Origin: Candidatus Thorarchaeota archaeon | GTDB lineage: Archaea; Asgardarchaeota; Thorarchaeia; Thorarchaeales; Thorarchaeaceae | Assembly: GCA_011364905.1 (NCBI GenBank) | Contig: RDNZ01000008.1 | Coordinates: 16,923 to 80,922, forward strand | DNA length: 64,000 bases | Reading direction: 5' to 3' | In this document: positions 1 through 64,000 of the stretch, piece by piece | Layout of the letters: each line of letters starts with the position of its first letter | Numbering within the stretch: position 1 is the stretch's first letter | Position numbers and translations under genes: made by a program | Notes under the pieces: generated by a model | The model's database searches: none | Told to the model about the DNA's origin: nothing | What the model saw: only the letters and a program-made list of their open reading frames with translations

Positions 1-749
1 ACAACACTAACGCAGAGGATTGTAGTCTTGAGTGTGTTGAAGAACTCAGATACGCATTACAAGTGGAGGGAAATGACATTGCAATCACAGTGATGGAACC
101 AATATGCGGCGAGGGGGGTCTCATTGTGCCTCCATCTAAGGCAGTTCAAGGCATCTATGACCTAACGCGTGAAGTCGGAGCCTACTTCATGTCTGATGAG
201 GTTCAAGCCGGAATGGGCCGAACAGGCAAATGGTGTGCGATCGAGAATCATGGTGTTGTTCCTGATTATGTTTCAATGGGCAAAGCCATTGGTGGTGGTT
301 ATCCAATGGGCGCCTCAATAGGGCCCTCACCCATGTTCTCAGGGATTGCACGTCATTCCGAAACTTTCTCTGCAGAGCCAAAGATGTCACTCCTTTCCCT
401 ATGGGTCATCAAAACACTAGAAGATGGTGAATATCTCCGAAAGAATAGAGAGAATGGTGAATATCTCATGAAACGTCTGAATGAACTGAGGGACAGACAT
501 GAGGTTGTTGGAGATATCAGAGGAATTGGTCTTATGATTGGAGTCGAATTCGTCAAAGACAAGAAATCCAAAGAAAAAGATCCAAAGCTTCGGAATAGTA
601 TTGTGAAAAACGCGGTCCAAGTGCAAAAAATGTGGATGCTTGGTGCAGGACAAAATGTGATCCGTTTCACTCCAAGCTATATCATCTCAAGGGACAATAT
701 CGATGATGCCGTAGACCGTCTTGATAGAGCAATCAAAGCTTCTGTCTAG
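1..749 (+). CDS. Class III (PLP-dependent) aminotransferase, acetylornithine/4-aminobutyrate type; 5'-partial
   Basis: EPICGEGG, DEVQAGMGRTG, PLP lysine in SMGKAIGGG, GDIRGIGLMIGVEFV; the frame is open back to position 3, so the gene starts before the window. Confidence 0.9.
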   Translation, partial: NTNAEDCSLECVEELRYALQVEGNDIAITVMEPICGEGGLIVPPSKAVQGIYDLTREVGAYFMSDEVQAGMGRTGKWCAIENHGVVPDYVSMGKAIGGGYPMGASIGPSPMFSGIARHSETFSAEPKMSLLSLWVIKTLEDGEYLRKNRENGEYLMKRLNELRDRHEVVGDIRGIGLMIGVEFVKDKKSKEKDPKLRNSIVKNAVQVQKMWMLGAGQNVIRFTPSYIISRDNIDDAVDRLDRAIKASV

Positions 750-808
750 TACAGAAAAAAGAAGAAGACCCATCTCTAGTCCAAAGACAAGAGATGAGTG
801 CTCTACGT

Positions 809-1141
809 TTACAGTAGCCAGAGAATTGAGCCAATGATGACGAGTATGCCACCAATGTCGCTTGCGAACAGAACCATCAGGATACCAACAATGAGTACGA
901 CGATGAATTTGTTCGTCTTTCCAAAGTCTAAAGCTTTAATCTTGAGGAAACCGCTGTTCACTAATGCGATAAGTGAGAATATGATCGCAAGAATGCCCAA
1001 GACAATCGCGTTAAGGTATCCTCCTAGTGGATTGAAAAACATGAAACCCCCACCTGGGATTAGAAGTAGGATTCCTTGGATTAAGCCGATAAGAGCACCA
1101 ATGAGAACCAATAGGTCTCCAATTTGCTTCAGATTCGCCAT
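809..1141 (-). CDS. Small integral membrane protein (about 4 TM helices), unknown function
   Basis: 110 aa, almost entirely hydrophobic Gly-rich helices; ATG start preceded by GGAG. Confidence 0.75.
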   Translation of the reverse strand: MANLKQIGDLLVLIGALIGLIQGILLLIPGGGFMFFNPLGGYLNAIVLGILAIIFSLIALVNSGFLKIKALDFGKTNKFIVVLIVGILMVLFASDIGGILVIIGSILWLL

Positions 1142-1224
1142 TTTTTCTTTTTTCTCCTTCTACGTATACACCCCTCAAAAGGGCTTAGAGACGCACATCT
1201 GCACAGTATTTAATGTTATCGACT

Positions 1225-1244
1225 AAATTAACAAACGTTAATTT
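1225..1244. promoter_or_regulatory. 8-4-8 inverted repeat between divergent promoters, candidate operator
   Basis: AAATTAAC-aaac-GTTAATTT, flanked by TATA-like elements on both strands. Confidence 0.4.
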
Positions 1245-1294
1245 GTAATGTGAACCTATAAGGGTGGGATTTTGTTAAAGCGTACTGGATATGA

Positions 1295-2641
1295 TTGCAA
1301 AAGGCGGTTAGAAAAGTGAATACTTCAACTCCAAATGATATGCATGATAGCTCTTCTCAAGAGTTGGAGTTTGAAGGGGGTATCAATCCTAGAATCGACA
1401 TCCCCAATGGTGGTGAGATTCTTATTATAAGCAATGACCAGTCCTATCTGACGCATGGGATCCACAAGTTTCCAGCTAAGTTCTTTCCTGAACTGCCCCG
1501 TTATCTAATCCAGAAATATTCAGTTGCTGGTGAAACAGTTCTCGATCCAATGTGTGGGAGCGGGACCGTGGTCTTAGAGGCCATTTTAAACAATCGGATT
1601 GGAATCGGGATTGATATAGACCCAATCGCGAGATTGATTACAAAAGTAAAGACCACTACTATTGATCCTGGATTTCTAATCAAATCAGCAAGAAACCTTG
1701 TCAAACAGATCCATGAACTTGATAGTCTGCCTGATTATCAGCCTTCGATACCTGAATTTCACTATCGAGAGAACTGGTTTCGTTCGTATGTGTTGCGCGA
1801 GTTGGCAATAATCACTGAGAGTATTGATAATCTATTCTTGCCAAAGCAAAACGATACCATGTTTCACGACATCCGTGACTTCTGCCGAGTTGTACTTTCT
1901 TCTATCATTAGAGATGTTTCTAATGCGGATCCACATTGCACACGCACGGTTCTTAGAAAGAAAGTGGTGAAGAATATTCGCCCTGGTGATACGCTTAAGA
2001 AATTCTCCGAAACCATCTTTCGTCAGTGTGACTCAATGTGTGAGTTTTTTGATGTCTCTCAAGCACTAACCTTCAAAGACGTGCGGCTCCCAGATAGGAA
2101 TGCGCTCAAAACTGGATTGGACAGTGACACCATCGACCTGATAATAACTTCGCCTCCATACATCAATGCTGTGGATTACCCTCGAACACACCAGTTAGAG
2201 ATGTACTGGCTAGGTCTTCTAGGGGATGGTCCACTTTCCCGCTTGAAACGGACTTACATTGGAACTGAGACTGTTTACAAGGAAGAGTATGAACATCTAA
2301 AGACCACTGGTTATGAAACCCTGGACCCAATACTTGAGGAGATATACGAGAAAGACCCTCGACGATCCTTCATCGTTTTCAAATTCTTTGATGATATGAA
2401 GTCCCAGCTTGAAGAGATGTACAGGATACTCAAGCCAGGGGGCCATTATTGTATCACAATTGGCAGTAATCAAATTCGTGGAGTGGAAGTCCGTTCAGAC
2501 CGGATTCTCGCTGAAATTGCTACTGCAGGAATGGGATTCGAGCAGGAAAACACTTTCTTCTCGAAACTCATTCGTCACTTTATCAGAATTCCTCGACCTG
2601 AACGGATGCTGGGCGAGTGGATTTTAATCTTGAGAAAGTGA
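1295..2641 (+). CDS. Site-specific DNA amino-methyltransferase (likely m4C, alpha-type motif order), orphan
   Basis: THGIHKFPAKF, motif I LDPMCGSGT ahead of motif IV TSPPY, EMYRILKPGG; no restriction endonuclease adjacent; start uncertain (TTG or a downstream ATG). Confidence 0.85.
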   Translation: MQKAVRKVNTSTPNDMHDSSSQELEFEGGINPRIDIPNGGEILIISNDQSYLTHGIHKFPAKFFPELPRYLIQKYSVAGETVLDPMCGSGTVVLEAILNNRIGIGIDIDPIARLITKVKTTTIDPGFLIKSARNLVKQIHELDSLPDYQPSIPEFHYRENWFRSYVLRELAIITESIDNLFLPKQNDTMFHDIRDFCRVVLSSIIRDVSNADPHCTRTVLRKKVVKNIRPGDTLKKFSETIFRQCDSMCEFFDVSQALTFKDVRLPDRNALKTGLDSDTIDLIITSPPYINAVDYPRTHQLEMYWLGLLGDGPLSRLKRTYIGTETVYKEEYEHLKTTGYETLDPILEEIYEKDPRRSFIVFKFFDDMKSQLEEMYRILKPGGHYCITIGSNQIRGVEVRSDRILAEIATAGMGFEQENTFFSKLIRHFIRIPRPERMLGEWILILRK

Positions 2642-2678
2642 TTCCGATTCTGAACGGTACTCGCGTTTCCTTTCCGCA

Positions 2679-5600
2679 TCATTTCTTAGCATCAAGATCC
2701 GCGTCGATACTTTTCAGGAGTTCATCAATTAGGGCACTAGGAAGATTCTTCGCTTGTTTCAGAATTGATGCGATTTCCTCTTGTGGTAAACCTCTTTGTT
2801 CAAGTTGTTCACGGAGATTTTCAATCTCAAGATCGCTCAATCGGTCCTCGAACTCCACCTCTTTAATTGGCACTTCAAGCTCTGTGTCTTCGATCGATTC
2901 GAGAAACGCCTGAATCTTCTCTCTCGGAGCTGTTTTTGCTTCCTCAATTATGGCGTCAATTTCCTGTTTCGGAACTTTCTTCCGGACCAATTCGGCGCGT
3001 AGGTCCTCTCGTTCCTTGTCTGATAACGTATCGACTTTCTTTCTGGGTTTTTTCTTGGTTTTTGTTTCTGGCTTTTTGAAGAACTCAAGAGCAAGTTCTC
3101 TTGGCAGCTCTCTGGCCTGCTCCATAATCGAATCTATTTCACGTTCACTTGCCTTTCGCTTGATCAACTCAGAACGAAGATCCTCTAACTCCTTTTCAGA
3201 TAGATGTTCTACTTCTCCTTCTTCTATTTCTGGTTTCTTCCTAGGTGTGAAACCTTCCAGCAGCATCTGAACTACATCCTTCGGTAGATCTCTGGCTTGA
3301 GTGACGAATGACTCGATCTCATGAGATGGAATGCCACGTTTCTCTAGCTGCTCTGCCATTTCTGCTAATTCTATTTCACGTAGTCGATGTTCAAAATCGA
3401 GACCAGTTTCCTCCTCTTCTGAGACCTCTGTATCTTCTTCGAGATCTTCATAGAGATCTGGTTTGGCTACGGTTGCAGCTCCCCCAATCCTCTTTCTTCT
3501 TTCTTCCACGACCTCGTCCATGACCTGCTCTACAGACTTGTTTTGAACCCCTGCAACCCTAATTGCCTCTTGCCCAATTACCTCTCTCACAAAGCTAGTT
3601 TGTTGACTCATTTTCATCTTTGCAATCTCAAACTTGAAGTCGTCAAGCTCTTGTTGAGTCATTCCAGTGAGAATTGCAAGGTCAATAATCAGTTCATCTA
3701 TTTCGGGGACTTCTATAATGATGGACTCTGCTGGTAGTTGAGAAGCTTTTCTCTTTATTCCAATTGGCTCATTCAATTCATTGAATAGTTCTGCAACGAT
3801 GGCTTGTCTTGACCGCATACCCTTCGCTGGTTTTGGCACCTTATTCCTGCGTAGTCGTCGGACCTGACCACTGATTATTCTAATTATCTTCGGCACCCTC
3901 AAAATCCTTACCCACAGGACACCGAAAAGAATCATGAAGATGATAAATGCACCACCAACTGTCATTACGAACCGTTGCGTAAGTTGTTCACTTGATGGGC
4001 TGACAGAGATCGAAAGCGCCACGTCATCAGCAACATAGTATGTCTTGTTGAAGTGAATTGTCACATCTGCAACACCAGTTCTATCCGTTGCTGTGACACG
4101 GAACAGATAGTAACCCTGGCGACTTTCATCCGGACCAAGATACTCGACCTTGGCAAATAGGGGTCCTTTATTATCTATAGTAATCATGGCCTCAGTAATG
4201 CCCTCTGAAGGATGTCCTGGCCACGCGTCTGAATAATAGATCGAGAAAGTAGTGTTCATTCCCCAATGAAGCGATATCACTTCTGGTCCCATGACCTCAA
4301 GATTCGTTTGAATCTCGATGATTTGAATATCGAAGTCAAATACTGCTGTAGTACGGTTTTCGAGAGCGAGTTGAATGTGAAACGATATCGTTAGATCCAA
4401 ATCCCAGTCAAGTGTGTTAAAGACAAATGTGTAATTACCAAATCCTTGATCGGATAAAGTGAGTGGTTCTTCATAGACACCCCTTCCACTATAGAACGAA
4501 CCATTGAAGATTCCATCAGGAATTCCCATTGCAGCGTAGGTGTCATTGTACAATAGTGTGATAGTTAGTATGTCTCCATATGGGACTTGTAGATGTGCCC
4601 ATGAGTCTCCGATTTGATATAATTCTGGTAGAAGAATTGAGATGTCAGTGGGGACTGGGGCAATATGAATTCTAATCGTTGTTTCCACATTATCATAGTT
4701 TGCCTTTCGGAATTCCATCGCAATGGTGTATGTACCTGGTCTCAATGTTGCTGTATCTATTGGGATGCCATAGACTCCTTCGCCAAGATAGGATGCACTG
4801 CCAACTCCTCCTGCCCAGGAGAACGTGAATGTATCTGCCTCCATGCCCTGGGCATGATAACTATCATAGTATGTAACATTGACCAGCCCTGCCCATCCCC
4901 AATCAAATTCACCGGTTCCCGGTTGTATAATAATTGCCTCTAGATTCTTCACGAATATTGATGTGGAATTGTCTGCTCTCTCATAATCATCACTTGGTGC
5001 ATTAGCAGAAATGATGAAGGTGTGCAGTCCAGTAATGTCTATGCTCGTATTGAAGTCATAGTAATAATATCCTGGTCCTCCTATTGATGCCCCATTCGTG
5101 AGTGTCCCATTTTTGGCGAGTTCTGGCGAGTTCCATGTCACAAAAAGCCCATCCAAACCTGTAGAAAATGGATATGACGCGTTAAGGGCTGGAGCAAGAA
5201 CATATACTCCAATTCTGACGACATCAGACCAATTGATAGGGTTGGATTCGTAAGCTGCAGTGATATTGTCGAACCAAACGACCATCTGAATCTTTGATAT
5301 CGCCATAATCAGCGTTGTCGATGCATCCGCGTAGTTTTGTTTTCCAGCATTCACATGAATCTGGTAACTTCCGAAACCAGCAGATCCAGTTGATATAAGA
5401 AATCTGTAGTATCCTGGTCTGCTTGGTATTTCTGTCAATGTGAGGTTGCCCTCATAATCCCACCACGCTGATACATATGCTTCAGTCACAAGACTGTCAT
5501 CAAGAGAGTCTCCAATATACACAATTACTTCTTCAGCATCTCCCTGGGAAACTGTGAAGACATAATTATTACCTTCTGGAATGACTTCCATGGGTCTTGG

Positions 5601-8600
5601 CAGTAACCTGAAAACTAGCTGCTCTGTAGCATCAATGTAGTTTGGTGCACTGCCTTTGATTACAACGATTATTGTATCAGATACTGTGCCAGAGCTAGTA
5701 TCCAGAATTGCAGTGTAATTGCCGGGTACACCGGATGGGATGAATGGACCAACTCCACCATCCCAGTCAAATGTGATAGTTGCTAATGATACTGTCTGAT
5801 TCCTCAATGTGTCATTCAAAGATGCGAAAATTGTGAGAGGTTCACCCCAATATACCTCATTTGTAGACCTTGGTCCACTCCAGGCTATAATTAGGTTGGA
5901 TGGGACTGCAAGGAGATTAATATCAACTTTCAACGTATTAATCGAATAATGCAAGAGATTTGCGCCCACAGTCAAAATTTGCGAGCCATAGTTCAAATTG
6001 ACTGTCTGAAGTGTCAGGTTATAGCTACCATTTCCAAGGTCATCATATGAGTTTGAGTCACTCCAAGTGAGATCGAGAGTGGCTCCAGCAAGTGGGCTAT
6101 CGTTGTCATCAGAGTCAACAAGGTATATCATGACCGATGTGGCATAGCCTGCATAGTTTGCAGGAGCAACATCTGCTGAAAGTCCTGCAACTCTGTTCCT
6201 TAATCCAAACACTACAGCTGTCTGAGCGGTTTGATATTGAGACATAGCAATTGTCACATTTACTGTTTTCAGACCTGCACTTATCGAATCCATCATGCTC
6301 AGAATAATGTTATATTGTCCACCACCTAATGCTTGGACAGTCCATGAGGATGGTTCCAGTCCTGATGGCTCGTATCTGACTATTATCTGCCCTTCTGCTC
6401 CGTTTATTGGGACTGCATGGTCAGTATCATTGAATTGTATCACAAAAGAAACATCTTCATAAAATGCAACAACTGAGGGCGATGGCAATCCACTTGAAAC
6501 AGATGTTTGAATTGCACGGACCACCCCATGTACCTCTGGTGAGCTGATATTTACATAAAATGGACTTACCAAAGCACTCCATTGTACTTCAATTGAGAAT
6601 GTGAAAACGCCAATGCTTCCTAAAGAGGATGTGCTGATAAGAATTTCATACTTTCCCGAATCAATGCCTGTTCCCATTTGTACCCAATAGTCCAGTCCCT
6701 CAGCAAGACCCGGTACTTCAACACAATCGAGAACTATAGTTGCACCCTCTATTCCGTTTCTTTTCCTAAGATCAGTGTAGATCAAGTTTATACTCATTAG
6801 GTCTCCAATTGGCGTTTCTTCAATTTGACTTAACTCGACAGTTCCCACTCTGCCAACAGTGTTAACAAAGATTGAGACTGCGTCATCCTTGTAATAAGGT
6901 GCTCCGCCAGTCCAACCAACCTGAATTGTTATGTTCCAGCTACTTACCAGGTTTGCAGCTATCACAGTAGAATTGATTTGTAGTCGAAATATTGAGCCAA
7001 TTGGCTGAACCACATACTCACCAGATGCAAGAAGGATTCCTCCGCTGAATATCGTGATATCATTGAGAGAAACTAGCACTCTTGCGCCCGTCGATATATC
7101 GACAAACGTAAAGTCCAATGTCACGTTATCAAGGTACCATGTCTGACCTGGTGGAAATACAATCTCAACATTTGATGGTCGCTCAGTGACAGGAATGTTG
7201 ATTGCACGTAGTGCTTCGTTGTAGTAAGGCGATCCCGCAGACCAGTTGGCTGTAACCTGTATTGTTTTCACTCCTGGAATTCCAAGAACTGATGTATCTA
7301 TTGAGATTAGGTATTGACCTGGGCTATTCTCATTGATTATATAGTCGATGGATGGCTCAAGTAGTACCACTCCATAATGGAGATAGATTGTTCCACCTGA
7401 TATGCCTAAGGAGGTTGATGCATCCTTATACAGAATAGTGAAGTTTGCATAGTCCTGGTAAAGAGTTTGAGATGGTGATGAAATCAAATCCAGACTTGTG
7501 TCGCGCTCCTTCATCTCGAAAGGCACAAGTATATCGTTCCAATCATAGAACGGTGCAGCAAATTCAGAACTGAAGTTCAACCAAAGATGATAGGTGCGTC
7601 CCAACTCGAGTGGTTGGTTATAGGTTTCAACTGTGAGGAGATAGTTCTGGTGTGAGGGTCTCCAGGAACAAGTGAATAGCCAATCTGTTCCATTAAGAAT
7701 CTCTAGAGCTACTATAATTCCAGTATCGTTTCCTATCGGCAAAAAGGTGTCGAGGTCTTGATAATGCAAGACTATGCTGAAAGAGTTCTCATAAGGAACT
7801 GATGCAACAGGTTCCGCAGTCAACAGGGTGGATCGTGGACTGACAGTAAGGCTCTTTGTTCCACTTCTGCTCTGATAATAAAACTGCTCAGATGAAGCTT
7901 CCACTCTCAATGAATAGAGTCCCGGTTGGCTGAAATACGATGTGTTCAGGTCCACACGATATTCTCCCGAACCTAAATCTGTAACCTGAATATAATTGGA
8001 GGGAATCAAATCTACTCCAACATATACCTCAATCGTGGTGTTAAGAACTGCCTTGGAGGTTGAACCAGCAATATCAGTGTACGAAACAGTGAATGAAACA
8101 TTGTTGCCGTATGGTGTGGCGGGAGGTGTAGGATAGGTCAGAATTGTCTGACGTTCCACTATCGTTATGCCGATGTTTCGTCCTGTTACGTTCGAATAGA
8201 ATGGCAATCCACTCCAAGCAAGATTCAGTACTAGTGTTCTTGCTCCCAGTGGAGCTCCCAATTGACTTGTGTTGAATGAAACTTCATACAATCCTTCTAG
8301 GGAACTATAGGTCAGTGTGAAATCTGGTACATTTAGTGAAATCGTCATAACTGCGGGGTTGTAATCTATAGGGCTGGATAAGCCTCCAGTCGTATCTTCA
8401 TAAGTGAATGAGAATGTTGCATTTTCGCCAAAGGGCACATTGGTCGGAGGGATGACGGAGAGCGACGCAGTCCTAGGAAGGACTCTCACAGAAATCAAGT
8501 CAGTCCTGTTTGTGTAGAATGGAACCACACCAGCGGACCAGTTTATGAAAACTCTCATTGAAAAGATTCCAGTTCCTCCAACTATTGAATTGTTGAATCC

Positions 8601-11600
8601 GATTGAATACTCTCCTTTCCTGTTGACACTGTCTATCTCCCAAATGTCCACTATGGATAAATCAACGGAAGCGCCGACAAACTCAACATTGATGAAGACG
8701 TTGGATGTGTCATTCGTAATTCCACCTGTAGATGGGCTAGAATACAGGAATGTATAGACCATATAATCAAGGCAAGGAGAGGGAAGAGCAGCTTCAATCA
8801 ATGTTAGTTCAGTATCTGCTCCCAAAATTTCAACTACAATGGACAGGTATCTGTTCTCATACTTCTGAATACTTCCAGTCCAGTTGAAATAGACTCTAAG
8901 TTGTTGAATCCCAATGCCTCCAAACTGTGAGGCTGCAATCGATATAGTGTAATATCCATCGCCCCTGATTGAGTCATTACCCCAATTAACCACCAACTGG
9001 TGAGTTGTATTCCAGACTGTGCATAGGACATCAGAAGAGGCAATTCCTTGTAAATGATCGCGATCACCATAGTAGACAGAAACATTGATTGTCCCATCCG
9101 AAGTCGTGTCCTCCACTGGTGACAAAAGTCGTAATTCTGTTGTTATTGTTCGAACGACGACCGTGACATTGAATGTAGCTGCTTCATATTCTGGCCCAGC
9201 TGCGAAGTCAAAGACTAGAAGATAAGATGTCAATGCATCGCTGTCATAGGTATGAATTGTGATACTATATCGATTAGCCACCCAAACGATGTCAAAATGA
9301 GCCGGTGTCCAACTGCAGTTGTGATTCAGAGTGAAGATTGGTAGGTTATGATCCATATCAGTATAATCGACATAGAAAGTTCGAGAGTCACCCACAGGTA
9401 TTTCCAGCGCACTAATAGTAGCAGTGGCATAAGTTCTAATTTGTCGTATCTGAATGTCAATAGATATGGTCTTGTTCTCATAGGTTAATGCAGAAGCCTC
9501 AAAAGTCACACTATATGTTCCAATACCCCAAGAGGACGTGTTGAGCGTTACCCGATATCTTCCACTACTTATCAGTTGTTGACCGAGAATATCTGCTCCT
9601 GTCACATAAACAGTTGCTGTGTCAATTCCAATGCCTCTATCCAAATCAACAAACTCCAAGGTGACAATCGCATTTGTACTGTAGGATATTGTAAGAAGGG
9701 GATAATCTGGAGAAGTCAAATCACTTTGAGCTTGCGTGAATTGAAAACTAATGATAGGCGTTTGTGTGTTGGAGTAGTTCTCTGATATTCCAAAGACTAG
9801 GAAAACCCGTATACCATAGGCGCCTCCCGCGAAATATAAGTGATCGAGAGTTAATACGTAAGTTCCTGAAGGTTGAGCTGAGAATGTTTTGATGGTGTAG
9901 ACAGTCCCATTCTTATCCCTGATGATGAAGTGACTCTGTAAAAGACCATTCACGGGTGTATCGTCATATATTGAACTTGAGTCATTTACAGTCACATGAG
10001 TCGTTATCTCGAAGTCATCTCCGATTGGAAAAACATCAATGTCATCCCAAGAGAGGACAACGGCTAGCTTCTGGATCCTCAACAGTATCGACGTCGTCCC
10101 ATCATAGAAGTACCTCGGAGAAGTTGTAGCGAGGATTGTAATGTCAATTACATAGGTGCCTAATGTCCAATCCTGAGAGTCGATGAGGACCTGAAGTGAA
10201 CCAAAAGATGCAGACCCACCAGCCCACTCAGCCAAAACGCTAGACAGATTTCCTGATATTGCGGCATTTCCAGCGTCACGGTCTAGTAATTGAAGAGTGA
10301 CGGTGGCATTGGACCCCATGGATATAGTGCCATCATAGGAAGCCACTACGGTTGTCCTATGCGGTCTTACAGTTACTGCCACTGTGATTTGGGCTGGTTG
10401 ATAATTAGTCCCATCGATTGTGAAATTGAACAAATAAACTCCAACGTCATAGGAATCAACTTCGATTTGGACCGAGTATCTCCCATCAAGAAGGTCTGCG
10501 TATTGGAACACTCCATCACCAAGTAGTGTTCCTCCAATTATCCCCGCATCACTGTGATCAGTATCCAGCCAATTGAGTGTGATACTCGCATTACGTCCCC
10601 AAGGTACGCTGACTGGATTTACCTCGATCTGAACGAGGTCTGTCTTTATCTCCCTATAGCGGAATACAACATCAACTGAACTTCCTATCACAAAGCTTTG
10701 AGCTGGAACTGCATTTATTGTATAGCAATGTGTTCCGAAGCTCGAGCCTGTTGAAACCAGGCTGACAAGATACGTACCGTTGTTATAGTCTGTAACACCA
10801 TTAATCGTACCATTTGATGTGAAAGATGCCCCATCGTAACCCGCTCTGGTAATTGCATCTTCAAGCTCCACTTTGACACTAAAGTCATCACCATAGGGCG
10901 TTGAGGGGGGTGTCTTGAAAGATAGAATAGTGTTGCGTGAAAGTTCCAAATCAAAGAAAGTTGTTGCATCTATCAGGTACTGATGGCTCGAAACGATATT
11001 GATTCTCCAATTTCCAGGTTGATTGAGGTCCGAGGTGTTGAGAGTCTTCCCATAGATGCCGTTACCATAGTCTTCCAATTGAATCTGTGTTTCGGCTCCC
11101 GAGATACTCCAGTTCATTGCAACTTTAGAGCCCGCCACATCTTGGGAAGTTTCAGTATTTGTCAGTTGAACTTCGACTTTGAGAAGATCTCCTGCAGTCC
11201 GTACTGCCACACCATCTCCAACTGCGTCTGTGGGTGATAATAGACTAAGTGACGATGCATGTTTGACGGTGAACAATCTGCTATACCTTCCAACGCGTTC
11301 TGGACTTGAATCAGCTGTGTTATTGAAATCGACATGAACCTCCCAGAGCCCATTTGGCCATGCACTTGTCACACTTATTCCAGTCCATTCAAACTGACCA
11401 CTTCCATCCTGAGTAAGATCATCTGTGCTGTAAAAGAGCTGACCACTTGAATCAATCAAAGAAAGCCGCATTGCGGACCCAGGAATCATCGTAGCAGTTC
11501 CTCGGAATTTTGCAGAGTCTCCAATTTGCAGTGCTACAGAGTTTCCATATGCCCCCGCATTCGCGCCACACTCAAGATTTGTGATCTCATTGGAGGATGA

Positions 11601-14600
11601 GAACATAAATGTCCAAACTCCGTACACGTCAAGCACTGAAGAGGGCACCATGACCTGTAAGCTTGTAGCAGTGACGTAGAAGAGTCTGTCCTGACCGAGT
11701 GAATCGGTCACACTTGAAAGAGTCCAATCTGAAGGTTTCATAAGTGTGAAATTCAGTGTACTCACACCTGGCGGGGGGCTAACTAAGACATTAGCTGTCC
11801 ATGATGCATCAGTGTCATTATTCACACTGAACGAAGAACCATATTCAAAGTTTGCATCGAGAGTTGAGTCAGAATGAGTCACATTGATTTTTAGTCTTGG
11901 AAGAATCTCAACAACTGAGTCTGAACTCGTGGCAAAGAGCAGTTTTGCCTTTTCTCCGAACTGCGTTGTCTGCTCAATACCTTTAGTCAGGAATCCTGAA
12001 GGATCATATTGGTTTGCATATTCTGTCTGAATCCAACCAGCCGATTTGTAACCATTGATTACTCTAAACTCATCAATGCCTCCTCGAAACGGAGTGCCTC
12101 CTCCTATTGTACCAATGACGAACATATTGCTATCGCTACGCAAAGAACCTCCAGTTCCCAAGGTGTTATCATTAAACGAGTCCAAAAGCACACCATCTAC
12201 AAAGCTATAGCCCCGGTACCGCCCATCCCCGCTGCTCTCATATTTAAAGACCACATAGTTCCAAGCTTGTCTCTTGACGAGCACACCTTGGAAAGCATCG
12301 TAGCCGTTGAAATGAACATCAACTTGGAAATTGGCATATCCAGGGACTCCAACATCGAATGTACGCGCCAGACTCATAGAAGTACCCTTATCGAATACTC
12401 TCCATTCGTTTGACCAGAACTCGGTATCAGTGGAGAAATTAAAGTAGATCCAGAATGAGAATTGCCAATCAGACCAGCCATCAAAGATGCTCTGACCGTC
12501 AACAAAGGAAATGTAGTTGCTCCCTACATTCTCGCTGTATCTGGCACCATCAATCATCCCGTTCGGCATATAGCTCGTTAAAGTTGGTTCTCCGCCGTGA
12601 CCATTGATGCTTGAATCCATCAAGTACGCTGCAGTGCCTGACTGTTCAGAGAGATGCCAGATACTTTCGTATCCTTGCCAAATATTGGCTGAATTCTCTA
12701 TTCTTTGAGGTTCAGGTGTTCCATATTGCATGCTGATTACGGTGTCCTCAGTTGCAGACAAATAGGGGACTTGAACCCACGCAATCAGGTGCGCGTGTGT
12801 ACCATTGTAATTCGGGTCAAATACTTCGACTTGATAGTCCAATGTTTCTGAGCCTGATACAAATCTAATGTCATCACCATCTGATCGAGCATGGCTTTTA
12901 AGATCGGCATCAAGAATGTCGACAAGAACAGGGAAGTTTTCAAGGTCCGCGCTGACCTTTGTATGGTCTATTGTCAGTTCTTTACTGTACTGTTGTACTG
13001 ATATTGTGTCTTCTTCCTGAGGTATCATAAAGTCAACATAGAGTCTTGCGAGGTTTCCTCCTCCATATGACCAAGTTCCCTTTATCGTGTTGTAGTCGCG
13101 ATAGTTATCTGAGAACATGTAGCCAATCATTAAACCAATGTAGTTGCCACTAGACCATCCCGAACGGGAAACCACTGCTTGGACAAGTGATGAAATGTCC
13201 GGTGACGCATATCGATAGTCAGCCGTCCAGTAATTTGGTGCCCAGTCAATGCTGTTCTCAATCCAGGGATACTGAACCTCCAAAGGATTAGCGCCAGTGG
13301 CAAATGGTGCCATATTGTCAGCTGCAGCCACCCATACTTTGAACGTGTTGTCATCCCCATCCGAACTATACTCACCTAGAGCCTCAATTTCCAATCTCGC
13401 AGATGTAATTACAGCTCCTCTTGGGATGTTTAATGGAAACTGCATTCCAGTTTGATACTTAATCACATCAGTCCAAGCTGTGCCACTTGAACTGTAGACT
13501 CCCACCTCTGGAGTTCCTGTAACACTTATTCCGGTATCAGAGCGACTGACACAGTCTCTGTTTGCCCCATCTGGTACAAAGGGCATGGTACTATCTGACA
13601 CGGTCCCTGTGATCACAGTCTGATTGGCATGAAGACCAACTTGTTCTGGGAAAGGCCTTACTGTGAATGTGGCCTCTATCTCATCTATATACACGAAGTT
13701 ATTAATATTGGATGGAGGTTGACCCGAAAAGTCTGTACTCAGACCAATTGACAATGGAACAGATCCCGGTACTGGAATACTTGAGAATACCGAGGCCGGT
13801 ACATCAACAAATCCCTGCAGCCACGTGTCGGTGGTATAGCCTGTATCAAATACGCCAAACCTGGCCTCATAGTTTCCGACCCTCACAAACAGATAAAACA
13901 TGCCATTCAATGTCTGACCACTTGGTACTCTATGATAGAATGATAGTCTGCAGGAGTACACCTCTCTCCATGGCAACTGGACCTGCTGACTTAGATATAT
14001 CTCCATGTTGGGATTAAGAGTCTTGGTTGTGTCAAATAGAACACTGGGTCTCCACCCCATAGAGCTCTCTCTCCCGGCTCCTGCTGATGTGTACCAATAG
14101 AGCCCTCCATGCCTAGGATGCGTTGTCGAGTCACCCTTTTTCACAAGTGACCAGCCATCAGGCAGATAGAATGTTTCTGAGTTCCATGTTGAGCCTGTTA
14201 TAATGTAACGTTCTGTATGGTAGTCATCAAGAAGTCCATTTGTCAATTGGGAAATTCGCGTAGAAATGTGCTCCATTGTTCCACTTAGAGCATTTGCAGT
14301 CCAGCCTTGAGGTGTGGCGATGGGAACTGATGCTGGCGTTGATGAGTCGAGCATGACAATAGGCTGTGTGGCATTAGAGAAGACGCCGCTAAAATTGATT
14401 GGTTGTGCTGCTCCTGTTGAACTATACTCTTGAGAACCCTCGGAAGGCTCAAACCAGTAAGGCGAGTTTTTGTTAATGACCTTTCCACTGGTCAAATCAG
14501 ACTGATTTGGAGTGAAACCTGCTGGAGAGCAAAACATTAGCAGGATGATACATGGGATTATGGCTCTGGAACACACTAGCTTCCATATCTTAGCGCGTTT

Positions 14601-14624
14601 CTTAGGGGAAGTACCTACTATCAT
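2679..14624 (-). CDS. Giant single-pass cell-surface protein A (3981 aa): signal/anchor, N-terminal beta domains, one DUF2341+LamG module, long Ig-like stalk, TM helix, about 410-aa cytoplasmic tail
   Basis: Uninterrupted 11.9 kb ORF; IDHTKVSADLENFPVLVDI...WHLSE...IDEFRV...WIQTEYANQ; repeated YGxNxT/GxYxI beta units; many NxS/T sequons; TM FVMTVGGAFIIFMILFGVLWV; SD GGAGGTGA at 14631-14638. Confidence 0.9.
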   Translation of the reverse strand: MIVGTSPKKRAKIWKLVCSRAIIPCIILLMFCSPAGFTPNQSDLTSGKVINKNSPYWFEPSEGSQEYSSTGAAQPINFSGVFSNATQPIVMLDSSTPASVPIATPQGWTANALSGTMEHISTRISQLTNGLLDDYHTERYIITGSTWNSETFYLPDGWSLVKKGDSTTHPRHGGLYWYTSAGAGRESSMGWRPSVLFDTTKTLNPNMEIYLSQQVQLPWREVYSCRLSFYHRVPSGQTLNGMFYLFVRVGNYEARFGVFDTGYTTDTWLQGFVDVPASVFSSIPVPGSVPLSIGLSTDFSGQPPSNINNFVYIDEIEATFTVRPFPEQVGLHANQTVITGTVSDSTMPFVPDGANRDCVSRSDTGISVTGTPEVGVYSSSGTAWTDVIKYQTGMQFPLNIPRGAVITSARLEIEALGEYSSDGDDNTFKVWVAAADNMAPFATGANPLEVQYPWIENSIDWAPNYWTADYRYASPDISSLVQAVVSRSGWSSGNYIGLMIGYMFSDNYRDYNTIKGTWSYGGGNLARLYVDFMIPQEEDTISVQQYSKELTIDHTKVSADLENFPVLVDILDADLKSHARSDGDDIRFVSGSETLDYQVEVFDPNYNGTHAHLIAWVQVPYLSATEDTVISMQYGTPEPQRIENSANIWQGYESIWHLSEQSGTAAYLMDSSINGHGGEPTLTSYMPNGMIDGARYSENVGSNYISFVDGQSIFDGWSDWQFSFWIYFNFSTDTEFWSNEWRVFDKGTSMSLARTFDVGVPGYANFQVDVHFNGYDAFQGVLVKRQAWNYVVFKYESSGDGRYRGYSFVDGVLLDSFNDNTLGTGGSLRSDSNMFVIGTIGGGTPFRGGIDEFRVINGYKSAGWIQTEYANQYDPSGFLTKGIEQTTQFGEKAKLLFATSSDSVVEILPRLKINVTHSDSTLDANFEYGSSFSVNNDTDASWTANVLVSPPPGVSTLNFTLMKPSDWTLSSVTDSLGQDRLFYVTATSLQVMVPSSVLDVYGVWTFMFSSSNEITNLECGANAGAYGNSVALQIGDSAKFRGTATMIPGSAMRLSLIDSSGQLFYSTDDLTQDGSGQFEWTGISVTSAWPNGLWEVHVDFNNTADSSPERVGRYSRLFTVKHASSLSLLSPTDAVGDGVAVRTAGDLLKVEVQLTNTETSQDVAGSKVAMNWSISGAETQIQLEDYGNGIYGKTLNTSDLNQPGNWRINIVSSHQYLIDATTFFDLELSRNTILSFKTPPSTPYGDDFSVKVELEDAITRAGYDGASFTSNGTINGVTDYNNGTYLVSLVSTGSSFGTHCYTINAVPAQSFVIGSSVDVVFRYREIKTDLVQIEVNPVSVPWGRNASITLNWLDTDHSDAGIIGGTLLGDGVFQYADLLDGRYSVQIEVDSYDVGVYLFNFTIDGTNYQPAQITVAVTVRPHRTTVVASYDGTISMGSNATVTLQLLDRDAGNAAISGNLSSVLAEWAGGSASFGSLQVLIDSQDWTLGTYVIDITILATTSPRYFYDGTTSILLRIQKLAVVLSWDDIDVFPIGDDFEITTHVTVNDSSSIYDDTPVNGLLQSHFIIRDKNGTVYTIKTFSAQPSGTYVLTLDHLYFAGGAYGIRVFLVFGISENYSNTQTPIISFQFTQAQSDLTSPDYPLLTISYSTNAIVTLEFVDLDRGIGIDTATVYVTGADILGQQLISSGRYRVTLNTSSWGIGTYSVTFEASALTYENKTISIDIQIRQIRTYATATISALEIPVGDSRTFYVDYTDMDHNLPIFTLNHNCSWTPAHFDIVWVANRYSITIHTYDSDALTSYLLVFDFAAGPEYEAATFNVTVVVRTITTELRLLSPVEDTTSDGTINVSVYYGDRDHLQGIASSDVLCTVWNTTHQLVVNWGNDSIRGDGYYTISIAASQFGGIGIQQLRVYFNWTGSIQKYENRYLSIVVEILGADTELTLIEAALPSPCLDYMVYTFLYSSPSTGGITNDTSNVFINVEFVGASVDLSIVDIWEIDSVNRKGEYSIGFNNSIVGGTGIFSMRVFINWSAGVVPFYTNRTDLISVRVLPRTASLSVIPPTNVPFGENATFSFTYEDTTGGLSSPIDYNPAVMTISLNVPDFTLTYSSLEGLYEVSFNTSQLGAPLGARTLVLNLAWSGLPFYSNVTGRNIGITIVERQTILTYPTPPATPYGNNVSFTVSYTDIAGSTSKAVLNTTIEVYVGVDLIPSNYIQVTDLGSGEYRVDLNTSYFSQPGLYSLRVEASSEQFYYQSRSGTKSLTVSPRSTLLTAEPVASVPYENSFSIVLHYQDLDTFLPIGNDTGIIVALEILNGTDWLFTCSWRPSHQNYLLTVETYNQPLELGRTYHLWLNFSSEFAAPFYDWNDILVPFEMKERDTSLDLISSPSQTLYQDYANFTILYKDASTSLGISGGTIYLHYGVVLLEPSIDYIINENSPGQYLISIDTSVLGIPGVKTIQVTANWSAGSPYYNEALRAINIPVTERPSNVEIVFPPGQTWYLDNVTLDFTFVDISTGARVLVSLNDITIFSGGILLASGEYVVQPIGSIFRLQINSTVIAANLVSSWNITIQVGWTGGAPYYKDDAVSIFVNTVGRVGTVELSQIEETPIGDLMSINLIYTDLRKRNGIEGATIVLDCVEVPGLAEGLDYWVQMGTGIDSGKYEILISTSSLGSIGVFTFSIEVQWSALVSPFYVNISSPEVHGVVRAIQTSVSSGLPSPSVVAFYEDVSFVIQFNDTDHAVPINGAEGQIIVRYEPSGLEPSSWTVQALGGGQYNIILSMMDSISAGLKTVNVTIAMSQYQTAQTAVVFGLRNRVAGLSADVAPANYAGYATSVMIYLVDSDDNDSPLAGATLDLTWSDSNSYDDLGNGSYNLTLQTVNLNYGSQILTVGANLLHYSINTLKVDINLLAVPSNLIIAWSGPRSTNEVYWGEPLTIFASLNDTLRNQTVSLATITFDWDGGVGPFIPSGVPGNYTAILDTSSGTVSDTIIVVIKGSAPNYIDATEQLVFRLLPRPMEVIPEGNNYVFTVSQGDAEEVIVYIGDSLDDSLVTEAYVSAWWDYEGNLTLTEIPSRPGYYRFLISTGSAGFGSYQIHVNAGKQNYADASTTLIMAISKIQMVVWFDNITAAYESNPINWSDVVRIGVYVLAPALNASYPFSTGLDGLFVTWNSPELAKNGTLTNGASIGGPGYYYYDFNTSIDITGLHTFIISANAPSDDYERADNSTSIFVKNLEAIIIQPGTGEFDWGWAGLVNVTYYDSYHAQGMEADTFTFSWAGGVGSASYLGEGVYGIPIDTATLRPGTYTIAMEFRKANYDNVETTIRIHIAPVPTDISILLPELYQIGDSWAHLQVPYGDILTITLLYNDTYAAMGIPDGIFNGSFYSGRGVYEEPLTLSDQGFGNYTFVFNTLDWDLDLTISFHIQLALENRTTAVFDFDIQIIEIQTNLEVMGPEVISLHWGMNTTFSIYYSDAWPGHPSEGITEAMITIDNKGPLFAKVEYLGPDESRQGYYLFRVTATDRTGVADVTIHFNKTYYVADDVALSISVSPSSEQLTQRFVMTVGGAFIIFMILFGVLWVRILRVPKIIRIISGQVRRLRRNKVPKPAKGMRSRQAIVAELFNELNEPIGIKRKASQLPAESIIIEVPEIDELIIDLAILTGMTQQELDDFKFEIAKMKMSQQTSFVREVIGQEAIRVAGVQNKSVEQVMDEVVEERRKRIGGAATVAKPDLYEDLEEDTEVSEEEETGLDFEHRLREIELAEMAEQLEKRGIPSHEIESFVTQARDLPKDVVQMLLEGFTPRKKPEIEEGEVEHLSEKELEDLRSELIKRKASEREIDSIMEQARELPRELALEFFKKPETKTKKKPRKKVDTLSDKEREDLRAELVRKKVPKQEIDAIIEEAKTAPREKIQAFLESIEDTELEVPIKEVEFEDRLSDLEIENLREQLEQRGLPQEEIASILKQAKNLPSALIDELLKSIDADLDAKK
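2705..3383 (-). repeat. Four copies of an about 45-aa three-helix repeat in the cytoplasmic tail of protein A
   Basis: LREIELAEMAEQLEKRGIPSHEIESFVTQARDLP; LSEKELEDLRSELIKRKASEREIDSIMEQARELP; LSDKEREDLRAELVRKKVPKQEIDAIIEEAKTAP; LSDLEIENLREQLEQRGLPQEEIASILKQAKNLP. Confidence 0.85.
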
Positions 14625-17600
14625 TCCTCTTCACCTCCTTTCCCGAGAATGCTTCTCAGGAGCTCCTCAGCTAGACTTCTTGGAAGTTCACGTGCTTGGT
14701 CCATGATTGTTTCAAGTTCGCTGCCCTTGATTCCAACACTCTCCAGTTTCTTGCGAATCTGTTTCAACTCATCTTCATCCAACATCTCTGCTGATTCGAC
14801 TTCTTCAAATTCCACTGGTTCTGGAATAGCTTCTTCAGGCTCTTCCACTTCTGGTGGAATGATCCTTTCTTCAAGTGGCTTGGATTCCACCACTACTTCA
14901 ATCTCTTCTCCAGCCAGAACAGCACGCGCCTTAGCGGCGGTTTCCTCCAAAATTACCTCCATCGGTTTTCGTTCTAATCGTGCCTGTTTGATGGCCTCTT
15001 GGTTGATTACCTCTTTGACAAAACTCACCTGTTCACTCAACTTCATCTTTGAAACATCAAGCTTGAAGTCTTCAAGTTCTTCAGGTGATAGCTTCGACAG
15101 GATTGATAGTTGAATGAGCAGTTCCTCAATTTCAGGAACATCACTGGCGATAGGTTCACTTGGCATACTGGATGCTATCTTTGTGATACCAATAGGTTCT
15201 GCAATATCATTGAATAAGTTTGCAACAATCTCTTGCCTACTTAGAACGCCATCTGGAGGCTTGGGTATTTTTCCCTTAGCAATAGTTCTTACCATTTTCC
15301 TGATAGCCCGTAGCTGCTTTGGCACACTAAATAGCCTGGTCCATAGTACTGCTCCAAGCAATAATATTGCACCAATTGGAACACCGAAGAGTATTGCTTG
15401 TTCAACAAGCAAATCAAACTCAGAGGGTTCGACTGAAACTGTTACCAACGCACTGATTGAAACATAATTGTCCTTGGATAGAATGATTGAAACTAGAGCT
15501 GTTCCTTCTGCTCTATTAGATCGCACTCTTATTTCATACCAGCCTGGTCTTGATGGATCGGACTGGTTTAGTGAAACGTCCACGAAGCGCGTATCTAGAC
15601 TTGTAGCATTTATTGACGCTCCTACTATGCTCGCATTCATATGACCTTCCCAAGTGTCATAGTAAAGTACCCAGATACTGAAGACTTGGCCATAGTTCAT
15701 GGTTACGGAACTTGGATCAATATATAGCGCTGTTGGGACATCAATTATCGTGAGATGAATATCCAGTGTTGCCCTACTCCAGTTGGTAAGGTGGAAGTTT
15801 AGAATCAATCTATATGGATCTGAACTAACCGTCCATCGTGTGGTGTCAATCAGCAGACTATAGTTGCCATTTGTGATTTCTTCGATAAGGAGATTGTCTC
15901 CATCAGGAACCGAAGAACCAAGAATCACACATTTCGTTTCGGTAGCACCCATAATCCCCCGATTATACCATGTGTCATTATAGAAAAGGGTGAGTGAGAT
16001 TGTGTCTCCATAAGGTATCTGAAGATTTAGAACATCATGGTCAATCTGATTTATCGTGGGTGCGAATGCAGCTATATCTGTTGGGACTTCTTTTACATTA
16101 AGTGTGAAAACGCCTGTTCCACTCTTGTAATTGTCCATCAGAAACCTCACAGAAACAGGATAAATTCCGGGACTAACTAGGGAGGCATTTATGAATACTT
16201 GATATGTTCCATTTGCTACATACGTGGATGTACTCTCACCACCATCCCATTCCACCAGTACTGTGGCTCCAGCTATTCCTCTATCAAACAAGAGGTCCCA
16301 GTATGTGATATCAACCCAACCAGTCCACCCCCAGATTTTTGGACTCAAGTATGTTGATTCGACTGATGTTTCAATGGGTTTTATTATCAAGGTTGTAAGA
16401 TTGCTAGAATACGCAAACATGCCGATATTGGGATAAGCTGTGATTCTAAGTGTGTAAGTAGAAACATCATAGTTCCAGGTTTCGAAATCGAAGTAGAAAT
16501 ATCCTGGTCCTTCCATTGACGTCCCATTGAGGAACTCTCCTGTAAAAGTGGTTCCCGAGAGTGACCATAGCACCGTGCAATTTGCCAAACCTGTTGAAAA
16601 TGGATCAGACTCGTTCAATGAAGGTGCAAGAACATATACTCCAATTCGAATTGTATCTGACCAGTTGAAGCTTTGACCACTGTAACTAGAGGTTAGCGCA
16701 TCAAGTTGTAGAACTGTGGCTATCTGTTTGACCTTAATGCTTGCAGGGGCTACTGAACGAAGATAGTTAGTTCCACTTGCTTCTATCGTAATGGAATACT
16801 GTCCAACAAGGAAGTCGTTTGTGTCAATGAAACAGGTATAGTACCCATCTTTTGCAGGGATTGGAGATAAGCTAATGCTCTGCGGTCCTTGTAAAACCCA
16901 TCTGACTGTGACAGTTGCTCCTAGTAGAGGTATGTTTCGATATGTGTTATTGACATAGACTGTCACATTTACAGGAGTGCCTTTAAACACCTCTTGTTGT
17001 GCGCTACTGATAATACTCACAGTGGTTGGCAGTTTTAGGACATTCACTATGACTTGCGAGGTATTAGTGACGTAGTTGTTGAATGTAGCTGTGATTGATA
17101 TGACATAGGTCGATGCTAGCACTAGATTGCCCGTATCTACTGTGACTGTGTAATTCCCTTGGTCAGATACGATTTCAGTAAGACTACCACTCAATGTACC
17201 AAACTGGTAAGTGAGTGTTGCTCCAGATATTACAGTGCCAGCTTTAGTGTCATTGAAGATTGCCCAGAATGATATGTCATCGCCCCAGTAGACATCTGGG
17301 ATTGTCTGAGGCAGAATGAGTCCAGTTGGTATGCGTTGGATTTCAACTGGTACAGAAATATCTGAGATGAAGTAGTCACTTCTTAATGCACCAACCATGA
17401 GTGTATAGAGACCCGCATCAAGACTAGATGTAGTGAGTGTAATGTTGTACTGGCCATTCCCAAGATTGGTATAGTATGGAGTATATCCGATGTCTGGCCA
17501 AGTGATTGATAGTGTGGCGTCACTAATGGGTGTGTTATTTGCATCTGTGTCAACAAGTTCTACGATAACAAAGGTGGTTTCGCTGTAGTATGGCTTCTGT

Positions 17601-20600
17601 GAAACCAGTTCATTCAGCTCTCCCTGCCGGAGTCTGATCTGAAATGGCACCTGCACTTGGACTGTCTGATAATCTGGTAACGCCAAGGTTATAATGAGTG
17701 CGTTGGTTACTGTTGTACCTGCATCATAACAATCCACGGTCAAATTGTATATTCCTGGTGATATCGGAGTTATGCTCCATATGTAAGGCCCAGAAGCATT
17801 CGTCTTATATTCCACCGAGAATAGGCTCTCGGCTCCACTAATAGGAACGAAATGGTCCAAATCTTGGAGATTCAAAATCACAGAAACATTGTCGTTTATC
17901 GGAACAGTGGATGGAACAGGTTCTTCATTTGTGAGCTGCAACTGTATTAGTCTGACAGACCCTTGGAGGAATATTGTTGTGGTGTTTCTGTAGTAAGGCG
18001 CAACTGTAGGATTCCAAAGCAAACGTAGAGAGAAGGTGAATGTGCCTATACTGCCAAGACTTGTGGTGTCAACAAAAATTGAATAATCGCCAGAATTCCG
18101 ATAAATCCAGAAATCTGTTCCTTCTGCAAGGCCACTTGGACTTAGACAGTCGAAAACTACAATTGCATCATTGATTCCTGCACCATTTGAATCATCAACA
18201 TAAGTGAAGTTGAGTGTCATATTATCATATATTGGGACAGTTGGTGTTGCTCCACGGATAACGATTCCGATTCTGTTTGCCACTGTTACCCATGAGGATG
18301 CACGTCCATCTGCATAATATGGTGCAACAGTGTTATGCCAATCTATGTAGAAGGTTATGTTCTGATTGTCAATTAATCCTGCAGCTAATACTGATGAGTT
18401 GATAGAGATCTCATAGCCAGATCCGAGATATACCATAGCGAAATCATTGCTTGATAGCAAGGTTCCCTCATTGTATATTAACAACTGATCCTTGCTAAAC
18501 TGGATTGCTTTACCTGATGTTTCATCACTATATCTAATGGTAAAAGTGACATTCTCTAAGAACTTGACTTGTGTTGTTGATGATACTATCTCAGTGATTG
18601 AGTTTCTCTCTGTTACAGTAAGTGTGAGGCTCAGAGTCGAAGTTGAATAATATGGTTCGTTATCAATCCACGATGCTCCTAGTTCAAGATTAACTGATGA
18701 TCCAGCTGGTCCCAGTACTGTAGTGTTGATTGAAATGTAATAGCTACCATCAAATGGACTAAGAAGTGAATAGTCTATACCTTCTACCAGGTTCGTTCCG
18801 CCAACTGCAAGAGTAATTGTGGCTCCAGCGATTCCGGCAGAGGACGATGAGTCTTGATAATACACAGCGAAGTCTACACTGTCCAAGTACTGAGTAGGTT
18901 CCGGAGATTCTGTGACCTCCAAGATGGTTGCTCGCTCCTGAAGAGTAAATGAAACAAAAGCTTCGGCCGAAAGATAGAATGGCGATGAATCCGGATAGCT
19001 AACCTGTATCCAAAGAACATACTCCTTGTTTATCTCAAGATTTTGATTATGAGTATCAATTGTGAGAAGATAGTCCTCTGGAGCCCCTCTCCAAACTGAA
19101 ACAAAGAACCATGAACTTCCATTTAGAATCCAAACTGTTGTCGGTGTTGAACTGTTGCCAATTTCAGATAGAGTCAACACATCACTGTAATGAAACACTA
19201 CCTGAAGGGAGTTGTTATATGCTGTTTCCTCAACGGGCTCTATGAGAAGGACTGTTAGTCTATATCGCAGACTAAGTGTTCGTGATGCAGTAACTATGTC
19301 ATAGTAGAAATGACTTGTACTCATCGCTACTGTGATTGTGTAAGTGCCTGGCTTCGTAAAGTAGGTCGTCTTGAGTTCAACGTCATACTCTCCATTGCCA
19401 AGTGGCATGAATGAGTATTCAGTCACAGGAATTGCTCCCGACCCATTGTACAAAGTAATGAAACCATCATCAATGGTTTGTGACTGCCCCGGCGTGATGT
19501 CATTGAATGTTAAATGTAGGGTTACATTATCGCCATACGCCGTGGGACTAATTGTTGAATAATCGAACTCTGTTTCACGGTATCTGACGCTAATGATGAC
19601 ATTTCTCCCTGTCAAATTAGCATAGAATGGCGCTCCAATCCAACTGACTCCTATTGTGAACTGACGCGTTCCGAGGGGGGCTCCCAGAATGCTAGTGTTG
19701 AATGAAACATGAAACTGTCTTGCAGATGTGTTGTAGGTGAGAGAGTAATCTGCCAGTCCAATAGTGACTCTCATCTGAGAACTGTTAGCAATACTATATG
19801 AGCCGCTTCCTGCAATATCATCAAATGAGAATGAAAATGTAGCATTGACTCCATAAGGAGTGCTTTCAGGTGGGACCAAATTAATCAAAGTGCTCCTCGG
19901 TATGACTCGAACTGACACCGTATCTGTCCAGTTACCATAGAATGGCTCCTGAGTTTCGGTCCAGTTCACATGTACAACCATTGTATACACTCCTGGTTCA
20001 GCAAAAATTGTGCTGTTGAACTCAATTGTATAGTGTCCTAGATTTCCGGAATCTTCTTTGATTGAAAACAAGGAAGGACTGAAAGACTGGCTAACAAACT
20101 CTACATAGATGAATACATTTCCTGCTGGCGCTGATACATTGGAAATGCCATTGCCACTGTATAGCTCACTATAGAAATAGGTGTAACTCAGATTCTCTAG
20201 ATATGGCGTTGGCTCAGCTGATACAATCAGTTCAAGATCAGATGCCTCGCCTACGATTCTAACAGAAGAAACTACGGAATTATCATAGAACTTCGGAACA
20301 GGCCCTGTCCAATTGAAATATACAGTGATATCATAAATTCCAGAGGTACCTAAGTTCGTGGCTGCAAAGCTGATTATGTAATACCCATTTCCCAAAGTTG
20401 TGTCATTCTTGAAGGTAGATGAAATCCATCCCGAATCCCCATATACAGACAAGTTGACAGGAGCGTCAATTATTCCTAAATCGTTGTCCAAGTCACCACA
20501 ATAGACGGAAATATTGACCATTGCATTGTAGCTTGTTGGTTCGGTAGCACTTGCGAGTCTGAACTCGGTTAGGTGTGTCCTTAGAATGATGCTTATGTTG

Positions 20601-23600
20601 ATGTACCCAAATTGATAGTTGGGTCCTTTTGAAAAGTTTAGCACTACCAAGTAAGTGCCAAGACTATCTGTATCTATGCTAGGTAGCTCTATTCTATACT
20701 GGTCGCCAGTCCAACTAATACTCAATGGATAGGTCCAGTTATGATTCAGAGTCGCCCCGATTATCGCTTCATTATGTGTGATGTCCCAGTAGTCTGCGTA
20801 GAAGACAGCAGTGTCTCCCAAAGGCAAATCGATGATAGAAACAGAAGACCTTGCATATGCATATGCAATCTGCACAAGGATTTGGAACGTGAGTGTTTTT
20901 GCTTGATATCCACTTGCATCTGCAGTAATATTCACCTCGTGGGCACCAAGGTCCCATCCTTGTACGATAATCAAAACCTCGTAAGTTCCACTTCCAATGT
21001 GCTGCCATTCAATCAAAGCACCTTCCGAAGTCATGATACCCGTCGTAATGTTCTGAACATGATCAATATCAACATAGGATAGTGTGATTGTAACATTCGT
21101 ATCAAAACTAGTTGTTACACTTGGGTAATTTGAAGACGACAAGTAAGTAAGAATCGGGCGGTATGTGAATGAAACTTGAGTAGTACTACTGTCTGTGTAA
21201 TTCTCTGTGGGCTGAAAGTCCACAAAGACAATGATTTCATACTGCCCTTCTAGGAACCTTGTGTTGTCAATCGTTATTTGATATCTCCCATCTCCAAGGT
21301 TCAAGAAACTCTCAAAGGTGTAAAGTCCACCTGTTTCGTTGCGAGCGCTGAAGTAGGTCTGATCAAGTCCAGCAATTGCTGTCCCGTCAATCGGACTATC
21401 CGGTTCGCTTACATTCACATGAACAAACATTACGAAGTCATTGCCATTTGGAAATGGTTCGAGAGGCTCCCAACTCACATACACACCCAGTTTTCGAATC
21501 TCAAGATGGATTATGATATACGAGTCCATATAGAATCTCGGGGATGCCGTGGCACTTATCGTCGCATTGATGGAGTACGACCCCGCTGCCCAACCACTGG
21601 TATCCACCCAAAAGCCTAGCACAGAATGACTGTCACTTCCAGTTCCCCAATCCAAGCTTACTTGGGTCAGATTGCTAGGACTTACAGGAACTGAATCAAG
21701 ATCTAGATCCATCCACAAGACATCAAAGTAGACATCAGTACCAACAGGTATGGTGGAGTTATAGTTCACGCTTGGCGTTGTTCTGTGTGGAAGAATCAAG
21801 ATGCTTATTGTGGTCGTTGATGATTGGTAATTTTGCTTTGAGCATGTTAGGTCGAAGTAGTAAGTTCCAGGCATAAATGAACTCACGTCGATTGTGATGA
21901 GATAATTGCCAATGCTGGTTTCATCTACCTGTATCGGAACAATTGGAGAAATTGAGATTGTGCTACTATCTACTCCAATTCCTGCGTGGTCGATATCAAA
22001 CCAGTATATACTTGTGTTCACTTGTTGCCCCCATGGAGCCTCAACTGCATCAGGACTGAGTGGAATAGTTTCAGTTGCAATAGGCCTATAATTGAATTGA
22101 ACATCTATACTGCTACTCAATAGATACGTAGTACTTGGGGTTGCTATGAACCTAAATGTGTGCTCCCCACTTGAGAACCCTGTACTATCCACTGTCACAA
22201 GGTATGTCCCATTTCCATAATCTGTAGGTATTCCTAAAATTGTCGCATTACAGGAGAGGGTTGCACCTGTCAATGGCGTGCTATCGAATTTGTCCCTCAA
22301 TGTCAACCTAATCTCAAAATTGTCGCCATATGGTGTATCATTTGGAGGTTCATATGTCATGAATGTTCTGTGCGAGAGGTCTAAATAGAGGAAATCCGTT
22401 GCATCGCTATAGAATGAGTGTGATGCTTGAACATCTAACCTCCAACGGCCATAGCCGCCTAAATCGGACGTATTCAGTGTCTTGCCATATCTTCCGTCTC
22501 CATAATCATTGAGCTGAACATCCGTGGGTGTACCACTGACGCTCCAATTCATTGATACCGTTGCACCACTCACCATTGTTGAGGTCAATGTATCTTGCAG
22601 ATCAAACTCAACATAGAGCTGCTCGCCGATGAGCTTGGTTGAAATTCCATCAAGTATAGCGTCTCCTGGTGCAGTGAGGCTTAAAGAAGTTCCACGTTTC
22701 ACAATGAAAGTCCTATCAAATATACCTGTTCTGAGGTTTACGTCAGAATTGCTATCACTATACCTCGTGGTAGCATGCCAAACTCCTGCAGGAGCAGAGG
22801 TGTCCAAGTTGATGGACGCTGACTCTGAATATCCTATGTTTTCCTCCAATCCTATCGAATAGAAGTTGCTTGGATTGTACTGATTGCTGAACTGCGTTTG
22901 AATCCATCCTGCTGAACGTGTGACATCCGAAACACGCACCTCGTCGATTTGGCCATCCCACTCTGCGCTCCAGGTCTTGTTCTGAGGTTGGTCACCTTGT
23001 CCAATCCAGAAGTCCTTCTCAAATGAAGAGGGTTCAATCGCATTCGTTTTTGTTAGAACATTTGGATCCTGAACTCCATCCACATAGATTCTCATCAACG
23101 AACCATCGTAGGTTGCCACAATCTGATGCCAAGAACCTCCAGTGACATCATTGGCTCCGACAAGCTGATGAGTATCGCCGGGTAGGCTGAAGGTTGGTTT
23201 GATGGTTGAGCCTCCGCCATAATTGATGTACAAGGCATATCCATCATACCAGCCTTTGTGGTTCATTATGCCATAGACATGAGTATTAGGAGTGATGTCA
23301 TGCTGAATCCACGCTTCAAGTGTTATCTGATATCCATCAATATCCCAAAGAGGACTGTCTCCACAGTCTATGAAATCGTAATAACCATCAAGATTATTGA
23401 ATTCCTGACCAGCGCCAATCTTTCCGACTGTTTGAGTCGGAACAAACAAGCTATCCCCATCCCCACCTTGACCATCGTTCTTGTATTGGCTACTGTCTCG
23501 ATACTCACCCAGTAGTCCCGTTCCACTTTCAGAGAGGTGCCAAACCCCCAGATATCCTGAATCCCAAACAGGTCCCGAATCGTACACTATTGGGGCTAAT

Positions 23601-26600
23601 GGGTTTCCATAATACATGCTAATTACGGTGTCTGTTGAACCAGACAGTACTGGCACATTTACCCAAGCCACGAGATGAGCATGAGTCAGGTTGTAGGTTT
23701 GGTCGAAAAGTTCTATCTCATGCGAGAGTGTTTTTTCGCCAATTGTGAAGGCAATGTCCCTACCGTCGGCGCGCACATCTGTTCTTAGATCCGTATCGTA
23801 TATGTCTACTAGCACGGGGAAGTTGACAAGGTTTTCCATGACGTTATCATGACTGATTGCCAAGTATTTTCTATGGTAGTACGGAAGGGTAAACCCAGCT
23901 CCCTGAAATGTTGTACTTCCCGCATACCATGTAGAGCCTGTTGGGTCCGTCAGCTCTAGAGAAATCGTAGAACCAATGGTTCCAGAACTCCAAACATGGA
24001 ATTGGATATTCTCGCCAACTGCAAACTGCCCTGTGGTGGAATAGGGCCCTCCACTGGGTCCAATTTGCATGTCAAGAACATGATTTCTATCTAGGAATTT
24101 AATCTTCCACATACCATATTCATCAATCGCAGTTGAGCCAACTATCAGTTTACCATCGAAACATGTCCAATCGGCTGCAAATGTTCTCTCGACCCCTGAG
24201 GGACTTGCAACAGAAAATGGCCACCACTCACCCTCTGGGTATGAAATCTCAAAAGAAACCGCTTCTAATTCAGGAGGCGGAGAAATCATCACATTCGCGG
24301 TCCAAATCGGCAGACTACCATTAACGATGGAAAATGATGTGCCTTGAGTAAAGTCATCAGCATAACTGAGTATCGAAGTCTGTACTCCAAGCGACAGTTC
24401 AGTTCCAACTGTGATGCTAGATTCAGAACTTGTTGTGAAGATGTATCCATTGCCACTCACCTGTTCCTCTGACTCGATGGAGTAGAAGGAACTAGGATTG
24501 TATTGATTATTGTACTCTGTCAATATCCAACCAGAAGACCGAATAGCAGGTGAAACTTGAATTTCATCGAATCTCCCTAGAAAACGACTGGCTGAATCAA
24601 GTTGATTCCCTCCCCATAGCCAATCACCAAGACTTGCTAGTTGGGTCCATTGTGTTGGCACATTTTCTATGGCTAGAATCAATTGTGTGCCATCCAAGTA
24701 AATCTCAACAGTTTTCGTAGAATAGTCAAGTGTGACAACGAGATGATGCCACACATTGTTTGTAAATGGATTGGTTACAAGATTATAATCGATGTCGTTT
24801 CCGCCCCAGGGGTAGAAGAAGTTGTCACCATCAGGTTGTACCGCCCATTCAAAGCCATCGTCTTGGATGAGGGTGGGCGGAGGAGATGGGTTCAGTATGA
24901 ATCGGTCGCTTGTCGTCATAATACGCTGATATCCCCCATCGGAAGAATTCACCCAGTTAATCCAGATTGAAAGAGTTCCCCCAGATTTAATGGAGTCTAA
25001 GCTGGAGCTTTCAGAAACATTGATCATGTCATCAATGCCATCCAACTCAAATCCACTGCCTATTTGACCTTGGACTAAATCTGAACCGCTCATAGATCCT
25101 AAGGTCGCCCCATCATTATTGTAATGAGTACTGTCAAGCACTGTTCCTGCTGGACTTTGGTCTAGATGCCATACGCCAACATAACTTCCCCATACTGCAC
25201 TCGGATTTTCTTGATTCGTCAGATCTGGGTTGCCATAATACATGGTGATTGTTGTATCGATTGAAGAAGAAAGGTCTGTCTTGACCCAAGCAATAAGATG
25301 GGCATGCGTGCCATTATATGTTTGGTCGAAGTACACGATTTCGTGTGGGCACCAAGTATATCCATTCTTGAACATGATGTCATCTCCATCAGCCTGTACA
25401 TCGGTTCTTAGATCTGTGTCAAAGATGTCAATGAGCATAGGAAAATCAGTCAGGTCTTCTGCAACCATTGCGTGATCAACAATCAAATTCTTCCTATACT
25501 TGAACTCCGCAGTATTAACATTAGGCTGATGTTCCGCCTGGGATGTCTTTTCCGGTCCAATAGTGTAGAAACTTGATGGACTATATTGGTTACTATATTC
25601 AGTCGCAATCCATTCAGGTGAAAGCGCAGTATTTGCAACACGCACTTCATCTGTGTTTGCAGTGGACCAATAGCCAAGAGTACCACCTATCTCACTGCGG
25701 AATGCGTTTATGTAGAAGGATTCCACCTCGTCAAGACTGCCATAACCTGTAATATCAATTGGAGAATTCGGATCCTCTGCTCCATCAATGTATAGTCGAA
25801 GATAGTTCCCATCTCTTATCATAGAAACAAGGTGCCACAAATTGTCCCCGTAGGTTGATGTCGAGTAGATGTTCTTCGCTACAGTATTGTCGTCAATCGC
25901 TGCCATCAACATTCCTGGACCTGATTCTATGCTAATTCGATATCTCTTAGCCATAAGTACAGCACCTTTTCCGGCAAGGGTTCCCATGTTCACACCATCA
26001 TAATTGAACCACAGTGAAAATGAGAAGTCATTAGAACCCACATTTAACGAAGTATCATTCCCACAGTTAATGTAGTCCTGTGTATTGTCGAAATCAATGC
26101 TCCCATCAATCTGTCCTTCTACCTGATCGTCTGATTGAAGATTGTATCCTGTGCCATCATTCGAATTACTTGTCGAATCATAAAGCGGTCCGGTCGGATT
26201 TTCACTAAGATGCCAGACCCCTCTGTAATTAGAGTCCCATACACCTGCGACGTTCTCTTGGTTCCCAACGACAGAGTTACCGTAATACATTGTGATTACT
26301 GTATCAACTGATGATGAAAGGTCAGTCTTAACCCAAGCTACCAGATGTGCATGGGTGTCATTATAGGACTGCTCGAAGGACTCTATCTCATGAGGAAGGA
26401 TAATTTCACCAGATTTGAATATGATATCATCACCGTCAGACTGCGCTTTCGTTCTTAGGTCAGCATCAAAGATATCTATGAGCAATGGAAAGTCATTTAG
26501 ATCTGTGCCAACCTTTGTATGATCAATGGCTATGTCCTTCTCGTAGTTGTATTGGGTGGCTTGATTGATTTCTATCCCAAGTGATGTTGTGGGTTCAGGA

Positions 26601-29600
26601 CTAACGTATGGCCTTAGAAACACGTCATCCGCATAGACAGTATTGGGTTCCGTCTGAGGACTTGCCCAATAGAACACAGTACAGAACCTGTTGACACCCT
26701 CTGAGCCTAGATTTATTCCTGTTTCTTCGACTTCAAGGTTTCCATCAACCCACAGTCTTGCTTCTCCATCCGTGGTCGAGAATTTAGCTTGTATTTCTAG
26801 CATGTGCCAAGAACCCTTGGAAATTGGACTCGTAGTCCCGTAACCATATGCTTCACTCGCAATAGCGTTCCACAGGTACAGGGACATATCGCTGTATATG
26901 GTCAGGCTTAGCTGGTTTACCCAAACTGGGGACGTATCAACGAATTGCATTATTGTGACATGATCAGTAGTCGAAAAAGTCGCAGGGAGATAGAAGTGGA
27001 CTCTAGCAAACAGACTCGTCTTGTCACTGAAATCCTTCCAGATCATTGCCTGAGCTGCGGCCTGATTGTCAACCACTCCTTTTGCTGAATAGGTACCAGT
27101 ATTGGCCTGCTCCGTGGTTACTGACAGCGAGTCTCCAATATCCGTGTATGAGCCATCCCAAGAGTTAAGGTCGCCACTCTCAAACCCATCATAGAATTGG
27201 AAGACGTTGGCGTGGTTGTCTGGTGGTGAAGATACCGATGGATCTCCATAGTATAAATAGTAATTATCATCAGCTGTTGAAGATGGAATGTCAGACTGAA
27301 TCCTGAACCATACCTTTGTGGCTGCAGAGTCCCATGAAGAATCAGAGTCCAATACTCTGTCCAGTTCAATTAGGCTGAAACCATTCCAATACATAATCCG
27401 CATGTCATCACCATCAGCCTGTGATTTTCCTGATGCAACCAATGCTGCGTGATCGAATGTCACCGAAGTGGAGTATCCCGCCGTAACTGGCTCAGAACCA
27501 GTGGTGACAGTGATCTGTCTACTGAATTCGTAGGTTTCTCCAAGCATGGTTTCCTCCTTTACAGTATAGAATGATTCTGGATCATTCTGATTGTTGAACT
27601 CCGTAGTGATCCAGTCTGGGCTTCGATAGGAACTTGAAACTCGCACCTCATCAATGCGACCATCCCATTCCTGTATGAAGCCAGTTGAGCCGGGGTTATT
27701 GCCTATTTGGAGAACTGATGTGCCAGTCTGGGTCGTACCGCTATAGGGTGCACTATTCCGCTCAACTCCATCAACATACAAGAGCAGTTCACTGGTTCCT
27801 GCGTTTGCCACACCGACAACATGATGCCACTTGCCATCATTCACGAGACTGATGGGTGCAGTCACGCTCTGAGTATTGTCGACATAAAATGCGAAGGTCG
27901 AACTATCCAACTTGCCTAACCAATAATTCCGATGACCCACAGCACCCCACTTGGCTACTATCACATCCGAAGTAGGATCTGTATTGTTTGTATGTACCCA
28001 TGCTTCCACCAGCATGTCTGATGATAGAACAAGTGAAGTAGAGTGTGGTGCCTCGATGCGTTCATTGGTTCCTTCTCCATAGAACTCGGAGCATCCGTCG
28101 AATTTTCCTGTTTGAAGAGTGGGTTCAGTACCAATTGGGAGACCCACAGCGTCATTGCTATTTGAGGTACTATCATACACAGTGTCAGCTGGATCCTCGC
28201 TAAGATGCCACACGGCTGCAAAAGAAGTATCCCAGACACCGTGAGGATTCTCTAAACTATTCGAATTGGGATTTCCATAATACATGGATAACACAGTATC
28301 AGAAGATGCAGAGAGATCTGTTCTCACCCAAGCAAGAAGGTGTCCATGTGTGGAATTGTATGACTGCTCGAACAGCTCAATCTCGTGAGGGAGTATCCAT
28401 CCATCTTTTACAAACACAATGTCATCGCCATCAGATTGAACATCGAATCGAAGGTCTGAATCGAAGAGATCAATAAGAACTGGAAATCCATAGAGATCCG
28501 CGGTCACCTTAGTGTGATCGATAACAATGTCTTTCTTGTACATGAAACCAAGAGGTACTTCTTGGGGAACTGTGACTTCTTGCTCAATCCCTATCGAGTA
28601 AAAGCTAGAAGGATTGTTTTGATTGTTGAACTCTGTAAGAATCCATTCTGAAGTGGTCGTAGAGCTGAGAACATGAACTTCATCGATTTTCGCCGATAGA
28701 AACAGATTGGGTGCTCCAGCGTTGTCGTAGTTGTCACACGCCGCAATCAGAAATGGCTCAATGGAATTAATACTTCCATATCCAGTGATGTCAACTGGCG
28801 AGGTCGGTACTTCAGATCCATCAATGTAAAGATGGAGAAGATTTCCTTCTCTCACCATGGCAGCGTAGTGCCAGAGGCCATCATTCAGCGCTGACGCCGA
28901 ATAAATGCTGATTTTTCCAGGTGACGCAGAGTTGTCGTCGATTTCTGCCTTTATTGTTCCTGAACTTGTGACTGACAACATGTATCTGTAGGCATCTGTG
29001 CCGATAGCTCCTTTATTGGCAAGAGGTGCGTCCAGATCGGATGTGGCGAACCACAAGCTCATAACAAAATCATTGTAACCCACTGCAAGCGAGGCTGTAT
29101 CTCCACAGTCTATATAGTCATTTGATCCGTCAAAGTCAATAGCATTGCCTATTAGACCCGGGACTTTGTCTTCTTCGAGCATTGTGCCGTACGTAGTCCC
29201 ATCATTGTTGTTGTATGTACTGTCAATGATTTGTGGGGCTGGCTTGCCAACAGATGGACTTTCTCCGAGGTGCCACACGCCTTGATACTGATTTCGCCAG
29301 ACCTCCTCAGGACTTTCTTTGGCCCCCATGGCAGAATTTGCATAATACATTGAGATTATCGTGTCCGATACAGATGAGATGTCTGCCCGTACCCAGGCGA
29401 CTAAGTGTGCGTGTGTTGAGTTATACTGTTGGTCGAACAGTTCTAACTCATGCGGTAGACTCCTGCCATTTGATGTGAACATTATGTCGTCGCCGTCTGG
29501 TTGGACCTTCGAATGCAGGTCTGAATCATAGATGTCAATCAACACTGGAAATCCCGTGAGGTCGGCTGCAACTTTATTGTGGTCAATTTTGATGTCCTTC

Positions 29601-35969: not shown

Positions 35970-36668
35970 CTATGAGAGAAATTGTCGGATGATTGCAACA
36001 ATCTGAGTGAGGACCCTCAGTGAATCTGTTACGTTCCCCTCTATCTCCAAACTATGACTTGCTCCATCTATTACTATTCCACTTGTTTGGGTGGATGCGT
36101 TTAGTCGATCTATGATATCGCGATCATACTGCTGGTCTTTGGTCCCTATCACCAAGACCGCATCTTTCATGTATGTGAGCATTTGCTCAAGAAGCTCAGG
36201 ATTCCTGATTAAAGGTGTCAGCCAGATGGTTTTGGTATCTCTGAGTTCTTCATGAGTTTCAAGGAGATGACCCAGAGCTAAAGTGCCAATTGACTTTCCA
36301 GTCAAGCAGACTATTTTCTGATTCTCATACTCACTCATGAATTTGAACGCAGCCTCCACGTCGTTTATGAGCCATTCTGATCGCTCCCTCATTGATTGCG
36401 CCATGTAATCCGAGTTGTTTGAATAGTCATAATCCAAAGAAAGTACATTGATGCCACTGGCAATCATTGTCTTGATTGAATAATACAAGAGGGGCATGTC
36501 TGAATTATATGCTAGTCCAGGGAATAGAATAGCAACATCTTGAGCATGGTCAGATTGTCTGAAGAATCTGTTTTTTAATGGTCTGTTCGCATGTCCGTGA
36601 ATATCCAATTGTTCAATGGATTTCATTGTTGAATCAACTCCTGAATACATTAGAGTCTCTGATGCCAA
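35970..36668 (-). CDS. Alpha/beta-fold hydrolase
   Basis: FPGLAY, nucleophile elbow GKSIG, GTKD, GASHSLE. Confidence 0.8.
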   Translation of the reverse strand: MASETLMYSGVDSTMKSIEQLDIHGHANRPLKNRFFRQSDHAQDVAILFPGLAYNSDMPLLYYSIKTMIASGINVLSLDYDYSNNSDYMAQSMRERSEWLINDVEAAFKFMSEYENQKIVCLTGKSIGTLALGHLLETHEELRDTKTIWLTPLIRNPELLEQMLTYMKDAVLVIGTKDQQYDRDIIDRLNASTQTSGIVIDGASHSLEIEGNVTDSLRVLTQIVAIIRQFLS

Positions 36669-36748
36669 GACTTATCAATGAAGCTACATGCAAGAAGCAA
36701 AACAAAATGGAGGTACTGATAACATGGTAACAATAATACGGTGGGATC

Positions 36749-36982
36749 ATGTTTGCCCGACGCTCATTCTTGTCTCTGCCTCCTTCTGCGAAGTTTCTCT
36801 ATGTGGTGCTTAAGAACCGGCGACGAATGTCCCGACAAGACCTGATTAGTAACACATACCTACCTCCCAGAACAGTGAACTATGGCCTCAGTAGACTAAA
36901 GGCCTTGGGTCTCGTTCGGGAAGAAGAACACGAGAGCGACGCGAGGGAGCGAGTCTATGCACTGGTCGAAGCACCTATGTAA
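36749..36982 (+). CDS. Small winged-HTH transcriptional regulator (archaeal MarR/TrmB-like)
   Basis: LPPSAKFLYVVL...LPPRTVNYGLSRL...DARERVY. Confidence 0.8.
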   Translation: MFARRSFLSLPPSAKFLYVVLKNRRRMSRQDLISNTYLPPRTVNYGLSRLKALGLVREEEHESDARERVYALVEAPM

Positions 36983-36998
36983 TGGGAACATTGATCTA

Positions 36999-37046
36999 GA
37001 AGGTGGTTCTGGAATGCAATCTGGAACCGCTTTCGACTCCCTTTTT
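36999..37046 (+). terminator. Hairpin plus T-tract downstream of the wHTH gene
   Basis: 15-bp stem GAAGGTGGTTCTGGA/TCTGGAACCGCTTTC (4 G-U pairs), 6-nt loop, then CTCCCTTTTT. Confidence 0.55.
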
Positions 37047-37114
37047 CTGAGAGTTCCAAAAGCCTCATAATGTATTCGACACCAGCAGATGCATCTCACA
37101 CTGAGGCATCAATA

Positions 37115-38473
37115 ATGGATTTCTACAAAGATACAGGCACGGAGCCAATTGGTACAGAGGTGCGAACCCATTTCAGTACTGAGATAAATGGTGAGTTGGC
37201 TGGGAAGAAAGTGGTCCTAATGGGATGGACTCACATATTGAGGGATAAAGGGCGAATAAAATTCCTCATTCTCAGAGACGAACGTGGAACTGTGCAAGTC
37301 ACAATTCCTCAGAAGAAGGTGCCTGCAGAGGTCTTTAAGATATCTGAAACACTAAAGCCAGAAACTGCTGTAGCGGTTACTGGAACAGTTGTTGCGACCA
37401 ACCAGGTTGAAAGTGGAGCTGAGATTATCCCAGAGAAGATTAGGATAATCAATACTGCTGAGCGGCTCCCTATTGATGTCGTAGAAGGCAAAACTGACAT
37501 CGATCTTGACACACGTCTTAACTATCGAATCCTAGACCTCAGAAAACCATCAACCCATGCAGTATTCAGGATTCAGTACAATCTTGTTCGATTTGCGAGA
37601 GCATATCTGGAAAGCAATGATTTCATTGAGATTCATACGCCGAAGCTCGTCGCTGAAGCGACAGAGGGCGGTGCAAATCTTTTCGAGGTCAAGTACTTCG
37701 ACAGGAAAGCATACCTTGCTCAGAGTCCACAGTTCTACAAACAGCTCATGCTCCTCGCTGGGTTTGGAAGGGTCTATGAGATTGCTCCAGTTTTTAGAGC
37801 GGAGAAACACAACACGCGACGTCATATCAACGAGTATACATCATTTGATTTTGAGATGGCTTGGATAAGTGGTGTTGAGGATGTCATGGCAATGGAGGAG
37901 AGGATGCTTCATCATTCATTCAAGATGACTAAGAAGCATGCTGCTGCAGAACTCGAAGTCCTTGGTGTCGACTTTGATGTACCAAAAGTTCCTTTCAAAC
38001 GCATAAAGTATGAGAAAGCTATTGAACTTGTCAATGAGGCCGGGAAAGATCTTTCGATTACTGATGACCTTGATCCTGAGTGCGAACGCATCTTGGGTGA
38101 GGTGTTTCCAGAGAAATACGGGACTGACATGGTCTTCATCACTCATTATCCGCTTGAGCTTCGCCCAGCTTATACAATGCCAAGTATGACTGATGAAGGC
38201 ATGACGGAAAGCTTTGACCTGACATACAAGGGGATGGAGATAACAACAGGGGGTCAGCGTATCCATCTGTATGACCTTCTCGTTGAACGTTTCAGGGCCA
38301 AATGCTTCAATCCCGATGACTTTTCATTCTATCTTGATCCCTTCAAATATGGCGCACCGCCTCACGGCGGTCTAGGACTTGGTGTTGAACGAATGACAAT
38401 GCAGCTCCTAGGAATTGAGAACATCCGAGAAGCAACTCTACTACCTCGTGACCGAGACCGTTTGACACCGTAG
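37115..38473 (+). CDS. aspS: Aspartyl-tRNA synthetase, archaeal type
   Basis: OB-fold start, RLNYRILDLR, LAQSPQFYKQ, FRAEKHNTRRH, GMEITTGGQR, PPHGGLGLGVER; start may be 37070. Confidence 0.95.
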   Translation: MDFYKDTGTEPIGTEVRTHFSTEINGELAGKKVVLMGWTHILRDKGRIKFLILRDERGTVQVTIPQKKVPAEVFKISETLKPETAVAVTGTVVATNQVESGAEIIPEKIRIINTAERLPIDVVEGKTDIDLDTRLNYRILDLRKPSTHAVFRIQYNLVRFARAYLESNDFIEIHTPKLVAEATEGGANLFEVKYFDRKAYLAQSPQFYKQLMLLAGFGRVYEIAPVFRAEKHNTRRHINEYTSFDFEMAWISGVEDVMAMEERMLHHSFKMTKKHAAAELEVLGVDFDVPKVPFKRIKYEKAIELVNEAGKDLSITDDLDPECERILGEVFPEKYGTDMVFITHYPLELRPAYTMPSMTDEGMTESFDLTYKGMEITTGGQRIHLYDLLVERFRAKCFNPDDFSFYLDPFKYGAPPHGGLGLGVERMTMQLLGIENIREATLLPRDRDRLTP

Positions 38474-38556
38474 ATAATACTCCCTCTTAAAGCACGAGTG
38501 GTTCTAAGACATCTGCCGACCAAGTGCGGATTAGAAGAACGAAGGGACACACTCCA

Positions 38557-39315
38557 ATGCATGAGCGACTTCAATCAGAACTCTATGCTTCAATTGCTAC
38601 ACTTGACCAGCTGAAAAAACTCTATGACTTTGGTGCAGTGGATATAAGGTCCTATCAGAGGGAGTCCGAAGCCCTTCTTCAGGATGTTCGCACTCAGATT
38701 GAGAATCTTCGACGTTTGGGTCTTGATATTGGGAGATTTGTCACAAGCGAACGGATAATCGAGATATTTCCTGAGGCTGCAAATCTACTCCGACTTGGTA
38801 CTCACGCTCCAAGACGGTCTCTTCAGGGCATGACATTGGACCAGTTCTACGATTACATTGGCCTTGCTATACTTGACGTGGCAACCGAGAACTCATCAAA
38901 GGGCCTCATGGGCTTAGCAGAGCTTATTGTAGAGGTCGTCCGGCGACTTCCTGAGATTGAATCAGTGACCTACAATGATGTCATTGAATCTGTTAATCGT
39001 GTTGCTGAAAACGGGCTGATTCCTGGTATTCGAACCCTGCGAGGAGGAGTCAAAGTCGTGGAGCTTCGACCGCTAGAACTTCGGCGAGACCAAGCTGATG
39101 TGATCAATCTTGCAGCTACAAAAGGATACGTTTCTGTCGAGGAGGTCATAATGCAGCTCAAATGGTCCGAAGATCATGCGCGTCAAGTTCTTTCAAGTTT
39201 GGTGGATGCAGGCATGGCTGTAGCTGATATCCGCTTCTCCACAGGTGGCCGGTACTATTTCCCTGGCTTAAGGTCTCGTGAAAGCACCGATTCACGAAAC
39301 ACAGGTGCTTACTGA
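38557..39315 (+). CDS. Vps22/EAP30-like ESCRT-II protein with an N-terminal Vps28-like (ESCRT-I core) domain
   Basis: C-part FYDYIGLAI...GLMGLAEL...PLELRRDQADVINLA...GYVSVEEV...LKWSEDHARQVL...YYFPGL matches the SNF8/Vps22 winged helices; N-part SELYASIATLDQLKKLY...SYQRESEALL resembles Vps28-N. Confidence 0.8.
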   Translation: MHERLQSELYASIATLDQLKKLYDFGAVDIRSYQRESEALLQDVRTQIENLRRLGLDIGRFVTSERIIEIFPEAANLLRLGTHAPRRSLQGMTLDQFYDYIGLAILDVATENSSKGLMGLAELIVEVVRRLPEIESVTYNDVIESVNRVAENGLIPGIRTLRGGVKVVELRPLELRRDQADVINLAATKGYVSVEEVIMQLKWSEDHARQVLSSLVDAGMAVADIRFSTGGRYYFPGLRSRESTDSRNTGAY

Positions 39316-39317
39316 CT

Positions 39318-40055
39318 CTATGATGATGAAATTATAATCGCTCCTTTCTTCTCATCAATCCACTCAGCTAGTCCTTTCTTGACCATAAGGGCAAGAACTA
39401 TGTGAATGTCCTTCTCTGGGAGGTTAGCAAAATCCTCCTCGACTTCTTGAATGACGATTGATTTCACATCTAGTCTAAGTTTTCCTGTCTTCAATGCCCA
39501 CTGGTACACTATGTCCGCCCAATCTTCAAGAGGTCGCCAATAGACTCTTAGCTGGCGCTGTTTCTTGTCGACCCACTCAGCAACTTCTTTGTTCACGAGG
39601 ACTTCTGCTATATCCCTGAATGAATCTACTTTGTTTCTCAGATCCTTGAATGGTGGTTCACTGATGAACGTAGCTAGAGACAGAATGTGCACCTTGTTAT
39701 TCTCTGTCCACTCCAAGAGATAATCTGCCCATTCCTCTGCCCAAAGATTTCGGTCCTCCTCTCTGGTTGGTATTCCATACATCCATTCAGTTTCCTCAAT
39801 ATCTCCCCAACTTGGCATCAGAGAATCGGGTTCAACGATCTTAGTTTCAAGTTCCGCATCATTCGCAGTTTCGATTTCTGTTTTGGGCTTGACTACTTCC
39901 GTAGTTTCCTCAACTTCGACAACAACTTCTGGAGAATGAGTTGTGTCCTCAGTGATGGTTCTATCAATATCTGGGGATTCAATTTGTTCTTGTTTTACGG
40001 GCTTGGCTGACTTCTTTTGTTTGGCCTTCTCCCGTTTTCTCTCCTTGACACCCAA
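39318..40055 (-). CDS. vps25: ESCRT-II subunit Vps25 with basic/acidic N-terminal extension
   Basis: EEWADYLLEW, AEWVD, VYWRPLEDWADIVYQWA (the Vps25 WRxPEEWxxxIYxW signature); TTG start 3 bp after the vps4 stop. Confidence 0.85.
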   Translation of the reverse strand: MGVKERKREKAKQKKSAKPVKQEQIESPDIDRTITEDTTHSPEVVVEVEETTEVVKPKTEIETANDAELETKIVEPDSLMPSWGDIEETEWMYGIPTREEDRNLWAEEWADYLLEWTENNKVHILSLATFISEPPFKDLRNKVDSFRDIAEVLVNKEVAEWVDKKQRQLRVYWRPLEDWADIVYQWALKTGKLRLDVKSIVIQEVEEDFANLPEKDIHIVLALMVKKGLAEWIDEKKGAIIISSS

Positions 40056-40058
40056 ACC

Positions 40059-41276
40059 TTAGGAACCCTCCGCCCAGTCAATATACTTCTTGACATCCTC
40101 AGGTGGAGTTGCAGGGCGAATGTTTTCAATGGCATGTAGGAAGTCGTCCCTCGATACGGGACGAATGTCGAGGATCTCCTGTTCATCTTCCATTCTGCCA
40201 GTCCGCTGCAAATCCCTAATTGGTTCCAGAGCTGCCTCTCGACAGACTACACTGATGTCTCTCCCGCTGTACCCTTCTGTGAGGTCCGCAAGCTCCTCAT
40301 ACTCGACAGTCGGGGCAACCTCGACATCTTCCATGTGAATCTCGAAAATCTTCGCACGCGCATCTCTGTTCGGAAGAGGAACATGTATCTTCTTCTCAAA
40401 CCTAGATCTCAGAGCAAAATCCAACTCCCAAGGCAGATTAGTTGCACCAATTAGAGTGATTCGTTCATCCTCATTACTTGCTAGTCCTTGGAGTTCAGTG
40501 AGCAGCTGTGTTTTCAGACGTCTCTCACCCCCAACATCATCTCCTGATCTTGAAACACCAATGGAATCCAACTCATCAATGAAGATGATGGCGGGCTGAT
40601 TTTTTCTTGCTAGTTCAAAGAGGCTCATCACCAATCTTTCAGATTCGCCCAACCACTTGCTTACTATATTTGCTGCTGATACGTTGAAGAATGTTGCATT
40701 AACCTCTGAAGCCACAGCTTTGGCGACGAGGGTTTTGCCACACCCTGCGGGACCATAGAAGAGAATGCCTCTCCAGGGTTGTCTGGCTTTTCCCTTGAAG
40801 AGCTCGGGATGCTTCATTGGTGCGATTATCGCATCATCAATAGCTTGTTTTGCATCTTCAAGACCTGCAACCTCTGACATTTTTATTCTAGGACGTTCCG
40901 TAATGATAGTGTCTGAAATCATCTCTCTGAGTCGTTTTTCCTCGTCGTCTAATTCAACTTCCGTCTTTGAGGCTTCATGGATTGAAACTGGCTCAGCTGT
41001 ATCAACATCGACTGTCGGAGGTGAAACAAGTCCATCTACAGGTCCGTGTGACTTCTTCTTGATACCTGAAAGATACCTCACTCTATCCACGCATTCCTGA
41101 GCTCTATCAAAATAGTGCTTCTTAACTGAAGGCAACGCTGATGAATTTGATAACTTAATGAGAATCTTGCTTGCTTTGAGATACTCTTGGCAAGCCTCTT
41201 TTTTCATGCCCCTTTGGTCTAATTCTATTGCTTTAGAGAGCATTGCCTTTAGTCCCTGATCTACGCGGTCTGCCAT
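40059..41276 (-). CDS. vps4: Vps4/CdvC AAA+ ATPase with N-terminal MIT domain
   Basis: MIT (KAIELD...YLKA...YFDRA), PWRGILFYGPAGCGKT, SKWLGESE, IIFIDELD, GATNLPWELD, GYSGRDI. Confidence 0.93.
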   Translation of the reverse strand: MADRVDQGLKAMLSKAIELDQRGMKKEACQEYLKASKILIKLSNSSALPSVKKHYFDRAQECVDRVRYLSGIKKKSHGPVDGLVSPPTVDVDTAEPVSIHEASKTEVELDDEEKRLREMISDTIITERPRIKMSEVAGLEDAKQAIDDAIIAPMKHPELFKGKARQPWRGILFYGPAGCGKTLVAKAVASEVNATFFNVSAANIVSKWLGESERLVMSLFELARKNQPAIIFIDELDSIGVSRSGDDVGGERRLKTQLLTELQGLASNEDERITLIGATNLPWELDFALRSRFEKKIHVPLPNRDARAKIFEIHMEDVEVAPTVEYEELADLTEGYSGRDISVVCREAALEPIRDLQRTGRMEDEQEILDIRPVSRDDFLHAIENIRPATPPEDVKKYIDWAEGS

Positions 41277-41418
41277 CTGAGTTCATGTGAACAGTATTCG
41301 TAAGGTGTTAAGAATTTCTGTCACATCCGAGTACATACATACACAATATCATCTGCGAACTGCGAAGGTTTAAACGGTATCTCCCCACTGGATGAGCTGA
41401 GTATCTCTCTTGGAATAG

Positions 41419-42036
41419 GTGATAGAATTGGGTTCAATTAGAAAGGCATTCTCCTGGGGCAGAAAAAAACCAGATATAGGTGAGGTCTCAAGCCGACTCA
41501 GGATCTTATCCAAGCAGCTAGCGCGCCAAAGGAACAAATTGGAAAAAGAGGAGAGGGACGCTAAATCGCGAGCAGTCCGAGCGCGAAAAGCTGGTCAATT
41601 GGAAGCCTATCGAACATATGCTACTGAGATGGTTCGATTTCGCCGATATGCCCTTTCGGTTGACAAGTCGCGCCTGCAAATTCTGAAGATTCTAGCTCAT
41701 CTAAATCGCGCTCAGACATCAGCGAAGACACAATTAGCATTGCAGGAGGTCGCAAAGATTCTTGGAATGTTGGGGGACGGTTCCGACGCCACTAAGGTAG
41801 TAGCGAATGTAGATGAGATTGCTCGTCGCCTCGAGGAGTTCGAGATTGAAGCGAGTATCTCCGATGAGGCTCTGGATTCAACAATGGAAGTGTCATCTGA
41901 AGACTTGACATTTGCATATCAGGAAATCGATGCTGAAGCTGGGCTTGCTGATACTCCGGCTGTAACAAGACCTGCTAGTGAATCCGAATCTCTTGAAGAA
42001 GATATCAAAGCGTTAGAACGCGAACTTGGAGTGTAG
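41419..42036 (+). CDS. ESCRT-III subunit, Vps2/24/46 (ESCRT-IIIA) type, Snf7 family
   Basis: Basic N-terminal helical hairpin (KLEKEE...ARKAGQ...YATEMVRFR), acidic C-half, MIM1-like end LEEDIKALERELGV; divergent from vps4. Confidence 0.88.
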   Translation: MIELGSIRKAFSWGRKKPDIGEVSSRLRILSKQLARQRNKLEKEERDAKSRAVRARKAGQLEAYRTYATEMVRFRRYALSVDKSRLQILKILAHLNRAQTSAKTQLALQEVAKILGMLGDGSDATKVVANVDEIARRLEEFEIEASISDEALDSTMEVSSEDLTFAYQEIDAEAGLADTPAVTRPASESESLEEDIKALERELGV

Positions 42037-42038
42037 AA

Positions 42039-43616
42039 TCACCACAGTGCATCACGAGATTCTTTGCCGATTCGTTCCATCTCTAGTCTAGTATGGTAGG
42101 AGTCCCTCATCAACTCTCGATATCTTCTAATGAAGTCCTCGGCCATAAGCTGACCACTTCGTAGCATGTGGACAGTATCTCGAATTGCTGCTTCAATGGA
42201 TGCTGCATCTCTTTGTAGCGAATGTAGCCTGGGATTAGTATCATAACTTGGGTGAATACTTGGTTTCTGACCATATTGGCCAACGACTCTGCCAAGCTCA
42301 TCTTTGAATGATTCCGGTTTTCTGTAGTAACTATCGTAGGGGTAATGGCGAACAGGAGAAGGATTCCACCCCTCTGCTCCAGGTATTGAACCTGGTCGCA
42401 TCATTGACATATCTTCCTTGTACTGAGACCTGTCATTGGTGGAGAGGAGTGAATAAACCATCCCTTCGATCTTTAATCGCACATCGCTTGTGCTGATATC
42501 GGTTTGCTCAATCTTTCTGACCCTTTGCATATCAGTTTGTATATACTTCTCAAACTTCCTAGCAATTTCAATATAGTCTGGCAAGACTTTCTTTGTCTGG
42601 TCAGCACATGTTAGTCTAATCTCCCCTTGTTTTAACTTTAAGACGAGGCGTTTTCGGAGTCGCCCATCCTCCTCAATAGATTTCAAATAGAGCAACGGGA
42701 AGTCAAAGATGGTTTCCATCTTCTTTCTGACTCTTCCAGTTTCTGCAATGAACAGCAGTCGTTTGTTTGTCATGAAAAGCATTCCAAGGGCCTTATCGTT
42801 TTTGAGAAAGTCGCTACCTGATATTTTGATATCAGGAAGGGCACACACAGGCAACTCTCCAACTGAAAGTTGACCGTGTTCATAGAACATGGTAAACTGC
42901 CCTTTGTAGTAATCGAGCCCATCAAGCTGCCTCTTGACGTCCTTGAGTGTTTCTCTTAGAGGTTCGAGGGACTCGTCAACATTCTGTTTATAGTAGATAC
43001 CCATCTCTGTTATTCTGTTCGTTATCCCCTCTATGAATGGGAATTGATTTGGATTCCATTGATTATAGTCGATGAAGTCCCTTGTTTCAGCTGCCATTCT
43101 CTTTGCTATGATCTCTGCTTGACTAGAGATTCTATTCTTAATCGCCGGCAGTTCATCCTGCATGCCTTCAATCTTCTCTTCTATCCATTTGTAGTGGAGA
43201 AAGTTAGCCATTCTTAGAGATACAAGCAGTCTCTTTGCACTCGCTAGTTTGTTTGTGAACTCTCTGAGTTTAGTATGTCCATACTGAATAGTCATTATGG
43301 CATGTCGCATATCTAGGGCAAGAGACCTTCTCCGGTCTTCCAGAAGTACGACTCTGGTAGAGTGGCACTTCGGACAGATATCCACTGTTTTTCGTCCCTT
43401 GCTGAGTTCCTCTGATTCACATTGCGGGCATGTTTCGAACTTCTCACCGGGCACTGGTGTTCCCAGTATGTGGTGGCACTCACTGCAAACAATGTACTCT
43501 GTGGATTTTGATTCAAGACATTCCGTACACAAGGCGGCCCCACAGTCTTCACACATATGTGTCGCTCTTCCAGATTGACACGATTTGCATTGGCCCGTTG
43601 GAGAGTCTTTTATCAA
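42039..43616 (-). CDS. Zn-finger / coiled-coil / PH(GRAM/GLUE)-like / steadiness-box protein, putative ESCRT-I Vps23/37-like subunit
   Basis: Six CxxC pairs; long helical region; GMLFMTNKRLLF...FDFPLLYLKSIE; C-terminal SIEAAIRDTVHMLRSGQLMAEDFIRRYRELMRDSY; TTG start with GGAGGT SD. Confidence 0.7.
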   Translation of the reverse strand: MIKDSPTGQCKSCQSGRATHMCEDCGAALCTECLESKSTEYIVCSECHHILGTPVPGEKFETCPQCESEELSKGRKTVDICPKCHSTRVVLLEDRRRSLALDMRHAIMTIQYGHTKLREFTNKLASAKRLLVSLRMANFLHYKWIEEKIEGMQDELPAIKNRISSQAEIIAKRMAAETRDFIDYNQWNPNQFPFIEGITNRITEMGIYYKQNVDESLEPLRETLKDVKRQLDGLDYYKGQFTMFYEHGQLSVGELPVCALPDIKISGSDFLKNDKALGMLFMTNKRLLFIAETGRVRKKMETIFDFPLLYLKSIEEDGRLRKRLVLKLKQGEIRLTCADQTKKVLPDYIEIARKFEKYIQTDMQRVRKIEQTDISTSDVRLKIEGMVYSLLSTNDRSQYKEDMSMMRPGSIPGAEGWNPSPVRHYPYDSYYRKPESFKDELGRVVGQYGQKPSIHPSYDTNPRLHSLQRDAASIEAAIRDTVHMLRSGQLMAEDFIRRYRELMRDSYHTRLEMERIGKESRDALW

Positions 43617-43782
43617 GTGAGTACCTCCGGTAGTCTACTTACATCGAGGAGTTATCCAAGAATAACTCGTGTATTATTCTGGAAACATCGGGGTATCTCT
43701 GTATAAATTGCTAAAAGATTGTACACGCCATATCAGTTATATCCGACTAGAATTGCCTGACCTTAATTCACAGGCGATATTC

Positions 43783-45168
43783 ATGGAAGACCTAGCTCAG
43801 GCAGCCATCGATGCAGCTCTAAAAACCGGTGCAAGTTTCGCAGATGTCAGAATCGAGAATTCTACCACGACTATTATCGAACTTAACGATGGCATCACTC
43901 GACAGTCAATGGCTTCGCGGCTGAGAGGTGCTGGAATCCGTGCATTTGTCGACGGAGCATGGGCATTTGCTCAGACAACGAACCTGACGCGTGAGGGGCT
44001 GAAAGAAACCGCCGAATCCGTCGCCAAGCTTGCTATGGCTACTCGAAACAAAGTCGACGAGAGATTTTCAATTGATGGTCCCGTTTATGAAGACAAAGTT
44101 GAACTGAACGTTAGACGCCCTTTTGAAAGCGTAACGATTGATGAGAAGATGCAATTTGTCCAATTGATTGATAATCAGGCACGTGAGTTCGACCCGAGAA
44201 TCGTTTCTACGAGAACTATCTATGGCGAGTTGACCTCTGAACTATATATAGCCAATTCAATAGGAACGCGAGTTTATCTTCAAAATGCAATTCCAAGAAT
44301 AATCTCAGTACCAACTGCAAAGGACGGTCCAAATCGACAACGAATCCAACAGTCCATCAGTCTTCGAAGCGGGTTCGAAGAAATGGAAACAGAGGCTGCA
44401 CAGAACATTGGTGTGACAGCTGCGAAACTCGCTATCGCTCTCTTATCCTCTAAGGCCGCTGAGGGTGGGATGTATGATGTAGTCCTTGACCCAGCTCTAA
44501 ATGGTGTAGTGACTCATGAGGCGTTTGGCCATGCCACAGAAGCTGACAACTGGATCTCTCACTCGACTGTCCTTGAAGATAAAATCAACAAGAAGGTAGG
44601 TCCTGAATATCTCAGCATAAGCGACGATCCAACACTAGATGGCAAGCGTGGGTCAACAGAGTATGATTGGGAGGGGACCAAGACCAAGAAGCGGCATCTT
44701 GTGAAAGATGGAATTCTTACTGACCTACTTCATAGTCTAGAAACCTCAAGCCGGTTAGGTCTAGAACCTAATGGGGCGGCTCGCTCGCAGTCGTTCATGC
44801 ATGTTCCACAGCCTCGAATGAGCAACACTTTCATGGAGCCAAAGGACTGGGAGGTAGATGAACTCATTGAGGATACGAAGCAGGGGATTCTTCTTTGCAG
44901 TTTCAACTACGGCTATACGCAGAGTGCAAAAGGTCAGTTCATGTTTCAAGCAAGCTATGGATATGTTATCGAAAACGGAGAGAGAGGAACTATGGTCCGA
45001 GATGTATCGCTTGCAGGAAACATCCTCGATATACTAACAAGGATTGATGCGATTGGAAAAGACTTCGAGTTGGAGGCGGGGACATGTGGAAAAGATGGGC
45101 AGAGCGTTCCTACAATGACTGGGGGTCCACATGCTAGAATCAGACAGGTGCCCGTAGGAGGAATGTAA
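43783..45168 (+). CDS. tldD: TldD metalloprotease subunit
   Basis: ADVRIE, HEAFGHATEAD, PRMSNTF, CGKDGQ; ATG 43783 preferred to 43669. Confidence 0.92.
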   Translation: MEDLAQAAIDAALKTGASFADVRIENSTTTIIELNDGITRQSMASRLRGAGIRAFVDGAWAFAQTTNLTREGLKETAESVAKLAMATRNKVDERFSIDGPVYEDKVELNVRRPFESVTIDEKMQFVQLIDNQAREFDPRIVSTRTIYGELTSELYIANSIGTRVYLQNAIPRIISVPTAKDGPNRQRIQQSISLRSGFEEMETEAAQNIGVTAAKLAIALLSSKAAEGGMYDVVLDPALNGVVTHEAFGHATEADNWISHSTVLEDKINKKVGPEYLSISDDPTLDGKRGSTEYDWEGTKTKKRHLVKDGILTDLLHSLETSSRLGLEPNGAARSQSFMHVPQPRMSNTFMEPKDWEVDELIEDTKQGILLCSFNYGYTQSAKGQFMFQASYGYVIENGERGTMVRDVSLAGNILDILTRIDAIGKDFELEAGTCGKDGQSVPTMTGGPHARIRQVPVGGM

Positions 45169-45169
45169 A

Positions 45170-46519
45170 CTGAAGGAGCAGCTCCTTGAAATTGCAGAAT
45201 CTGCAGTGAGGTTGGCTGAAAAACTAGGGGCCTCGCAGGCTGAGGCTTATGTGGGTCAATCTCACGCTTTTTCCATAGAAGCTGAAAACTCCGCAATCCG
45301 AAATGCAGAGGAAACTGTTGATGCAGGGATTGGTATTCGAGCAGTCATAGACAAAAAGATAGGATTTGCGTTTGTCACCACGCTTTCAGATGATGATGTA
45401 CGTGAGGCTGTGGAAAAGTCAGTGATTCTTTCTAGAGCCTCAATACCCGATCCCGACTTTGTTAGTCTTCCGTCTGGTGACGACTCATATCAACCAGTCA
45501 ATGGTCTCTATGACAAGGAAATTGCTGCTCTCTCATCTGAAGAAATCGCTGACATGATAATTAGGGTGATAGATTCTTCCAGACAGGTTCTAGAAGGCCG
45601 AAGTTATGCAATTTCTGCTGGCGTGCAGAGTTCGTTCGGAGTAAATGCAGTTGTCAATTCATTAGGAATCTCATGCTCAGAATCACGGACATCACTGTTT
45701 CTAAGTTCATCTCCAGTAGTAAAGAGTGAGGACGACCAAACAACAAGTTATGATTTTCAATTGACTAGGGACCTCAGTGAAGCGAATCCGGAGCATGTGG
45801 GCGAAAGCGGCGCTGAACGAACACTTAGTTTACTTGGTCCAAGGATTATCGAAGGGGGCGAAATGCCTGTCGTCTTCGCTCCTCTAGGAGCCGCAACTGT
45901 CATAGGGAGAGGTTTTGCTGGTGCTGTGTATGCAGAGGAGGTCCAGAAGGGCCGCTCATATGTCAGCGACGCATTTGGCGATACCATCGCTTCCGAACAC
46001 CTTGAGATAGTGGACGATGCACTGTTGCCCTCTGGTTTGGGTTCAAGAACGTTTGATGCAGAAGGCTATCCATCGCAAAAGACATTGATAATAGAAAAGG
46101 GTGTATTGAAGGGACTACTTCACAACTCGTATACTGCAAACAAAGATAAAGTTCCGAATACCGGGAATGCTAGTAGGCCATCATATTCGGGTCTCCCTTC
46201 GATATCGACTTCTAACTTTATCATCAAACCAGGGAGTGGTACATTAGATGACTTGGTTTCTGAAATAGATAGGGGTGTTGTATGCAGAAACACTGCAGAC
46301 CGTCCGAATATGACCACTGGTGATCTCAGCGCGATGCTATATGAGGGATTTTACATTGAAAGAGGCGAAATAAAGCATCCACTCAAAAACACCCTTATTG
46401 GAATAAACATGCGTGACTTGCTGAAACGGGTCACCCGAGTCGGAAGTGATACAAGAACAACACTCGCAATGATCACTCCCTCGTTTGTAATTGAAAATGC
46501 CACAGTCACATCTGGCTAG
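45170..46519 (+). CDS. pmbA: TldE/PmbA subunit
   Basis: AEAY, GIGIRA, FDAEG, LHNSYTA, TGNASR; no HExxH; probable CTG start at 45170 (alternative GTG 45206). Confidence 0.9.
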   Translation: MKEQLLEIAESAVRLAEKLGASQAEAYVGQSHAFSIEAENSAIRNAEETVDAGIGIRAVIDKKIGFAFVTTLSDDDVREAVEKSVILSRASIPDPDFVSLPSGDDSYQPVNGLYDKEIAALSSEEIADMIIRVIDSSRQVLEGRSYAISAGVQSSFGVNAVVNSLGISCSESRTSLFLSSSPVVKSEDDQTTSYDFQLTRDLSEANPEHVGESGAERTLSLLGPRIIEGGEMPVVFAPLGAATVIGRGFAGAVYAEEVQKGRSYVSDAFGDTIASEHLEIVDDALLPSGLGSRTFDAEGYPSQKTLIIEKGVLKGLLHNSYTANKDKVPNTGNASRPSYSGLPSISTSNFIIKPGSGTLDDLVSEIDRGVVCRNTADRPNMTTGDLSAMLYEGFYIERGEIKHPLKNTLIGINMRDLLKRVTRVGSDTRTTLAMITPSFVIENATVTSG

Positions 46520-46520
46520 T

Positions 46521-48428
46521 TTACATACGCTTTACAACCGGGATGCCCAAGACGGTCAGGCAGTTTGCCATGGTTGTTTTGAATGCTCTTACTAATGCCA
46601 TTCTAGATGCCCTCACATTCGCCTCCGCCTTCAACACTGGACAAGAGTCATAGAACTTGCTGAAGAGGTTTGCAAGGCCATAGGCGTATGCCGTGAGTCT
46701 GTTTGAGGCAAAGCTTGTCCCCCACACGTTCTTCTTCAGGGATCTGGCAACCTCAAGAAGTTCCTCAGGAAAATGAGCAAGAGCTTTGACCAAAGCAAAC
46801 TCCGCGTCAGACACGAGAATTTTGAGGTCGGCATCGGATGCCACATCTTCACCTGCCTTTTCTAGTATTCTCTGAGCTCTTGCATGAGAATATTGGAGAT
46901 AAGGCGCTGCATCACCGTTGAAATCGAGAACCTCATTCCATCTGAAGGTGATCTGCCTATCAGGGGAAGCATTCAGCATGAAGTATCGAATTGCTCCTAC
47001 AGCTATCTGGCTGGCGACAGTGTCTTTGAATGTATCATCATCTTCTGGATTTCTCTTATCGACCTCGATTCTTGCTAGCTCTGTTGCCTTGTTTAGAACG
47101 TCATCAGTCGAATATCCAATCCAGGTTCCCTCTCTTCCAGAAAAGTCTGCATCGTCAAGTCCAACGAACTCGTAAGCGATATGATGTGAGTTCTCGCTTT
47201 CTTTTGAATACCCGAGTATATCAAGGACTGTGTAAACCATCTTCTGTGGGTGCGCCTGCCGAGAACCGATGACATTCATCACAACATCAAATTTGCCCAA
47301 CTTAGATTCCTTTCCTTTGAGGTCCGTTCGCATCACAGTTTTGCCGTTTGGTTGTTCCTCAAATTCTGAATACTTGAACGGATCTTCAATAATCCCAAAC
47401 TTCCAGAGCTGAAGGGCCACATCAGCCCCTGTATACGTCCTTGTACCATCAGACCTGAACAATATCTTGTATGGGTCCTTTAAGTCTTTGAACTCATCAA
47501 TGATTGAGAGGTCCGCAACTATACATCCTGCTTTTTCGCCTTCCTCAATCTTCAGTATGTTCTTCGACTTCAACATCATCTTCTTGGCAAGTTCAAGTAT
47601 GCCACTATGGGCTATTGCACTCTCCCAGACCTGATAGTCATGATAGATACCTAATCTGTATGATGTTTCATTTTGTGCTTTGAGACACCTTGTCACCATC
47701 TTTGCACTGAGCTTAGCTTCATCACTATTCAGCTCCTCGAGCTTCCTAGAAACTTCACGAACCTCTCTTTGAATGGTTTCACTACTGTCAAAGGCTTTCT
47801 GAACATCAACATATAGATGACCAAGCAAGTGGTCATATTTCATATCGCTTCTCTCATCCTCAACCTGCCTGAGTTTCCATATCAATTGTGCAATCTGAAG
47901 TCCGAGGTCATTAATGTAGTCTAGTCTTACGGCGTCATATCCAACCCAGTCGAGAATGTTGCAAAGAGTGTCCCCAAGAATCGCGTTTCTTGCATGTCCT
48001 ATGTGCCAAGGCTTGGAGGGATTGACAGCGGGATACTCAATTAGAGCTCGTTTTCCTTGGAATTCTTCACAACGTCCGTACTTGTGATCTAGTTCAAGGA
48101 TACTTCCCACTGTCAACTCTGCGAGTTGGCCTTGATCAATGAATATGTTGATGTAGGGTCCTTTTGTTGTGACCTCCTTTATCATTGACTCATGGCTTGC
48201 TCGCTCCTTGAGTTTCGGTAAGAAATCATTAACAACAGCTACCGGGTTCTTCTTGAGTTGTTTTGCCAACGCGAACGCAATTGTTGAAGCAAGGTCTCCC
48301 AGAGCAGAATCAGGAGGTCTCTCTATCGTTGCATCAACGACGTCCTGCGAAACTGAAAAGACGTCCGATAGTACTTTCACTAACGTTTGTCTAACTGTTT
48401 TCCAGGGGTTTGTGGAAATCTCGCTCAC
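46521..48428 (-). CDS. argS: Arginyl-tRNA synthetase
   Basis: GDLAS, GPYINI, NPSKPWHIGHARN, RSDGT, FSGREG, PYLQYSHAR, FYDSCPVL; GTG start with GGTGA SD. Confidence 0.95.
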   Translation of the reverse strand: MSEISTNPWKTVRQTLVKVLSDVFSVSQDVVDATIERPPDSALGDLASTIAFALAKQLKKNPVAVVNDFLPKLKERASHESMIKEVTTKGPYINIFIDQGQLAELTVGSILELDHKYGRCEEFQGKRALIEYPAVNPSKPWHIGHARNAILGDTLCNILDWVGYDAVRLDYINDLGLQIAQLIWKLRQVEDERSDMKYDHLLGHLYVDVQKAFDSSETIQREVREVSRKLEELNSDEAKLSAKMVTRCLKAQNETSYRLGIYHDYQVWESAIAHSGILELAKKMMLKSKNILKIEEGEKAGCIVADLSIIDEFKDLKDPYKILFRSDGTRTYTGADVALQLWKFGIIEDPFKYSEFEEQPNGKTVMRTDLKGKESKLGKFDVVMNVIGSRQAHPQKMVYTVLDILGYSKESENSHHIAYEFVGLDDADFSGREGTWIGYSTDDVLNKATELARIEVDKRNPEDDDTFKDTVASQIAVGAIRYFMLNASPDRQITFRWNEVLDFNGDAAPYLQYSHARAQRILEKAGEDVASDADLKILVSDAEFALVKALAHFPEELLEVARSLKKNVWGTSFASNRLTAYAYGLANLFSKFYDSCPVLKAEANVRASRMALVRAFKTTMANCLTVLGIPVVKRM

Positions 48429-48660
48429 TTGCGCTTCACCAGAAACGAGAGACAATCCACACTGACGCCTCATAAATGAAACGCTCAGACTTTAGTGATT
48501 GATATTTCCAATTTCTAACATACTAAGAGCAGCATTCTGGTGCAATTTCAAGGGTTAGCCGCAATATCAAAGAAGACCAAGATATGAAATCAATCATTAA
48601 TTATTCAAAGATTTGTTTGAATAGTCTACAAAGGCTTTATATTGGTTTTTGTGTGGGCAA

Positions 48661-48791
48661 TGGTGTTCGTTCGCCCGTCGAACGAATCACTGGCGCCGCA
48701 AACTGACAAGGATTCCCTCTACGCCAGAGGGAATCGATGCATTCGATTACCACACAGCTCTGACCGCAGCGCTGCCAATATGGTGGCCTGC
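48661..48791 (+). promoter_or_regulatory. Structured 5' leader (three hairpins) upstream of tfb
   Basis: TATA TTTATA at 48636-48641; stems TTCGTTCG/CGAACGAA (48666-48686), GATTCCCTCT/AGAGGGAATC (48711-48735), GCAG..GCTGCCA/TGGTGGC..CTGC (48766-48791). Confidence 0.5.
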
Positions 48792-49760
48792 ATGGAGATG
48801 ATTGGACTGGCCAGCAGACACTCAAAGACCCAAAAGAAAAGAGAGCGCATTGGTCCAGCTAGTTATGTCTGTTCTGCTTGCAACTGTGTTGACGTATACA
48901 TTGATCACACTCGTGGAGAAGTTATTTGTTCTAGTTGTGGCTTGGTTCTTTCAGACCGTTCTATAGACATGGGACCAGAATGGAGAGCCTTTACTGCTGA
49001 TGAGCAAAATGCACGACAGCGTGTAGGAGGCCCAACAGACTGGAGCAAGTTTGACCAAGGTCTAACTACTACCATCGGTCGACAGAATGTTGACGCATCC
49101 GGAAGAAAACTGACTTCAACACGAAGAGCAGAGATACATAGACTCAGGAAATGGCAGATTCGTACCAAGGTGCACTCTTCTGACAAACGCAACCTCGCAG
49201 TTGCGATGACAGAACTCCATAGAATAAGCTCTCAATTGAGCATCCCGTACTCGATTCGAGAGACCTCGGCCGTGATCTACAGGAAAGCCTTACGAAAGAG
49301 GCTGACCCGTGGTCGTACCATTCTTGGGATGATTGCAGCCTCTCTATATCTCGCGTGTCGTGTTCATCAGGTTCCACGACCTCTGGAGGAGATTGTTGAA
49401 CAGATACACATCACGCGAAAAGAACTCAGCCTTTGTGTTCGACTCATTCTACGCTATCTCAACCTTAAGATACCTCATAGCAACCCTGTTGAGTTTGTAC
49501 ATCGGTTCGGAACCGAGTTAGACCTCCCTGGTGAGGCGAAGAAGAAGGCTATCGATATCTTAGAGTTGGCGCGGGAGCAAAGACTTACCATCGGTAAGGA
49601 TCCCAAAGGAATGGCGGCTGCAGCAATCTATGTTGCTAGCATCCTCACAGGTGCTAGAAGGACCCAACTTGAGATTGCTAGAACCGCACGAGTGACTGAG
49701 GTCACCGTGAGGAACCGCTACAAAGAGATGGTTGAGAAGCTAGGCATCTCGACCACTTGA
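48792..49760 (+). CDS. tfb: Transcription initiation factor IIB (TFB)
   Basis: Zn ribbon CSAC...GEVICSSCG, IDMGPEWRAF, RLRKWQ, cyclin repeats, GKDPKGMAAA, VTEVTVRNRYKE; exact start uncertain (48780-48807). Confidence 0.95.
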   Translation: MEMIGLASRHSKTQKKRERIGPASYVCSACNCVDVYIDHTRGEVICSSCGLVLSDRSIDMGPEWRAFTADEQNARQRVGGPTDWSKFDQGLTTTIGRQNVDASGRKLTSTRRAEIHRLRKWQIRTKVHSSDKRNLAVAMTELHRISSQLSIPYSIRETSAVIYRKALRKRLTRGRTILGMIAASLYLACRVHQVPRPLEEIVEQIHITRKELSLCVRLILRYLNLKIPHSNPVEFVHRFGTELDLPGEAKKKAIDILELAREQRLTIGKDPKGMAAAAIYVASILTGARRTQLEIARTARVTEVTVRNRYKEMVEKLGISTT

Positions 49761-49765
49761 GCCAC

Positions 49766-49798
49766 AGAGGGGGATATCCCCCTCTTTCTCCCTTTTTC
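49766..49798 (+). terminator. Perfect 20-bp palindrome plus pyrimidine tract after tfb
   Basis: AGAGGGGGATATCCCCCTCT followed by TTCTCCCTTTTT. Confidence 0.7.
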
Positions 49799-49942
49799 GG
49801 ATTGTCATCCATTATTGTACTTTTCAGAGGATATTATCTTGGACAGGATTCACTGAATCGGGTGCAATATGAAATCTATTGAGATTCTCTATATTTCCCT
49901 CGTCGTATATAGGCTTATCATTGTAGGTTTCAACGGTATGAT

Positions 49943-50791
49943 GTGAGGAGTGAAATGTCCTTAAAACGATCCATACTCGGTGTTTGGCTCATTGAGCGAG
50001 GCAGCGGTAGGAATCTTGTTTCCAGATGCTATTCTGAAGCAGTAAAATTGGATATGGATCTAATTGCTCCATTCCTCTCAGCAACTCATACCTTTATTGA
50101 CAAAGCATCCAGTGAAACCCTAAAGACAGTAGATACCGAAACCAGCAGATACGTTTGGGAAGCCAACGATTATCTTCTCTTTGTCATGGTCGTTTCCAAA
50201 GCGGCTCGCCTTGGGCATATGCGTTTCATGCTTGAGTACGCTCTCAGCGAGTTTATGAACCGAGAGGTTCCTCAAAATTCTGACATCTCTACTGTGCTGA
50301 AGAATTGGCTAGGGTCTCCAAACACATTCAAGAAATTTGGAGACTTCATTGATGAGTTGGTGACTCAGTATGAGATCACTGATGAGAGTCTAGTGGCTGG
50401 AAAATCCATGGATTGTCTTGAGGTTTACAGCCATCTGTTTAGAGGCATTATGAGAGTGAAAGGCGGACAAAGGAAAAAGCAGGCAATTGTTAAACGCATG
50501 AAATCTCTTATAGAACCACTTTTGGACAGATATCCATTCCTCAATGAAGTCCCGATCGATGCAGCTGGAATTGAGGTTTTAAACATAGATGTCAATACCG
50601 TGGCGTACCAACATCTTCGCGACGCTTTGGAGGAGTTGCTCCGCCTTCTCGGAAAGGCTGTTCGTGAGATTGCCTCTGCCAAGGCATATCGGGATATGCT
50701 GTTTGACCATGTTATGCCCTATGTGAAACACGACATTATGAGGCTTCAAACCTATGCGATTCTTGATGACGTCGTCAGATATCTCTTCTAA
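49943..50791 (+). CDS. Longin-like domain protein with helical C-terminal domain
   Basis: ILGVWLIERGSGRNLVSRCY...DLIAPFLSATHTF...LLFVMVV, a typical Asgard longin pattern; start may be ATG 49955. Confidence 0.65.
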   Translation: MRSEMSLKRSILGVWLIERGSGRNLVSRCYSEAVKLDMDLIAPFLSATHTFIDKASSETLKTVDTETSRYVWEANDYLLFVMVVSKAARLGHMRFMLEYALSEFMNREVPQNSDISTVLKNWLGSPNTFKKFGDFIDELVTQYEITDESLVAGKSMDCLEVYSHLFRGIMRVKGGQRKKQAIVKRMKSLIEPLLDRYPFLNEVPIDAAGIEVLNIDVNTVAYQHLRDALEELLRLLGKAVREIASAKAYRDMLFDHVMPYVKHDIMRLQTYAILDDVVRYLF

Positions 50792-52132
50792 TCACTTCTC
50801 TAGGACTATGACTGCTCTTTGAACTATCTGTCCTCGTTTTCTTTCAGGAATCAGTTCTCGATTTGGTCTTATCTTCAGCCTGGTGTCGATATTCTTCCCA
50901 GTCTTGATAGATTCATCTGAAAGCATTCTATACAATCCAAGACCTGTGTTTTCTATCAATTTGTCAAACTCAATCGATATAGGACCGCCCACTGAGTTGA
51001 TTACAGGAATCGTCATTGCGACACGGCCATCAGGTCGAAGTATGGTAGAGATTTCTTTGAGTACCTCACGATAAAGAACCGTGAGTGATCTAATAGTCTC
51101 TGCAGCTTCCTTCATTGATGGTGGATTCTTGTATATTGGCCCCAGAGGAGGTTCAAAAGCAACCGCATCAATCTGTGTCTTGATTAAGGATGAGAGATTT
51201 CTTGAGTCTCCTTTAATAATATTGTAATCAAGCTTCTCGCCCAGATCATTAGCGAGCCATTTCAGATTTGATCTTGCACCCTGCACTTGGTCTCCATCAA
51301 TATCTACTCCTATGCACTTCATATCCAACAGCGCTGCTTCCATGAGTAGAGTTCCAGTCCCGCAGAACGGATCAAGGATTTTGTCTCTGGGCCTTGCTCC
51401 CGCGAGATTGAGTAGTGTTCTACAGATCTTAGGACTCGTGCTAATCTCTGCTGAAGTGAATGGTCTTGACTCGTCTCGATATTGCTGCAACATAGAATCG
51501 TAGACAATGTTTGTTCTTGCGATGTACAATTTCCTGTCAGAAAAAACAGCAAGTATTTCAGCATTGGGTGGCGACAACAAGGCATTCCGGGCTATGGTTT
51601 TAGGCCAGAGCGCAATATTCAGTCGCTTCTCTACACGTCTATCGGGTTTATTGTATAAGAAGTAGTCTGCTCTTCTTGCACCGTTTTCAATAAGGAGTTT
51701 CTTTACTTGATCATTCATTCCCTGTGCAAATCTTTTGAAATCGATAGGAAACCTACCATCAATGACGGGGTATGTACTAATGCCAAACCTGATCTTTTTC
51801 CCCTTCGCACTAGGCCAAACAATTCTGAGCCATGGACACTTCCGAATCTCCTTCAAATCCTCTTTACTGGCAACTCTCTTGGCTGCATATGCCTTAAGTG
51901 GAACATCAATATCATACTCCCAAATGACCTTGCCAATCTTATAAGCTCCTCCAAGTGCTGATTGCATGTCAATGATTTGATCTCTGTTTATTCGTTGCTC
52001 TACATCAATAATGGCGGCATGTCTTGAGTGGTCTATCAAGGTCCCAGCTAAGCCTCTGTCTTGGATATATACCAAGAGCTCCGCAATGCTGAGTAGCCAG
52101 TTTGAACCAAGTACAAATGCCAGTTTTGTCAT
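50792..52132 (-). CDS. Trm11/TrmG10-like RNA methyltransferase
   Basis: STSPKICRTLLNL, ILDPFCGTGTLLMEA, GVDID, degenerate FEPPLG. Confidence 0.75.
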   Translation of the reverse strand: MTKLAFVLGSNWLLSIAELLVYIQDRGLAGTLIDHSRHAAIIDVEQRINRDQIIDMQSALGGAYKIGKVIWEYDIDVPLKAYAAKRVASKEDLKEIRKCPWLRIVWPSAKGKKIRFGISTYPVIDGRFPIDFKRFAQGMNDQVKKLLIENGARRADYFLYNKPDRRVEKRLNIALWPKTIARNALLSPPNAEILAVFSDRKLYIARTNIVYDSMLQQYRDESRPFTSAEISTSPKICRTLLNLAGARPRDKILDPFCGTGTLLMEAALLDMKCIGVDIDGDQVQGARSNLKWLANDLGEKLDYNIIKGDSRNLSSLIKTQIDAVAFEPPLGPIYKNPPSMKEAAETIRSLTVLYREVLKEISTILRPDGRVAMTIPVINSVGGPISIEFDKLIENTGLGLYRMLSDESIKTGKNIDTRLKIRPNRELIPERKRGQIVQRAVIVLEK

Positions 52133-52983
52133 GTACTTCCTTTCTCCAGTTCCTCATGGAGGTATTTTGCGTAGAGCGCCCCCTGCAGTGGGTTTGTTGA
52201 CTCGCTTATAAACGTAGGATTGTAACCACATTCTCGAACAACCTCCAGCAGTGGCAAGATGTCGGGACCCCATTCTTCGCCAAGAGGCCGATGAGCAGCT
52301 TCTCCTTTTTCTGTGAATGTGATTCCACTGACATGGAAGTGCATGTTTTTCAAGAACAATTCGCCGAGTTCATTTTCAAATCGAGTAAGGACCTTGAGAT
52401 AGTTGTGTTTCTCTCCGAAGTCACCCTGACATCGTGCATAGATATGCGCCCAATCAATAGTGGGGATACAACCCTCTACATCTTGGCATAGGCGTATAAT
52501 TTGATCTATGGATCCATACGCGGACAACTTGCCTGCCGTTTCAGGAGCAAGGAATGCTTTCCCTTCTATATCATCTGTAGTTTCCCAGACAGACCTCAAT
52601 GCATCTCTAATTACTATGTGGGCTTCTTCCTTGGTCAAACCTCCCAAATAACCTGGATGAAACACAACTCGCTTCACATTCATCAAAGGCGCAAACCTCA
52701 GAGCCTTCCTTAATCGCTCTCTTGAGGTTTCACGTATGCGCTGTGTTCTTGATGCCAGACTAATGTAATAAGCAGCATGCAGACTCATTGAAACCCCTGA
52801 CTCTCTAGCCAAGTTTCCAATCATTATTGCTTTTGCCTTACTCGTCCTCAAACCGTGCACAGCCGCATACTCGAGTGCTGTCATTCCACTATCAACCAGA
52901 ATCTGGAAGACACGCTTTACACTACCCCGAGCATCACTTGGATAGCCTGCTGGACCAAAGAGAACCTTGTTCAGAAGCGTCAC
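52129..52983 (-). CDS. nfo: Endonuclease IV-family AP endonuclease
   Basis: FGPAG, SLHAAYYISLAS, VFHPG, PETAGK, IDWAHIYAR, HFHVSGI, ISES; GTG start in a GTGA overlap with the upstream stop. Confidence 0.85.
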   Translation of the reverse strand: MTLLNKVLFGPAGYPSDARGSVKRVFQILVDSGMTALEYAAVHGLRTSKAKAIMIGNLARESGVSMSLHAAYYISLASRTQRIRETSRERLRKALRFAPLMNVKRVVFHPGYLGGLTKEEAHIVIRDALRSVWETTDDIEGKAFLAPETAGKLSAYGSIDQIIRLCQDVEGCIPTIDWAHIYARCQGDFGEKHNYLKVLTRFENELGELFLKNMHFHVSGITFTEKGEAAHRPLGEEWGPDILPLLEVVRECGYNPTFISESTNPLQGALYAKYLHEELEKGST

Positions 52984-53489
52984 TCCTCCAAAGTGAACTC
53001 CCACTTGCAGTATGCGTCCTCTGGATGATCACCTGGAGGACAAAACACACACCGTGTCTTGATACGAGGATCAATTGCCTCTGCGAAGTATCTATACTCA
53101 ATCTCTCCCACTTGCCTACAAGGAAAGTCTGGAAGGCCTTTTCTGTGCCTAGCGACCTGAACTCTACACTCATTCATTGTGAAGTGTAAAGTGTTCTCAC
53201 CTACCCATTCAATCAACTGTTTGTTCAACTTGGCGTATACGCGGTACCCAAGAGCCTTTTCTAGTGCCTTGAGTCCTCCATTTGGAGGGATATCGAACTC
53301 TCTCATTATCCTCTGGGCCTCTATTGGAGAGAATATCTTCCAAGCTTCCTTGTCCATCTCGATTGCAGTTTCCATCCCAAACTTCTTCTCCAAAGCCAAG
53401 AAATACGCTCCATCCATGGCTTGCCAGGCTTTGGCATAAGCATCAATTATTTTCAATAACTGGTCTCTGGGGAGTTCGTCAAACATCAC
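52980..53489 (-). CDS. DUF6125-like / V4R-related protein
   Basis: WQAMDGAYF, CRVQVARHRKGLPDFPC, CVFCPP...CKWEF. Confidence 0.7.
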   Translation of the reverse strand: MMFDELPRDQLLKIIDAYAKAWQAMDGAYFLALEKKFGMETAIEMDKEAWKIFSPIEAQRIMREFDIPPNGGLKALEKALGYRVYAKLNKQLIEWVGENTLHFTMNECRVQVARHRKGLPDFPCRQVGEIEYRYFAEAIDPRIKTRCVFCPPGDHPEDAYCKWEFTLEE

Positions 53490-53586
53490 TTGTCCTCATT
53501 ATCCACCGGAAAGTCATCCAATATGAGTGATTAGGTTGAGTGTCTATTGCCCACAAGTCTTTAATTGAAGCGGGTGATGGAGAGCT

Positions 53587-54540
53587 TTGTTGGTCAGAGA
53601 TATGACAGACTCGTCACTCGACACCACTGGTGCAAAACGTTTCTACCCAATGGCATTCCTGTCTATAATTAGGCCACAGAATTGCATTATTGGTGGTCTT
53701 ACAGTGATCGCAGGAATCGCTATGGCTTACAACATCGCTGGCATTGGCACATTATCAGATTACTTCGTCTTGTTCGTTTATGGTTACATTACGTACTTTT
53801 TCGTAGCCGCAGGAGGCAATGTTGTCAATGACATTTTTGACATTGAAATCGACAAGATTAATCGTCCCCATCGAGCATTACCCAGTGGACGGATGACTGT
53901 AAGGCAAGCATGGATGTTTGTCGGTTTCTTGAGTGTTGCTGGACTCCTGTTTGCATTACTAACAGGTATCTATAGCGCTCTCATTGTTCTCATCTTTGAG
54001 ATTGTAGGATACGCTTACGCTGCCAAAGTAAAAACCTTGGGGCTCGCAGGAAACTTCATGGTGGCATTTTCATTCGCATTTGGAGTCCTCTATGGTGCTT
54101 TTGTTTTTGGCGAGGCCGTTGGATTCTCATTGACAAGCATTATTCCAGTTCCCCATTGGTTGTTCTTCTTCACTGCTTTTCTAATCCTCCAAGCACGTGA
54201 AACAATCAAAGGCGCAGAGGATGTCGAAGGTGACAAGGCGAGAGACGTGCGAACCATCGCAAGGATTTATGGGTATAATGCAGCAGCAGGAGTTTCCGCA
54301 ATACTCAATTTCATCGGGGTGGTGTGCTATACTCTAATTTGGATTCTAGGCTTTGCCAGTTGGGATCTGTGGCCGCTACTTCTCCTGGGCGCAGGCATTG
54401 TGCTGGGGGCTGGGATTGCCCCGCTCACAGGACCAACGGAAAAGCGGGCTCTTCTGATTGGGAGTACTTTGGACAAAATTGGGGCTCTTGTTGGGCTGAT
54501 TGCTTTTGTAATCATCCCGCTTTATGCGATTTTATTCTAA
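53587..54540 (+). CDS. UbiA-family prenyltransferase, probable digeranylgeranylglyceryl-phosphate synthase
   Basis: IRPQNC, NDIFDIEIDKINRPHRALPSG, RETIKGAEDVEGD; multiple TM helices. Confidence 0.85.
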   Translation: MLVRDMTDSSLDTTGAKRFYPMAFLSIIRPQNCIIGGLTVIAGIAMAYNIAGIGTLSDYFVLFVYGYITYFFVAAGGNVVNDIFDIEIDKINRPHRALPSGRMTVRQAWMFVGFLSVAGLLFALLTGIYSALIVLIFEIVGYAYAAKVKTLGLAGNFMVAFSFAFGVLYGAFVFGEAVGFSLTSIIPVPHWLFFFTAFLILQARETIKGAEDVEGDKARDVRTIARIYGYNAAAGVSAILNFIGVVCYTLIWILGFASWDLWPLLLLGAGIVLGAGIAPLTGPTEKRALLIGSTLDKIGALVGLIAFVIIPLYAILF

Positions 54541-55373
54541 TGCACTTGCCAAAATGTCCACACTAGGACAATCACACATGCTATAGCAACAAGTGTTGCC
54601 CACACAGTTGATGTATCATGCGCTTCTCTAATTCCGAAAATCAGGAGGTATCCCGTCCACAGAAATGCTCCTGTCGTCAGTATATCTATTGTAAACCAGA
54701 TGTTTGAGGTATACGCCCAATCTATCACCAACGGCGTGATTGTAGCCAGAGAACCAGGATTGGAAAAGTCAACCACAGTAGGATAAGGCGGGAGTGCGAC
54801 AAGTACGAAAAGGATTGCCACTAATCGTACAAGAATCACTGGCATCATACTGTATCCGACAATTGAAAGCGTCTTCATTTTGCCCCCTGTACCACCAGTA
54901 AGCTTGAATGCAAAGTGTGCAAAAGCGGTTCCCACAACCAGGTAAATGAGACCTATCATGAGACTCGGCATCATCCCCACAAGTGCTACCAACCATGATG
55001 TGCCTCCTTGGGGACTCAAAAGTAGGTTGGCCTCTCCAATCTGGCCACTTGTTGCATTGACCACAACATAAGTCGTGATTTTGGAGGACAAAGAGAGAAA
55101 CAAACCAGCGATGATTAATGCGTTTATCAGAATTATCATGAACGGTCCTGCGGCATCTGGTCTCTGTCCTATATCGCGATATGTGGCGGCTGGTCTTCTA
55201 ATTACTCCCCACATTCGCTCCCCGGTACCCATAAACTTGACCTCTGGCGACTCTGGTCTCTTCAGCATCGGTAAAATCCTTTCAAGGGTCTCCTCGGCAA
55301 TAGTTTCTTTGCAGACTGGACAAATGGTTGCGTCTGCCGGGACCGGGCTGTCACAGAATTCACAACGCCGCAC
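54537..55373 (-). CDS. Yip1-domain membrane protein with N-terminal zinc ribbon
   Basis: CEFC...CPVC; VIRRPAATYRDI, HFAFKLTGG, VGYSMMP, LLIFGIREAH; about 5 TM helices. Confidence 0.8.
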   Translation of the reverse strand: MRRCEFCDSPVPADATICPVCKETIAEETLERILPMLKRPESPEVKFMGTGERMWGVIRRPAATYRDIGQRPDAAGPFMIILINALIIAGLFLSLSSKITTYVVVNATSGQIGEANLLLSPQGGTSWLVALVGMMPSLMIGLIYLVVGTAFAHFAFKLTGGTGGKMKTLSIVGYSMMPVILVRLVAILFVLVALPPYPTVVDFSNPGSLATITPLVIDWAYTSNIWFTIDILTTGAFLWTGYLLIFGIREAHDTSTVWATLVAIACVIVLVWTFWQVH

Positions 55374-55463
55374 GATTCATCATCTCATAGGGGGTGACGT
55401 ACACAATAGAATGACGCGCCAGTCTATTTAAGCGATTTCCGGTTGTTTCAGTTCTCTTTTTGC

Positions 55464-56123
55464 TCACCACATTTTGAAGTGCCTGAATATTCCTGTTGGA
55501 TAAACAATCAGGAAGGGAACCAATGCATCCCAAATGCTCTGAGATGTATTCAGAATGACTGCATATGTGGCGATGAATTCAGCAGGATAGATGTTACCAT
55601 ATAGGATTGGCACCATCACCAGATTCACCGGGACCATTATGAGAAGTCTCAGAAGAAATGCAACTATCATCGTTGCGATGTAGAAACTGGGCGATGCAAG
55701 TTTTTTGCCTCCAGCTTTTCTTGCAGTAGCATAAACAGCTAGCCAAGGAACAATAATCATAGGTGCTGTGGCTAGGAGTTTGAATATAGGGCCGATTCCT
55801 GATGGATCAAAAAAGAACAGGCCCACAGTACCTGCAAAAGTAGCAACCAATCCCACAAAAATGCCACCTATCAAGAAAGCAATAATCCAAAAGAAAGACA
55901 CTGGATCGAACAGTGCGATGTCCCATCCAGGTACTCTCGGTACTACAGACGCAATCGGTGATGATGCTAGAGAAAGCGCCGCCATTATTGCTGCGAGAGC
56001 TGCCCGTTTCGCCATGTCGCTATGCAGGGAAACCTCTGTAAGCTCAAGCTCATGCGACTTCATTTCCTCATCTTCACTCTCTGACGCCAGTTCAGAGTAC
56101 CCTTGCGTTTCCTCACCCGACAT
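55464..56123 (-). CDS. ECF transporter S component
   Basis: ALAAIMAALS, LFDPVS...IGGIFVG; about 6 TM helices. Confidence 0.7.
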   Translation of the reverse strand: MSGEETQGYSELASESEDEEMKSHELELTEVSLHSDMAKRAALAAIMAALSLASSPIASVVPRVPGWDIALFDPVSFFWIIAFLIGGIFVGLVATFAGTVGLFFFDPSGIGPIFKLLATAPMIIVPWLAVYATARKAGGKKLASPSFYIATMIVAFLLRLLIMVPVNLVMVPILYGNIYPAEFIATYAVILNTSQSIWDALVPFLIVYPTGIFRHFKMW

Positions 56124-56173
56124 GCTTTTGAAGGCGCAGGCAGTATCTTATTAATCTACCCATAATATGTTAA

Positions 56174-56191
56174 ATACTCATAATTGAGTAT
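56174..56191. promoter_or_regulatory. 7-4-7 inverted repeat upstream of the ECF S gene, candidate operator
   Basis: ATACTCA-taat-TGAGTAT next to AT-rich TATA-like elements. Confidence 0.35.
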
Positions 56192-56196
56192 CTGCC

Positions 56197-56652
56197 TTAA
56201 GTCAAATCGTTCAGCAGTCTTTCACTTCTTCCCGGGAAGTCTTCTGATGATGCAGGTTTGAAGTTTGGTCTTCTCATCATGTGAAGCAGTTTTCTTGTTG
56301 GTTCAAGCCAATCTGGATTGATTCTCCATTCCGCCCAATCAATACCTGAGGTAAGCGAAGTCCTACTAAGAATCAAACGCGATGCAACAAGTTCGTTCAT
56401 CCCCTTCAACATAGTTCCAATGGTCACAGCGCCAACTATTGGTCGTTCTTGGCGTGCCGCTCTCAAGAGGTCGGCTGTTGTGACCCAATTTCCATCCTCA
56501 ATCAGAACTTTCAGAACACGTGCTCTGACAGGGTCAGACTCAATAGCTCCTTTTAGAGGGGCAAGATTGATCGGTTGAAGTCTGCGAGAAGCTACTTCAG
56601 GTCTTGACCAATCATCCTGATCGCGATTATTATGGAATGAACTAAAATCCAT
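56197..56652 (-). CDS. Hypothetical winged-helix protein
   Basis: DPVRARVLKVL...AEWRINPDW, ArsR-like pattern. Confidence 0.55.
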   Translation of the reverse strand: MDFSSFHNNRDQDDWSRPEVASRRLQPINLAPLKGAIESDPVRARVLKVLIEDGNWVTTADLLRAARQERPIVGAVTIGTMLKGMNELVASRLILSRTSLTSGIDWAEWRINPDWLEPTRKLLHMMRRPNFKPASSEDFPGRSERLLNDLT

Positions 56653-56765
56653 ACATGTGCACCATAATCAGCAAGTGTTCAAGGCATTTGAAACGCAGTA
56701 TTATCGACATTTCGGTTGTGCATATACCTTACACAACCCTTTAAAGCATCCATTTTATTGTTCTG

Positions 56766-57152
56766 ATGATTACGATGAGTAGTAGGGAGCCAATGGTTGG
56801 TCTATTCAGTAAGAGCTTCGAAAAGCCCTCAGACCTCCTGTGCTGTGCCTTTGGTCTCAGAGATAGTGAGATTGACACGTATTTCACATTGATAGATGGA
56901 CCAAAGACAGTTGAGCAGATAAGCGAGCTCATCGGAAAGGACAGAAGTACTGTACAACGAGTTTTAAACAAGCTTCACAAGAAGAATCTGGTTGACCGCA
57001 GTACTCAGCTTATTGATAGAGGGGGCTATTACTACGAATATAGTGCAATATCCACAGATAAGGTGCGACGAGAGATTCTTGCACAATTAGATGAGTGGTA
57101 CGAAGCAACCAAAAACTTCTTGTTGCAGAGCTGGCCGCAGACGCCTCAGTGA
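56766..57152 (+). CDS. TrmB-like HTH transcriptional regulator
   Basis: LLCCAFGLRDSEIDTYFTL, KDRSTVQRVL, GGYYYEY. Confidence 0.85.
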   Translation: MITMSSREPMVGLFSKSFEKPSDLLCCAFGLRDSEIDTYFTLIDGPKTVEQISELIGKDRSTVQRVLNKLHKKNLVDRSTQLIDRGGYYYEYSAISTDKVRREILAQLDEWYEATKNFLLQSWPQTPQ

Positions 57153-57174
57153 GCTCACGACTGAGGAAGGTTCC

Positions 57175-57735
57175 ATGTCAATTGTACCAGTACGATCTAA
57201 TACTGCTGCATTAACGATGCTAGCAATTATCGCGGCTCTAGGTATTGTCGTTAGGTATGCTGTTCAGATTCCGATTATTCCTAATGTGGTTGTTCTGACA
57301 CCCGGTTTCATGTTTTCAATTCTGGGCGGTATTGTAGGTGGTATTCCGGGAGGTGCGCTTATTGGAGCTATTATTGGAATCTCAGGGGCGTTATCGGGTA
57401 CTGAGCTTCCGATTCTCCCTATGTTTGGAAACATATGTCTTGGTATTGGTTCGGGGTATGCCATTTACTTTGCTAAGCGGGACAATCTGAGGTACTATAT
57501 TCTTGTTATCCTTGGAAGCGGTTTCATAGGAGGATTCATGCCTACCATGACGGTTTTCTATTCTCTCATCGATCCACTCATTGTCAATATGATTGCAGCA
57601 TCAATTGATATGTTCCAAGCATTTCTCTGGGCTTTTGTGGCACTTGTCGTTGAACGAACACTTATCCGCCCAATTGCTGGTAGCTATATCTACTCAGATA
57701 GTGCAATCCGCGAATTACCTCAACAGGAGGACTGA
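57175..57735 (+). CDS. ECF transporter S component-like membrane protein
   Basis: LAIIAALGIV, GGIPGGALIG; about 5-6 TM helices; ATG 57175 with GAGGAAGG upstream. Confidence 0.65.
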   Translation: MSIVPVRSNTAALTMLAIIAALGIVVRYAVQIPIIPNVVVLTPGFMFSILGGIVGGIPGGALIGAIIGISGALSGTELPILPMFGNICLGIGSGYAIYFAKRDNLRYYILVILGSGFIGGFMPTMTVFYSLIDPLIVNMIAASIDMFQAFLWAFVALVVERTLIRPIAGSYIYSDSAIRELPQQED

Positions 57736-57741
57736 GACCAG

Positions 57742-58407
57742 ATGAATGAACCTGAGAATGCAAGGAAGACGGTAACCATTGATATCCGGAAAGACCTCTT
57801 TGGTGCGAACGAGAACGCAGCAGTACTTAATGCTGAAAATTTCAAGGCTCATGGGGTTTTTTCCCTCGATATCATGGGGTCCGTAGGAACAGGTAAGACT
57901 CAACTCATAGAGGCGCTTTGTGAGCGTCTTGGCAAAAAGTATCGTATACTCATGTTTGCCGGGGACCTCGCCACAACAATAGATGCAGACCGTGTAGCAG
58001 CACACGGCGTTGATACAGTCCAGATCAATACTGGGACTGCATGCCATTTAGATGCAAGAATGATTAAGGTTGCACTCCAAAAAGTCAAACTTGCTGACTA
58101 TCATATTGTCTTCATTGAGAATGTCGGGAATCTGATTTGTCCTGCTGGTTATTCCTTGGGTGTAGACAAGAAGGTAGTTGTCGTGAGCGTCACTGAGGGT
58201 CCATACATGATACAAAAGCACCCCCTAACCATCAAAAGCGCTGATATGATTGTTATAAACAAGATTGACCTAGCCGAAGCTCTCGAGTTTGACATTGACG
58301 CCCTCGAAGCAGACATCCGAGAAGTCGATGCCGACCTACCCGTTTTTAGGATAAGTTCGAAAACTGGAGAAGGCATTGAAGAACTGATTGCGGCTTTGAG
58401 TCTATGA
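57742..58407 (+). CDS. hypB: Hydrogenase nickel incorporation GTPase HypB
   Basis: GSVGTGKT, GDLATTIDA, QINTGTACHLDA, ENVGNLICPA, SVTEG, NKID. Confidence 0.95.
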   Translation: MNEPENARKTVTIDIRKDLFGANENAAVLNAENFKAHGVFSLDIMGSVGTGKTQLIEALCERLGKKYRILMFAGDLATTIDADRVAAHGVDTVQINTGTACHLDARMIKVALQKVKLADYHIVFIENVGNLICPAGYSLGVDKKVVVVSVTEGPYMIQKHPLTIKSADMIVINKIDLAEALEFDIDALEADIREVDADLPVFRISSKTGEGIEELIAALSL

Positions 58408-58412
58408 GTTCC

Positions 58413-59081
58413 TCATTTAGAGAGATGCTTTAGAGCCTTGATTACGCCTTGAATGTGACCAGCTCCAAGGACTGCTACGATTCTCCCCTGAACATCATTC
58501 AAGATGAAGTGAAGTGCTTCAGCTACATATTGGTCTCTCTGCTCAATGAGGACGTGTGCAAGATGTGGAAACTCTGATCTGAATTGACTCATGATGTCGT
58601 CTACCGCTCCATCTTCCTTAAGCATGGAGAGAAGATCACTTGCTCCCCCCTCCTCGATGTCTTTGGTTGCATCTGGCAACATACCTGTTAGTTTGTAAAT
58701 TTCCTCTACTGGTACTTGCATCATTGCTTGAACGGTTGCTGAAATCGGACGGTCCACTAGAGCTATTTTAGCTCCAATAGCTCGACCCTCCTCAATCGCG
58801 GCCATCATTTCGTCTCCCACATTTGACCCTGTGATGCCGCCCAGACTACTCTCCAACATGGCAAGTTGCTGCATCAAGTTTTGGGCCATATCTCCGGAAC
58901 TTGGGTCTTGAATCTCTTGGTTTTCTGGAGGATTCATCAACTGATTGTATCTGTCATGATCTAACTCGACTGCCACAACTTCTGGCCTCGTTTCTCTCAC
59001 GACACGTCTTGCCTTGTCCACACTCTCAAGGTCTGTATGAATTACTGATACGAAGATTATTCGCTCTAGTGCGTCAACCAA
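58413..59081 (-). CDS. TraB/GumN-family protein
   Basis: PEVVAVELD, GDEMMAA, LVDRPI, LIEQRDQY, AVLGAGH. Confidence 0.85.
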   Translation of the reverse strand: MVDALERIIFVSVIHTDLESVDKARRVVRETRPEVVAVELDHDRYNQLMNPPENQEIQDPSSGDMAQNLMQQLAMLESSLGGITGSNVGDEMMAAIEEGRAIGAKIALVDRPISATVQAMMQVPVEEIYKLTGMLPDATKDIEEGGASDLLSMLKEDGAVDDIMSQFRSEFPHLAHVLIEQRDQYVAEALHFILNDVQGRIVAVLGAGHIQGVIKALKHLSK

Positions 59082-59273
59082 CCAAGGACACGCTCAAAAC
59101 ATAGATTGCACACTTAGATATCATCTTTTTGTAAAGTTCAAAAATGGAGTAAACGTTTATTGCTTGATAGTCTTTATTCAGGCCCTGTAAAGCCCGAGTA
59201 GTATTAAGAGAAGGTTTTTCATGTACCTAGCGTGTACTACAGACATCCAAAACAAGGGAGTAGGAAGAGAAGC

Positions 59274-59624
59274 ATGACATCTGACTTGGAATTAGCATTT
59301 GCGAAGTTGATTAATCCGCGAATGAGCGCAGGACTAATGGTCCTCTACAGTCTTCTGGAAGATTTGCAGGGTGACCCAGTTGAACCGCGTGAGGTTCGAC
59401 GGGCTGTCGACAAGCGTATTGACAAGAGAAGGGTCTCAAAGCAATCAATAACTAATGCTGCAAGACGACTTGAGGAGGCCAATATCATTGGTCGGAGCGA
59501 GAATCGCTACACGGTGAACTATGGATATCTCCTCTCAGTACTTCTTAACACACTCCTCGAGATGACACATCGCATTGATGACCTTGAGGATGAAATAATT
59601 GCATTGAAGGCGGTTGAACGATAG
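59274..59624 (+). CDS. Hypothetical winged-helix protein with C-terminal coiled coil
   Basis: VSKQSITNAARRLEEANII, RIDDLEDEI. Confidence 0.6.
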   Translation: MTSDLELAFAKLINPRMSAGLMVLYSLLEDLQGDPVEPREVRRAVDKRIDKRRVSKQSITNAARRLEEANIIGRSENRYTVNYGYLLSVLLNTLLEMTHRIDDLEDEIIALKAVER

Positions 59625-59776
59625 TTGTATGGAACTCTTTCTGCTACTCAGGATTTCTAGAAACATGCTCGAAAATGAACATTTGTGGGTTGTGTAATAC
59701 GCACGTTTATCTTAAATAATCGGATGCGATTCCATTTAAGACCCACAACTCCCGTTGTGGTTCGGAGGAAAGACAT

Positions 59777-60148
59777 ATGTCTGGTAAACCAACCGGAGTA
59801 CTAATACTAGCGATTCTGCAGCTCATCGGAGCATTGCTGAATCTATGGGCTGGCGGACTGCTAATTATGGCGGCAATGCTCTTAGGTCCATTTGCATTCC
59901 TATTTGCATTTCCAGCTCTAATCCTATTCATTGTAGGATTAATTGGGTTGATCCTCTTCTATGGTTTGTACACCTTGAAGGGTTGGGCCTGGTTATGGGC
60001 CTTGATATTCAACCTACTGGCAGTTCTAGGCGGTGTTCTGCGCATTGGCGCATTGATGACCGACTACATCGGATTGGCTGGATTCATAGTCAACCTGATT
60101 GTATTCATATACCTGCTACTGCCCTCTACTAGAGCTCACTTCAGGTGA
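59777..60148 (+). CDS. Small 4-TM membrane protein
   Basis: KPTGVLILAIL, YGLYTLKGWAW, IYLLLPSTRAHF; GGAGG SD. Confidence 0.75.
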   Translation: MSGKPTGVLILAILQLIGALLNLWAGGLLIMAAMLLGPFAFLFAFPALILFIVGLIGLILFYGLYTLKGWAWLWALIFNLLAVLGGVLRIGALMTDYIGLAGFIVNLIVFIYLLLPSTRAHFR

Positions 60149-60157
60149 AGCCAAACT

Positions 60158-60203
60158 GAAGTTTTGAACATGTAAATGTTCAGAACTTCCCTCTCTTTTT
60201 TTT
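60158..60203 (+). terminator. 14-bp hairpin plus T8 tract
   Basis: GAAGTTTTGAACAT-gtaa-ATGTTCAGAACTTC then CCTCTCTTTTTTTT. Confidence 0.7.
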
Positions 60204-60221
60204 CAATCGTTTATGCGATTA

Positions 60222-60363
60222 TTACCCAAATAGATTGACTCTCTTTCCTAATCTCTTCTTTTTTGCAGTTTCAAACACCATTCTTACTGCAGCAATGTCT
60301 TGGGCGGAAAGACCAGTTGAATCAAAGATTGTGCTCGCTTTCAGTTTCTCTTCCAGAATTCCG
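60222..60363 (-). pseudogene. C-terminal remnant of ornithine cyclodeaminase/alanine dehydrogenase (mu-crystallin family), frameshifted
   Basis: Minus strand reads SGRETESE, then in another frame TIFDSTGLSAQDIAAVRMVFETAKKKRLGKRVNLFG*; stops immediately upstream in both frames; not in the ORF track. Confidence 0.75.
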
Positions 60364-60456
60364 TTATGTCACACAGCTATCCTTAAGTGCCAAGTCAATG
60401 CCGACTGGATGGCTCTCAACCGGAGGTGAAAGGAAGCATATTCGAGGTGATTCTCA

Positions 60457-61035
60457 TTGAAGAGTGTAGTTCTAAGCATTACTTCAAAGGTATTCAGAGA
60501 AACACTTCCTGTGGTTCTGGGAGCGACCATCGGTGAACTCCTTGCTGGCCTTGTGTTAGGTGGAATGAAAGAGAGTCTTATGCTTCTGCCCGGTCTAATT
60601 GTCTTGATTCCAGCAGTACTTGACCTGCGAGGCTGCATAAGCAGTGCGCTCGGTTCAAGACTTGGTAGTGCTCTGCATCTTGGAGTAATGGGTTGGGACA
60701 AGGGTTTGAACACCGAATTGACATCGAACATCCAAGCTGCTCTGTTTTTGAGTGGTGCAACGTCCGTTTTTGTTGGAGCAGTTGCCTATATGGTCAACAT
60801 GGCCTTAAAGATTCCAACGATTGGTTTCATTGGACTGGTAGGAATTAGCTTTGCTTCTGGCATAATGGCTGCAGTGACACAGGTTACAATTACTATCATC
60901 GTGTCTTTTACGAGCTACAGGAGAGGCTTGGATCCTGATAACATTACGATTCCTGCAATGGCCACAATAGGCGACATACTTGGCGTTACATACATATTTT
61001 TGGTTGCAAGTCTTTATGGAGGTTTCTTGGTATGA
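60457..61035 (+). CDS. MgtE/SLC41-type divalent cation transporter membrane domain (half 1)
   Basis: LIPAVLDLRGCISSALGSRL, GLDPDNITIPAMATIGD; TTG start with GAGGTGA SD. Confidence 0.88.
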   Translation: MKSVVLSITSKVFRETLPVVLGATIGELLAGLVLGGMKESLMLLPGLIVLIPAVLDLRGCISSALGSRLGSALHLGVMGWDKGLNTELTSNIQAALFLSGATSVFVGAVAYMVNMALKIPTIGFIGLVGISFASGIMAAVTQVTITIIVSFTSYRRGLDPDNITIPAMATIGDILGVTYIFLVASLYGGFLV

Positions 61036-61598
61036 GCGAAAAATACACAGCACGACGTATCATAATGGAGAGCTTACCGCTCTTATTGGCGGTGGCAATT
61101 CTCTCTATCATCAGCGGACAAGTTCTTCAGGGACATGAAACCCTCCTTCTAAGTCTCCCTGTTTTCTTACTCATCGTACCCGCCTTTGTTAATCAGAGTG
61201 GCGATATTGCAGCAGTTCTGGCCTCCCGAATCACGACCGAGCTATACACAGGTAGCACACAGAAAAGCATTCTCAAATCTGATAATCTTAAAGGATCTGT
61301 CCTTGGTCTTTTATTGTCCTCATCGATAGGTTTTACATTCTTGACCATACTATCATACTCGGTATCCATGCTGTTAGGATTCAACACGCTTCCCCTTGGA
61401 ACTCTTTGGACTATTATTTTGCTCTCAGGCGTTACAACAATCTTGGCTGTCATGGCTGTTGGACTTATTATCGCGGTTATTACTTTTAGAAAAGGGCTAG
61501 ACCCCGACAACTTCTCTGCTCCTGTTGTCACGACAACAAGTGATGTTATTGGTATTTTCCTTCTTTTCATGTTTGCAAGTCTGTTAGGAGGAATTTGA
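61032..61598 (+). CDS. MgtE/SLC41-type divalent cation transporter membrane domain (half 2)
   Basis: VPAFVNQSGDIAAVLASR, GLDPDNFSAPVVTTTSD; ATGA overlap with half 1. Confidence 0.88.
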   Translation: MSEKYTARRIIMESLPLLLAVAILSIISGQVLQGHETLLLSLPVFLLIVPAFVNQSGDIAAVLASRITTELYTGSTQKSILKSDNLKGSVLGLLLSSSIGFTFLTILSYSVSMLLGFNTLPLGTLWTIILLSGVTTILAVMAVGLIIAVITFRKGLDPDNFSAPVVTTTSDVIGIFLLFMFASLLGGI

Positions 61599-61599
61599 T

Positions 61600-62799
61600 A
61601 TGGGTTCTGAACACACAAAAATCGAGAAAATGAGTTATGAGTTTGTGTCTGCCAAGGACCTTCTTACTTGGATGAAGACATATTCCGAGCTCATGATTGA
61701 CTTGGCATATTCAGCGCTATTGTTCTCAAACGAGGAATTGCGCGACTACGTAATGGAACTTGAAAACAGAGTTGACCGATTGGGCTATCAATTGCTCATG
61801 TCTCTCTCTCTCTCGGTAAGAGATAAAGAGGACGCGGAATTAGCAGTTGGTCTATTTCGAGTGGCTGCCTCTGCAAACAAGATATCTGCAGCAGCAGCAG
61901 ATATGGCAGCACTAGTCGAGTGCGATCATGATATGCACCCCCTCTTCACTGGTATGTTTGCTTACACCGAAGAACGATTGGCTATGGCTCGTGTCGGAGC
62001 AAAGTCTCCACTCATCGGTGAGACTGTAGATGGTATATGGGAGCGATGTGACATCAATGTGGATGTGATCGCAACAAGAATGAATGGTGAATGGCGTCTG
62101 AATCCTCCTTCAACGCATGTGGTTCGTGAAGGTGAAATCCTGTTTGCACGTGGATCAGAGCATGAAATAGAAAGCCTTGAACAGCTTGCAAGTGGCAAAG
62201 TAACACCGAAACCATCAGTAGAGGACAATGAGCCAGAGGAGGCTCTTGAAAGACTGATGCTTGAAATGAAGGAAACCTCTGAATTCATGGTTTCACTATC
62301 TTACGCAGCAGTGACGTTTGATGACGCCGAGTTAGCAGAAGAGGTTTCGGAGATGGAGGACCGATTGGATGATCTTTGCGATATCATGACTAAGGAAATT
62401 CTCTCCATGCAGGGAGATGTGAGTAGACGAGCTGATCTAATCCAAATCGCATTTGCCACGGAACAGATTGCTGATGCCGCGTGGGAGATGGCAATGGTCC
62501 AATTGAGTGGCTTTCAGACTCATCCAATAATCAAGAACATTGTGAATGAAGCCGACGAGATTGTTGCAAAAGTCGTTCTTCCAGAAACAAGCCCCCTCGT
62601 TGATAAGACCCTGAAGGAACTGGCACTTGATGACAACTACGGACTGTATGTCCTATCTGTGAAACGTGAGGGCTTTTGGCTGCATAGACCACTAGGTGAA
62701 CTACGTTTGAAAGTTGGTGACATTCTAATAGTTGATGGCTACAAAGAGGGACTTGCTGAGCTGCGAGAAACCAACTTAGGGAAAGAGCCTCTTGAATAG
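61600..62799 (+). CDS. Duplicated PhoU + TrkA-C (RCK_C) domain protein
   Basis: MKTYSELMIDLAYSALL / MKETSEFMVSLSYAAV; SPLIGETV / SPLVDKTL; GDILIVDG. Confidence 0.85.
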   Translation: MGSEHTKIEKMSYEFVSAKDLLTWMKTYSELMIDLAYSALLFSNEELRDYVMELENRVDRLGYQLLMSLSLSVRDKEDAELAVGLFRVAASANKISAAAADMAALVECDHDMHPLFTGMFAYTEERLAMARVGAKSPLIGETVDGIWERCDINVDVIATRMNGEWRLNPPSTHVVREGEILFARGSEHEIESLEQLASGKVTPKPSVEDNEPEEALERLMLEMKETSEFMVSLSYAAVTFDDAELAEEVSEMEDRLDDLCDIMTKEILSMQGDVSRRADLIQIAFATEQIADAAWEMAMVQLSGFQTHPIIKNIVNEADEIVAKVVLPETSPLVDKTLKELALDDNYGLYVLSVKREGFWLHRPLGELRLKVGDILIVDGYKEGLAELRETNLGKEPLE

Positions 62800-62922
62800 C
62801 TCCTTCAGTTGATTGATTCTCAAGTCACCTTCTACTCATAACCTATCAAAAGCAGCAAAGAGTCTTGCACATTGGAAAGATTCAAGCATGTGCTAGCTTA
62901 GTACTTCATGAGGACAGATTAG

Positions 62923-63432
62923 ATGGAACACCGTTATTGTACGAATTGCGGAAGTGCGCTTGTTGCCTCCGACGATGAAGACTGGGATTATGTGTGCTTA
63001 AAGTGCGAAAAGAAATACTATAGCAATCCAATCCCCGCCGTCGCAGCTCTTGTTTTCAAAGATGAGAAACTTGTGATTGTAAGTTCGAAAAACAAGGATC
63101 TTTGGGGGCTCCCAGGTGGGTTTGTTGAAACGGGAGAGTCACTCGAAGATGCCATTGTTCGTGAAGTCAAAGAAGAAACTGGCTTACAAATCAGAGTCGC
63201 TGATTTTCTTGCATCGTATCCTCTACTGAAAAATCAGACAGAGATGGTTTTCATAGTGTTTATCACAGAAGTTCTTGATGGTGTGCCTGTCGCTGGTGAC
63301 GATGTGAAGGAATTGAAGATTCTAACACCTTCAGACGCCTTAGGCCACCTGACTGGAGAGTTCGCCAAAAAAGCAGTCGAATATTGGAATTTACTGTCTT
63401 CTAAGAAGCAGAGTTCAGGCCCTTTTCCATAG
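62923..63432 (+). CDS. NUDIX hydrolase with N-terminal zinc ribbon
   Basis: YCTNCG...CLKC; Nudix box GGFVETGESLEDAIVREVKEETGL. Confidence 0.92.
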   Translation: MEHRYCTNCGSALVASDDEDWDYVCLKCEKKYYSNPIPAVAALVFKDEKLVIVSSKNKDLWGLPGGFVETGESLEDAIVREVKEETGLQIRVADFLASYPLLKNQTEMVFIVFITEVLDGVPVAGDDVKELKILTPSDALGHLTGEFAKKAVEYWNLLSSKKQSSGPFP

Positions 63433-63473
63433 CAAATCCGCCTCTCCAGATATGCAGACGATACAAAACTAAA

Positions 63474-63548
63474 TGGGGCCCAGGGGGGGAATTGAACCCC
63501 CTTCAAAGGAGCCACAATCCTTTATGCTGCCGGTACACCACCTAGGCC
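63474..63548 (-). tRNA. tRNA-His(GTG), with encoded G-1 and CCA
   Basis: G-GCCTAGG...AAGGA-TTGTGGC-TCCTT...GGGGG-TTCAATT-CCCCC-CCTGGGC-C-CCA; no intron. Confidence 0.93.
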
Positions 63549-63694
63549 ATAGTTCTCGTGGCGTTTGAGGCTCAGCGATTTTCTCTTATTAGCTTATCCT
63601 TCTAGAACTCCAAAGATGTTTCATTATCTGCTTTAATGGCAATATTATAGTAAGATACTGGATATCCCAGACTCTGACAACCTAAGGATGTGAT

Positions 63695-64000
63695 ATGCAC
63701 TTGCGATTAGGCCTTGCACAAATGGAATTGAGACTTGGGGATATTGATTACAATGTGGAACAAGCTAAGTATTTGCTAGGGAATGCCGAAAGCAATCATG
63801 TTGATATATTAGTTCTCCCGGAAATGGCGAATTCTGGCTATTATTTCAATTCGTATGAAGAGGTGGAGCGAGCCTCTGAAAAGATACCTTCTGGTCCTTT
63901 ATCGAGAGAACTAGTCAAATGGTCTCGGAATGGACACCTCGTTGTAGCAGGGATTAATGAATCGGCAGAGGAGGGTCTCTATAACTCCGCAGCTGTTATG
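63695..64000 (+). CDS. Carbon-nitrogen hydrolase (nitrilase superfamily); 3'-partial
   Basis: MHLRLGLAQM...GDIDYN...VDILVLPEMANSGY...LYNSA; not in the ORF track because it runs off the window. Confidence 0.88.
   Translation, partial: MHLRLGLAQMELRLGDIDYNVEQAKYLLGNAESNHVDILVLPEMANSGYYFNSYEEVERASEKIPSGPLSRELVKWSRNGHLVVAGINESAEEGLYNSAAVM

Follow-up and report, generated by a model that had tools for sequence, protein, structure and literature searches.

Members of the cadherin superfamily are recognized by the Cadherin repeat with its inter-domain Ca2+-binding motifs, and integrins by an FG-GAP propeller in the alpha subunit and a VWA-like betaI domain in the beta subunit, the two subunits being non-paralogous. 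In the Sulfolobales, slaAB encodes a two-protein, co-operonic envelope made of the non-paralogous SlaA and SlaB, of which SlaB alone is membrane-anchored. Bacterial repeat adhesins, such as the RTX adhesins (Aeromonas, MpIBP/LapA type) and the FdeC/invasin-type Ig arrays, carry ligand modules at the distal end of a long Ig-like extender; they are exported by T1SS or T5SS, remain in the outer membrane, have no cytoplasmic domain, and are built of near-identical repeats in variable number. Laminin_G_3 is the commonest domain in archaeal proteins >5,000 aa, which as proteins are of unknown function (PMC11573180), and cultured Lokiarchaeia, devoid of an S-layer, bear "complex surface proteins" of unidentified nature (PMC9834061). 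Tandem giant genes have been described by Wu et al. 2022 (PMC8813620). In Heimdallarchaeal aloposons they form the Otus/Ephialtes pairs, likewise two adjacent, mutually similar genes of 3,000-6,000 aa; two Thorarchaeota MAGs contain distantly related giants in tandem, recorded as a gene-map observation (Extended Data Fig. 7). The parts of that article that treat the tandem giants come without domain anatomy, coupling, repeat matching or a description of the tails.

The locus considered here lies in a 64,000-nt stretch (the window) of contig RDNZ01000008.1 of a Candidatus Thorarchaeota archaeon (GCA_011364905.1). Its two products, A and B, share type-I topology, a tandem beta-sandwich ectodomain and one transmembrane (TM) helix with cadherins, protocadherins and integrins, a basic juxtamembrane segment and an adaptor-type cytoplasmic tail with eukaryotic adhesion receptors, and the production of two chains together with integrins. 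Judged from the sequences, this likeness is architectural with no sign of homology, as the first-pass annotation of this DNA had put it. Cadherin, FG-GAP, VWA and integrin-tail families were undetected in the whole proteins (Pfam, E <= 0.01), A and B are paralogous whereas integrin subunits are not, and their stalk exceeds cadherin or integrin ectodomains four- to fivefold in length. The resemblance to cadherins exists at the fold level only, the best fold matches being titin-type Ig. In contrast to the bacterial repeat adhesins, A and B have cytoplasmic tails, and their repeats are fixed in number and without BLAST-detectable identity. The huge archaeal LamG proteins share Laminin_G_3 with the pair, but offer no counterpart of its conserved tail. 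SlaA/SlaB is a precedent for a two-protein co-operonic envelope, from which A and B differ in being paralogs and in both bearing a TM helix.

We favor, with a probability of roughly 0.55, the reading that A and B are co-transcribed, coupled giant type-I paralogs whose most likely function is to form long adhesive or coat fibres, probably lying side by side, in an envelope without an S-layer.

Gene layout and coupling junction

The products of the two genes (Table 1) sum to 9,870 aa, matching the ~9,900 aa of the first-pass annotation, which had described two giant paralogs linked by an ATGA overlap with an SD. A direct read of the sequence bears this description out. The plus-strand TCAT at 14621-14624 is ATGA on the coding strand, and GGAGGTGA is located 6 nt 5' of B's ATG, within the last codons of A, with the SD before B encoded in A's C-terminal Gly-Gly codons. 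The ratio of A to B would be fixed, and the two would probably assemble next to each other. As paralogs they are collinear, with 36% identity across 2,806 aa, and their heads align too. The alternative of one 9,870-aa frameshift fusion was ruled out, because A closes with a TM helix and tail of its own and B opens with a separate signal peptide. By eye, an AGGAG motif and an AT-rich stretch can be made out 5' of A.

Table 1. Features of the A/B locus, in window coordinates
Feature	Position	Strand	Details	Basis
Gene A, upstream member (type-i UP clade)	14621..32290	-	5,889 aa	ORF list, translation
A signal peptide and N-terminal head	30674..32290	-	aa 1-22; aa 23-539	Hydropathy; comparison with B head
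A DUF2341 + LamG-type jelly-roll modules (seven) and split neck	22796..30673	-	Modules 1-3, aa 540-900, 895-1249, 1251-1585; module 4, aa ~1586-1915 (divergent, Polysacc_lyase-like match); modules 5-7, aa 1916-2251, 2264-2609, 2806-3165; neck, aa 2617-2790 + 3149-3222	Pfam; BLAST with B's module and neck
A stalk, 23 Ig-like beta-sandwich domains	15428..22681	-	aa 3204-5621	Repeat HMM, AF2, Foldseek, VIA
A transmembrane helix	15341..15403	-	aa 5630-5650	Hydropathy 2.39, K/R-rich stretch after
A predicted cytoplasmic tail	14624..15340	-	aa 5651-5889; basic helix, ~110-aa helical domain, acidic disordered linker, one C-terminal three-helix module	Alignment, AF2 model
Coupling junction	14621..14638	-	GGAGGTGA, AGAGGA, ATGA stop/start overlap	Direct read of sequence
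Gene B, downstream member (type-i DN clade)	2679..14624	-	3,981 aa	ORF list, translation
B signal peptide/N-terminal region and head	12993..14624	-	aa 1-39; aa 40-544	Translation, hydropathy, A-head comparison
B DUF2341 + LamG module (one) and neck	11235..12992	-	aa 545-900; aa 901-1130	Pfam; BLAST against A
B stalk, 23 Ig-like domains	3990..11234	-	aa 1131-3545	Repeat HMM
B transmembrane helix	3894..3962	-	aa 3555-3577	Hydropathy
B predicted cytoplasmic tail	2682..3893	-	aa 3578-3981; basic helix and helical domain as in A, then four ~45-aa three-helix module copies	Alignment

Heads and stalks of the ectodomains

The N-terminal heads span ~520 aa and are 42% identical between A and B. No credible family was found for them in Pfam (E up to 5) or NCBIfam (E up to 1), and the ESM Atlas returned sub-threshold CBM96, CBM6 and MAM leads only (score <0.9). 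Family membership of the modules that follow was taken as a Pfam match above the gathering score. In A, both Laminin_G_3 (PF13385; 270 bits, 6e-81, cut-off 27.6) and DUF2341 (PF10102; 118 bits, 2e-34, cut-off 23.4) lie above it; in B, DUF2341 does so with 28.8 bits, while Laminin_G_3 stays below with 23.2 bits. The lectin-like heads of the first-pass annotation are thus recovered in both proteins, and the LamG/DUF2341 jelly-roll modules are probably glycan-binding. The copy number of this lectin array varies between orthologs, unlike the stalk.

The repeats of the stalk escaped self-BLAST and emerged solely with an iterated HMM, which delineates 23 repeats in A (aa 3216-5609) and 23 in B (aa 1143-3530), each of ~95-117 aa. 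Domain lengths agree position by position, beginning with 104, 98, 96, 99 and 114 in A vs 102, 98, 93, 97 and 114 in B. The AF2 model of two repeats consists of two beta-sandwiches (pLDDT 95.7, pTM 0.82) and is closest to titin Ig tandems, with a Foldseek probability of 1.00; single domains compared with titin-type Ig by VIA reach Z 9-10 over 87-100 aligned residues (rmsd 2.3-3.4 A). Foldseek/VIA matches of the stalk extend over titin, obscurin, protocadherin and RTX-adhesin Ig tandems, among them protocadherin and desmocollin ectodomains (Foldseek), 6xi1 (RTX adhesin tetra-repeat) and 4e9l (FdeC). At the sequence level, neither Pfam on the whole proteins (E 0.01) nor NCBIfam on a two-repeat segment detected an Ig or Big family. 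The HMM and the fold matches agree with the long Ig-like stalk claimed at the outset, and the claimed richness in sequons is equally evident, with 60-67 per stalk, or 2.5-2.8 per 100 aa vs ~1.1 expected from composition. Among orthologs, stalk length is almost fixed: at ~50% identity, alignments of ~2,390 aa contain only 8-17 gap positions. As a typical Ig domain is ~4 nm long, the 23-domain rod would measure roughly 90 nm if extended.

Exported through their signal peptides, A and B would be displayed on the cell surface. The unassigned head and the LamG/DUF2341 modules would then sit at the tip of the rod, whose many N-glycosylation sequons may be glycosylated, and with stalks of equal length B's one-lectin head would reach the height at which A's seven-lectin array starts.

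Membrane helix and cytoplasmic tail

Besides the signal peptide, A and B each contain one hydrophobic segment followed by a K/R-rich stretch, in keeping with the single TM helix that had been proposed. In the AF2 model, A's TM helix and basic juxtamembrane segment form a single continuous helix, so that each protein would be anchored by a TM helix running into a basic, membrane-hugging one. A cytoplasmic location of the tails, also part of the earlier proposal, is supported by sequence features, since the K/R-rich stretch follows the TM helix and the tails of A and B hold 0 and 1 sequons, respectively, vs 60-67 in the stalks. On the cytoplasmic side, the ~110-aa helical domain would come first, then a flexible acidic leash and finally the three-helix modules, one in A and four in B.

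The tails measure 238 aa in A and 403 aa in B and are 39% identical across 259 aa. Alignment of 28 tails (A, B and 26 relatives) across all blocks reveals invariant motifs. The family is characterized by a C-terminal TM helix, the basic helix SVPKRLRQI..KGKIPKP, the helical domain ..MKxSEQxxFxKEVIxQE.. and the terminal three-helix module, all of which are present in A and B. The AF2 model of the tail is helical, with six helices and a three-helix bundle at a mean pLDDT of 79.5. Alignment and model together support the view, anticipated by the first-pass annotation, of folded and conserved tails; the conservation extends over the class. The C-terminal module is extremely conserved (HEIDTIxEQAxxLPRxLVxEL), and occurs in only 111 of 1.84 billion representative proteins. 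No credible family, and no enzymatic or known adaptor domain, was found in the tail with Pfam (E up to 5) or NCBIfam (E up to 1); Foldseek-PDB and VIA-wide searches with the model gave generic helical matches only (Z <= 6), the alignment profile reached a best E >= 0.37 against PDB sequences, and the ESM Atlas returned no match. The architecture resembles that of eukaryotic single-pass adhesion molecules, with a folded, conserved tail that matches no known family or fold. We suppose that the shared tails dock onto one cytoplasmic partner.

Class-wide conservation of a folded tail with an extremely conserved C-terminal module, together with a module copy number set per subunit (1 vs 4), might point at an integrin- or cadherin-like receptor for outside-in signalling or mechanical linkage, in which an A/B heterodimer would relay ligand binding from the heads to tails that recruit cytoskeletal or trafficking proteins for partner-cell contact. 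The genes upstream of the pair (LRR, two Ras/Roc-like, alpha/beta hydrolase, AspRS) lend themselves to the same idea, since within this subclade the pair has LRR and Ras/Roc-like genes as neighbors. However, full-length orthologs of the LRR and Ras-like genes stand beside A-type genes only where the pair is present; genomes without the A/B pair have their closest homologs on different contigs, and the distant relative L013 is without them. We rejected these neighbors as functional partners and treat the linkage as local synteny, and no tail partner emerges from the gene neighborhood. The absence of an enzymatic or known adaptor domain and of a fold match also speaks against a receptor, as does the three-helix module, which does not recur elsewhere in this genome, and a rod of 23 Ig-like domains would hardly carry conformational signals. 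We consider such a receptor unlikely. The presence of the family in 24/24 high-quality Thorarchaeia genomes fits a core component of envelope or adhesion better than a specialized receptor.

Improbable, too, is an obligate, register-matched parallel heterodimer whose modules would bring in cytoskeletal or trafficking proteins of the Asgard cell for contact with syntrophic partners. If true, its linkage would be an independently evolved prokaryotic counterpart of the links from adhesion to cytoskeleton made by integrins and cadherins. The small soluble tail modules are suited to pull-downs, which could show what the Asgard interior links to at the surface.

Distribution and inheritance of the pair

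Of 87 Thorarchaeia genomes, 82 carry the tail family, which numbers ~300 members in the class, and distant members exist in one other Asgard family (f14). Orthologs of A in Thorarchaeota MAGs span 5,176-6,569 aa and those of B 3,973-4,004 aa. The first-pass annotation had suggested following the gene pair through other genomes, and the stop/start overlap and GGAGG proved to be kept in 12/12 type-i loci examined. A second coupled pair is found class-wide and resides in this genome on contig C15, with the same junction arrangement. In the phylogenetic tree, the UP and DN clades (support 100/100 each) group as sisters (100/99) and share one inner branching order. The A/B pair goes back to one tandem duplication, with an A-B divergence of ~2.3 substitutions per site, and one genome (G065) holds two whole A/B pairs, re-duplicated once as a unit. 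Descent of all pairs from one ancestral alpha/beta pair was rejected, because A is nearer to B (36%) than to small-pair members (~24%) and the tree displays separate duplications. The family provides concrete Thorarchaeia candidates for complex surface proteins, each pair costing as much as ~10,000 codons.

Repeat numbers are 23/23 in 5/5 type-i pairs counted and 17/17 in 4 small coupled pairs, vs 22/21 and ~35/21 in uncoupled neighbors; type-ii orthologs range from 22 to 31 and uncoupled relatives overall from 21 to ~35. The equal numbers amount to few independent observations, as just two duplication events lie behind them. They could also be explained by independent fibres without contact, whose tandem position, overlap and equal length stem from a whole-gene duplication kept within one operon for co-regulation, and which would present different lectin sets at different heights. 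Since stalk residues are seldom gained or lost among orthologs, equal length could be inertia; elsewhere, however, repeat number shifts (21, 22, 31, 33, ~35) at a divergence below that of A and B. The 4-nt overlap with its embedded SD occurs in both coupled pair types and is missing from unequal neighbors, and the re-duplication of the pair as a unit likewise disfavors independence. Single family members, in turn, agree with it, and so do the tandem arrays of the other Asgard family, with 3-4 unequal members of 4-14 repeats and without overlaps. On balance, independent fibres appear possible but rather doubtful.

For the heterodimer of the first-pass annotation, the singular occurrence of the genes in relatives had been named as a contrary sign. 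This is what we find in part, with single genes of close family members in three relatives (G003, G026, G001) and a lone 3,995-aa gene with 23 repeats in a one-contig genome (G010); a heterodimer is therefore no requirement of this family of tail-anchored giants. Matched coupled pairs alongside single genes in relatives make co-assembly of A and B plausible, though not demanded by the family. For co-assembly of paralogous fibres, the coupled pairs of matched length constitute a clean test case.

Adhesive or coat fibres inherited with the chromosome, as we prefer, differ from the cargo of a mobile element, a reading suggested by the tandem aloposon genes and the distant Thorarchaeota giants in the portions of Wu et al. 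2022 (PMC8813620) that depict them. The aloposon hallmarks, a tRNA integration site downstream and four upstream genes including a MinD/ParA-like ATPase, are both absent around the A/B pair: the upstream genes are those named above, with no MinD/ParA gene, and the sole tRNA in the window is a tRNA-His at 63474-63547, 31 kb from the pair. The GC of the pair is 44%, with GC and GC3 native to the genome, the family is spread through all high-quality genomes of the class, and the tree fits vertical descent. We rejected this very improbable explanation on the neighbors, the tRNA position and the native GC; unlike an aloposon pair, A and B are chromosomal and vertically inherited. Both pair loci in this genome adjoin aminoacyl-tRNA synthetase genes.

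Gene pair and ectodomain

A and B, the upstream and downstream giant genes of a Thorarchaeia MAG (95 contigs totalling 3.08 Mb, completeness 81%), meet at a junction read directly from the sequence: ATGA at 14621-14624 overlaps the TGA stop of A with the ATG start of B. Positioned 6 nt 5' of this ATG is GGAGGTGA, encoded by A's C-terminal ..KGGEEE codons. The proteins are collinear paralogs with 36% identity across 2,806 aa, and their head regions align too. All elements of the first-pass annotation, a coupled pair of giant paralogs with lectin-like heads, Ig-like stalks, one TM helix and a long tail, were recovered where it had placed them. Coupled upstream partners end ..GKGGE/D.., and the Gly-Gly codons supply the Shine-Dalgarno, GGAGG, for the gene that follows (window 14624-14645; loci L014, L015, L016, L019-L026); most uncoupled family members have different C-termini (..SLGEE, ..SLTGDK).

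Coordinates and sizes of the genes discussed
Feature	Location	Strand	Length	Repeats
A, ORF	window 14621..32290	minus	5,889 aa	23
B, ORF	window 2679..14624	minus	3,981 aa	23
LRR gene and two Ras/Roc-like genes	window 32446-35958
Small pair (source genome G000, contig C15)	L006:8842-16521 + L007:518-8212		2,564 + 2,559 aa	17 + 17, Ig-like
Single gene, genome G003			5,049 aa	31
Single gene, genome G026			5,021 aa	31
Single gene, genome G001			4,428 aa	33

Both proteins carry an N-terminal signal peptide. The first ~520 aa beyond it match no Pfam or NCBIfam model, and a language-model search of this head returned carbohydrate-binding leads only, all sub-threshold. Seven DUF2341 + LamG-type modules follow in A (aa 540-2609 and 2806-3165), one of them with a Polysacc_lyase-like match, and a single one in B (aa 545-900). 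The complete module at aa 2806-3165 splits A's neck domain (aa 2617-3222; window 22796-24442), the counterpart of which in B (aa 896-1145) is uninterrupted.

Self-BLAST of the stalk detected zero repeats; an iterated HMM resolved exactly 23 in A and B alike, each ~95-117 aa and similar in length position by position. Two stalk repeats, modeled by AF2 with 106 repeat pairs as input, are predicted to form two Ig-like sandwiches (pLDDT 95.7, pTM 0.82). Foldseek places titin tandems, protocadherins and the extender of an RTX adhesin among their matches at probability 1.00; VIA gave Z of 9-10 with ~90-100 residues aligned per domain. This segment-wise check upholds the earlier assignment of the stalk repeats as Ig-like. 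The stalks carry 2.4 times as many sequons as composition predicts, recurrently in several repeat columns; A's lectin array is depleted in them.

Transmembrane helix and cytoplasmic tail

Besides the signal peptide, each protein has one hydrophobic helix, at residues 5630-5650 in A and 3555-3577 in B, close to the C-terminus and with a K/R-rich stretch after it. The tails (238 aa in A, 403 aa in B; 39% identity across 259 aa) hold 0 and 1 sequons, respectively. Their proposed conservation extends across the class, as 28 aligned tails share three blocks: a basic segment SVPKRLRQI..KGKIPKP, a stretch in which M, S, F, EV and QE are invariant, and a terminal ~45-aa module LSxxELEELRKxLxxxGVPxHEIDTIxEQAxxLPRxLVEEL. 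In the helical AF2 tail model (pLDDT 79.5), the TM helix runs on into the basic helix, followed by five more helices, a linker that is acidic and disordered, and a bundle of three helices; B has four copies of this bundle and A one.

Fold and sequence searches of the tail against the PDB yielded no match that stands out. Only 111 of 1.84 billion representative proteins match it, almost all at the C-termini of long or truncated proteins, and within the source genome the three-helix module is confined to four giants. The metagenome protein P0155 (245 aa) combines an undecaprenyl-diphosphate-synthase-like N-terminus with two modules and could be either a genuine fusion or a chimera created during assembly; P0161 has a similar make-up, with one module attached to a membrane-transporter-like fragment.

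Inheritance of the pair and proposed role

Conservation of the coupling was also borne out. The stop/start overlap (ATGA, GTGA or TAG-GTG) is kept at every locus examined of the A/B type (type-i): 9/9 A-type ortholog loci of one comparison, two pairs of genome G065 and locus L016. In a maximum-likelihood tree built from the last four repeats and the tail, upstream and downstream type-i members form separate clades (100/100 each) that are sisters (100/99) and share an identical inner branching order; each of the two complete G065 pairs places one member in each clade. This pattern indicates that A and B stem from one tandem duplication, after which the two genes were passed on, and duplicated again, together. 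The G065 pairs (contig C8, L067-L070; 6,554+3,987 aa and 5,492+3,986 aa) are separated by 22 kb, and the genes of either pair overlap by 4 nt.

The small pair, a second coupled pair, has an ATGA overlap preceded by GGAGGG and a tail as in A/B with one three-helix module. Its type is class-wide: of the 42 genomes with a completeness of 90% or more, at least 18 carry the two members side by side. Located 239 nt upstream of the small pair, on the same strand, is a 747-aa ORF (L007:8451-10694) that matches no Pfam family.

Repeat numbers are 23/23 in 5/5 type-i pairs and 17/17 in 4/4 small pairs examined. Other neighboring family genes (type-ii), without overlap, have 22 vs 21 repeats and gaps of 144-195 nt, and neighbors in genome G007 ~35 vs 21 with a 1.7-kb gap. 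In the tree, the upstream genes of type-ii, with 22 repeats, cluster with 31-repeat single genes, at a smaller tree distance than A from B. Alignments of orthologous stalks contain no more than 8-17 gap positions in ~2,390 aa at ~50% identity; unlike the stalk, the lectin array varies in copy number among orthologs. Based on only two independent duplication events, these numbers are consistent with a constraint holding coupled partners at equal length.

The pair had been interpreted as a heterodimeric receptor; of that reading, conserved coupling and tails are supported, but family genes occur singly in relatives. One large member is a single gene in many genera, and the one-contig Thorarchaeia genome G010 has no tandem pair anywhere, its contig (C1, L076-L079) carrying an isolated 23-repeat gene of 3,995 aa and further unpaired members with 10, 7 and 3. 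Hence, the partner paralog is not needed for family function, and the simplest reading is a homo-oligomeric or monomeric ancestor. The observation is confirmed and its interpretation partly supported. The 3-repeat gene of G010 (674 aa) retains a full A-like tail.

The best-supported reading of A and B is a pair of long lectin-tipped fibres, anchored in the cell's single membrane and probably glycosylated. They would be produced at a constant ratio and plausibly lie parallel to each other, A's seven-module array then projecting past B's head, and the common tails, flexibly leashed, would provide docking sites. Such fibres would fit an envelope of the type seen in cultured Lokiarchaeia, protein-studded and without S-layer (PMC9834061). 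Integrin-like signaling is so far unsupported. The pair belongs among giant Ig-repeat surface proteins; what is new is the type-I anchoring, the conserved modules of the cytoplasmic tail, and the pairing of translationally coupled paralogs of matched length.

Distribution and neighborhood

The TM + tail query matches 82/87 genomes of the class and 24/24 high-quality ones. Across the phylum, among genomes with a completeness of 80% or more, 69/71 Thorarchaeia matched, with distant matches in 12/14 genomes of one other Asgard family and scattered weak ones elsewhere. Homologs in that family form tandem arrays of 3-4 smaller genes (1,395-2,311 aa, 4-14 repeats; L073 G171:C15; L074 G169:C2) with intergenic gaps of 166-448 nt and a TM + tail whose relation to that of A and B is distant (E as low as 1e-12). 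Stalk homologs bear Thorarchaeota-type MAG names in every case and are annotated as hypothetical, DUF2341 or LamG proteins, nothing further.

Around the pair there is no tRNA (the sole one in the window is ~31 kb off), no MinD/ParA gene and no anomaly of base composition. On these grounds the aloposon model of Wu et al. 2022 (PMC8813620) is inapplicable and was rejected.

Upstream of A lie an LRR gene, two Ras/Roc-like genes, a hydrolase, AspRS and an EAP30/Vps36-family gene, in an order conserved in close relatives. The LRR gene (210 aa) directly precedes A on the same strand; the Ras/Roc-like genes are divergent paralogs of 426 and 414 aa with N-terminal extensions of ~210 aa. Full-length Ras-like orthologs occur beside type-i A genes only, in genomes without a type-i pair the nearest LRR/Ras-like homologs map to different contigs, and L013, a distant relative, lacks them. 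Considered as functional partners, these neighbors are read instead as local synteny, the linkage being limited to type-i A genes. The EAP30/Vps36-family (ESCRT-II-like) gene (window 38524-39315) lies 6 kb upstream of A, adjoins AspRS and is syntenic in close relatives.

What the first reader, a model, noticed from the sequence alone, without database searches (positions are those of the whole stretch)
2679..3907. Unnamed cytoplasmic module: conserved juxtamembrane domain plus variable-copy three-helix repeat
Seen: both giants share about 120 aa after the TM (VPKxxRxI..KxPKP..SRQxIVAxLFN..EPIGI..VPEIxELxIxLxIL..ELxDFK..KMKxSxQxSFVxEVIxQEAI), which appears better conserved than the ectodomains. 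A 45-aa helix-(K/R)G-helix-LP-helix unit follows, four copies in A and one in B (LDEDELKQIRKKLESVGIKGSELETIMDQARELPRSLAEELL, about 14645-14780). A degenerate copy may lie inside the juxtamembrane domain. Inference: small UBA/RecX-like bundles acting as docking sites for cytoplasmic partners such as the LRR protein, pseudo-GTPases, ESCRT adaptor or cytoskeleton; they could act as a built-in sorting tag.
Basis: partly seen in the sequence, partly recalled or inferred. Interest (0 to 1): 0.78.

Follow-up and report, generated by a model that had tools for sequence, protein, structure and literature searches.

The report
Asgard giant surface protein inner tail
The stretch encodes the part of a giant Thorarchaeota cell-surface protein that lies inside the cell: a short membrane-hugging module found in many Asgard archaea, followed by small helical bundles on flexible leashes that probably dock partners, none of which has been shown.

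Summary
Window 2679-3907 (- strand) encodes the 408-residue cytoplasmic tail of a 3981-aa single-pass surface protein (A). The neighbouring 5889-aa paralogue (B) has the same tail with one repeat instead of four.

The tail has four parts:
- JM-N, a basic juxtamembrane module of about 55 aa.
- JM-C, a confidently modelled four-helix domain.
- An acidic disordered leash.
- One or four 48-aa three-helix bundles.

No Pfam, NCBIfam, PDB-sequence or fold match reaches significance, so "UBA/RecX-like" means only "small three-helix bundle".

New findings here:
- The full module is confined to Thorarchaeota-type genomes (own family 80 of 85) and always sits at the C-terminus.
- JM-N alone is far wider, in 254 of 400 Asgard genomes. 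It always follows a membrane helix and is also present in a conserved 174-aa protein with no ectodomain.
- A cytoplasmic LRR protein is encoded directly upstream of a giant in 18 of 23 genomes, with Ras-like GTPase genes beside it.
- ESCRT proximity holds in one genus only.

Binding is not shown, because the complex predictor was unavailable. This scan noted the tail before on other genomes (e1-5672611, e1-5539121, e1-1208750, e1-5584026).

The parts
3906..3971 (-). Transmembrane helix of giant A (protein residues 3552-3573)
   Evidence: Hydrophobic stretch directly before the tail.
3720..3905 (-). JM-N of A: basic juxtamembrane module (tail residues 1-62, net charge +11). It has an amphipathic helix, a KGK/PKP-type loop and a second helix.
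   Evidence: Charge and hydrophobic moment 0.75, reached by 1.1% of shuffles. Helices 4-19 and 33-45 at pLDDT 46-69. A 55-position profile of it matches 254 of 400 Asgard genomes.
3483..3719 (-). JM-C of A: four-helix domain (tail residues 63-141)
   Evidence: Helices 68-80, 84-95, 99-121 and 125-140 at pLDDT 83-91. It is the best conserved part of the tail, 51-97% identity. Best fold match is Z 6.1, which is not meaningful for a helical domain.
3393..3482 (-). Acidic disordered leash (tail residues 142-171, net charge -11)
   Evidence: pLDDT 32-37; charge; low conservation.
3249..3392 (-). Three-helix unit R1
3069..3212 (-). Three-helix unit R2
3036..3068 (-). Polybasic spacer between R2 and R3 (11 aa, net charge +6)
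   Evidence: It is also basic in 4 of the 5 orthologue tails read.
2892..3035 (-). Three-helix unit R3
2706..2849 (-). Three-helix unit R4 (terminal, the most conserved position)
15149..15334 (-). JM-N of giant B
14912..15148 (-). JM-C of giant B
14648..14791 (-). The single three-helix unit of giant B
32446..33078 (-). Cytoplasmic LRR protein (210 aa) directly upstream of B; candidate tail partner
   Evidence: Pfam LRR_8 at E 4.7e-14. The open frame is only 217 aa, with no hydrophobic N-terminus. Orthologues lie directly upstream of a giant in 18 of 23 genomes.
33288..35958 (+). Two Ras/Roc-like GTPase genes (426 and 414 aa, each with an unassigned N-terminal half of about 210 aa), divergent from the LRR gene
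   Evidence: Pfam Ras and Roc. A homologue lies about 200-230 nt from the LRR orthologue in 5 of 5 genomes checked. The N-terminal halves have no Pfam match.

Best explanation
Window 2679-3907 encodes the only intracellular part of a giant, receptor-like type-I surface protein. It is a composite docking tail.

JM-N, the first 55 residues or so after the membrane helix, is an old and portable Asgard juxtamembrane module. Its first helix is basic and amphipathic and probably lies on the inner membrane face. Together with the conserved loop and second helix, it would give a fixed, membrane-apposed surface that a conserved cytoplasmic factor can read.

Thorarchaeota added a four-helix domain (JM-C) and, on acidic disordered leashes, one or four small acidic three-helix bundles. 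These would act as reach-out binding sites, with four non-equivalent sites in protein A.

The most likely partners are the cytoplasmic LRR protein encoded directly upstream and, through it, the neighbouring Ras-like GTPases. This would couple the cell surface to a small-GTPase switch.

Shown here: anatomy, conservation, distribution, predicted folds and gene linkage. Inferred: membrane apposition of JM-N, docking, and the identity of the partners.
For: Anatomy and topology:
- The tail follows the C-terminal membrane helix in 4 of 4 carriers in this genome.
- It lies at or near the C-terminus of every listed hit longer than 1000 aa, among 131 hits in 1.84 billion proteins.

Folded units separated by disorder:
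- JM-C has pLDDT 83-91 and the bundles 80-89, while leash and spacers fall below 50. A single unit modelled alone has pLDDT 83.

Selection on the tail:
- The juxtamembrane part is more conserved than the ectodomain.
- Each repeat position keeps its own identity across 40 orthologues: 51-68% with the same position, 31-43% with other positions. This fits four distinct sites rather than a spacer.

JM-N is an autonomous module:
- Its profile hits 254 of 400 Asgard genomes.
- 24 of 24 distinct hits outside the own family lie within 32 aa after a hydrophobic 19-mer.
- In 11 of those 24 the protein ends 35 aa or less after the motif.
- It also follows the N-terminal membrane helix of a 174-aa protein without ectodomain. 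That protein is present in 78 of 86 family genomes and matches at hhalign probability 94.9%, E 4.3e-8.
- Specificity controls: the profile finds only the four giants and that small protein among 34,048 own-genome frames, and the best hit on reversed frames is E 0.12.
- Amphipathic basic first helix: moment 0.75-0.77, reached by 1.1% and 0.35% of shuffles.

Partner candidates:
- The LRR orthologue sits 107-293 nt upstream of a giant on the same strand in 18 of 23 genomes, from four genera.
- It has no room for a signal peptide.
- A Ras-like GTPase gene is divergent beside it in 5 of 5 genomes checked.
Against: - No binding has been shown or even predicted, because the complex predictor was unavailable.
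- The second giant pair of this genome (contig C15) has no LRR gene upstream; a 747-aa membrane-anchored extracellular protein lies there instead. So the LRR cannot be a universal partner of the tail.
- In one genome (G320) the ORF after the LRR gene has a giant-type head, but no tail match lies near it.
- JM-N is modelled with low confidence, pLDDT 46-69.
- Fold matches are generic (Z 6.1 or less) and say nothing about function.
- The JM-N profile contained members of five of the families in which it later scored, so only the other families are independent evidence.
- Related genomes are not independent, so the synteny counts overstate the support.
Confidence: 0.5

Rival explanations
1. Tail-to-tail association. 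The tails of giants encoded in tandem (A with B; the C15 pair) bind each other or themselves, clustering or pairing the giants in the membrane much as integrin alpha/beta chains pair. No other partner would be needed.
For: Carriers come as tandem paralogue pairs in this genome and in many relatives, for example G338, G364, G355 and G333. JM-C is the best conserved part. Small helical bundles often mediate self-association (general knowledge).
Against: The predicted tail shows no packing between its own domains (pTM 0.25). Repeat number differs between the partners of a pair (4 versus 1). JM-N also occurs in small proteins with no detected tandem partner nearby. Pairing was not tested directly because the complex predictor was unavailable.
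Confidence: 0.15
2. Passive anchor. JM-N is only a strong positive-inside stop-transfer and topology signal for very long secreted chains, and the helical units are soluble ballast or a spacer with no specific ligand.
For: JM-N carries net charge +11 in A and +5 in B, directly after the membrane helix. In 11 of 24 relatives outside the family the tail is little more than this motif.
Against: Particular residues are conserved across Asgard classes: an invariant Pro and Arg, a near-invariant second Arg, a G-K turn and a second helix. That goes beyond what a charge rule needs. Each repeat position is conserved individually. JM-C is up to 97% identical between orthologues whose ectodomains are 73% identical.
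Confidence: 0.15
3. Sorting or turnover tag. The tail is read by membrane-remodelling or trafficking machinery (ESCRT, vesicle or protrusion sorting) rather than by a signalling module.
For: ESCRT-II, a Vps4-like AAA ATPase and Snf7 genes lie 6-10 kb from the giants in this window and in 3 genomes of the same genus. A shared juxtamembrane motif on many unrelated ectodomains is what a sorting signal looks like.
Against: The ESCRT-II gene is on another contig in G375 and 1.26 Mb from the LRR gene and its giant in the single-contig genome G320. The proximity is therefore genus-level gene order. No MIT-interacting or other known sorting motif was identified or tested.
Confidence: 0.12
4. Membrane-tethered regulator. 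The bundles are helix-turn-helix-like nucleic-acid binders that are released by proteolysis.
For: Weak fold resemblances to homeodomains (Foldseek E about 3-8) and to a MerR-type N-terminal domain (Z 5.5). There is a polybasic spacer.
Against: All four units are acidic, net -2 to -5. None of the fold matches is significant. No cleavage site or protease is evident.
Confidence: 0.03

Closest known systems
Cytoplasmic tails of eukaryotic single-pass adhesion receptors (integrin beta, classical cadherins)
   Same: A huge glycoprotein-like ectodomain, one membrane helix and a conserved membrane-proximal segment, followed by adaptor-docking elements. Carriers are encoded as paralogue pairs. The comparison with eukaryotic tails is from general knowledge.
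   Different: No sequence or fold relation was found. The docking elements here are folded three-helix bundles on leashes, not short linear motifs. The partners are unknown.
Small three-helix-bundle interaction modules (paramyxovirus phosphoprotein X domain, staphylococcal protein A domains, GA/FIVAR-type modules, UBA/CUE)
   Same: Size (about 45-50 aa) and three-helix topology. VIA-align Z values: Hendra virus P C-terminal domain 5.3, mumps P 4.9, CUE-like 4.2; protein A fusion 5.3.
   Different: These Z values lie below the tool's stated bar for helical bundles (8-13). There is no sequence signature of any of these families. The resemblance is one of architecture only.
Archaeal and bacterial C-terminal sorting signals (PGF-CTERM with archaeosortase, LPXTG with sortase)
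   Same: A recognisable element next to a C-terminal membrane helix, shared by many otherwise unrelated surface proteins.
   Different: In those systems the signature lies outside the membrane helix and only a few basic residues follow it (recalled). Here the conserved element is about 55 aa on the cytoplasmic side and is followed by up to 350 further residues. No NCBIfam sorting-domain model matches.
LRR plus Roc/Ras GTPase modules (ROCO proteins; LRR proteins that bind Ras) - recalled, not tested
   Same: An LRR protein and Ras/Roc-like GTPases are encoded side by side next to the giants.
   Different: They are separate genes here, no COR domain was seen, and no link to the tail has been shown.

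Membership tests
UBA / CUE | Match to a UBA-clan profile above its curated cut-off | tested here: not met
   Pfam scan of 7 units: UBA_HYPK in 1 of 7 at E 0.031, below cut-off, and no other UBA model. The whole tails gave none.
UBA / CUE | Compact three-helix fold superposable on solved UBA/CUE domains | tested here: inconclusive
   A CUE-like domain (8t48_D) reaches Z 4.2, rmsd 2.9 over 48 residues, tied with dozens of unrelated bundles.
RecX three-helix repeats | Match to the RecX_HTH1/2/3 profiles | tested here: not met
   RecX_HTH1 at E 0.34 and RecX_HTH2 at E 2.7 on the whole tail. RecX_HTH1 in 1 of 7 units at E 0.058. All lie far below the 26-bit cut-offs.
PGF-CTERM / other NCBIfam C-terminal sorting domains | Match to a curated sorting-domain model, with a short basic tail ending the protein | tested here: not met
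   No such model matched among the hits at E up to 10. The tail is 237-408 aa long.
GAAD (GTPase-associated adaptor domain, PF19976) | Match above the 23.6-bit cut-off | tested here: not met
   The only match is a tail of another Asgard family (L007), 18.9 bits, E 0.0016. The window's tails and units gave none.
Thorarchaeal giant-protein tail (unnamed; this report's own family) | C-terminal membrane helix, then JM-N, JM-C, a leash and at least one 48-aa three-helix unit | tested here: met
   A and B both match the four-paralogue profile at E 1e-77 to 1e-78. The architecture is shown.
Asgard JM-N juxtamembrane module (unnamed; defined here) | A basic two-helix motif of about 55 aa directly after a membrane helix, with the invariant Pro and Arg | tested here: met
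   Alignment A5. A and B score E 3.6e-19 and 4.9e-24, though both are among the 12 rows of that profile, so these scores are not independent. Controls.

The most novel reading that the evidence does not exclude
JM-N is an Asgard-wide cytoplasmic 'address' module. It would be a folded juxtamembrane element placed behind the membrane helix of many unrelated surface proteins, and of one ectodomain-less protein, and read by a conserved adaptor linked to small GTPases. Thorarchaeota would then have extended it into a multivalent receptor tail. If so, tail-based coupling of surface receptors to GTPase switches, a hallmark of eukaryotic cells, would already exist in the archaeal relatives of eukaryotes.
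Probability: 0.2. Interest if true: 0.85.

Novelty: new variant of a known kind. Interest (0 to 1): 0.62.

Why it matters
Asgard archaea are the closest known relatives of eukaryotes and carry many small GTPases, LRR proteins and ESCRT genes whose cellular inputs are unknown. A conserved, unnamed cytoplasmic module on their largest surface proteins gives concrete, clonable candidates for the link between the cell surface and those systems. Its first part is shared by surface proteins in 254 of 400 Asgard genomes. The candidates are small: a 55-aa module, a 48-aa bundle, a 210-aa LRR protein and two GTPases. This makes the question testable with recombinant proteins, although the organisms are uncultured. 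No paper was found describing the tail. [quoted passage not shown]

Tried and rejected
- Foldseek against the PDB gave no match at E 0.001 or better, for the whole tail or a single unit.
- VIA-align against 48,161 chains gave best Z 6.1 for the whole tail and 5.5 for a single unit. Both lie below the tool's stated bar for helical bundles.
- A PDB sequence search with the unit profile gave best E 0.041, to designed proteins.
- Pfam and NCBIfam scans of tails, units and relatives' tails gave nothing above cut-off.
- The ESM Atlas gave no usable hit.
- The idea of a degenerate repeat inside the juxtamembrane domain is unsupported by the profile-profile comparison.
- A stand-alone soluble protein carrying the repeat was sought. 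The repeat HMM found only the four giants among 34,048 own-genome frames; the next hit had E 0.22.
- ESCRT linkage was rejected as genus-level gene order.
- A word-based search with a Loki-type tail found only 4 close relatives and gave no names. The cluster look-up also gave no names.
That those units are homologous to the Thorarchaeal unit therefore rests only on the HMM alignments printed and on reading.
- The N-terminal halves of the two GTPases have no Pfam match.
Full report
**What is there**

The window holds two giant genes head to tail on the - strand: A at 2679..14624 (3981 aa) and B at 14621..32290 (5889 aa). They are paralogues, about 35% identical over most of their length. Relatives carry DUF2341 and LamG-type domains and come from Thorarchaeota-type metagenome genomes.

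Each protein ends in a hydrophobic helix followed by a tail of 408 aa (A, window 2682-3905) or 237 aa (B, 14624-15334). The finding's coordinates, 2679-3907, are exactly A's tail plus its stop codon.

**Checking the observation**

- The two tails align at 39% identity over 227 aa, E 3e-45.
- By region, A versus B is 32% identical in the ectodomain, 50% and 51% in the two halves of the juxtamembrane part, and 26% in the linker. Against five A-type orthologues the second half (63-125) beats the ectodomain in 5 of 5 and the first half (1-62) in 3 of 5. In the closest of them, the second half is 97% identical against 73% for the ectodomain.
- An HMM seeded on the five window repeats finds 4 copies in A and 1 in B. 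Among 46 tails of related giants, 40 have 4 copies and 6 have 1.
- The four positions are old and individually kept. Across 40 four-copy tails, a unit is 51-68% identical to the same position in other proteins but only 31-43% identical to other positions.

"Variable copy" means 4 or 1 depending on the paralogue, not a drifting array.

**Anatomy**

AlphaFold2 on a six-row alignment (mean pLDDT 71.7, pTM 0.25) gives, in tail residue numbers:
- Two helices of low confidence (4-19 and 33-45, pLDDT 46-69).
- A confident four-helix domain (68-140, pLDDT 83-91).
- A disordered stretch (142-170).
- Four three-helix units (177-218, 237-273, 296-340, 358-407, pLDDT about 80-89), separated by disordered spacers.

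A single unit modelled alone is a three-helix bundle with pLDDT 83.

Charges form blocks:
- Residues 1-62: +11.
- Residues 63-141: -6.
- Leash: -11.
- Units: -2 to -5.
- The 11-aa spacer between units 2 and 3: +6.

The first helix is strongly amphipathic. Its hydrophobic moment is 0.75 in A and 0.77 in B, reached by 1.1% and 0.35% of shuffles.

I call the parts JM-N (1-62), JM-C (63-141), leash, and units R1-R4.

**Known families**

Nothing reaches significance:
- Pfam and NCBIfam on tails and units.
- A PDB sequence search with the unit profile, best E 0.041.
- Foldseek, no match at E 0.001 or better.
- VIA-align, best Z 6.1 for the whole tail and 5.5 for one unit. The best matches are generic small bundles such as paramyxovirus P X domains, protein A domains and a MerR-type N-terminal domain, all under the tool's bar for helical proteins.
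- UBA_HYPK and RecX_HTH1 each touch 1 of 7 units, at E 0.03-0.06.

So "three-helix bundle" stands, while "UBA/RecX-like" adds nothing. The proposed degenerate unit inside the juxtamembrane domain is not supported by profile comparison.

**Distribution of the whole module**

- A profile of the four paralogous tails of this genome was run by HMMER against 1.84 billion representative proteins. It found 131 proteins at E 0.001 or better, of which 91 are at 1e-30 or better. In every listed protein longer than 1000 aa the match lies at or near the C-terminus.
- In the window's own genome, only four frames carry it: A, B and a second tandem pair of about 2570 aa each on contig C15. That is 4 of 14 frames longer than 1500 aa. 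A fifth giant runs off a contig end.
- Among 400 Asgard genomes, strong matches (E below 1e-50) occur in 80 of 85 genomes of the own family and in the 1 genome of the sister family. Weak matches (1e-6 to 1e-8) occur in four other families.

**JM-N is a separate and much wider module**

The weak matches turned out to cover mainly the first 50 profile positions, directly after the membrane helix of smaller surface proteins. I built a 55-position profile from 12 such segments.

Genome distribution:
- It matches 254 of 400 Asgard genomes.
- This includes families that contributed nothing to the profile, for example 114 of 135, 9 of 14, 5 of 5, 4 of 4 and 3 of 3 genomes.
- It matches none in others: 0 of 31, 0 of 22 and 0 of 12.

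Context of the hits:
- In the loci I read, the motif follows a hydrophobic 19-mer within 32 aa in 24 of 24 distinct hits outside the own family.
- In 11 of those 24, the protein ends 35 aa or less after it.

Specificity controls:
- In the own genome the profile finds the four giants (E 1e-17 to 1e-22) and one small frame (E 1e-4).
- The best hit on reversed frames is E 0.12.

The small protein:
- That small frame is a 174-aa protein with an N-terminal membrane helix and no ectodomain.
- It is present in 78 of 86 family genomes, as a single match in 75 of them.
- Its family aligns to JM-N at hhalign probability 94.9%, E 4.3e-8, over 51 columns.

Taxonomic names:
- A word-based database search with the JM-N profile returned 47 proteins.
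- Every NCBI-given name is an Asgard lineage: Promethearchaeota, Hodarchaeota, Odinarchaeum yellowstonii, Odinarchaeota, Hermodarchaeota or Thorarchaeota.
- That search scores only word-sharing candidates, so the absence of other phyla is weak evidence.

Helical units in other families: tails in those other families also show helix-turn-helix-turn-helix units of similar pattern. I did not make the alignment that would test their homology, because that step was stopped.

**Neighbours**

- The 210-aa LRR protein just upstream of B (32446-33078, same strand) sits in an open frame of only 217 aa and has no hydrophobic N-terminus, so it is cytoplasmic.
- Its orthologues (E 1.4e-44 or better) occur in 23 genomes, counting the own genome. 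In 18 of them, from four genera, a giant with an A/B-type head starts 107-293 nt downstream on the same strand.
- The other 5 are unresolved. In two, the LRR gene sits at a contig end. In one, no head was found at the threshold used. In two, the heads found lie on other contigs.
- A Ras-like GTPase homologue lies divergently about 200-230 nt from the LRR gene in 5 of 5 genomes checked.
- ESCRT-II, by contrast, is near the giants in 3 genomes of the own genus, but on another contig in G375 and 1.26 Mb from the LRR gene and its giant in G320.
- Against a universal LRR partner: the C15 pair has a 747-aa extracellular protein upstream instead. In G320, the frame after the LRR gene has no tail match nearby.

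**Reading**

The tail is most likely a docking platform. JM-N would be a membrane-apposed module read by some conserved Asgard factor. JM-C and the bundles on leashes would be a Thorarchaeal extension offering one or four distinct sites. The LRR protein and its GTPases are the best, but unproven, partners.

Rivals are tail-to-tail pairing of the tandem giants, a purely passive anchor, an ESCRT-type sorting tag, and a released nucleic-acid binder. The acidic charge of the units argues against the last of these.

**Novelty**

Earlier agents of this scan described the same tail in other genomes (e1-5672611, e1-5539121, e1-1208750, e1-5584026). They reached a similar "docking" reading, and my anatomy agrees with theirs.

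- The split of the juxtamembrane part into two modules.
- The Asgard-wide spread of JM-N and its presence in an ectodomain-less protein.
- The position-specific conservation of the four units.
- The counted LRR-giant linkage.
- The rejection of the ESCRT linkage.

I found no paper on the tail. [quoted passage not shown] For PMC11573180 only the search listing and abstract start were seen.

Noticed in passing
G000 contig C95:47854-48375 (locus L055:1854-2378, + strand); outside the window: A 174-aa protein with an N-terminal membrane helix, a JM-N-like segment and a helical C-terminal part but no ectodomain. It is present in 78 of 86 family genomes, as a single match in 75 of them, and matches the tails at hhalign probability 94.9%. 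It could be a tail-only regulator or decoy.
   Followed up: partly
G000 contig C95:69372-77759 (outside the window): A third giant with an A/B-type head (44% identity to B's first 600 aa) runs off the contig end, so its tail is not assembled. In at least 20 family genomes a head of this type lies about 15-24 kb from the small protein above, on the same contig. This may only reflect conserved gene order.
   Followed up: partly
window 38524-42036: An ESCRT cluster: an EAP30/Vps22-36-like gene, ESCRT-II/Vps25, a Vps4-like AAA ATPase and Snf7. Its closeness to the giants holds in the own genus only.
   Followed up: partly
locus L007:869-1609 (a tail from another Asgard family): A weak, sub-threshold match to PF19976, the GTPase-associated adaptor domain (E 0.0016, 18.9 bits, two stretches). 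The window's own tails do not show it. This is notable only because GTPase genes sit beside the giants.
   Followed up: no
window 3036-3068 (- strand): An 11-aa polybasic spacer between units R2 and R3 (net charge +6) in an otherwise acidic tail. It is basic in 4 of the 5 orthologue tails read. It could be a second membrane-binding or recognition patch.
   Followed up: no
G320:C1:1709524-1718200 (approximate; outside the window): In this single-contig relative, the LRR orthologue is followed by a 2589-aa frame with a giant-type head, but none of that genome's tail matches lies there. The gene is either tail-less or interrupted.
   Followed up: no
window 1295-2641 (+) and 50792-52132 (-): Two genes of about 447 aa with N6_N4_Mtase and UPF0020 methyltransferase domains. 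One is convergent with the end of giant A.
   Followed up: no
window 43669-46519 (+): A tandem TldD/PmbA-type metallopeptidase pair.
   Followed up: no

What the first reader, a model, noticed from the sequence alone, without database searches (positions are those of the whole stretch)
38557..43616. Compact five-gene ESCRT locus lacking ubiquitin, UEV and ESCRT-IIIB, in alternating orientation
Seen: order is (+)Vps28/22, (-)Vps25, (-)Vps4, (+)ESCRT-IIIA, (-)SB protein. The convergent stops are only 2 bp apart (39315/39318 and 42036/42039), and vps4/ESCRT-III share a divergent promoter region (41277-41418). No ubiquitin/E1/E2/E3 or Vps20/32/60-type gene is in the window, although Vps25 normally recruits Vps20. 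Inference: a minimal ESCRT-I/II/III/Vps4 pathway, with 3' UTRs that probably overlap in antisense.
Basis: partly seen in the sequence, partly recalled or inferred. Interest (0 to 1): 0.7.

Follow-up and report, generated by a model that had tools for sequence, protein, structure and literature searches.

The report
Standard Thorarchaeota ESCRT gene cluster
This is the ordinary, highly conserved ESCRT membrane-remodelling gene cluster of Thorarchaeota (Asgard archaea); its lack of ubiquitin and UEV partners is real but already published, and the "missing" ESCRT-IIIB gene is elsewhere in the genome.

Summary
Five genes lie at the stated coordinates in the order and orientation given: Vps22-like (+), Vps25 (-), Vps4 (-), ESCRT-IIIA (+) and a 525-aa steadiness-box protein (-). 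Both convergent stop pairs are 2 bp apart and the divergent spacer is 142 bp.

- No ubiquitin, E2 or UEV gene was found in this genome. Ubiquitin was found in none of 87 genomes of its class, against 107 of 112 other Asgard genomes sampled.
- ESCRT-IIIB is not missing. A 224-aa Vps20/32/60-type gene lies on another contig, and every one of 42 class genomes has one.
- The genome also holds a conserved weak Vps28-like protein, a 790-aa protein with an EAP30 domain, seven ThiS/MoaD-type proteins, and a sporadic Ubl-E2-E1-JAB cassette.
- The gene spacings are typical of this compact genome.

The whole locus, including its flanking aspartyl/asparaginyl-tRNA synthetase (AspRS/AsnRS-type) and TldD/PmbA genes, is conserved in all 16 genera of the family. 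Close relatives include Thorarchaeota SMTZ1-45 and AB_25.

The literature already reports that Thorarchaeota lack ubiquitin and UEV-Vps23, and it describes the Znr_PH_CC_SB family. The scan's own index lists earlier first-reader notes and withheld follow-up reports on this same stretch, and notes on the Ubl cassette elsewhere in this genome.

Verdict: already known, low interest.

The parts
38557..39315 (+). vps22 (ESCRT-II Vps22/SNF8-like): an N-terminal helical hairpin followed by tandem winged helices. The probable start is ATG 38557; an upstream in-frame GTG lies at 38524.
   Evidence: PF04157 EAP30, 53.5 bits. Profile of 18 orthologues against human SNF8, E 2e-19. The Met at 38557 is invariant in the 18 orthologues. 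AF2 mean pLDDT 80, with helices 11-35 and 41-64 followed by two winged helices. Best Foldseek hits are Vps22 chains 2zme_A, 3cuq_A and 1u5t_A. Weak VPS28 N-terminal hit, E 0.011, seen in 8 of 18 orthologues.
39318..40055 (-). vps25 (ESCRT-II Vps25): a conserved basic N-terminal peptide (MGVRER..), a variable acidic linker of about 75 aa that is probably disordered, and a tandem winged-helix core.
   Evidence: PF05871, 61.2 bits. Orthologue profile against Odinarchaeota Vps25 7pb9, E 2e-44, and human Vps25, E 2e-9. Alignment A3 shows the conserved N-terminus. The start codon lies 3 nt after the vps4 stop here and in 15 of 18 loci from other genomes.
40059..41276 (-). vps4 (MIT-AAA ATPase), upstream of vps25 on the same strand, probably one operon with it.
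   Evidence: AAA 135.5 bits, AAA_lid_3 50.6 bits, Vps4_C 24 bits (over its cut-off), MIT 22.8 bits (under its cut-off). The sequence shows Walker A GPAGCGKT and the pore-loop motif KWLGESE.
41277..41418 (.). 142-bp divergent intergenic region between vps4 and ESCRT-IIIA. It holds A/T-rich TATA-like elements: TTTAAA at 41369-41374, and AAATTCTTAA on the minus strand at 41308-41317.
   Evidence: Sequence read. The spacer is 135-192 bp in 15 of 18 related loci. The genome-wide median divergent spacer is 146 bp. Promoter function is inferred; no tool for archaeal promoters was available.
41419..42036 (+). ESCRT-IIIA (Vps2/24/46-type Snf7-family protein) with an amphipathic C-terminal helix that may be MIM1-like.
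   Evidence: PF03357, 36.6 bits. Best solved relatives are CHMP1B (E 1.7e-7), CHMP2A and CHMP3, ahead of Snf7.
42039..43616 (-). Zn-finger / coiled-coil / PH(GRAM/GLUE-like) / steadiness-box protein. It is Vps23-like without a UEV domain and corresponds to the published Znr_PH_CC_SB architecture.
   Evidence: Twelve invariant Cys in six CxxC pairs. AF2 mean pLDDT 80: beta-rich Zn region 1-91, long helices 92-247, beta-sandwich with helix 256-353, low-confidence stretch 396-459, helical hairpin 462-524. Profile against yeast Vps23 core 2p22_A, E 3.9e-4, and steadiness-box fragments 2caz and 2f66, E about 0.01. Foldseek hits to the MTMR2 PH-GRAM domain and the EAP45 GLUE domain 2hth_B. Single copy in 41 of 42 class genomes, the exception being one ORF whose hit splits in two.

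Best explanation
This is the core ESCRT locus of a Thorarchaeota (Asgard) archaeon, in the same genus as SMTZ1-45 and AB_25. It has four transcription units: vps22 (+); the vps4-vps25 operon (-); ESCRT-IIIA (+); and a UEV-less Vps23-like adaptor (-).

Inferred mechanism, by homology and from published yeast two-hybrid data:
1. The adaptor sits on membrane through its PH/GRAM-like domain and Zn module. It assembles an ESCRT-I-like headpiece through its steadiness-box hairpin.
2. This connects to an ESCRT-II made of Vps22 (a homodimer) and Vps25.
3. Vps25 nucleates ESCRT-IIIB, which is encoded on another contig.
4. ESCRT-IIIB co-polymerises with ESCRT-IIIA.
5. Vps4 remodels and disassembles the polymer through MIT-MIM contacts.

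Cargo or site selection cannot go through eukaryote-type ubiquitin, because the whole class lacks ubiquitin, E2 and UEV genes.

Shown here: gene identities, domain architectures, conservation and the absences. Inferred: every protein-protein and protein-membrane step.
For: Identities: Pfam; PDB sequence and profile searches; AF2 models with Foldseek.

Conservation: the adaptor is found in 42 of 42 class genomes. The order AspRS | vps22 | vps25-vps4 | ESCRT-IIIA | adaptor | TldD/PmbA x2 is kept in 18 loci spanning 16 genera, with one local rearrangement.

Taxon: the nearest public records are Candidatus Thorarchaeota MAGs, including SMTZ1-45 and AB_25 at 83% identity.

ESCRT-IIIB elsewhere.

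Absence of ubiquitin, E2 and UEV, with positive controls.

Literature: Thorarchaeota lack ubiquitin; Vps25 binds ESCRT-IIIB; Thor Vps22 self-interacts (PMC9192718). Thorarchaeia lack UEV-Vps23 (bioRxiv 10.1101/2023.07.25.550441). Znr_PH_CC_SB is proposed as a likely Asgard ESCRT-I component, and vps25 is co-directed with vps4 (PMC10936438).
Against: No interaction, localisation or expression was measured here. The genome is only 80.8% complete, although class-wide data and two single-contig genomes offset this. The Pfam ubiquitin, UQ_con and UEV models could miss very divergent versions; the Ubl and E2-like genes of the C12 cassette escaped them. Whether the system sorts proteins, divides cells or repairs membrane is not known.
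Confidence: 0.88

Rival explanations
1. A truly minimal pathway: ESCRT-IIIA alone polymerises downstream of Vps25, with no Vps20/32/60-type subunit.
For: There is no second Snf7 gene within the window or within 10 kb of the locus in 18 related genomes of the same family.
Against: A 224-aa Snf7 protein on C95 scores 60 bits. Its best solved relative is Heimdallarchaeota ESCRT-IIIB, matched over its full length at E 6e-11. Its C-terminus has a proline-containing, MIM2-like stretch (LPPLEREGTLP). It is present in 42 of 42 class genomes. Published two-hybrid data link Asgard Vps25 to ESCRT-IIIB (PMC9192718).
Confidence: 0.04
2. The pathway does depend on a ubiquitin-like tag. That tag would be a non-canonical one: either the product of the Ubl(GG-A)-E2-like-tandem-ThiF E1-JAB cassette on contig C12, or a SAMP/ThiS-type protein.
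For: The C12 operon is read: a 79-aa protein ending in GGA, a 129-aa protein with an HPK...C motif, a 636-aa double-ThiF protein, and a protein with the JAMM motif HTHPG..S..D (Prok-JAB, E 0.01). The genome also has seven ThiS/MoaD-type genes and a MoeB-like E1.
Against: The cassette's E1 was found in only 3 of 33 class genomes of at least 92% completeness, while the ESCRT locus is universal. No UEV-type reader or other known ubiquitin-binding ESCRT domain was found. SAMP-type proteins are common in archaea that have no ESCRT-I or ESCRT-II; this last point is from general knowledge.
Confidence: 0.05
3. Ubiquitin, E2 and UEV genes exist but were missed because the assembly is incomplete.
For: Completeness is 80.8% in 95 contigs.
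Against: Ubiquitin was found in 0 of 87 genomes of the class, including 24 of high quality and two single-contig assemblies. In other Asgard families it was found in 107 of 112 genomes sampled. UQ_con passed its cut-off in 0 of 33 class genomes but in 5 of 5 control Asgard genomes, where it picks up both E2 and UEV-type proteins.
Confidence: 0.03

Closest known systems
Thorarchaeota ESCRT gene cluster, as catalogued by Hatano et al. 2022 (PMC9192718) and Makarova et al. 2024 (PMC10936438)
   Same: The same gene set: Vps22, Vps25, Vps4, ESCRT-III and a steadiness-box protein. Vps25 is co-directed with Vps4. The lineage has no ubiquitin. The adaptor protein is 83% identical to those of SMTZ1-45 and AB_25.
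   Different: No material difference. This is another genome of the same genus. I could not view the published figures to compare gene by gene.
Ubiquitin-ESCRT clusters of Odin-, Heimdall-, Hel- and Lokiarchaeota
   Same: Homologous ESCRT-II, ESCRT-III and Vps4 genes, and the tight Vps25-Vps4-ESCRT-III association.
   Different: Those lineages carry ubiquitin, E1/E2/E3 and UEV or UEV-Vps23 genes, often in the same cluster. Here none was found, ESCRT-IIIB is unlinked, and the only ESCRT-I-type gene in the locus is the UEV-less Zn/CC/PH/SB protein.
Eukaryotic ESCRT-I/II/III/Vps4 pathway (Vps23/TSG101, Vps28, Vps22/36/25, Vps20/32, Vps2/24, Vps4)
   Same: The steadiness-box hairpin (profile hit to yeast Vps23). 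The Vps22 and Vps25 tandem winged-helix folds. Two ESCRT-III classes. A Vps4 with a weak MIT match, AAA and Vps4_C domains. A PH/GLUE-like domain as in Vps36/EAP45.
   Different: There is no UEV, no ubiquitin, no Vps36 and no Vps37. The PH-like domain sits on the Vps23-like protein rather than on an ESCRT-II subunit. Only one ESCRT-III of each class was found.
Cdv system of the TACK archaea (CdvA/CdvB/CdvC)
   Same: An ESCRT-III plus Vps4 core working without ubiquitin. CdvA is a membrane-binding coiled-coil adaptor, and Makarova et al. report similarity between it and the steadiness box.
   Different: Cdv has no separate Vps22/Vps25 ESCRT-II proteins and no PH or Zn adaptor. A role of the Thor locus in cell division is untested.

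Membership tests
ESCRT-II Vps22/SNF8 (EAP30 family) | EAP30 domain above the Pfam threshold, and an N-terminal helical region followed by tandem winged helices | tested here: met
   PF04157 scores 53.5 bits against a 26.8-bit cut-off. Profile against human SNF8, E 2e-19, with the same register. Best Foldseek hits are Vps22 chains, ahead of Vps36.
ESCRT-I Vps28 | An N-terminal core hairpin AND the C-terminal four-helix bundle (Vps28-CTD) | tested here: not met
   In gene 1 only VPS28 profile positions 2-78 match, at E 0.011 and below the cut-off. The same weak hit appears in 8 of 18 orthologues. PDB Vps28 hits have E about 0.5. Gene 1 has no CTD. hhalign of gene 1 against the gene 5 steadiness box gives probability 1.1%.
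ESCRT-II Vps25 | ESCRT-II (PF05871) domain; tandem winged helices | tested here: met
   61.2 bits against a 27-bit cut-off. Profile against Odinarchaeota Vps25 7pb9, E 2e-44.
Vps4/CdvC ATPase | An N-terminal MIT domain, a single AAA+ cassette and the Vps4 C-terminal helix | tested here: met
   AAA 135.5 bits and Vps4_C 24 bits (cut-off 21.3). MIT scores 22.8 bits, below its 30-bit cut-off. The pore-loop motif KWLGESE is in the sequence.
ESCRT-IIIA (Vps2/24/46 class) | Snf7-family core that is closer to CHMP1/2/3 than to Snf7/Vps20 | tested here: met
   PF03357 scores 36.6 bits. CHMP1B, CHMP2A and CHMP3 hits (E 1.7e-7 to 3e-4) rank ahead of Snf7 (E 0.03). No phylogeny was built.
ESCRT-IIIB (Vps20/32/60 class) within the locus | A second Snf7-family gene next to vps4/vps25 | tested here: not met
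   There is none in the window. The gene is at G000:C95:14028-14702. It is unlinked in every genome of the family where both genes lie on one contig, for example G052, G003 and G026.
Asgard Znr_PH_CC_SB family (cog.011556 of Makarova et al. 2024) | Zn ribbons, a coiled coil, a PH domain and a C-terminal steadiness box | tested here: met
   All four modules were seen. Assignment to the asCOG profile itself is not testable with these tools.
Eukaryote-like ubiquitin-ESCRT pathway | Ubiquitin, an E2, and a UEV-bearing ESCRT-I subunit in the genome | tested here: not met
   Own genome: none found. Class: ubiquitin 0 of 87, UQ_con 0 of 33 over its cut-off, UEV 0 of 33. Positive controls in other Asgard genomes.

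The most novel reading that the evidence does not exclude
Thorarchaeota run a complete ESCRT-I/II/III pathway with no ubiquitin. On this reading the universally conserved Zn/coiled-coil/PH/steadiness-box protein selects the target, reading lipid or cargo directly. The conserved basic N-terminal peptide of Vps25 (MGVRER.., followed by a variable acidic linker) would be a previously unnoticed contact motif for membrane or for Vps4. The first half is already hypothesised in the literature. Only the Vps25 peptide and the exact wiring would be new.
Probability: 0.3. Interest if true: 0.4.

Novelty: already known. Interest (0 to 1): 0.15.

Why it matters
Thorarchaeota are a natural case of an Asgard ESCRT-I/II/III machine working without ubiquitin. 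That bears on whether ubiquitin coupling was ancestral to Asgard archaea or added later. This point, the gene set and the unusual adaptor are all in print already. This window adds one more example, plus a quantified picture of how invariant the locus is across 16 genera.

Tried and rejected
- Profile-profile comparison of the gene 1 N-terminus with the gene 5 steadiness box (hhalign): probability 1.1%, so no support for homology between the two hairpins.
- The C3 433-aa 'Vps28-like' protein stays a weak candidate. phmmer against PDB found nothing relevant, and the ESM Atlas returned only unnamed archaeal clusters. The VPS28 hit spans profile positions 19-186 of 188 but has E 0.01. The protein is nonetheless present in 19 of 19 class genomes searched.
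- PADLOC on the C12 cassette: only the ThiF core of the E1 matched the E1-E2 and BilD models, weakly.
- The idea that the 2-bp convergent junctions are special was rejected. 34% of convergent pairs in this genome are 5 bp apart or less. Related loci vary from -26 to +184 bp.
- The bacterial-type promoter/terminator scanner was not used, because it does not apply to archaea.
- RING E3 genes were not searched for.
Full report
**What is there.** The region holds five ORFs in the order and orientation reported.
- 38524/38557-39315 (+): EAP30/Vps22 family, 53.5 bits.
- 39318-40055 (-): ESCRT-II/Vps25, 61.2 bits.
- 40059-41276 (-): Vps4, with AAA at 135.5 bits, AAA_lid_3, Vps4_C and a sub-threshold MIT.
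- 41419-42036 (+): Snf7 family, 36.6 bits.
- 42039-43616 (-): 525 aa with only a weak B-box hit.

The flanking genes are a class II Asp/Asn-type tRNA synthetase (37070-38473) and two TldD/PmbA genes (43669-46519). Both convergent stop pairs are 2 bp apart, and the vps4/ESCRT-III divergent spacer is 142 bp.

**Is the spacing special?** No. In a rough ORF-based gene call of the whole genome, 34% of 519 convergent pairs are 5 bp apart or less (median 24 bp). The median divergent spacer is 146 bp. In 18 related loci the two convergent junctions range from -26 to +184 bp, mostly 0-16 bp. With 2 bp between stops, transcripts must run a short way into the opposite gene. This holds genome-wide and was not measured here.

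**Organism and conservation.** The window is G000:C87:16923-80922 of a 3.08-Mb assembly in 95 contigs, 80.8% complete. Public relatives of the 525-aa protein are Candidatus Thorarchaeota MAGs, including SMTZ1-45 and AB_25 at 83% identity. The 525-aa protein is found in 42 of 42 class genomes of at least 90% completeness, as one copy in all but one, where the hit splits within a single ORF. I fetched 19 loci, one per genus plus extras. The block AspRS | vps22 | vps25-vps4 | ESCRT-IIIA | adaptor | TldD/PmbA x2 is kept in all 18 loci of the family, which span 16 genera. One genome (G005) has a local rearrangement.

The single genome of the sister family (G001) keeps the adaptor next to two Snf7 genes, but has no vps4, vps25 or vps22 within 10 kb.

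**Gene 1 (Vps22).** The orthologue profile matches human SNF8 at E 2e-19, with profile position 95 aligned to SNF8 residue 89. The protein therefore has the same length and layout as eukaryotic Vps22. The AF2 model (mean pLDDT 80) shows a helical hairpin (residues 11-35 and 41-64), a short linker and two winged helices. Its best Foldseek hits are Vps22 chains, ahead of Vps36.

A weak Vps28 N-terminal signal exists: PF03997 positions 2-78 at E 0.011, seen in 8 of 18 orthologues, and PDB Vps28 hits at E about 0.5. There is no Vps28 C-terminal domain. Makarova et al. describe Asgard Vps22 as fused to a steadiness box. I read this as the native Vps22 N-terminal helical region with distant steadiness-box-like features, not as an ESCRT-I/ESCRT-II fusion.

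**Genes 2 and 3 (Vps25 and Vps4).** Vps25 best matches the Odinarchaeota Vps25 crystal structure (E 2e-44). All 18 orthologues begin with a conserved basic peptide (MGVRER..). A variable acidic stretch of about 75 aa follows, and then the winged-helix core from Pro81. The start codon lies 3 nt after the vps4 stop here and in 15 of 18 other genomes. This supports the long ORF and a vps4-vps25 operon, in line with the published remark that vps25 is co-directed with vps4.

**Gene 4 and the 'missing' ESCRT-IIIB.** The window's Snf7 protein is closest to CHMP1B, CHMP2A and CHMP3, so it belongs to the IIIA class. A second Snf7 gene lies at C95:14028-14702. It is 224 aa, scores 60 bits, and sits among housekeeping genes. 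Its best solved match is Heimdallarchaeota AB_125 ESCRT-IIIB over its full length (E 6e-11), and it has a proline-containing, MIM2-like C-terminal stretch. It is present in 42 of 42 class genomes. Where both genes lie on one contig they are hundreds of kb apart, as in G052, G003 and G026. The lack of ESCRT-IIIB is therefore a property of the locus, not of the pathway.

**Gene 5 (adaptor).**
- The orthologue alignment shows 12 invariant Cys in six CxxC pairs.
- The AF2 model (mean pLDDT 80) gives a Zn-binding beta region (1-91), long helices (92-247), a beta-sandwich with a C-terminal helix (256-353), a low-confidence stretch (396-459) and a helical hairpin (462-524).
- The best profile hit in the PDB is the yeast Vps23 ESCRT-I core (2p22_A, E 3.9e-4), followed by its steadiness-box fragments.
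- Foldseek finds the MTMR2 PH-GRAM domain and the EAP45 GLUE domain.

This matches the Znr_PH_CC_SB architecture that Makarova et al. propose as an Asgard ESCRT-I component. The first four CxxC pairs may form a cross-braced finger instead of simple ribbons. RING, PHD, B-box and FYVE hits at E 0.001-0.03 point that way, but I did not resolve it.

**Ubiquitin system.**
- Own genome: no ubiquitin, no UQ_con and no significant UEV match.
- Class: ubiquitin in 0 of 87 genomes, including two single-contig assemblies.
- Other Asgard families: ubiquitin in 107 of 112 genomes sampled.
- UQ_con passes its cut-off in 0 of 33 class genomes, with one sub-threshold hit. UEV matches in 0 of 33.
- In five other Asgard genomes UQ_con finds both E2 and UEV-type proteins in every one.

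This result is published. Hatano et al. state that Thorarchaeota seemingly lack ubiquitin. [quoted passage not shown]

**Other relevant genes in the genome.**
- A 433-aa protein on C3 gives a weak VPS28 match over profile positions 19-186 of 188 (E 0.01). It is conserved in 19 of 19 class genomes searched.
- A 790-aa protein on C95 has a sub-threshold C-terminal EAP30 domain.
- There are seven ThiS/MoaD-type genes and a MoeB-like E1.
- Contig C12 carries a cassette of a Ubl ending in GGA, an E2-like protein, a tandem-ThiF E1, a JAMM protein and a transglutaminase-like protein. The Ubl, the E2-like protein and the JAMM protein are called from sequence motifs (the JAMM protein also has a sub-threshold Prok-JAB hit, E 0.01), not from significant model matches. 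Its E1 occurs in only 3 of 33 class genomes. It is thus an accessory element and unlikely to be the partner of a universal ESCRT locus.

**Mechanism (inferred).**
1. The adaptor binds membrane through its PH/GRAM-like and Zn modules.
2. Its steadiness box builds an ESCRT-I-like headpiece.
3. The Vps22 homodimer and Vps25 form ESCRT-II.
4. Vps25 recruits ESCRT-IIIB.
5. ESCRT-IIIA co-assembles.
6. Vps4 disassembles the polymer.

Published two-hybrid data give Thor Vps22 self-interaction and Asgard Vps25-ESCRT-IIIB contacts.

**Verdict.** The biology is already documented. The scan's own index also lists earlier first-reader notes and withheld follow-up reports on this same stretch, and notes on the C12 cassette. 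Novelty: already known. Interest: low.

Noticed in passing
G000:C12:45672-49681 (L015:7672-11681, minus strand): Operon of a 79-aa protein ending ..AGGA (Ubl-like), a 129-aa protein with an FHPK..C / MCLGNL motif (E2-like), a 636-aa tandem-ThiF E1-like protein and a 380-aa protein with the JAMM motif HTHPG..S..D. A transglutaminase-like gene follows. The Ubl and E2-like proteins are invisible to the Pfam ubiquitin and UQ_con models. The E1 was found in only 3 of 33 class genomes. The scan has already followed this up elsewhere.
   Followed up: partly
window 39818-40055 (Vps25 N-terminus): All 18 orthologues share a basic N-terminal peptide (MGVRERxREK), followed by a variable acidic linker of about 75 aa that is probably disordered. 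The start codon lies 3 nt after the vps4 stop in 15 of 18 other genomes. The role of the peptide is unknown.
   Followed up: partly
G000:C95:55483-57855 (L043:3483-5855:+): A 790-aa protein whose last 180 residues or so match EAP30 over nearly the whole profile but below threshold (E 6e-5). It is not next to any ESCRT gene. It may be a second, large Vps22/36-type protein.
   Followed up: partly
G000:C3:356-1657 (L016:356-1657:+): A 433-aa protein with a weak VPS28 match over profile positions 19-186 of 188 (E 0.01). It is conserved as a single copy in 19 of 19 class genomes searched and is unlinked to the ESCRT locus. PDB sequence search and the Atlas gave nothing.
   Followed up: partly
L041:9442-12194 (G001:C23, sister family): In the only genome of the sister family, the adaptor is followed by two Snf7 genes in tandem, one IIIB-like and one IIIA. 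No vps4, vps25 or vps22 lies within 10 kb. ESCRT-IIIB linkage therefore differs between the two families.
   Followed up: partly
window 2679-32290 (-): Two adjacent giant ORFs of 3981 and 5889 aa fill almost half the window.
   Followed up: no
window 42039-43616, residues 1-91 of the protein: The first four of the six invariant CxxC pairs give weak profile hits to RING, PHD, B-box and FYVE fingers (E 0.001-0.03). This hints at a cross-braced Zn finger in place of the three simple Zn ribbons described in the literature.
   Followed up: no

What the first reader, a model, noticed from the sequence alone, without database searches (positions are those of the whole stretch)
42039..43616. Steadiness-box protein with a PH/GRAM domain and Zn fingers in place of a UEV: candidate ubiquitin-independent ESCRT-I adaptor
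Seen: three Zn sites (B-box-like CKSC-x8-CEDC-x4-CTEC plus CSEC/CPQC/CPKC), about 150 aa of coiled coil, a PH-fold GRAM/GLUE-like segment (about 42560-42850, G-x-L-x-x-T-N-K-R-L-L-F), a Pro/Tyr-rich linker, and a C-terminus (about 42039-42240) resembling the Vps23/TSG101 steadiness box. Known: Vps23 is UEV-PRR-coiled coil-SB, and Vps36 carries a lipid-binding GLUE (split PH) domain with Zn fingers. Inference: this is a mosaic Vps36-like/Vps23-like protein that could target ESCRT through lipid or protein binding, and its SB would be the partner of the neighbouring Vps28-like domain.
Basis: partly seen in the sequence, partly recalled or inferred. Interest (0 to 1): 0.85.

Follow-up and report, generated by a model that had tools for sequence, protein, structure and literature searches.

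The report
Known Asgard zinc-PH-steadiness-box ESCRT adaptor

Summary
ORF 42039-43616 (-), 525 aa, has six CxxC pairs (12 Cys invariant across the family), a predicted antiparallel three-helix bundle, a basic PH domain of the GRAM/GLUE/bPH type, a variable Pro/Tyr-rich linker and a C-terminal helical hairpin.

The hairpin is a steadiness box (SB). A family profile that includes this sequence hits yeast Vps23 (E 1.3e-7) and human TSG101 (1.1e-5) as the top solved structures. The Thor sequence alone is below threshold and is linked only through non-Thor relatives.

The gene sits beside Snf7, Vps4, Vps25 and SB-Vps22. This neighbourhood recurs in distant Asgard families. No UEV, E2 or ubiquitin was found in this genome, and no E2/UEV or Vps23 core over cut-off in 85 relatives.

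It is not new. It is the orthologue (83% identity) of ThorAB25_08990 'SB', used in the two-hybrid screen of Hatano et al. 2022, and it matches the Znr_CC_PH_SB family (asCOG cog.011556) of Makarova et al. 2024. This scan reached the same verdict before on other Thorarchaeota DNA.

Two additions:
- One Asgard genus fuses the Zn-helical-PH module to a Vps22-type domain, which supports SB-SB pairing with the neighbouring Vps22.
- The true start is a TTG, 20 codons upstream of the published start.

Function remains inferred.

The parts
42039..43616 (-). Whole gene: Zn / three-helix bundle / PH / linker / steadiness-box protein, 525 aa, TTG start, stop codon at 42039-42041
   Evidence: full-length homologues at 50-95% identity in Thorarchaeota MAGs
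43623..43628 (-). Shine-Dalgarno-like GGAGGT, 6 nt upstream of the TTG start (43616-43614). An in-frame TAG at 43637-43635 excludes a longer ORF.
   Evidence: the same arrangement is present in ThorAB25
43344..43616 (-). Zn module, residues 1-91: six CxxC pairs making three predicted Zn sites. The first four pairs look like a B-box/RING/FYVE-type cross-brace and the last two like a Zn ribbon.
   Evidence: 12 Cys invariant in 46 sequences; zf-B_box in 14 of 23 members, best E 7.9e-6; ANCHR-like B-box 6.5e-6 in P0137; weak FYVE/RING hits in PDB
42876..43343 (-). Helical domain, residues 92-247: predicted antiparallel three-helix bundle. LVSLRMANFLHY is invariant in Thorarchaeota and R135 is invariant family-wide.
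42552..42869 (-). PH domain, residues 250-355, GRAM/GLUE/bPH type, pI 9.6
   Evidence: VIA-align Z 12.1 (1lw3), 11.3 (5yqr), 10.0 (2dx5); bPH_3 in 16 of 23 members, over the cut-off in P0164 and the L078 ORF
42432..42551 (-). Conserved helices after the PH domain, residues 356-395
42234..42431 (-). Variable, low-confidence Pro/Tyr-rich linker, residues 396-461
   Evidence: pLDDT 34-53; mean majority fraction 0.35
42042..42233 (-). Steadiness-box helical hairpin, residues 462-525
   Evidence: family profile A3 against PDB: yeast Vps23 1.3e-7, TSG101 1.1e-5, VPS37B 0.032; hhalign chain; VIA-align Z 9.2 to 2p22_A and 9.1 to 6vme_B at 22-23% identity
41419..42036 (+). Neighbour: ESCRT-III (Snf7 family), tail-to-tail with the gene
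   Evidence: Pfam Snf7 4.6e-9; adjacent in 68 of 71 Thorarchaeota loci and in several other Asgard families
40059..41276 (-). Neighbour: Vps4 (MIT, AAA, Vps4_C)
39318..40055 (-). Neighbour: Vps25 (ESCRT-II)
   Evidence: Pfam ESCRT-II 1.6e-16
38557..39315 (+). Neighbour: SB-Vps22 (an N-terminal SB-like hairpin followed by EAP30 tandem winged helix), the proposed SB partner. The likely start is the ATG at 38557.
   Evidence: EAP30 3.5e-14 and VPS28 N-terminal part 0.011; N-terminal 95 aa against the family SB, hhalign E 5e-5; SNF8 2.4e-15 in PDB; the orthologue ThorAB25_09030 starts MHERL

Best explanation
This is the Thorarchaeota member of the Asgard-specific Znr_CC_PH_SB family, the 'SB' protein of the Thorarchaeota ESCRT cluster. 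It most likely acts as the membrane-proximal, ubiquitin-independent adaptor that stands in for ESCRT-I.

Shown here:
- the domain architecture;
- family-level homology of the C-terminus to the Vps23/TSG101 steadiness box;
- linkage to ESCRT genes across Asgard families;
- no UEV, E2 or ubiquitin gene detected.

Inferred:
- The basic PH domain holds the protein on anionic membrane.
- The Zn module and three-helix bundle bind a cargo, a regulator or each other.
- The flexible linker of about 65 aa lets the C-terminal SB hairpin pack against the SB hairpin at the N-terminus of the neighbouring SB-Vps22. This would form a headpiece-like helical bundle that brings in Vps22/Vps25, then ESCRT-III (Snf7) and Vps4.
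For: Identity. The protein is 83% identical over 525 aa to the ThorAB25 contig-28 gene that carries the published ThorAB25_08990 'SB' sequence. The architecture equals Znr_CC_PH_SB as described in PMC10936438.

Steadiness box. Non-Thor family C-termini against bona fide Asgard UEV-Vps23 SBs give hhalign probability 98.6%, E 5e-16. The Thor C-terminus against non-Thor C-termini gives 96%, E 2e-9 to 3e-9, while control helices score 0.02-0.07. Family profile A3 hits Vps23 and TSG101 as the four best PDB sequences. Several non-Thor members pass Pfam's Vps23_core cut-off.

PH domain..

Linkage. 71 Thorarchaeota loci keep the gene order. The order Vps25-Vps4-Snf7-adaptor also occurs in families f6 and f14. 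Snf7 or SB-Vps22 is adjacent in f2, f14 and f28, and Snf7 lies within 3-4 kb in f15 and f30. The profile is found in 284 of 400 Asgard genomes.

Partner. The neighbour's N-terminus is SB-like. In genus g80 the Zn-helical-PH module is fused directly to a Vps22-type EAP30 domain in place of the SB.

No ubiquitin route detected.; E2/UEV hits over the cut-off in 0 of 86 Thorarchaeota genomes; Vps23_core in 0 of 85. The literature says the same. The Thor orthologue was included in the Hatano two-hybrid screen.
Against:
- The Thor hairpin compared directly with UEV-Vps23 SBs scores P 0.022, no better than control helices (0.015-0.3). The SB assignment for this protein therefore rests on a transitive chain.
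- Within Thorarchaeota the whole region, housekeeping genes included, is collinear, so that synteny alone proves little.
- In 8 of 18 non-Thor loci no ESCRT gene was seen within 10 kb by tblastn.
- The Hatano text is vague about which partner the Thor SB protein bound, and the figure is not held.
- The genome is 81% complete, so absence of UEV or ubiquitin in it is not proof.
Confidence: 0.6

Rival explanations
1. It is functionally the missing Vps36-like half of ESCRT-II rather than an ESCRT-I subunit. The Zn fingers and PH domain would play the role of the yeast Vps36 GLUE domain with its zinc fingers, joined to the winged-helix core non-covalently through SB-SB contact with SB-Vps22.
For: - A natural fusion of the same Zn-helical-PH module to an EAP30 domain exists in the three genomes of genus g80 searched (one is cut by a contig end), with a separate SB-Vps22 nearby in at least two.
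- The GLUE family (PF11605) gives repeated weak hits: 1.8e-4 in the fusion, 0.014 in P0163, and two Thor members.
- The EAP45 GLUE domain matches at Z 10.0 and Vps36 PH at TMt 0.54.
Against: - No GLUE hit reaches Pfam's cut-off.
- The PH domain is not split by an insert.
- bPH and GRAM domains score as well or better.
- The fused winged-helix part is closer to SNF8/Vps22 (1.2e-6) than to VPS36 (4e-4).
- The SB is the hallmark of ESCRT-I.
- This reading differs from the best explanation mainly in labelling.
Confidence: 0.2
2. It is a CdvA-like membrane template. The C-terminal hairpin drives self-polymerisation on the membrane, as in CdvA filaments, and this polymer recruits ESCRT-III for cell division without pairing with Vps22.
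For: - The hairpin 460-525 superposes best on the S. islandicus CdvA filament subunit (9s9g_A, Z 9.7, rmsd 1.0 over 66 residues).
- The Pfam CdvA family gives a weak hit at the same place in a relative (E 0.014).
- Published work links SB and CdvA hairpins.
- The gene is always next to Snf7.
Against: - Helical hairpins are generic, and Z 9-10 is within the noise for helical matches (note).
- Sequence profiles hit Vps23/TSG101, not CdvA, in PDB.
- No PRC-barrel family was hit. The N-terminus is a Zn module.
- The g80 fusion points to Vps22 as the partner.
Confidence: 0.1
3. The Zn module is a RING/B-box-type ligase or modifier-binding domain, so the protein marks or reads cargo through a non-ubiquitin small modifier. 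The PH and SB parts would only localise it.
For: Weak hits to B-box, RING (zf-C3HC4_3), FYVE and ANCHR-like B-box families, and to RNF4, CBL and BRE1 RING chains in PDB.
Against: - All hits are below threshold.
- No E2 was found in this genome and none over the cut-off in 86 Thorarchaeota genomes. No ubiquitin was found in this genome.
- The FYVE basic motif is replaced by ATHMCEDCG.
- The Zn module was not searched structurally on its own.
Confidence: 0.07
4. The gene is unrelated to ESCRT, and its position in the cluster reflects only conserved gene order in Thorarchaeota.
For: Housekeeping genes (AspRS, TldD/PmbA, ArgRS) are just as collinear in the 71 Thorarchaeota loci. Eight of 18 non-Thor loci show no ESCRT neighbour by tblastn.
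Against: - The SB homology.
- The same adjacency in families at 23-30% identity, and retained linkage after the rearrangement in L072.
- Fusion to EAP30.
- The family is restricted to Asgard genomes in the searches run.
Confidence: 0.03

Closest known systems
Asgard Znr_CC_PH_SB (also written Znr_PH_CC_SB), asCOG cog.011556; Makarova et al. 2024, mBio 15:e00335-24 (PMC10936438)
   Same: Three Zn-binding pairs of CxxC, a coiled-coil region, a PH domain and a C-terminal steadiness box, in that order. Restricted to Asgard archaea, located in ESCRT neighbourhoods, and proposed as an ESCRT-I component with a membrane-binding PH domain.
   Different: Nothing of substance. The Thorarchaeota version is shorter (525 aa against 650 aa in Lokiarchaeum GC14_75) and its SB is more divergent. 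AlphaFold2 predicts that the 'coiled coil' is a folded three-helix bundle.
ThorAB25_08990 'SB' protein of Hatano et al. 2022, Nat Commun 13:3398 (PMC9192718)
   Same: Orthologue, 83% identity, in the same five-gene cluster (SB, ESCRT-IIIA, Vps4, Vps25, Vps22). It was used in their yeast two-hybrid screen. Their Supplementary Fig. 8 legend lists RING, CC, PH and SB among the domains of Asgard ESCRT-I-like proteins.
   Different: The published sequence starts at the internal Met21 and so lacks the first CxxC (C10, C13). Here a TTG start with a GGAGGT ribosome-binding site gives the full Zn module.
Eukaryotic Vps23/TSG101 (ESCRT-I)
   Same: The C-terminal steadiness-box hairpin is homologous at family level, and a low-complexity Pro-rich linker is present.
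   Different: No UEV domain. No stalk helix runs into the SB. Zn fingers, a three-helix bundle and a PH domain are present instead. This single protein scores 13.3 bits against the Vps23_core cut-off of 26.8.
Eukaryotic Vps36/EAP45 (ESCRT-II; GLUE domain, with zinc fingers in yeast)
   Same: A PH-fold domain of the GRAM/GLUE type combined with Zn fingers, placed upstream of ESCRT-II. A relative in one Asgard genus carries the EAP30 winged-helix part in the same polypeptide.
   Different: The PH domain is not split. The Zn fingers are N-terminal CxxC pairs rather than fingers inserted in the PH domain as in yeast Vps36. This protein has no winged-helix domains. GLUE sequence similarity is below threshold.
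Crenarchaeal CdvA
   Same: A helical hairpin that superposes at 1.0 A rmsd, and a role as a membrane-side recruiter encoded next to ESCRT-III and Vps4.
   Different: No Pfam hit to a PRC-barrel family. Whether a C-terminal ESCRT-III-binding peptide exists was not tested. Sequence profiles favour Vps23.

Membership tests
Asgard Znr_CC_PH_SB (cog.011556) | N-terminal module with three Zn sites (six CxxC pairs) | tested here: met
   Six CxxC pairs at residues 10, 22, 30, 44, 63 and 81. All 12 Cys are invariant in 46 members.
Asgard Znr_CC_PH_SB (cog.011556) | Coiled-coil / long-helix region after the Zn module | tested here: met
   Helices 92-136, 143-181 and 189-242 with pLDDT above 85. They match three-helix coiled-coil bundles.
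Asgard Znr_CC_PH_SB (cog.011556) | PH domain | tested here: met
   VIA-align Z 12.1, rmsd 2.9, 107 residues aligned to the MTMR2 GRAM-PH. bPH_3 is over the cut-off in relatives.
Asgard Znr_CC_PH_SB (cog.011556) | C-terminal steadiness box | tested here: met
   Family profile against PDB: Vps23 1.3e-7, TSG101 1.1e-5. hhalign chain.
Asgard Znr_CC_PH_SB (cog.011556) | Sequence link to a listed asCOG member | not testable with these tools
   The stored supplement is cut and shows only the Lokiarchaeum GC14_75 entry (650 aa), without its sequence. Indirect support: the profile finds open frames of 664-747 aa in family f22 genomes and 83% identity to Hatano's ThorAB25_08990.
Vps23/TSG101 orthologue | N-terminal UEV domain | tested here: not met
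   No UEV or UQ_con hit on the protein. The best UEV hit in the genome has E 0.43 and lies elsewhere.
Vps23/TSG101 orthologue | Vps23_core (SB) at Pfam's cut-off | tested here: inconclusive
   This protein scores 13.3 bits against a cut-off of 26.8. Non-Thor family members score 27-31 bits. Family-level homology is shown.
Vps23/TSG101 orthologue | Stalk helix continuous with the SB | tested here: not met
   The hairpin is preceded by a low-confidence linker, 396-461, with only a short helix at 437-449.
Vps36/EAP45 | GLUE (split PH) domain | tested here: inconclusive
   PF11605 hits are all below the cut-off (best 22.0 against 24.1 bits, in the g80 fusion). 2dx5 matches at Z 10.0 and 2cay at E 0.44. 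No insert is seen in the PH domain.
Vps36/EAP45 | Tandem winged-helix EAP30 core | tested here: not met
   There is no EAP30 hit on this protein. The domain is present only in the fused g80 relatives.
CdvA | N-terminal PRC barrel and C-terminal ESCRT-III-binding peptide | tested here: inconclusive
   No PRC-barrel family was hit and the N-terminus is a Zn module. Only the hairpin matches (9s9g, Z 9.7). The peptide was not tested.
FYVE domain | Basic R(R/K)HHCR lipid-binding motif (recalled from established knowledge of FYVE domains) | tested here: not met
   The corresponding stretch reads ATHMCEDCG. FYVE hits have E of 0.016 or worse.
B-box / RING cross-brace Zn finger | Match over Pfam's cut-off and a cross-brace structure | tested here: inconclusive
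   zf-B_box scores 17.9 bits here against a cut-off of 24.1, with a best E of 7.9e-6 among relatives. ANCHR-like B-box scores 26.6 against 27. The Zn module was not searched structurally on its own (notes).

The most novel reading that the evidence does not exclude
The Zn-helical-PH module together with SB-Vps22 would be a split, archaeal counterpart of eukaryotic Vps36. In one Asgard genus (g80) the module is fused to a Vps22-type winged-helix core, giving a PH-plus-EAP30 protein. The papers read here state that no Vps36 homologue could be identified in Asgard genomes and suggest that Vps36 emerged during eukaryogenesis. If the PH domain is the true ancestor of the GLUE domain, Vps36 would predate eukaryotes, and the ESCRT-I/II bridge would have begun as an SB-SB contact.
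Probability: 0.15. Interest if true: 0.65.

Novelty: already known. Interest (0 to 1): 0.22.

Why it matters
The family is a candidate for how ESCRT is targeted to membranes without ubiquitin in the archaeal relatives of eukaryotes. It therefore bears on the origin of ESCRT-I and ESCRT-II. That point has already been made in print, so this window adds only another orthologue.

- A clean family-level proof that the C-terminus is a Vps23-type steadiness box.
- A natural fusion that points to SB-Vps22 as the partner and yields a Vps36-like architecture.
- Evidence that the published Thorarchaeota sequence starts 20 residues too late and so lacks two Zn ligands. This could affect the published two-hybrid results if the construct matched the listed sequence.

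Tried and rejected
- A full-length family profile against PDB sequences found only weak FYVE/RING/B-box hits and no SB. The SB appeared only with a C-terminal profile that includes non-Thor members.
- Direct hhalign of the Thor C-terminus against Asgard UEV-Vps23 SBs gave P 0.022. Control helices scored 0.015-0.3, so the direct comparison is rejected as evidence.
- Foldseek on the whole model gave DH-PH RhoGEF hits (E about 3e-5), but with TM 0.2-0.3 and rmsd about 20 A. I read these as a long helix plus a PH domain, not a DH domain.
- Foldseek on residues 1-250 found nothing at E of 0.001 or better. VIA-align gave only generic three-helix, BAR and ALIX-arm matches at Z below 10, which do not discriminate for helical folds. 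A BAR-PH reading is therefore not supported, though not excluded.
- A weak VPS28 hit on contig C3 (E 0.003) lies in a 433-aa coiled-coil ORF and was not taken as a Vps28.
Contexts of distant relatives were obtained through the genome search and the fetch from genomes instead.
- One search of earlier findings failed on a word format.
- Co-folding of the two SB hairpins could not be run, because the structure tool takes one chain.
Full report
**What is there.**
The finding covers one ORF, 42039-43616 on the minus strand, 525 aa. It lies in a five-gene block:
- SB-Vps22 (38557-39315, +; EAP30 E 3.5e-14 plus a weak Vps28 N-terminal hit);
- Vps25 (39318-40055, -);
- Vps4 (40059-41276, -);
- a Snf7-family ESCRT-III gene (41419-42036, +);
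- this gene.

Homologues at 50-95% identity over the full length are nearly all from Thorarchaeota MAGs, so the window is thorarchaeotal.

**Check of the observation.**
- Zinc sites. All twelve Cys are invariant in an alignment of 46 family members that reaches about 20% identity.
- Overall model. AlphaFold2 with a family alignment gives a confident model except for the linker. Residues 1-250 alone reach pLDDT 88.6.
- Helical region. The 'coiled coil' is predicted as three long helices that superpose on single-chain antiparallel three-helix bundles (5j0l Z 9.9; 9rgv Z 9.3, rmsd 2.7). It is not a Vps23-type stalk running into the SB. AlphaFold2 monomer models can fold back helices that are extended in oligomers, so this point is a prediction.
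- PH domain. Residues 250-355 form a PH fold. The best matches are the MTMR2 GRAM-PH (Z 12.1), the Lam6 PH-like domain (11.3) and, slightly lower, the EAP45 GLUE domain (10.0). The segment is basic, pI 9.6. A PH-only family profile finds in PDB only bacterial PH, BBS5, Vps36 GLUE and GRAM chains, none significant. The fold and its subtype are supported. Specific GLUE membership is not.
- Linker. Residues 396-461 are Pro/Tyr-rich, poorly conserved and of low confidence.
- Hairpin. Residues 462-525 form a confident helical hairpin.

**Is the hairpin a steadiness box?**
On this protein alone Pfam's Vps23_core scores 13.3 bits against a cut-off of 26.8. A direct profile comparison with bona fide Asgard UEV-Vps23 SBs gives P 0.022, no better than control helices from the same protein. 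The link is transitive but strong:
- The Thor C-terminus matches the C-termini of non-Thor family members at hhalign E 2e-9 to 3e-9, where controls score 0.02-0.07.
- Those non-Thor C-termini match UEV-Vps23 SBs at E 5e-16.
- Several non-Thor members pass Pfam's cut-off on their own at 27-31 bits.
- A C-terminal profile with the window's sequence as first row finds yeast Vps23 (2f66 1.3e-7, 2p22, 2caz) and human TSG101 (6vme_B 1.1e-5) as the four best of 177,635 PDB sequences, with VPS37B at 0.032.
- Structurally the hairpin superposes on Vps23 (Z 9.2, 23% identity), TSG101 (Z 9.1) and, most closely, the CdvA filament subunit (Z 9.7, rmsd 1.0).

**Context and distribution.**
- All 71 Thorarchaeota loci that were fetched keep the order adaptor-Snf7-Vps4-Vps25-SB-Vps22. 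The flanking housekeeping genes are equally collinear, so this says little by itself.
- The family profile is found in 284 of 400 Asgard genomes. It is present in 82 of 85 genomes of the window's own family and absent from some families (0/31, 0/22, 0/12).
- At 23-30% identity the block Vps25-Vps4-Snf7-adaptor recurs in families f6 and f14. Snf7 or SB-Vps22 is adjacent in f2, f14 and f28, and Snf7 lies within 3-4 kb in f15 and f30. Eight of 18 non-Thor loci showed no ESCRT neighbour by tblastn.
- This genome (81% complete) has no UEV, E2 or ubiquitin hit. Its best Vps23_core hit is this gene.
- None of 86 Thorarchaeota genomes has an E2/UEV match over the cut-off, and none of 85 has a Vps23_core match at E of 1e-4 or better.

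**Partner.**
The N-terminal 95 residues of the neighbouring SB-Vps22 align with the family SB in the correct register (hhalign E 5e-5).

In genus g80 (family f28) the same Zn-helical-PH module is fused to an EAP30 domain in place of the SB. The protein is 601 aa in one genome and is found full length at 64% identity in a second. In a third it is cut by a contig end. A separate SB-Vps22-like gene lies a few kb upstream in at least two of these genomes. Two proteins that each carry an SB in most lineages are thus one chain without SBs in another lineage. The fused winged-helix part is closer to SNF8/Vps22 than to VPS36.

**Comparison with what is known.**
- Makarova et al. 2024 describe exactly this architecture as Znr_CC_PH_SB (asCOG cog.011556). 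They call it a likely ESCRT-I component with a membrane-associated PH domain, and they describe Vps22 fused to an SB.
- Hatano et al. 2022 list ThorAB25_08990 'SB', ESCRT-IIIA, Vps4, Vps25 and Vps22 among the Thorarchaeota proteins used in their two-hybrid screen. The legend of their supplementary domain figure lists RING, CC, PH and SB. The ThorAB25 gene is 83% identical to this one.
- Both groups, and a 2023 preprint, note that Thorarchaeota lack ubiquitin and UEV-Vps23.
- The finding is therefore a correct reading of a known family.
- Earlier follow-ups in this scan reached the same verdict on other Thorarchaeota genomes. I found the two papers before seeing those notes.

**Small additions.**
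- The start is a TTG at 43616 with GGAGGT six bases upstream, and an in-frame TAG just before it. ThorAB25 has the same arrangement.
- The published ThorAB25_08990 sequence, and many gene calls of 505 aa, begin at Met21 and lack C10 and C13, which are invariant ligands. A construct matching the listed sequence would lack half of one Zn site.

**Verdict.**
- Observation: confirmed.
- Interpretation: supported, but the function is still inferred.
- Novelty: already known.
- The most novel reading still open is that the module and SB-Vps22 together represent a split Vps36-like unit. I give this about 15%.

Noticed in passing
L082:9701-11506 (G299:C138:83400-85202); L127 (G300:C95:9025-10839); L128 (G298:C86, cut by the contig end): A natural fusion of the Zn / three-helix / PH module to an EAP30 (Vps22/36-type) tandem winged-helix domain, with no steadiness box. 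It is conserved in the three genomes of one Asgard genus that were searched, and a separate SB-Vps22-like gene lies a few kb upstream in at least two of them. This is a Vps36-like architecture, whereas the papers read here report that no Vps36 homologue could be identified in Asgard archaea. I could not check whether it is catalogued as asCOG cog.002441.
   Followed up: partly
window 43614-43637 (-); L007:5824: The gene starts at a TTG with a GGAGGT ribosome-binding site 6 nt upstream and an in-frame TAG just before it. The published ThorAB25_08990 sequence and many 505-aa gene calls start at the internal Met21 and lack the invariant C10 and C13 of the first Zn site.
   Followed up: yes
window 43191-43232 (residues 129-142) and R135: LVSLRMANFLHY at the end of the first long helix is invariant in 23 Thorarchaeota sequences, and R135 is the only non-Cys residue invariant in all 46 family members. 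This looks like a conserved surface with no assigned partner.
   Followed up: no
window 38524-38557: The neighbouring SB-Vps22 ORF can start at the GTG at 38524, but the orthologue used by Hatano et al. starts at MHERL, which corresponds to the ATG at 38557.
   Followed up: partly
L124 (G000:C95:14082-14567): A second and stronger Snf7-family gene (63 bits) lies on another contig, away from the cluster. It is probably the ESCRT-IIIB (Vps20/32/60-type) paralogue.
   Followed up: no
L003:356-1657 (G000:C3): A 433-aa coiled-coil ORF gives the genome's best, sub-threshold VPS28 hit (17.9 bits, covering profile positions 19-186). It is probably a coiled-coil artefact, but it is the only candidate for a Vps28-like protein in this genome.
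   Followed up: partly
L072: In the most divergent Thorarchaeota locus (40% identity) the Vps4-Vps25-SB-Vps22 block is inverted and moved to the other side of the TldD/PmbA genes. It stays within 6 kb of the adaptor, and Snf7 remains adjacent.
   Followed up: no
model residues 460-525: The closest structural match of the hairpin is the recently solved S. islandicus CdvA filament (9s9g_A, rmsd 1.0 A over 66 residues). This fits the published idea that SB and CdvA hairpins share an origin.
   Followed up: no
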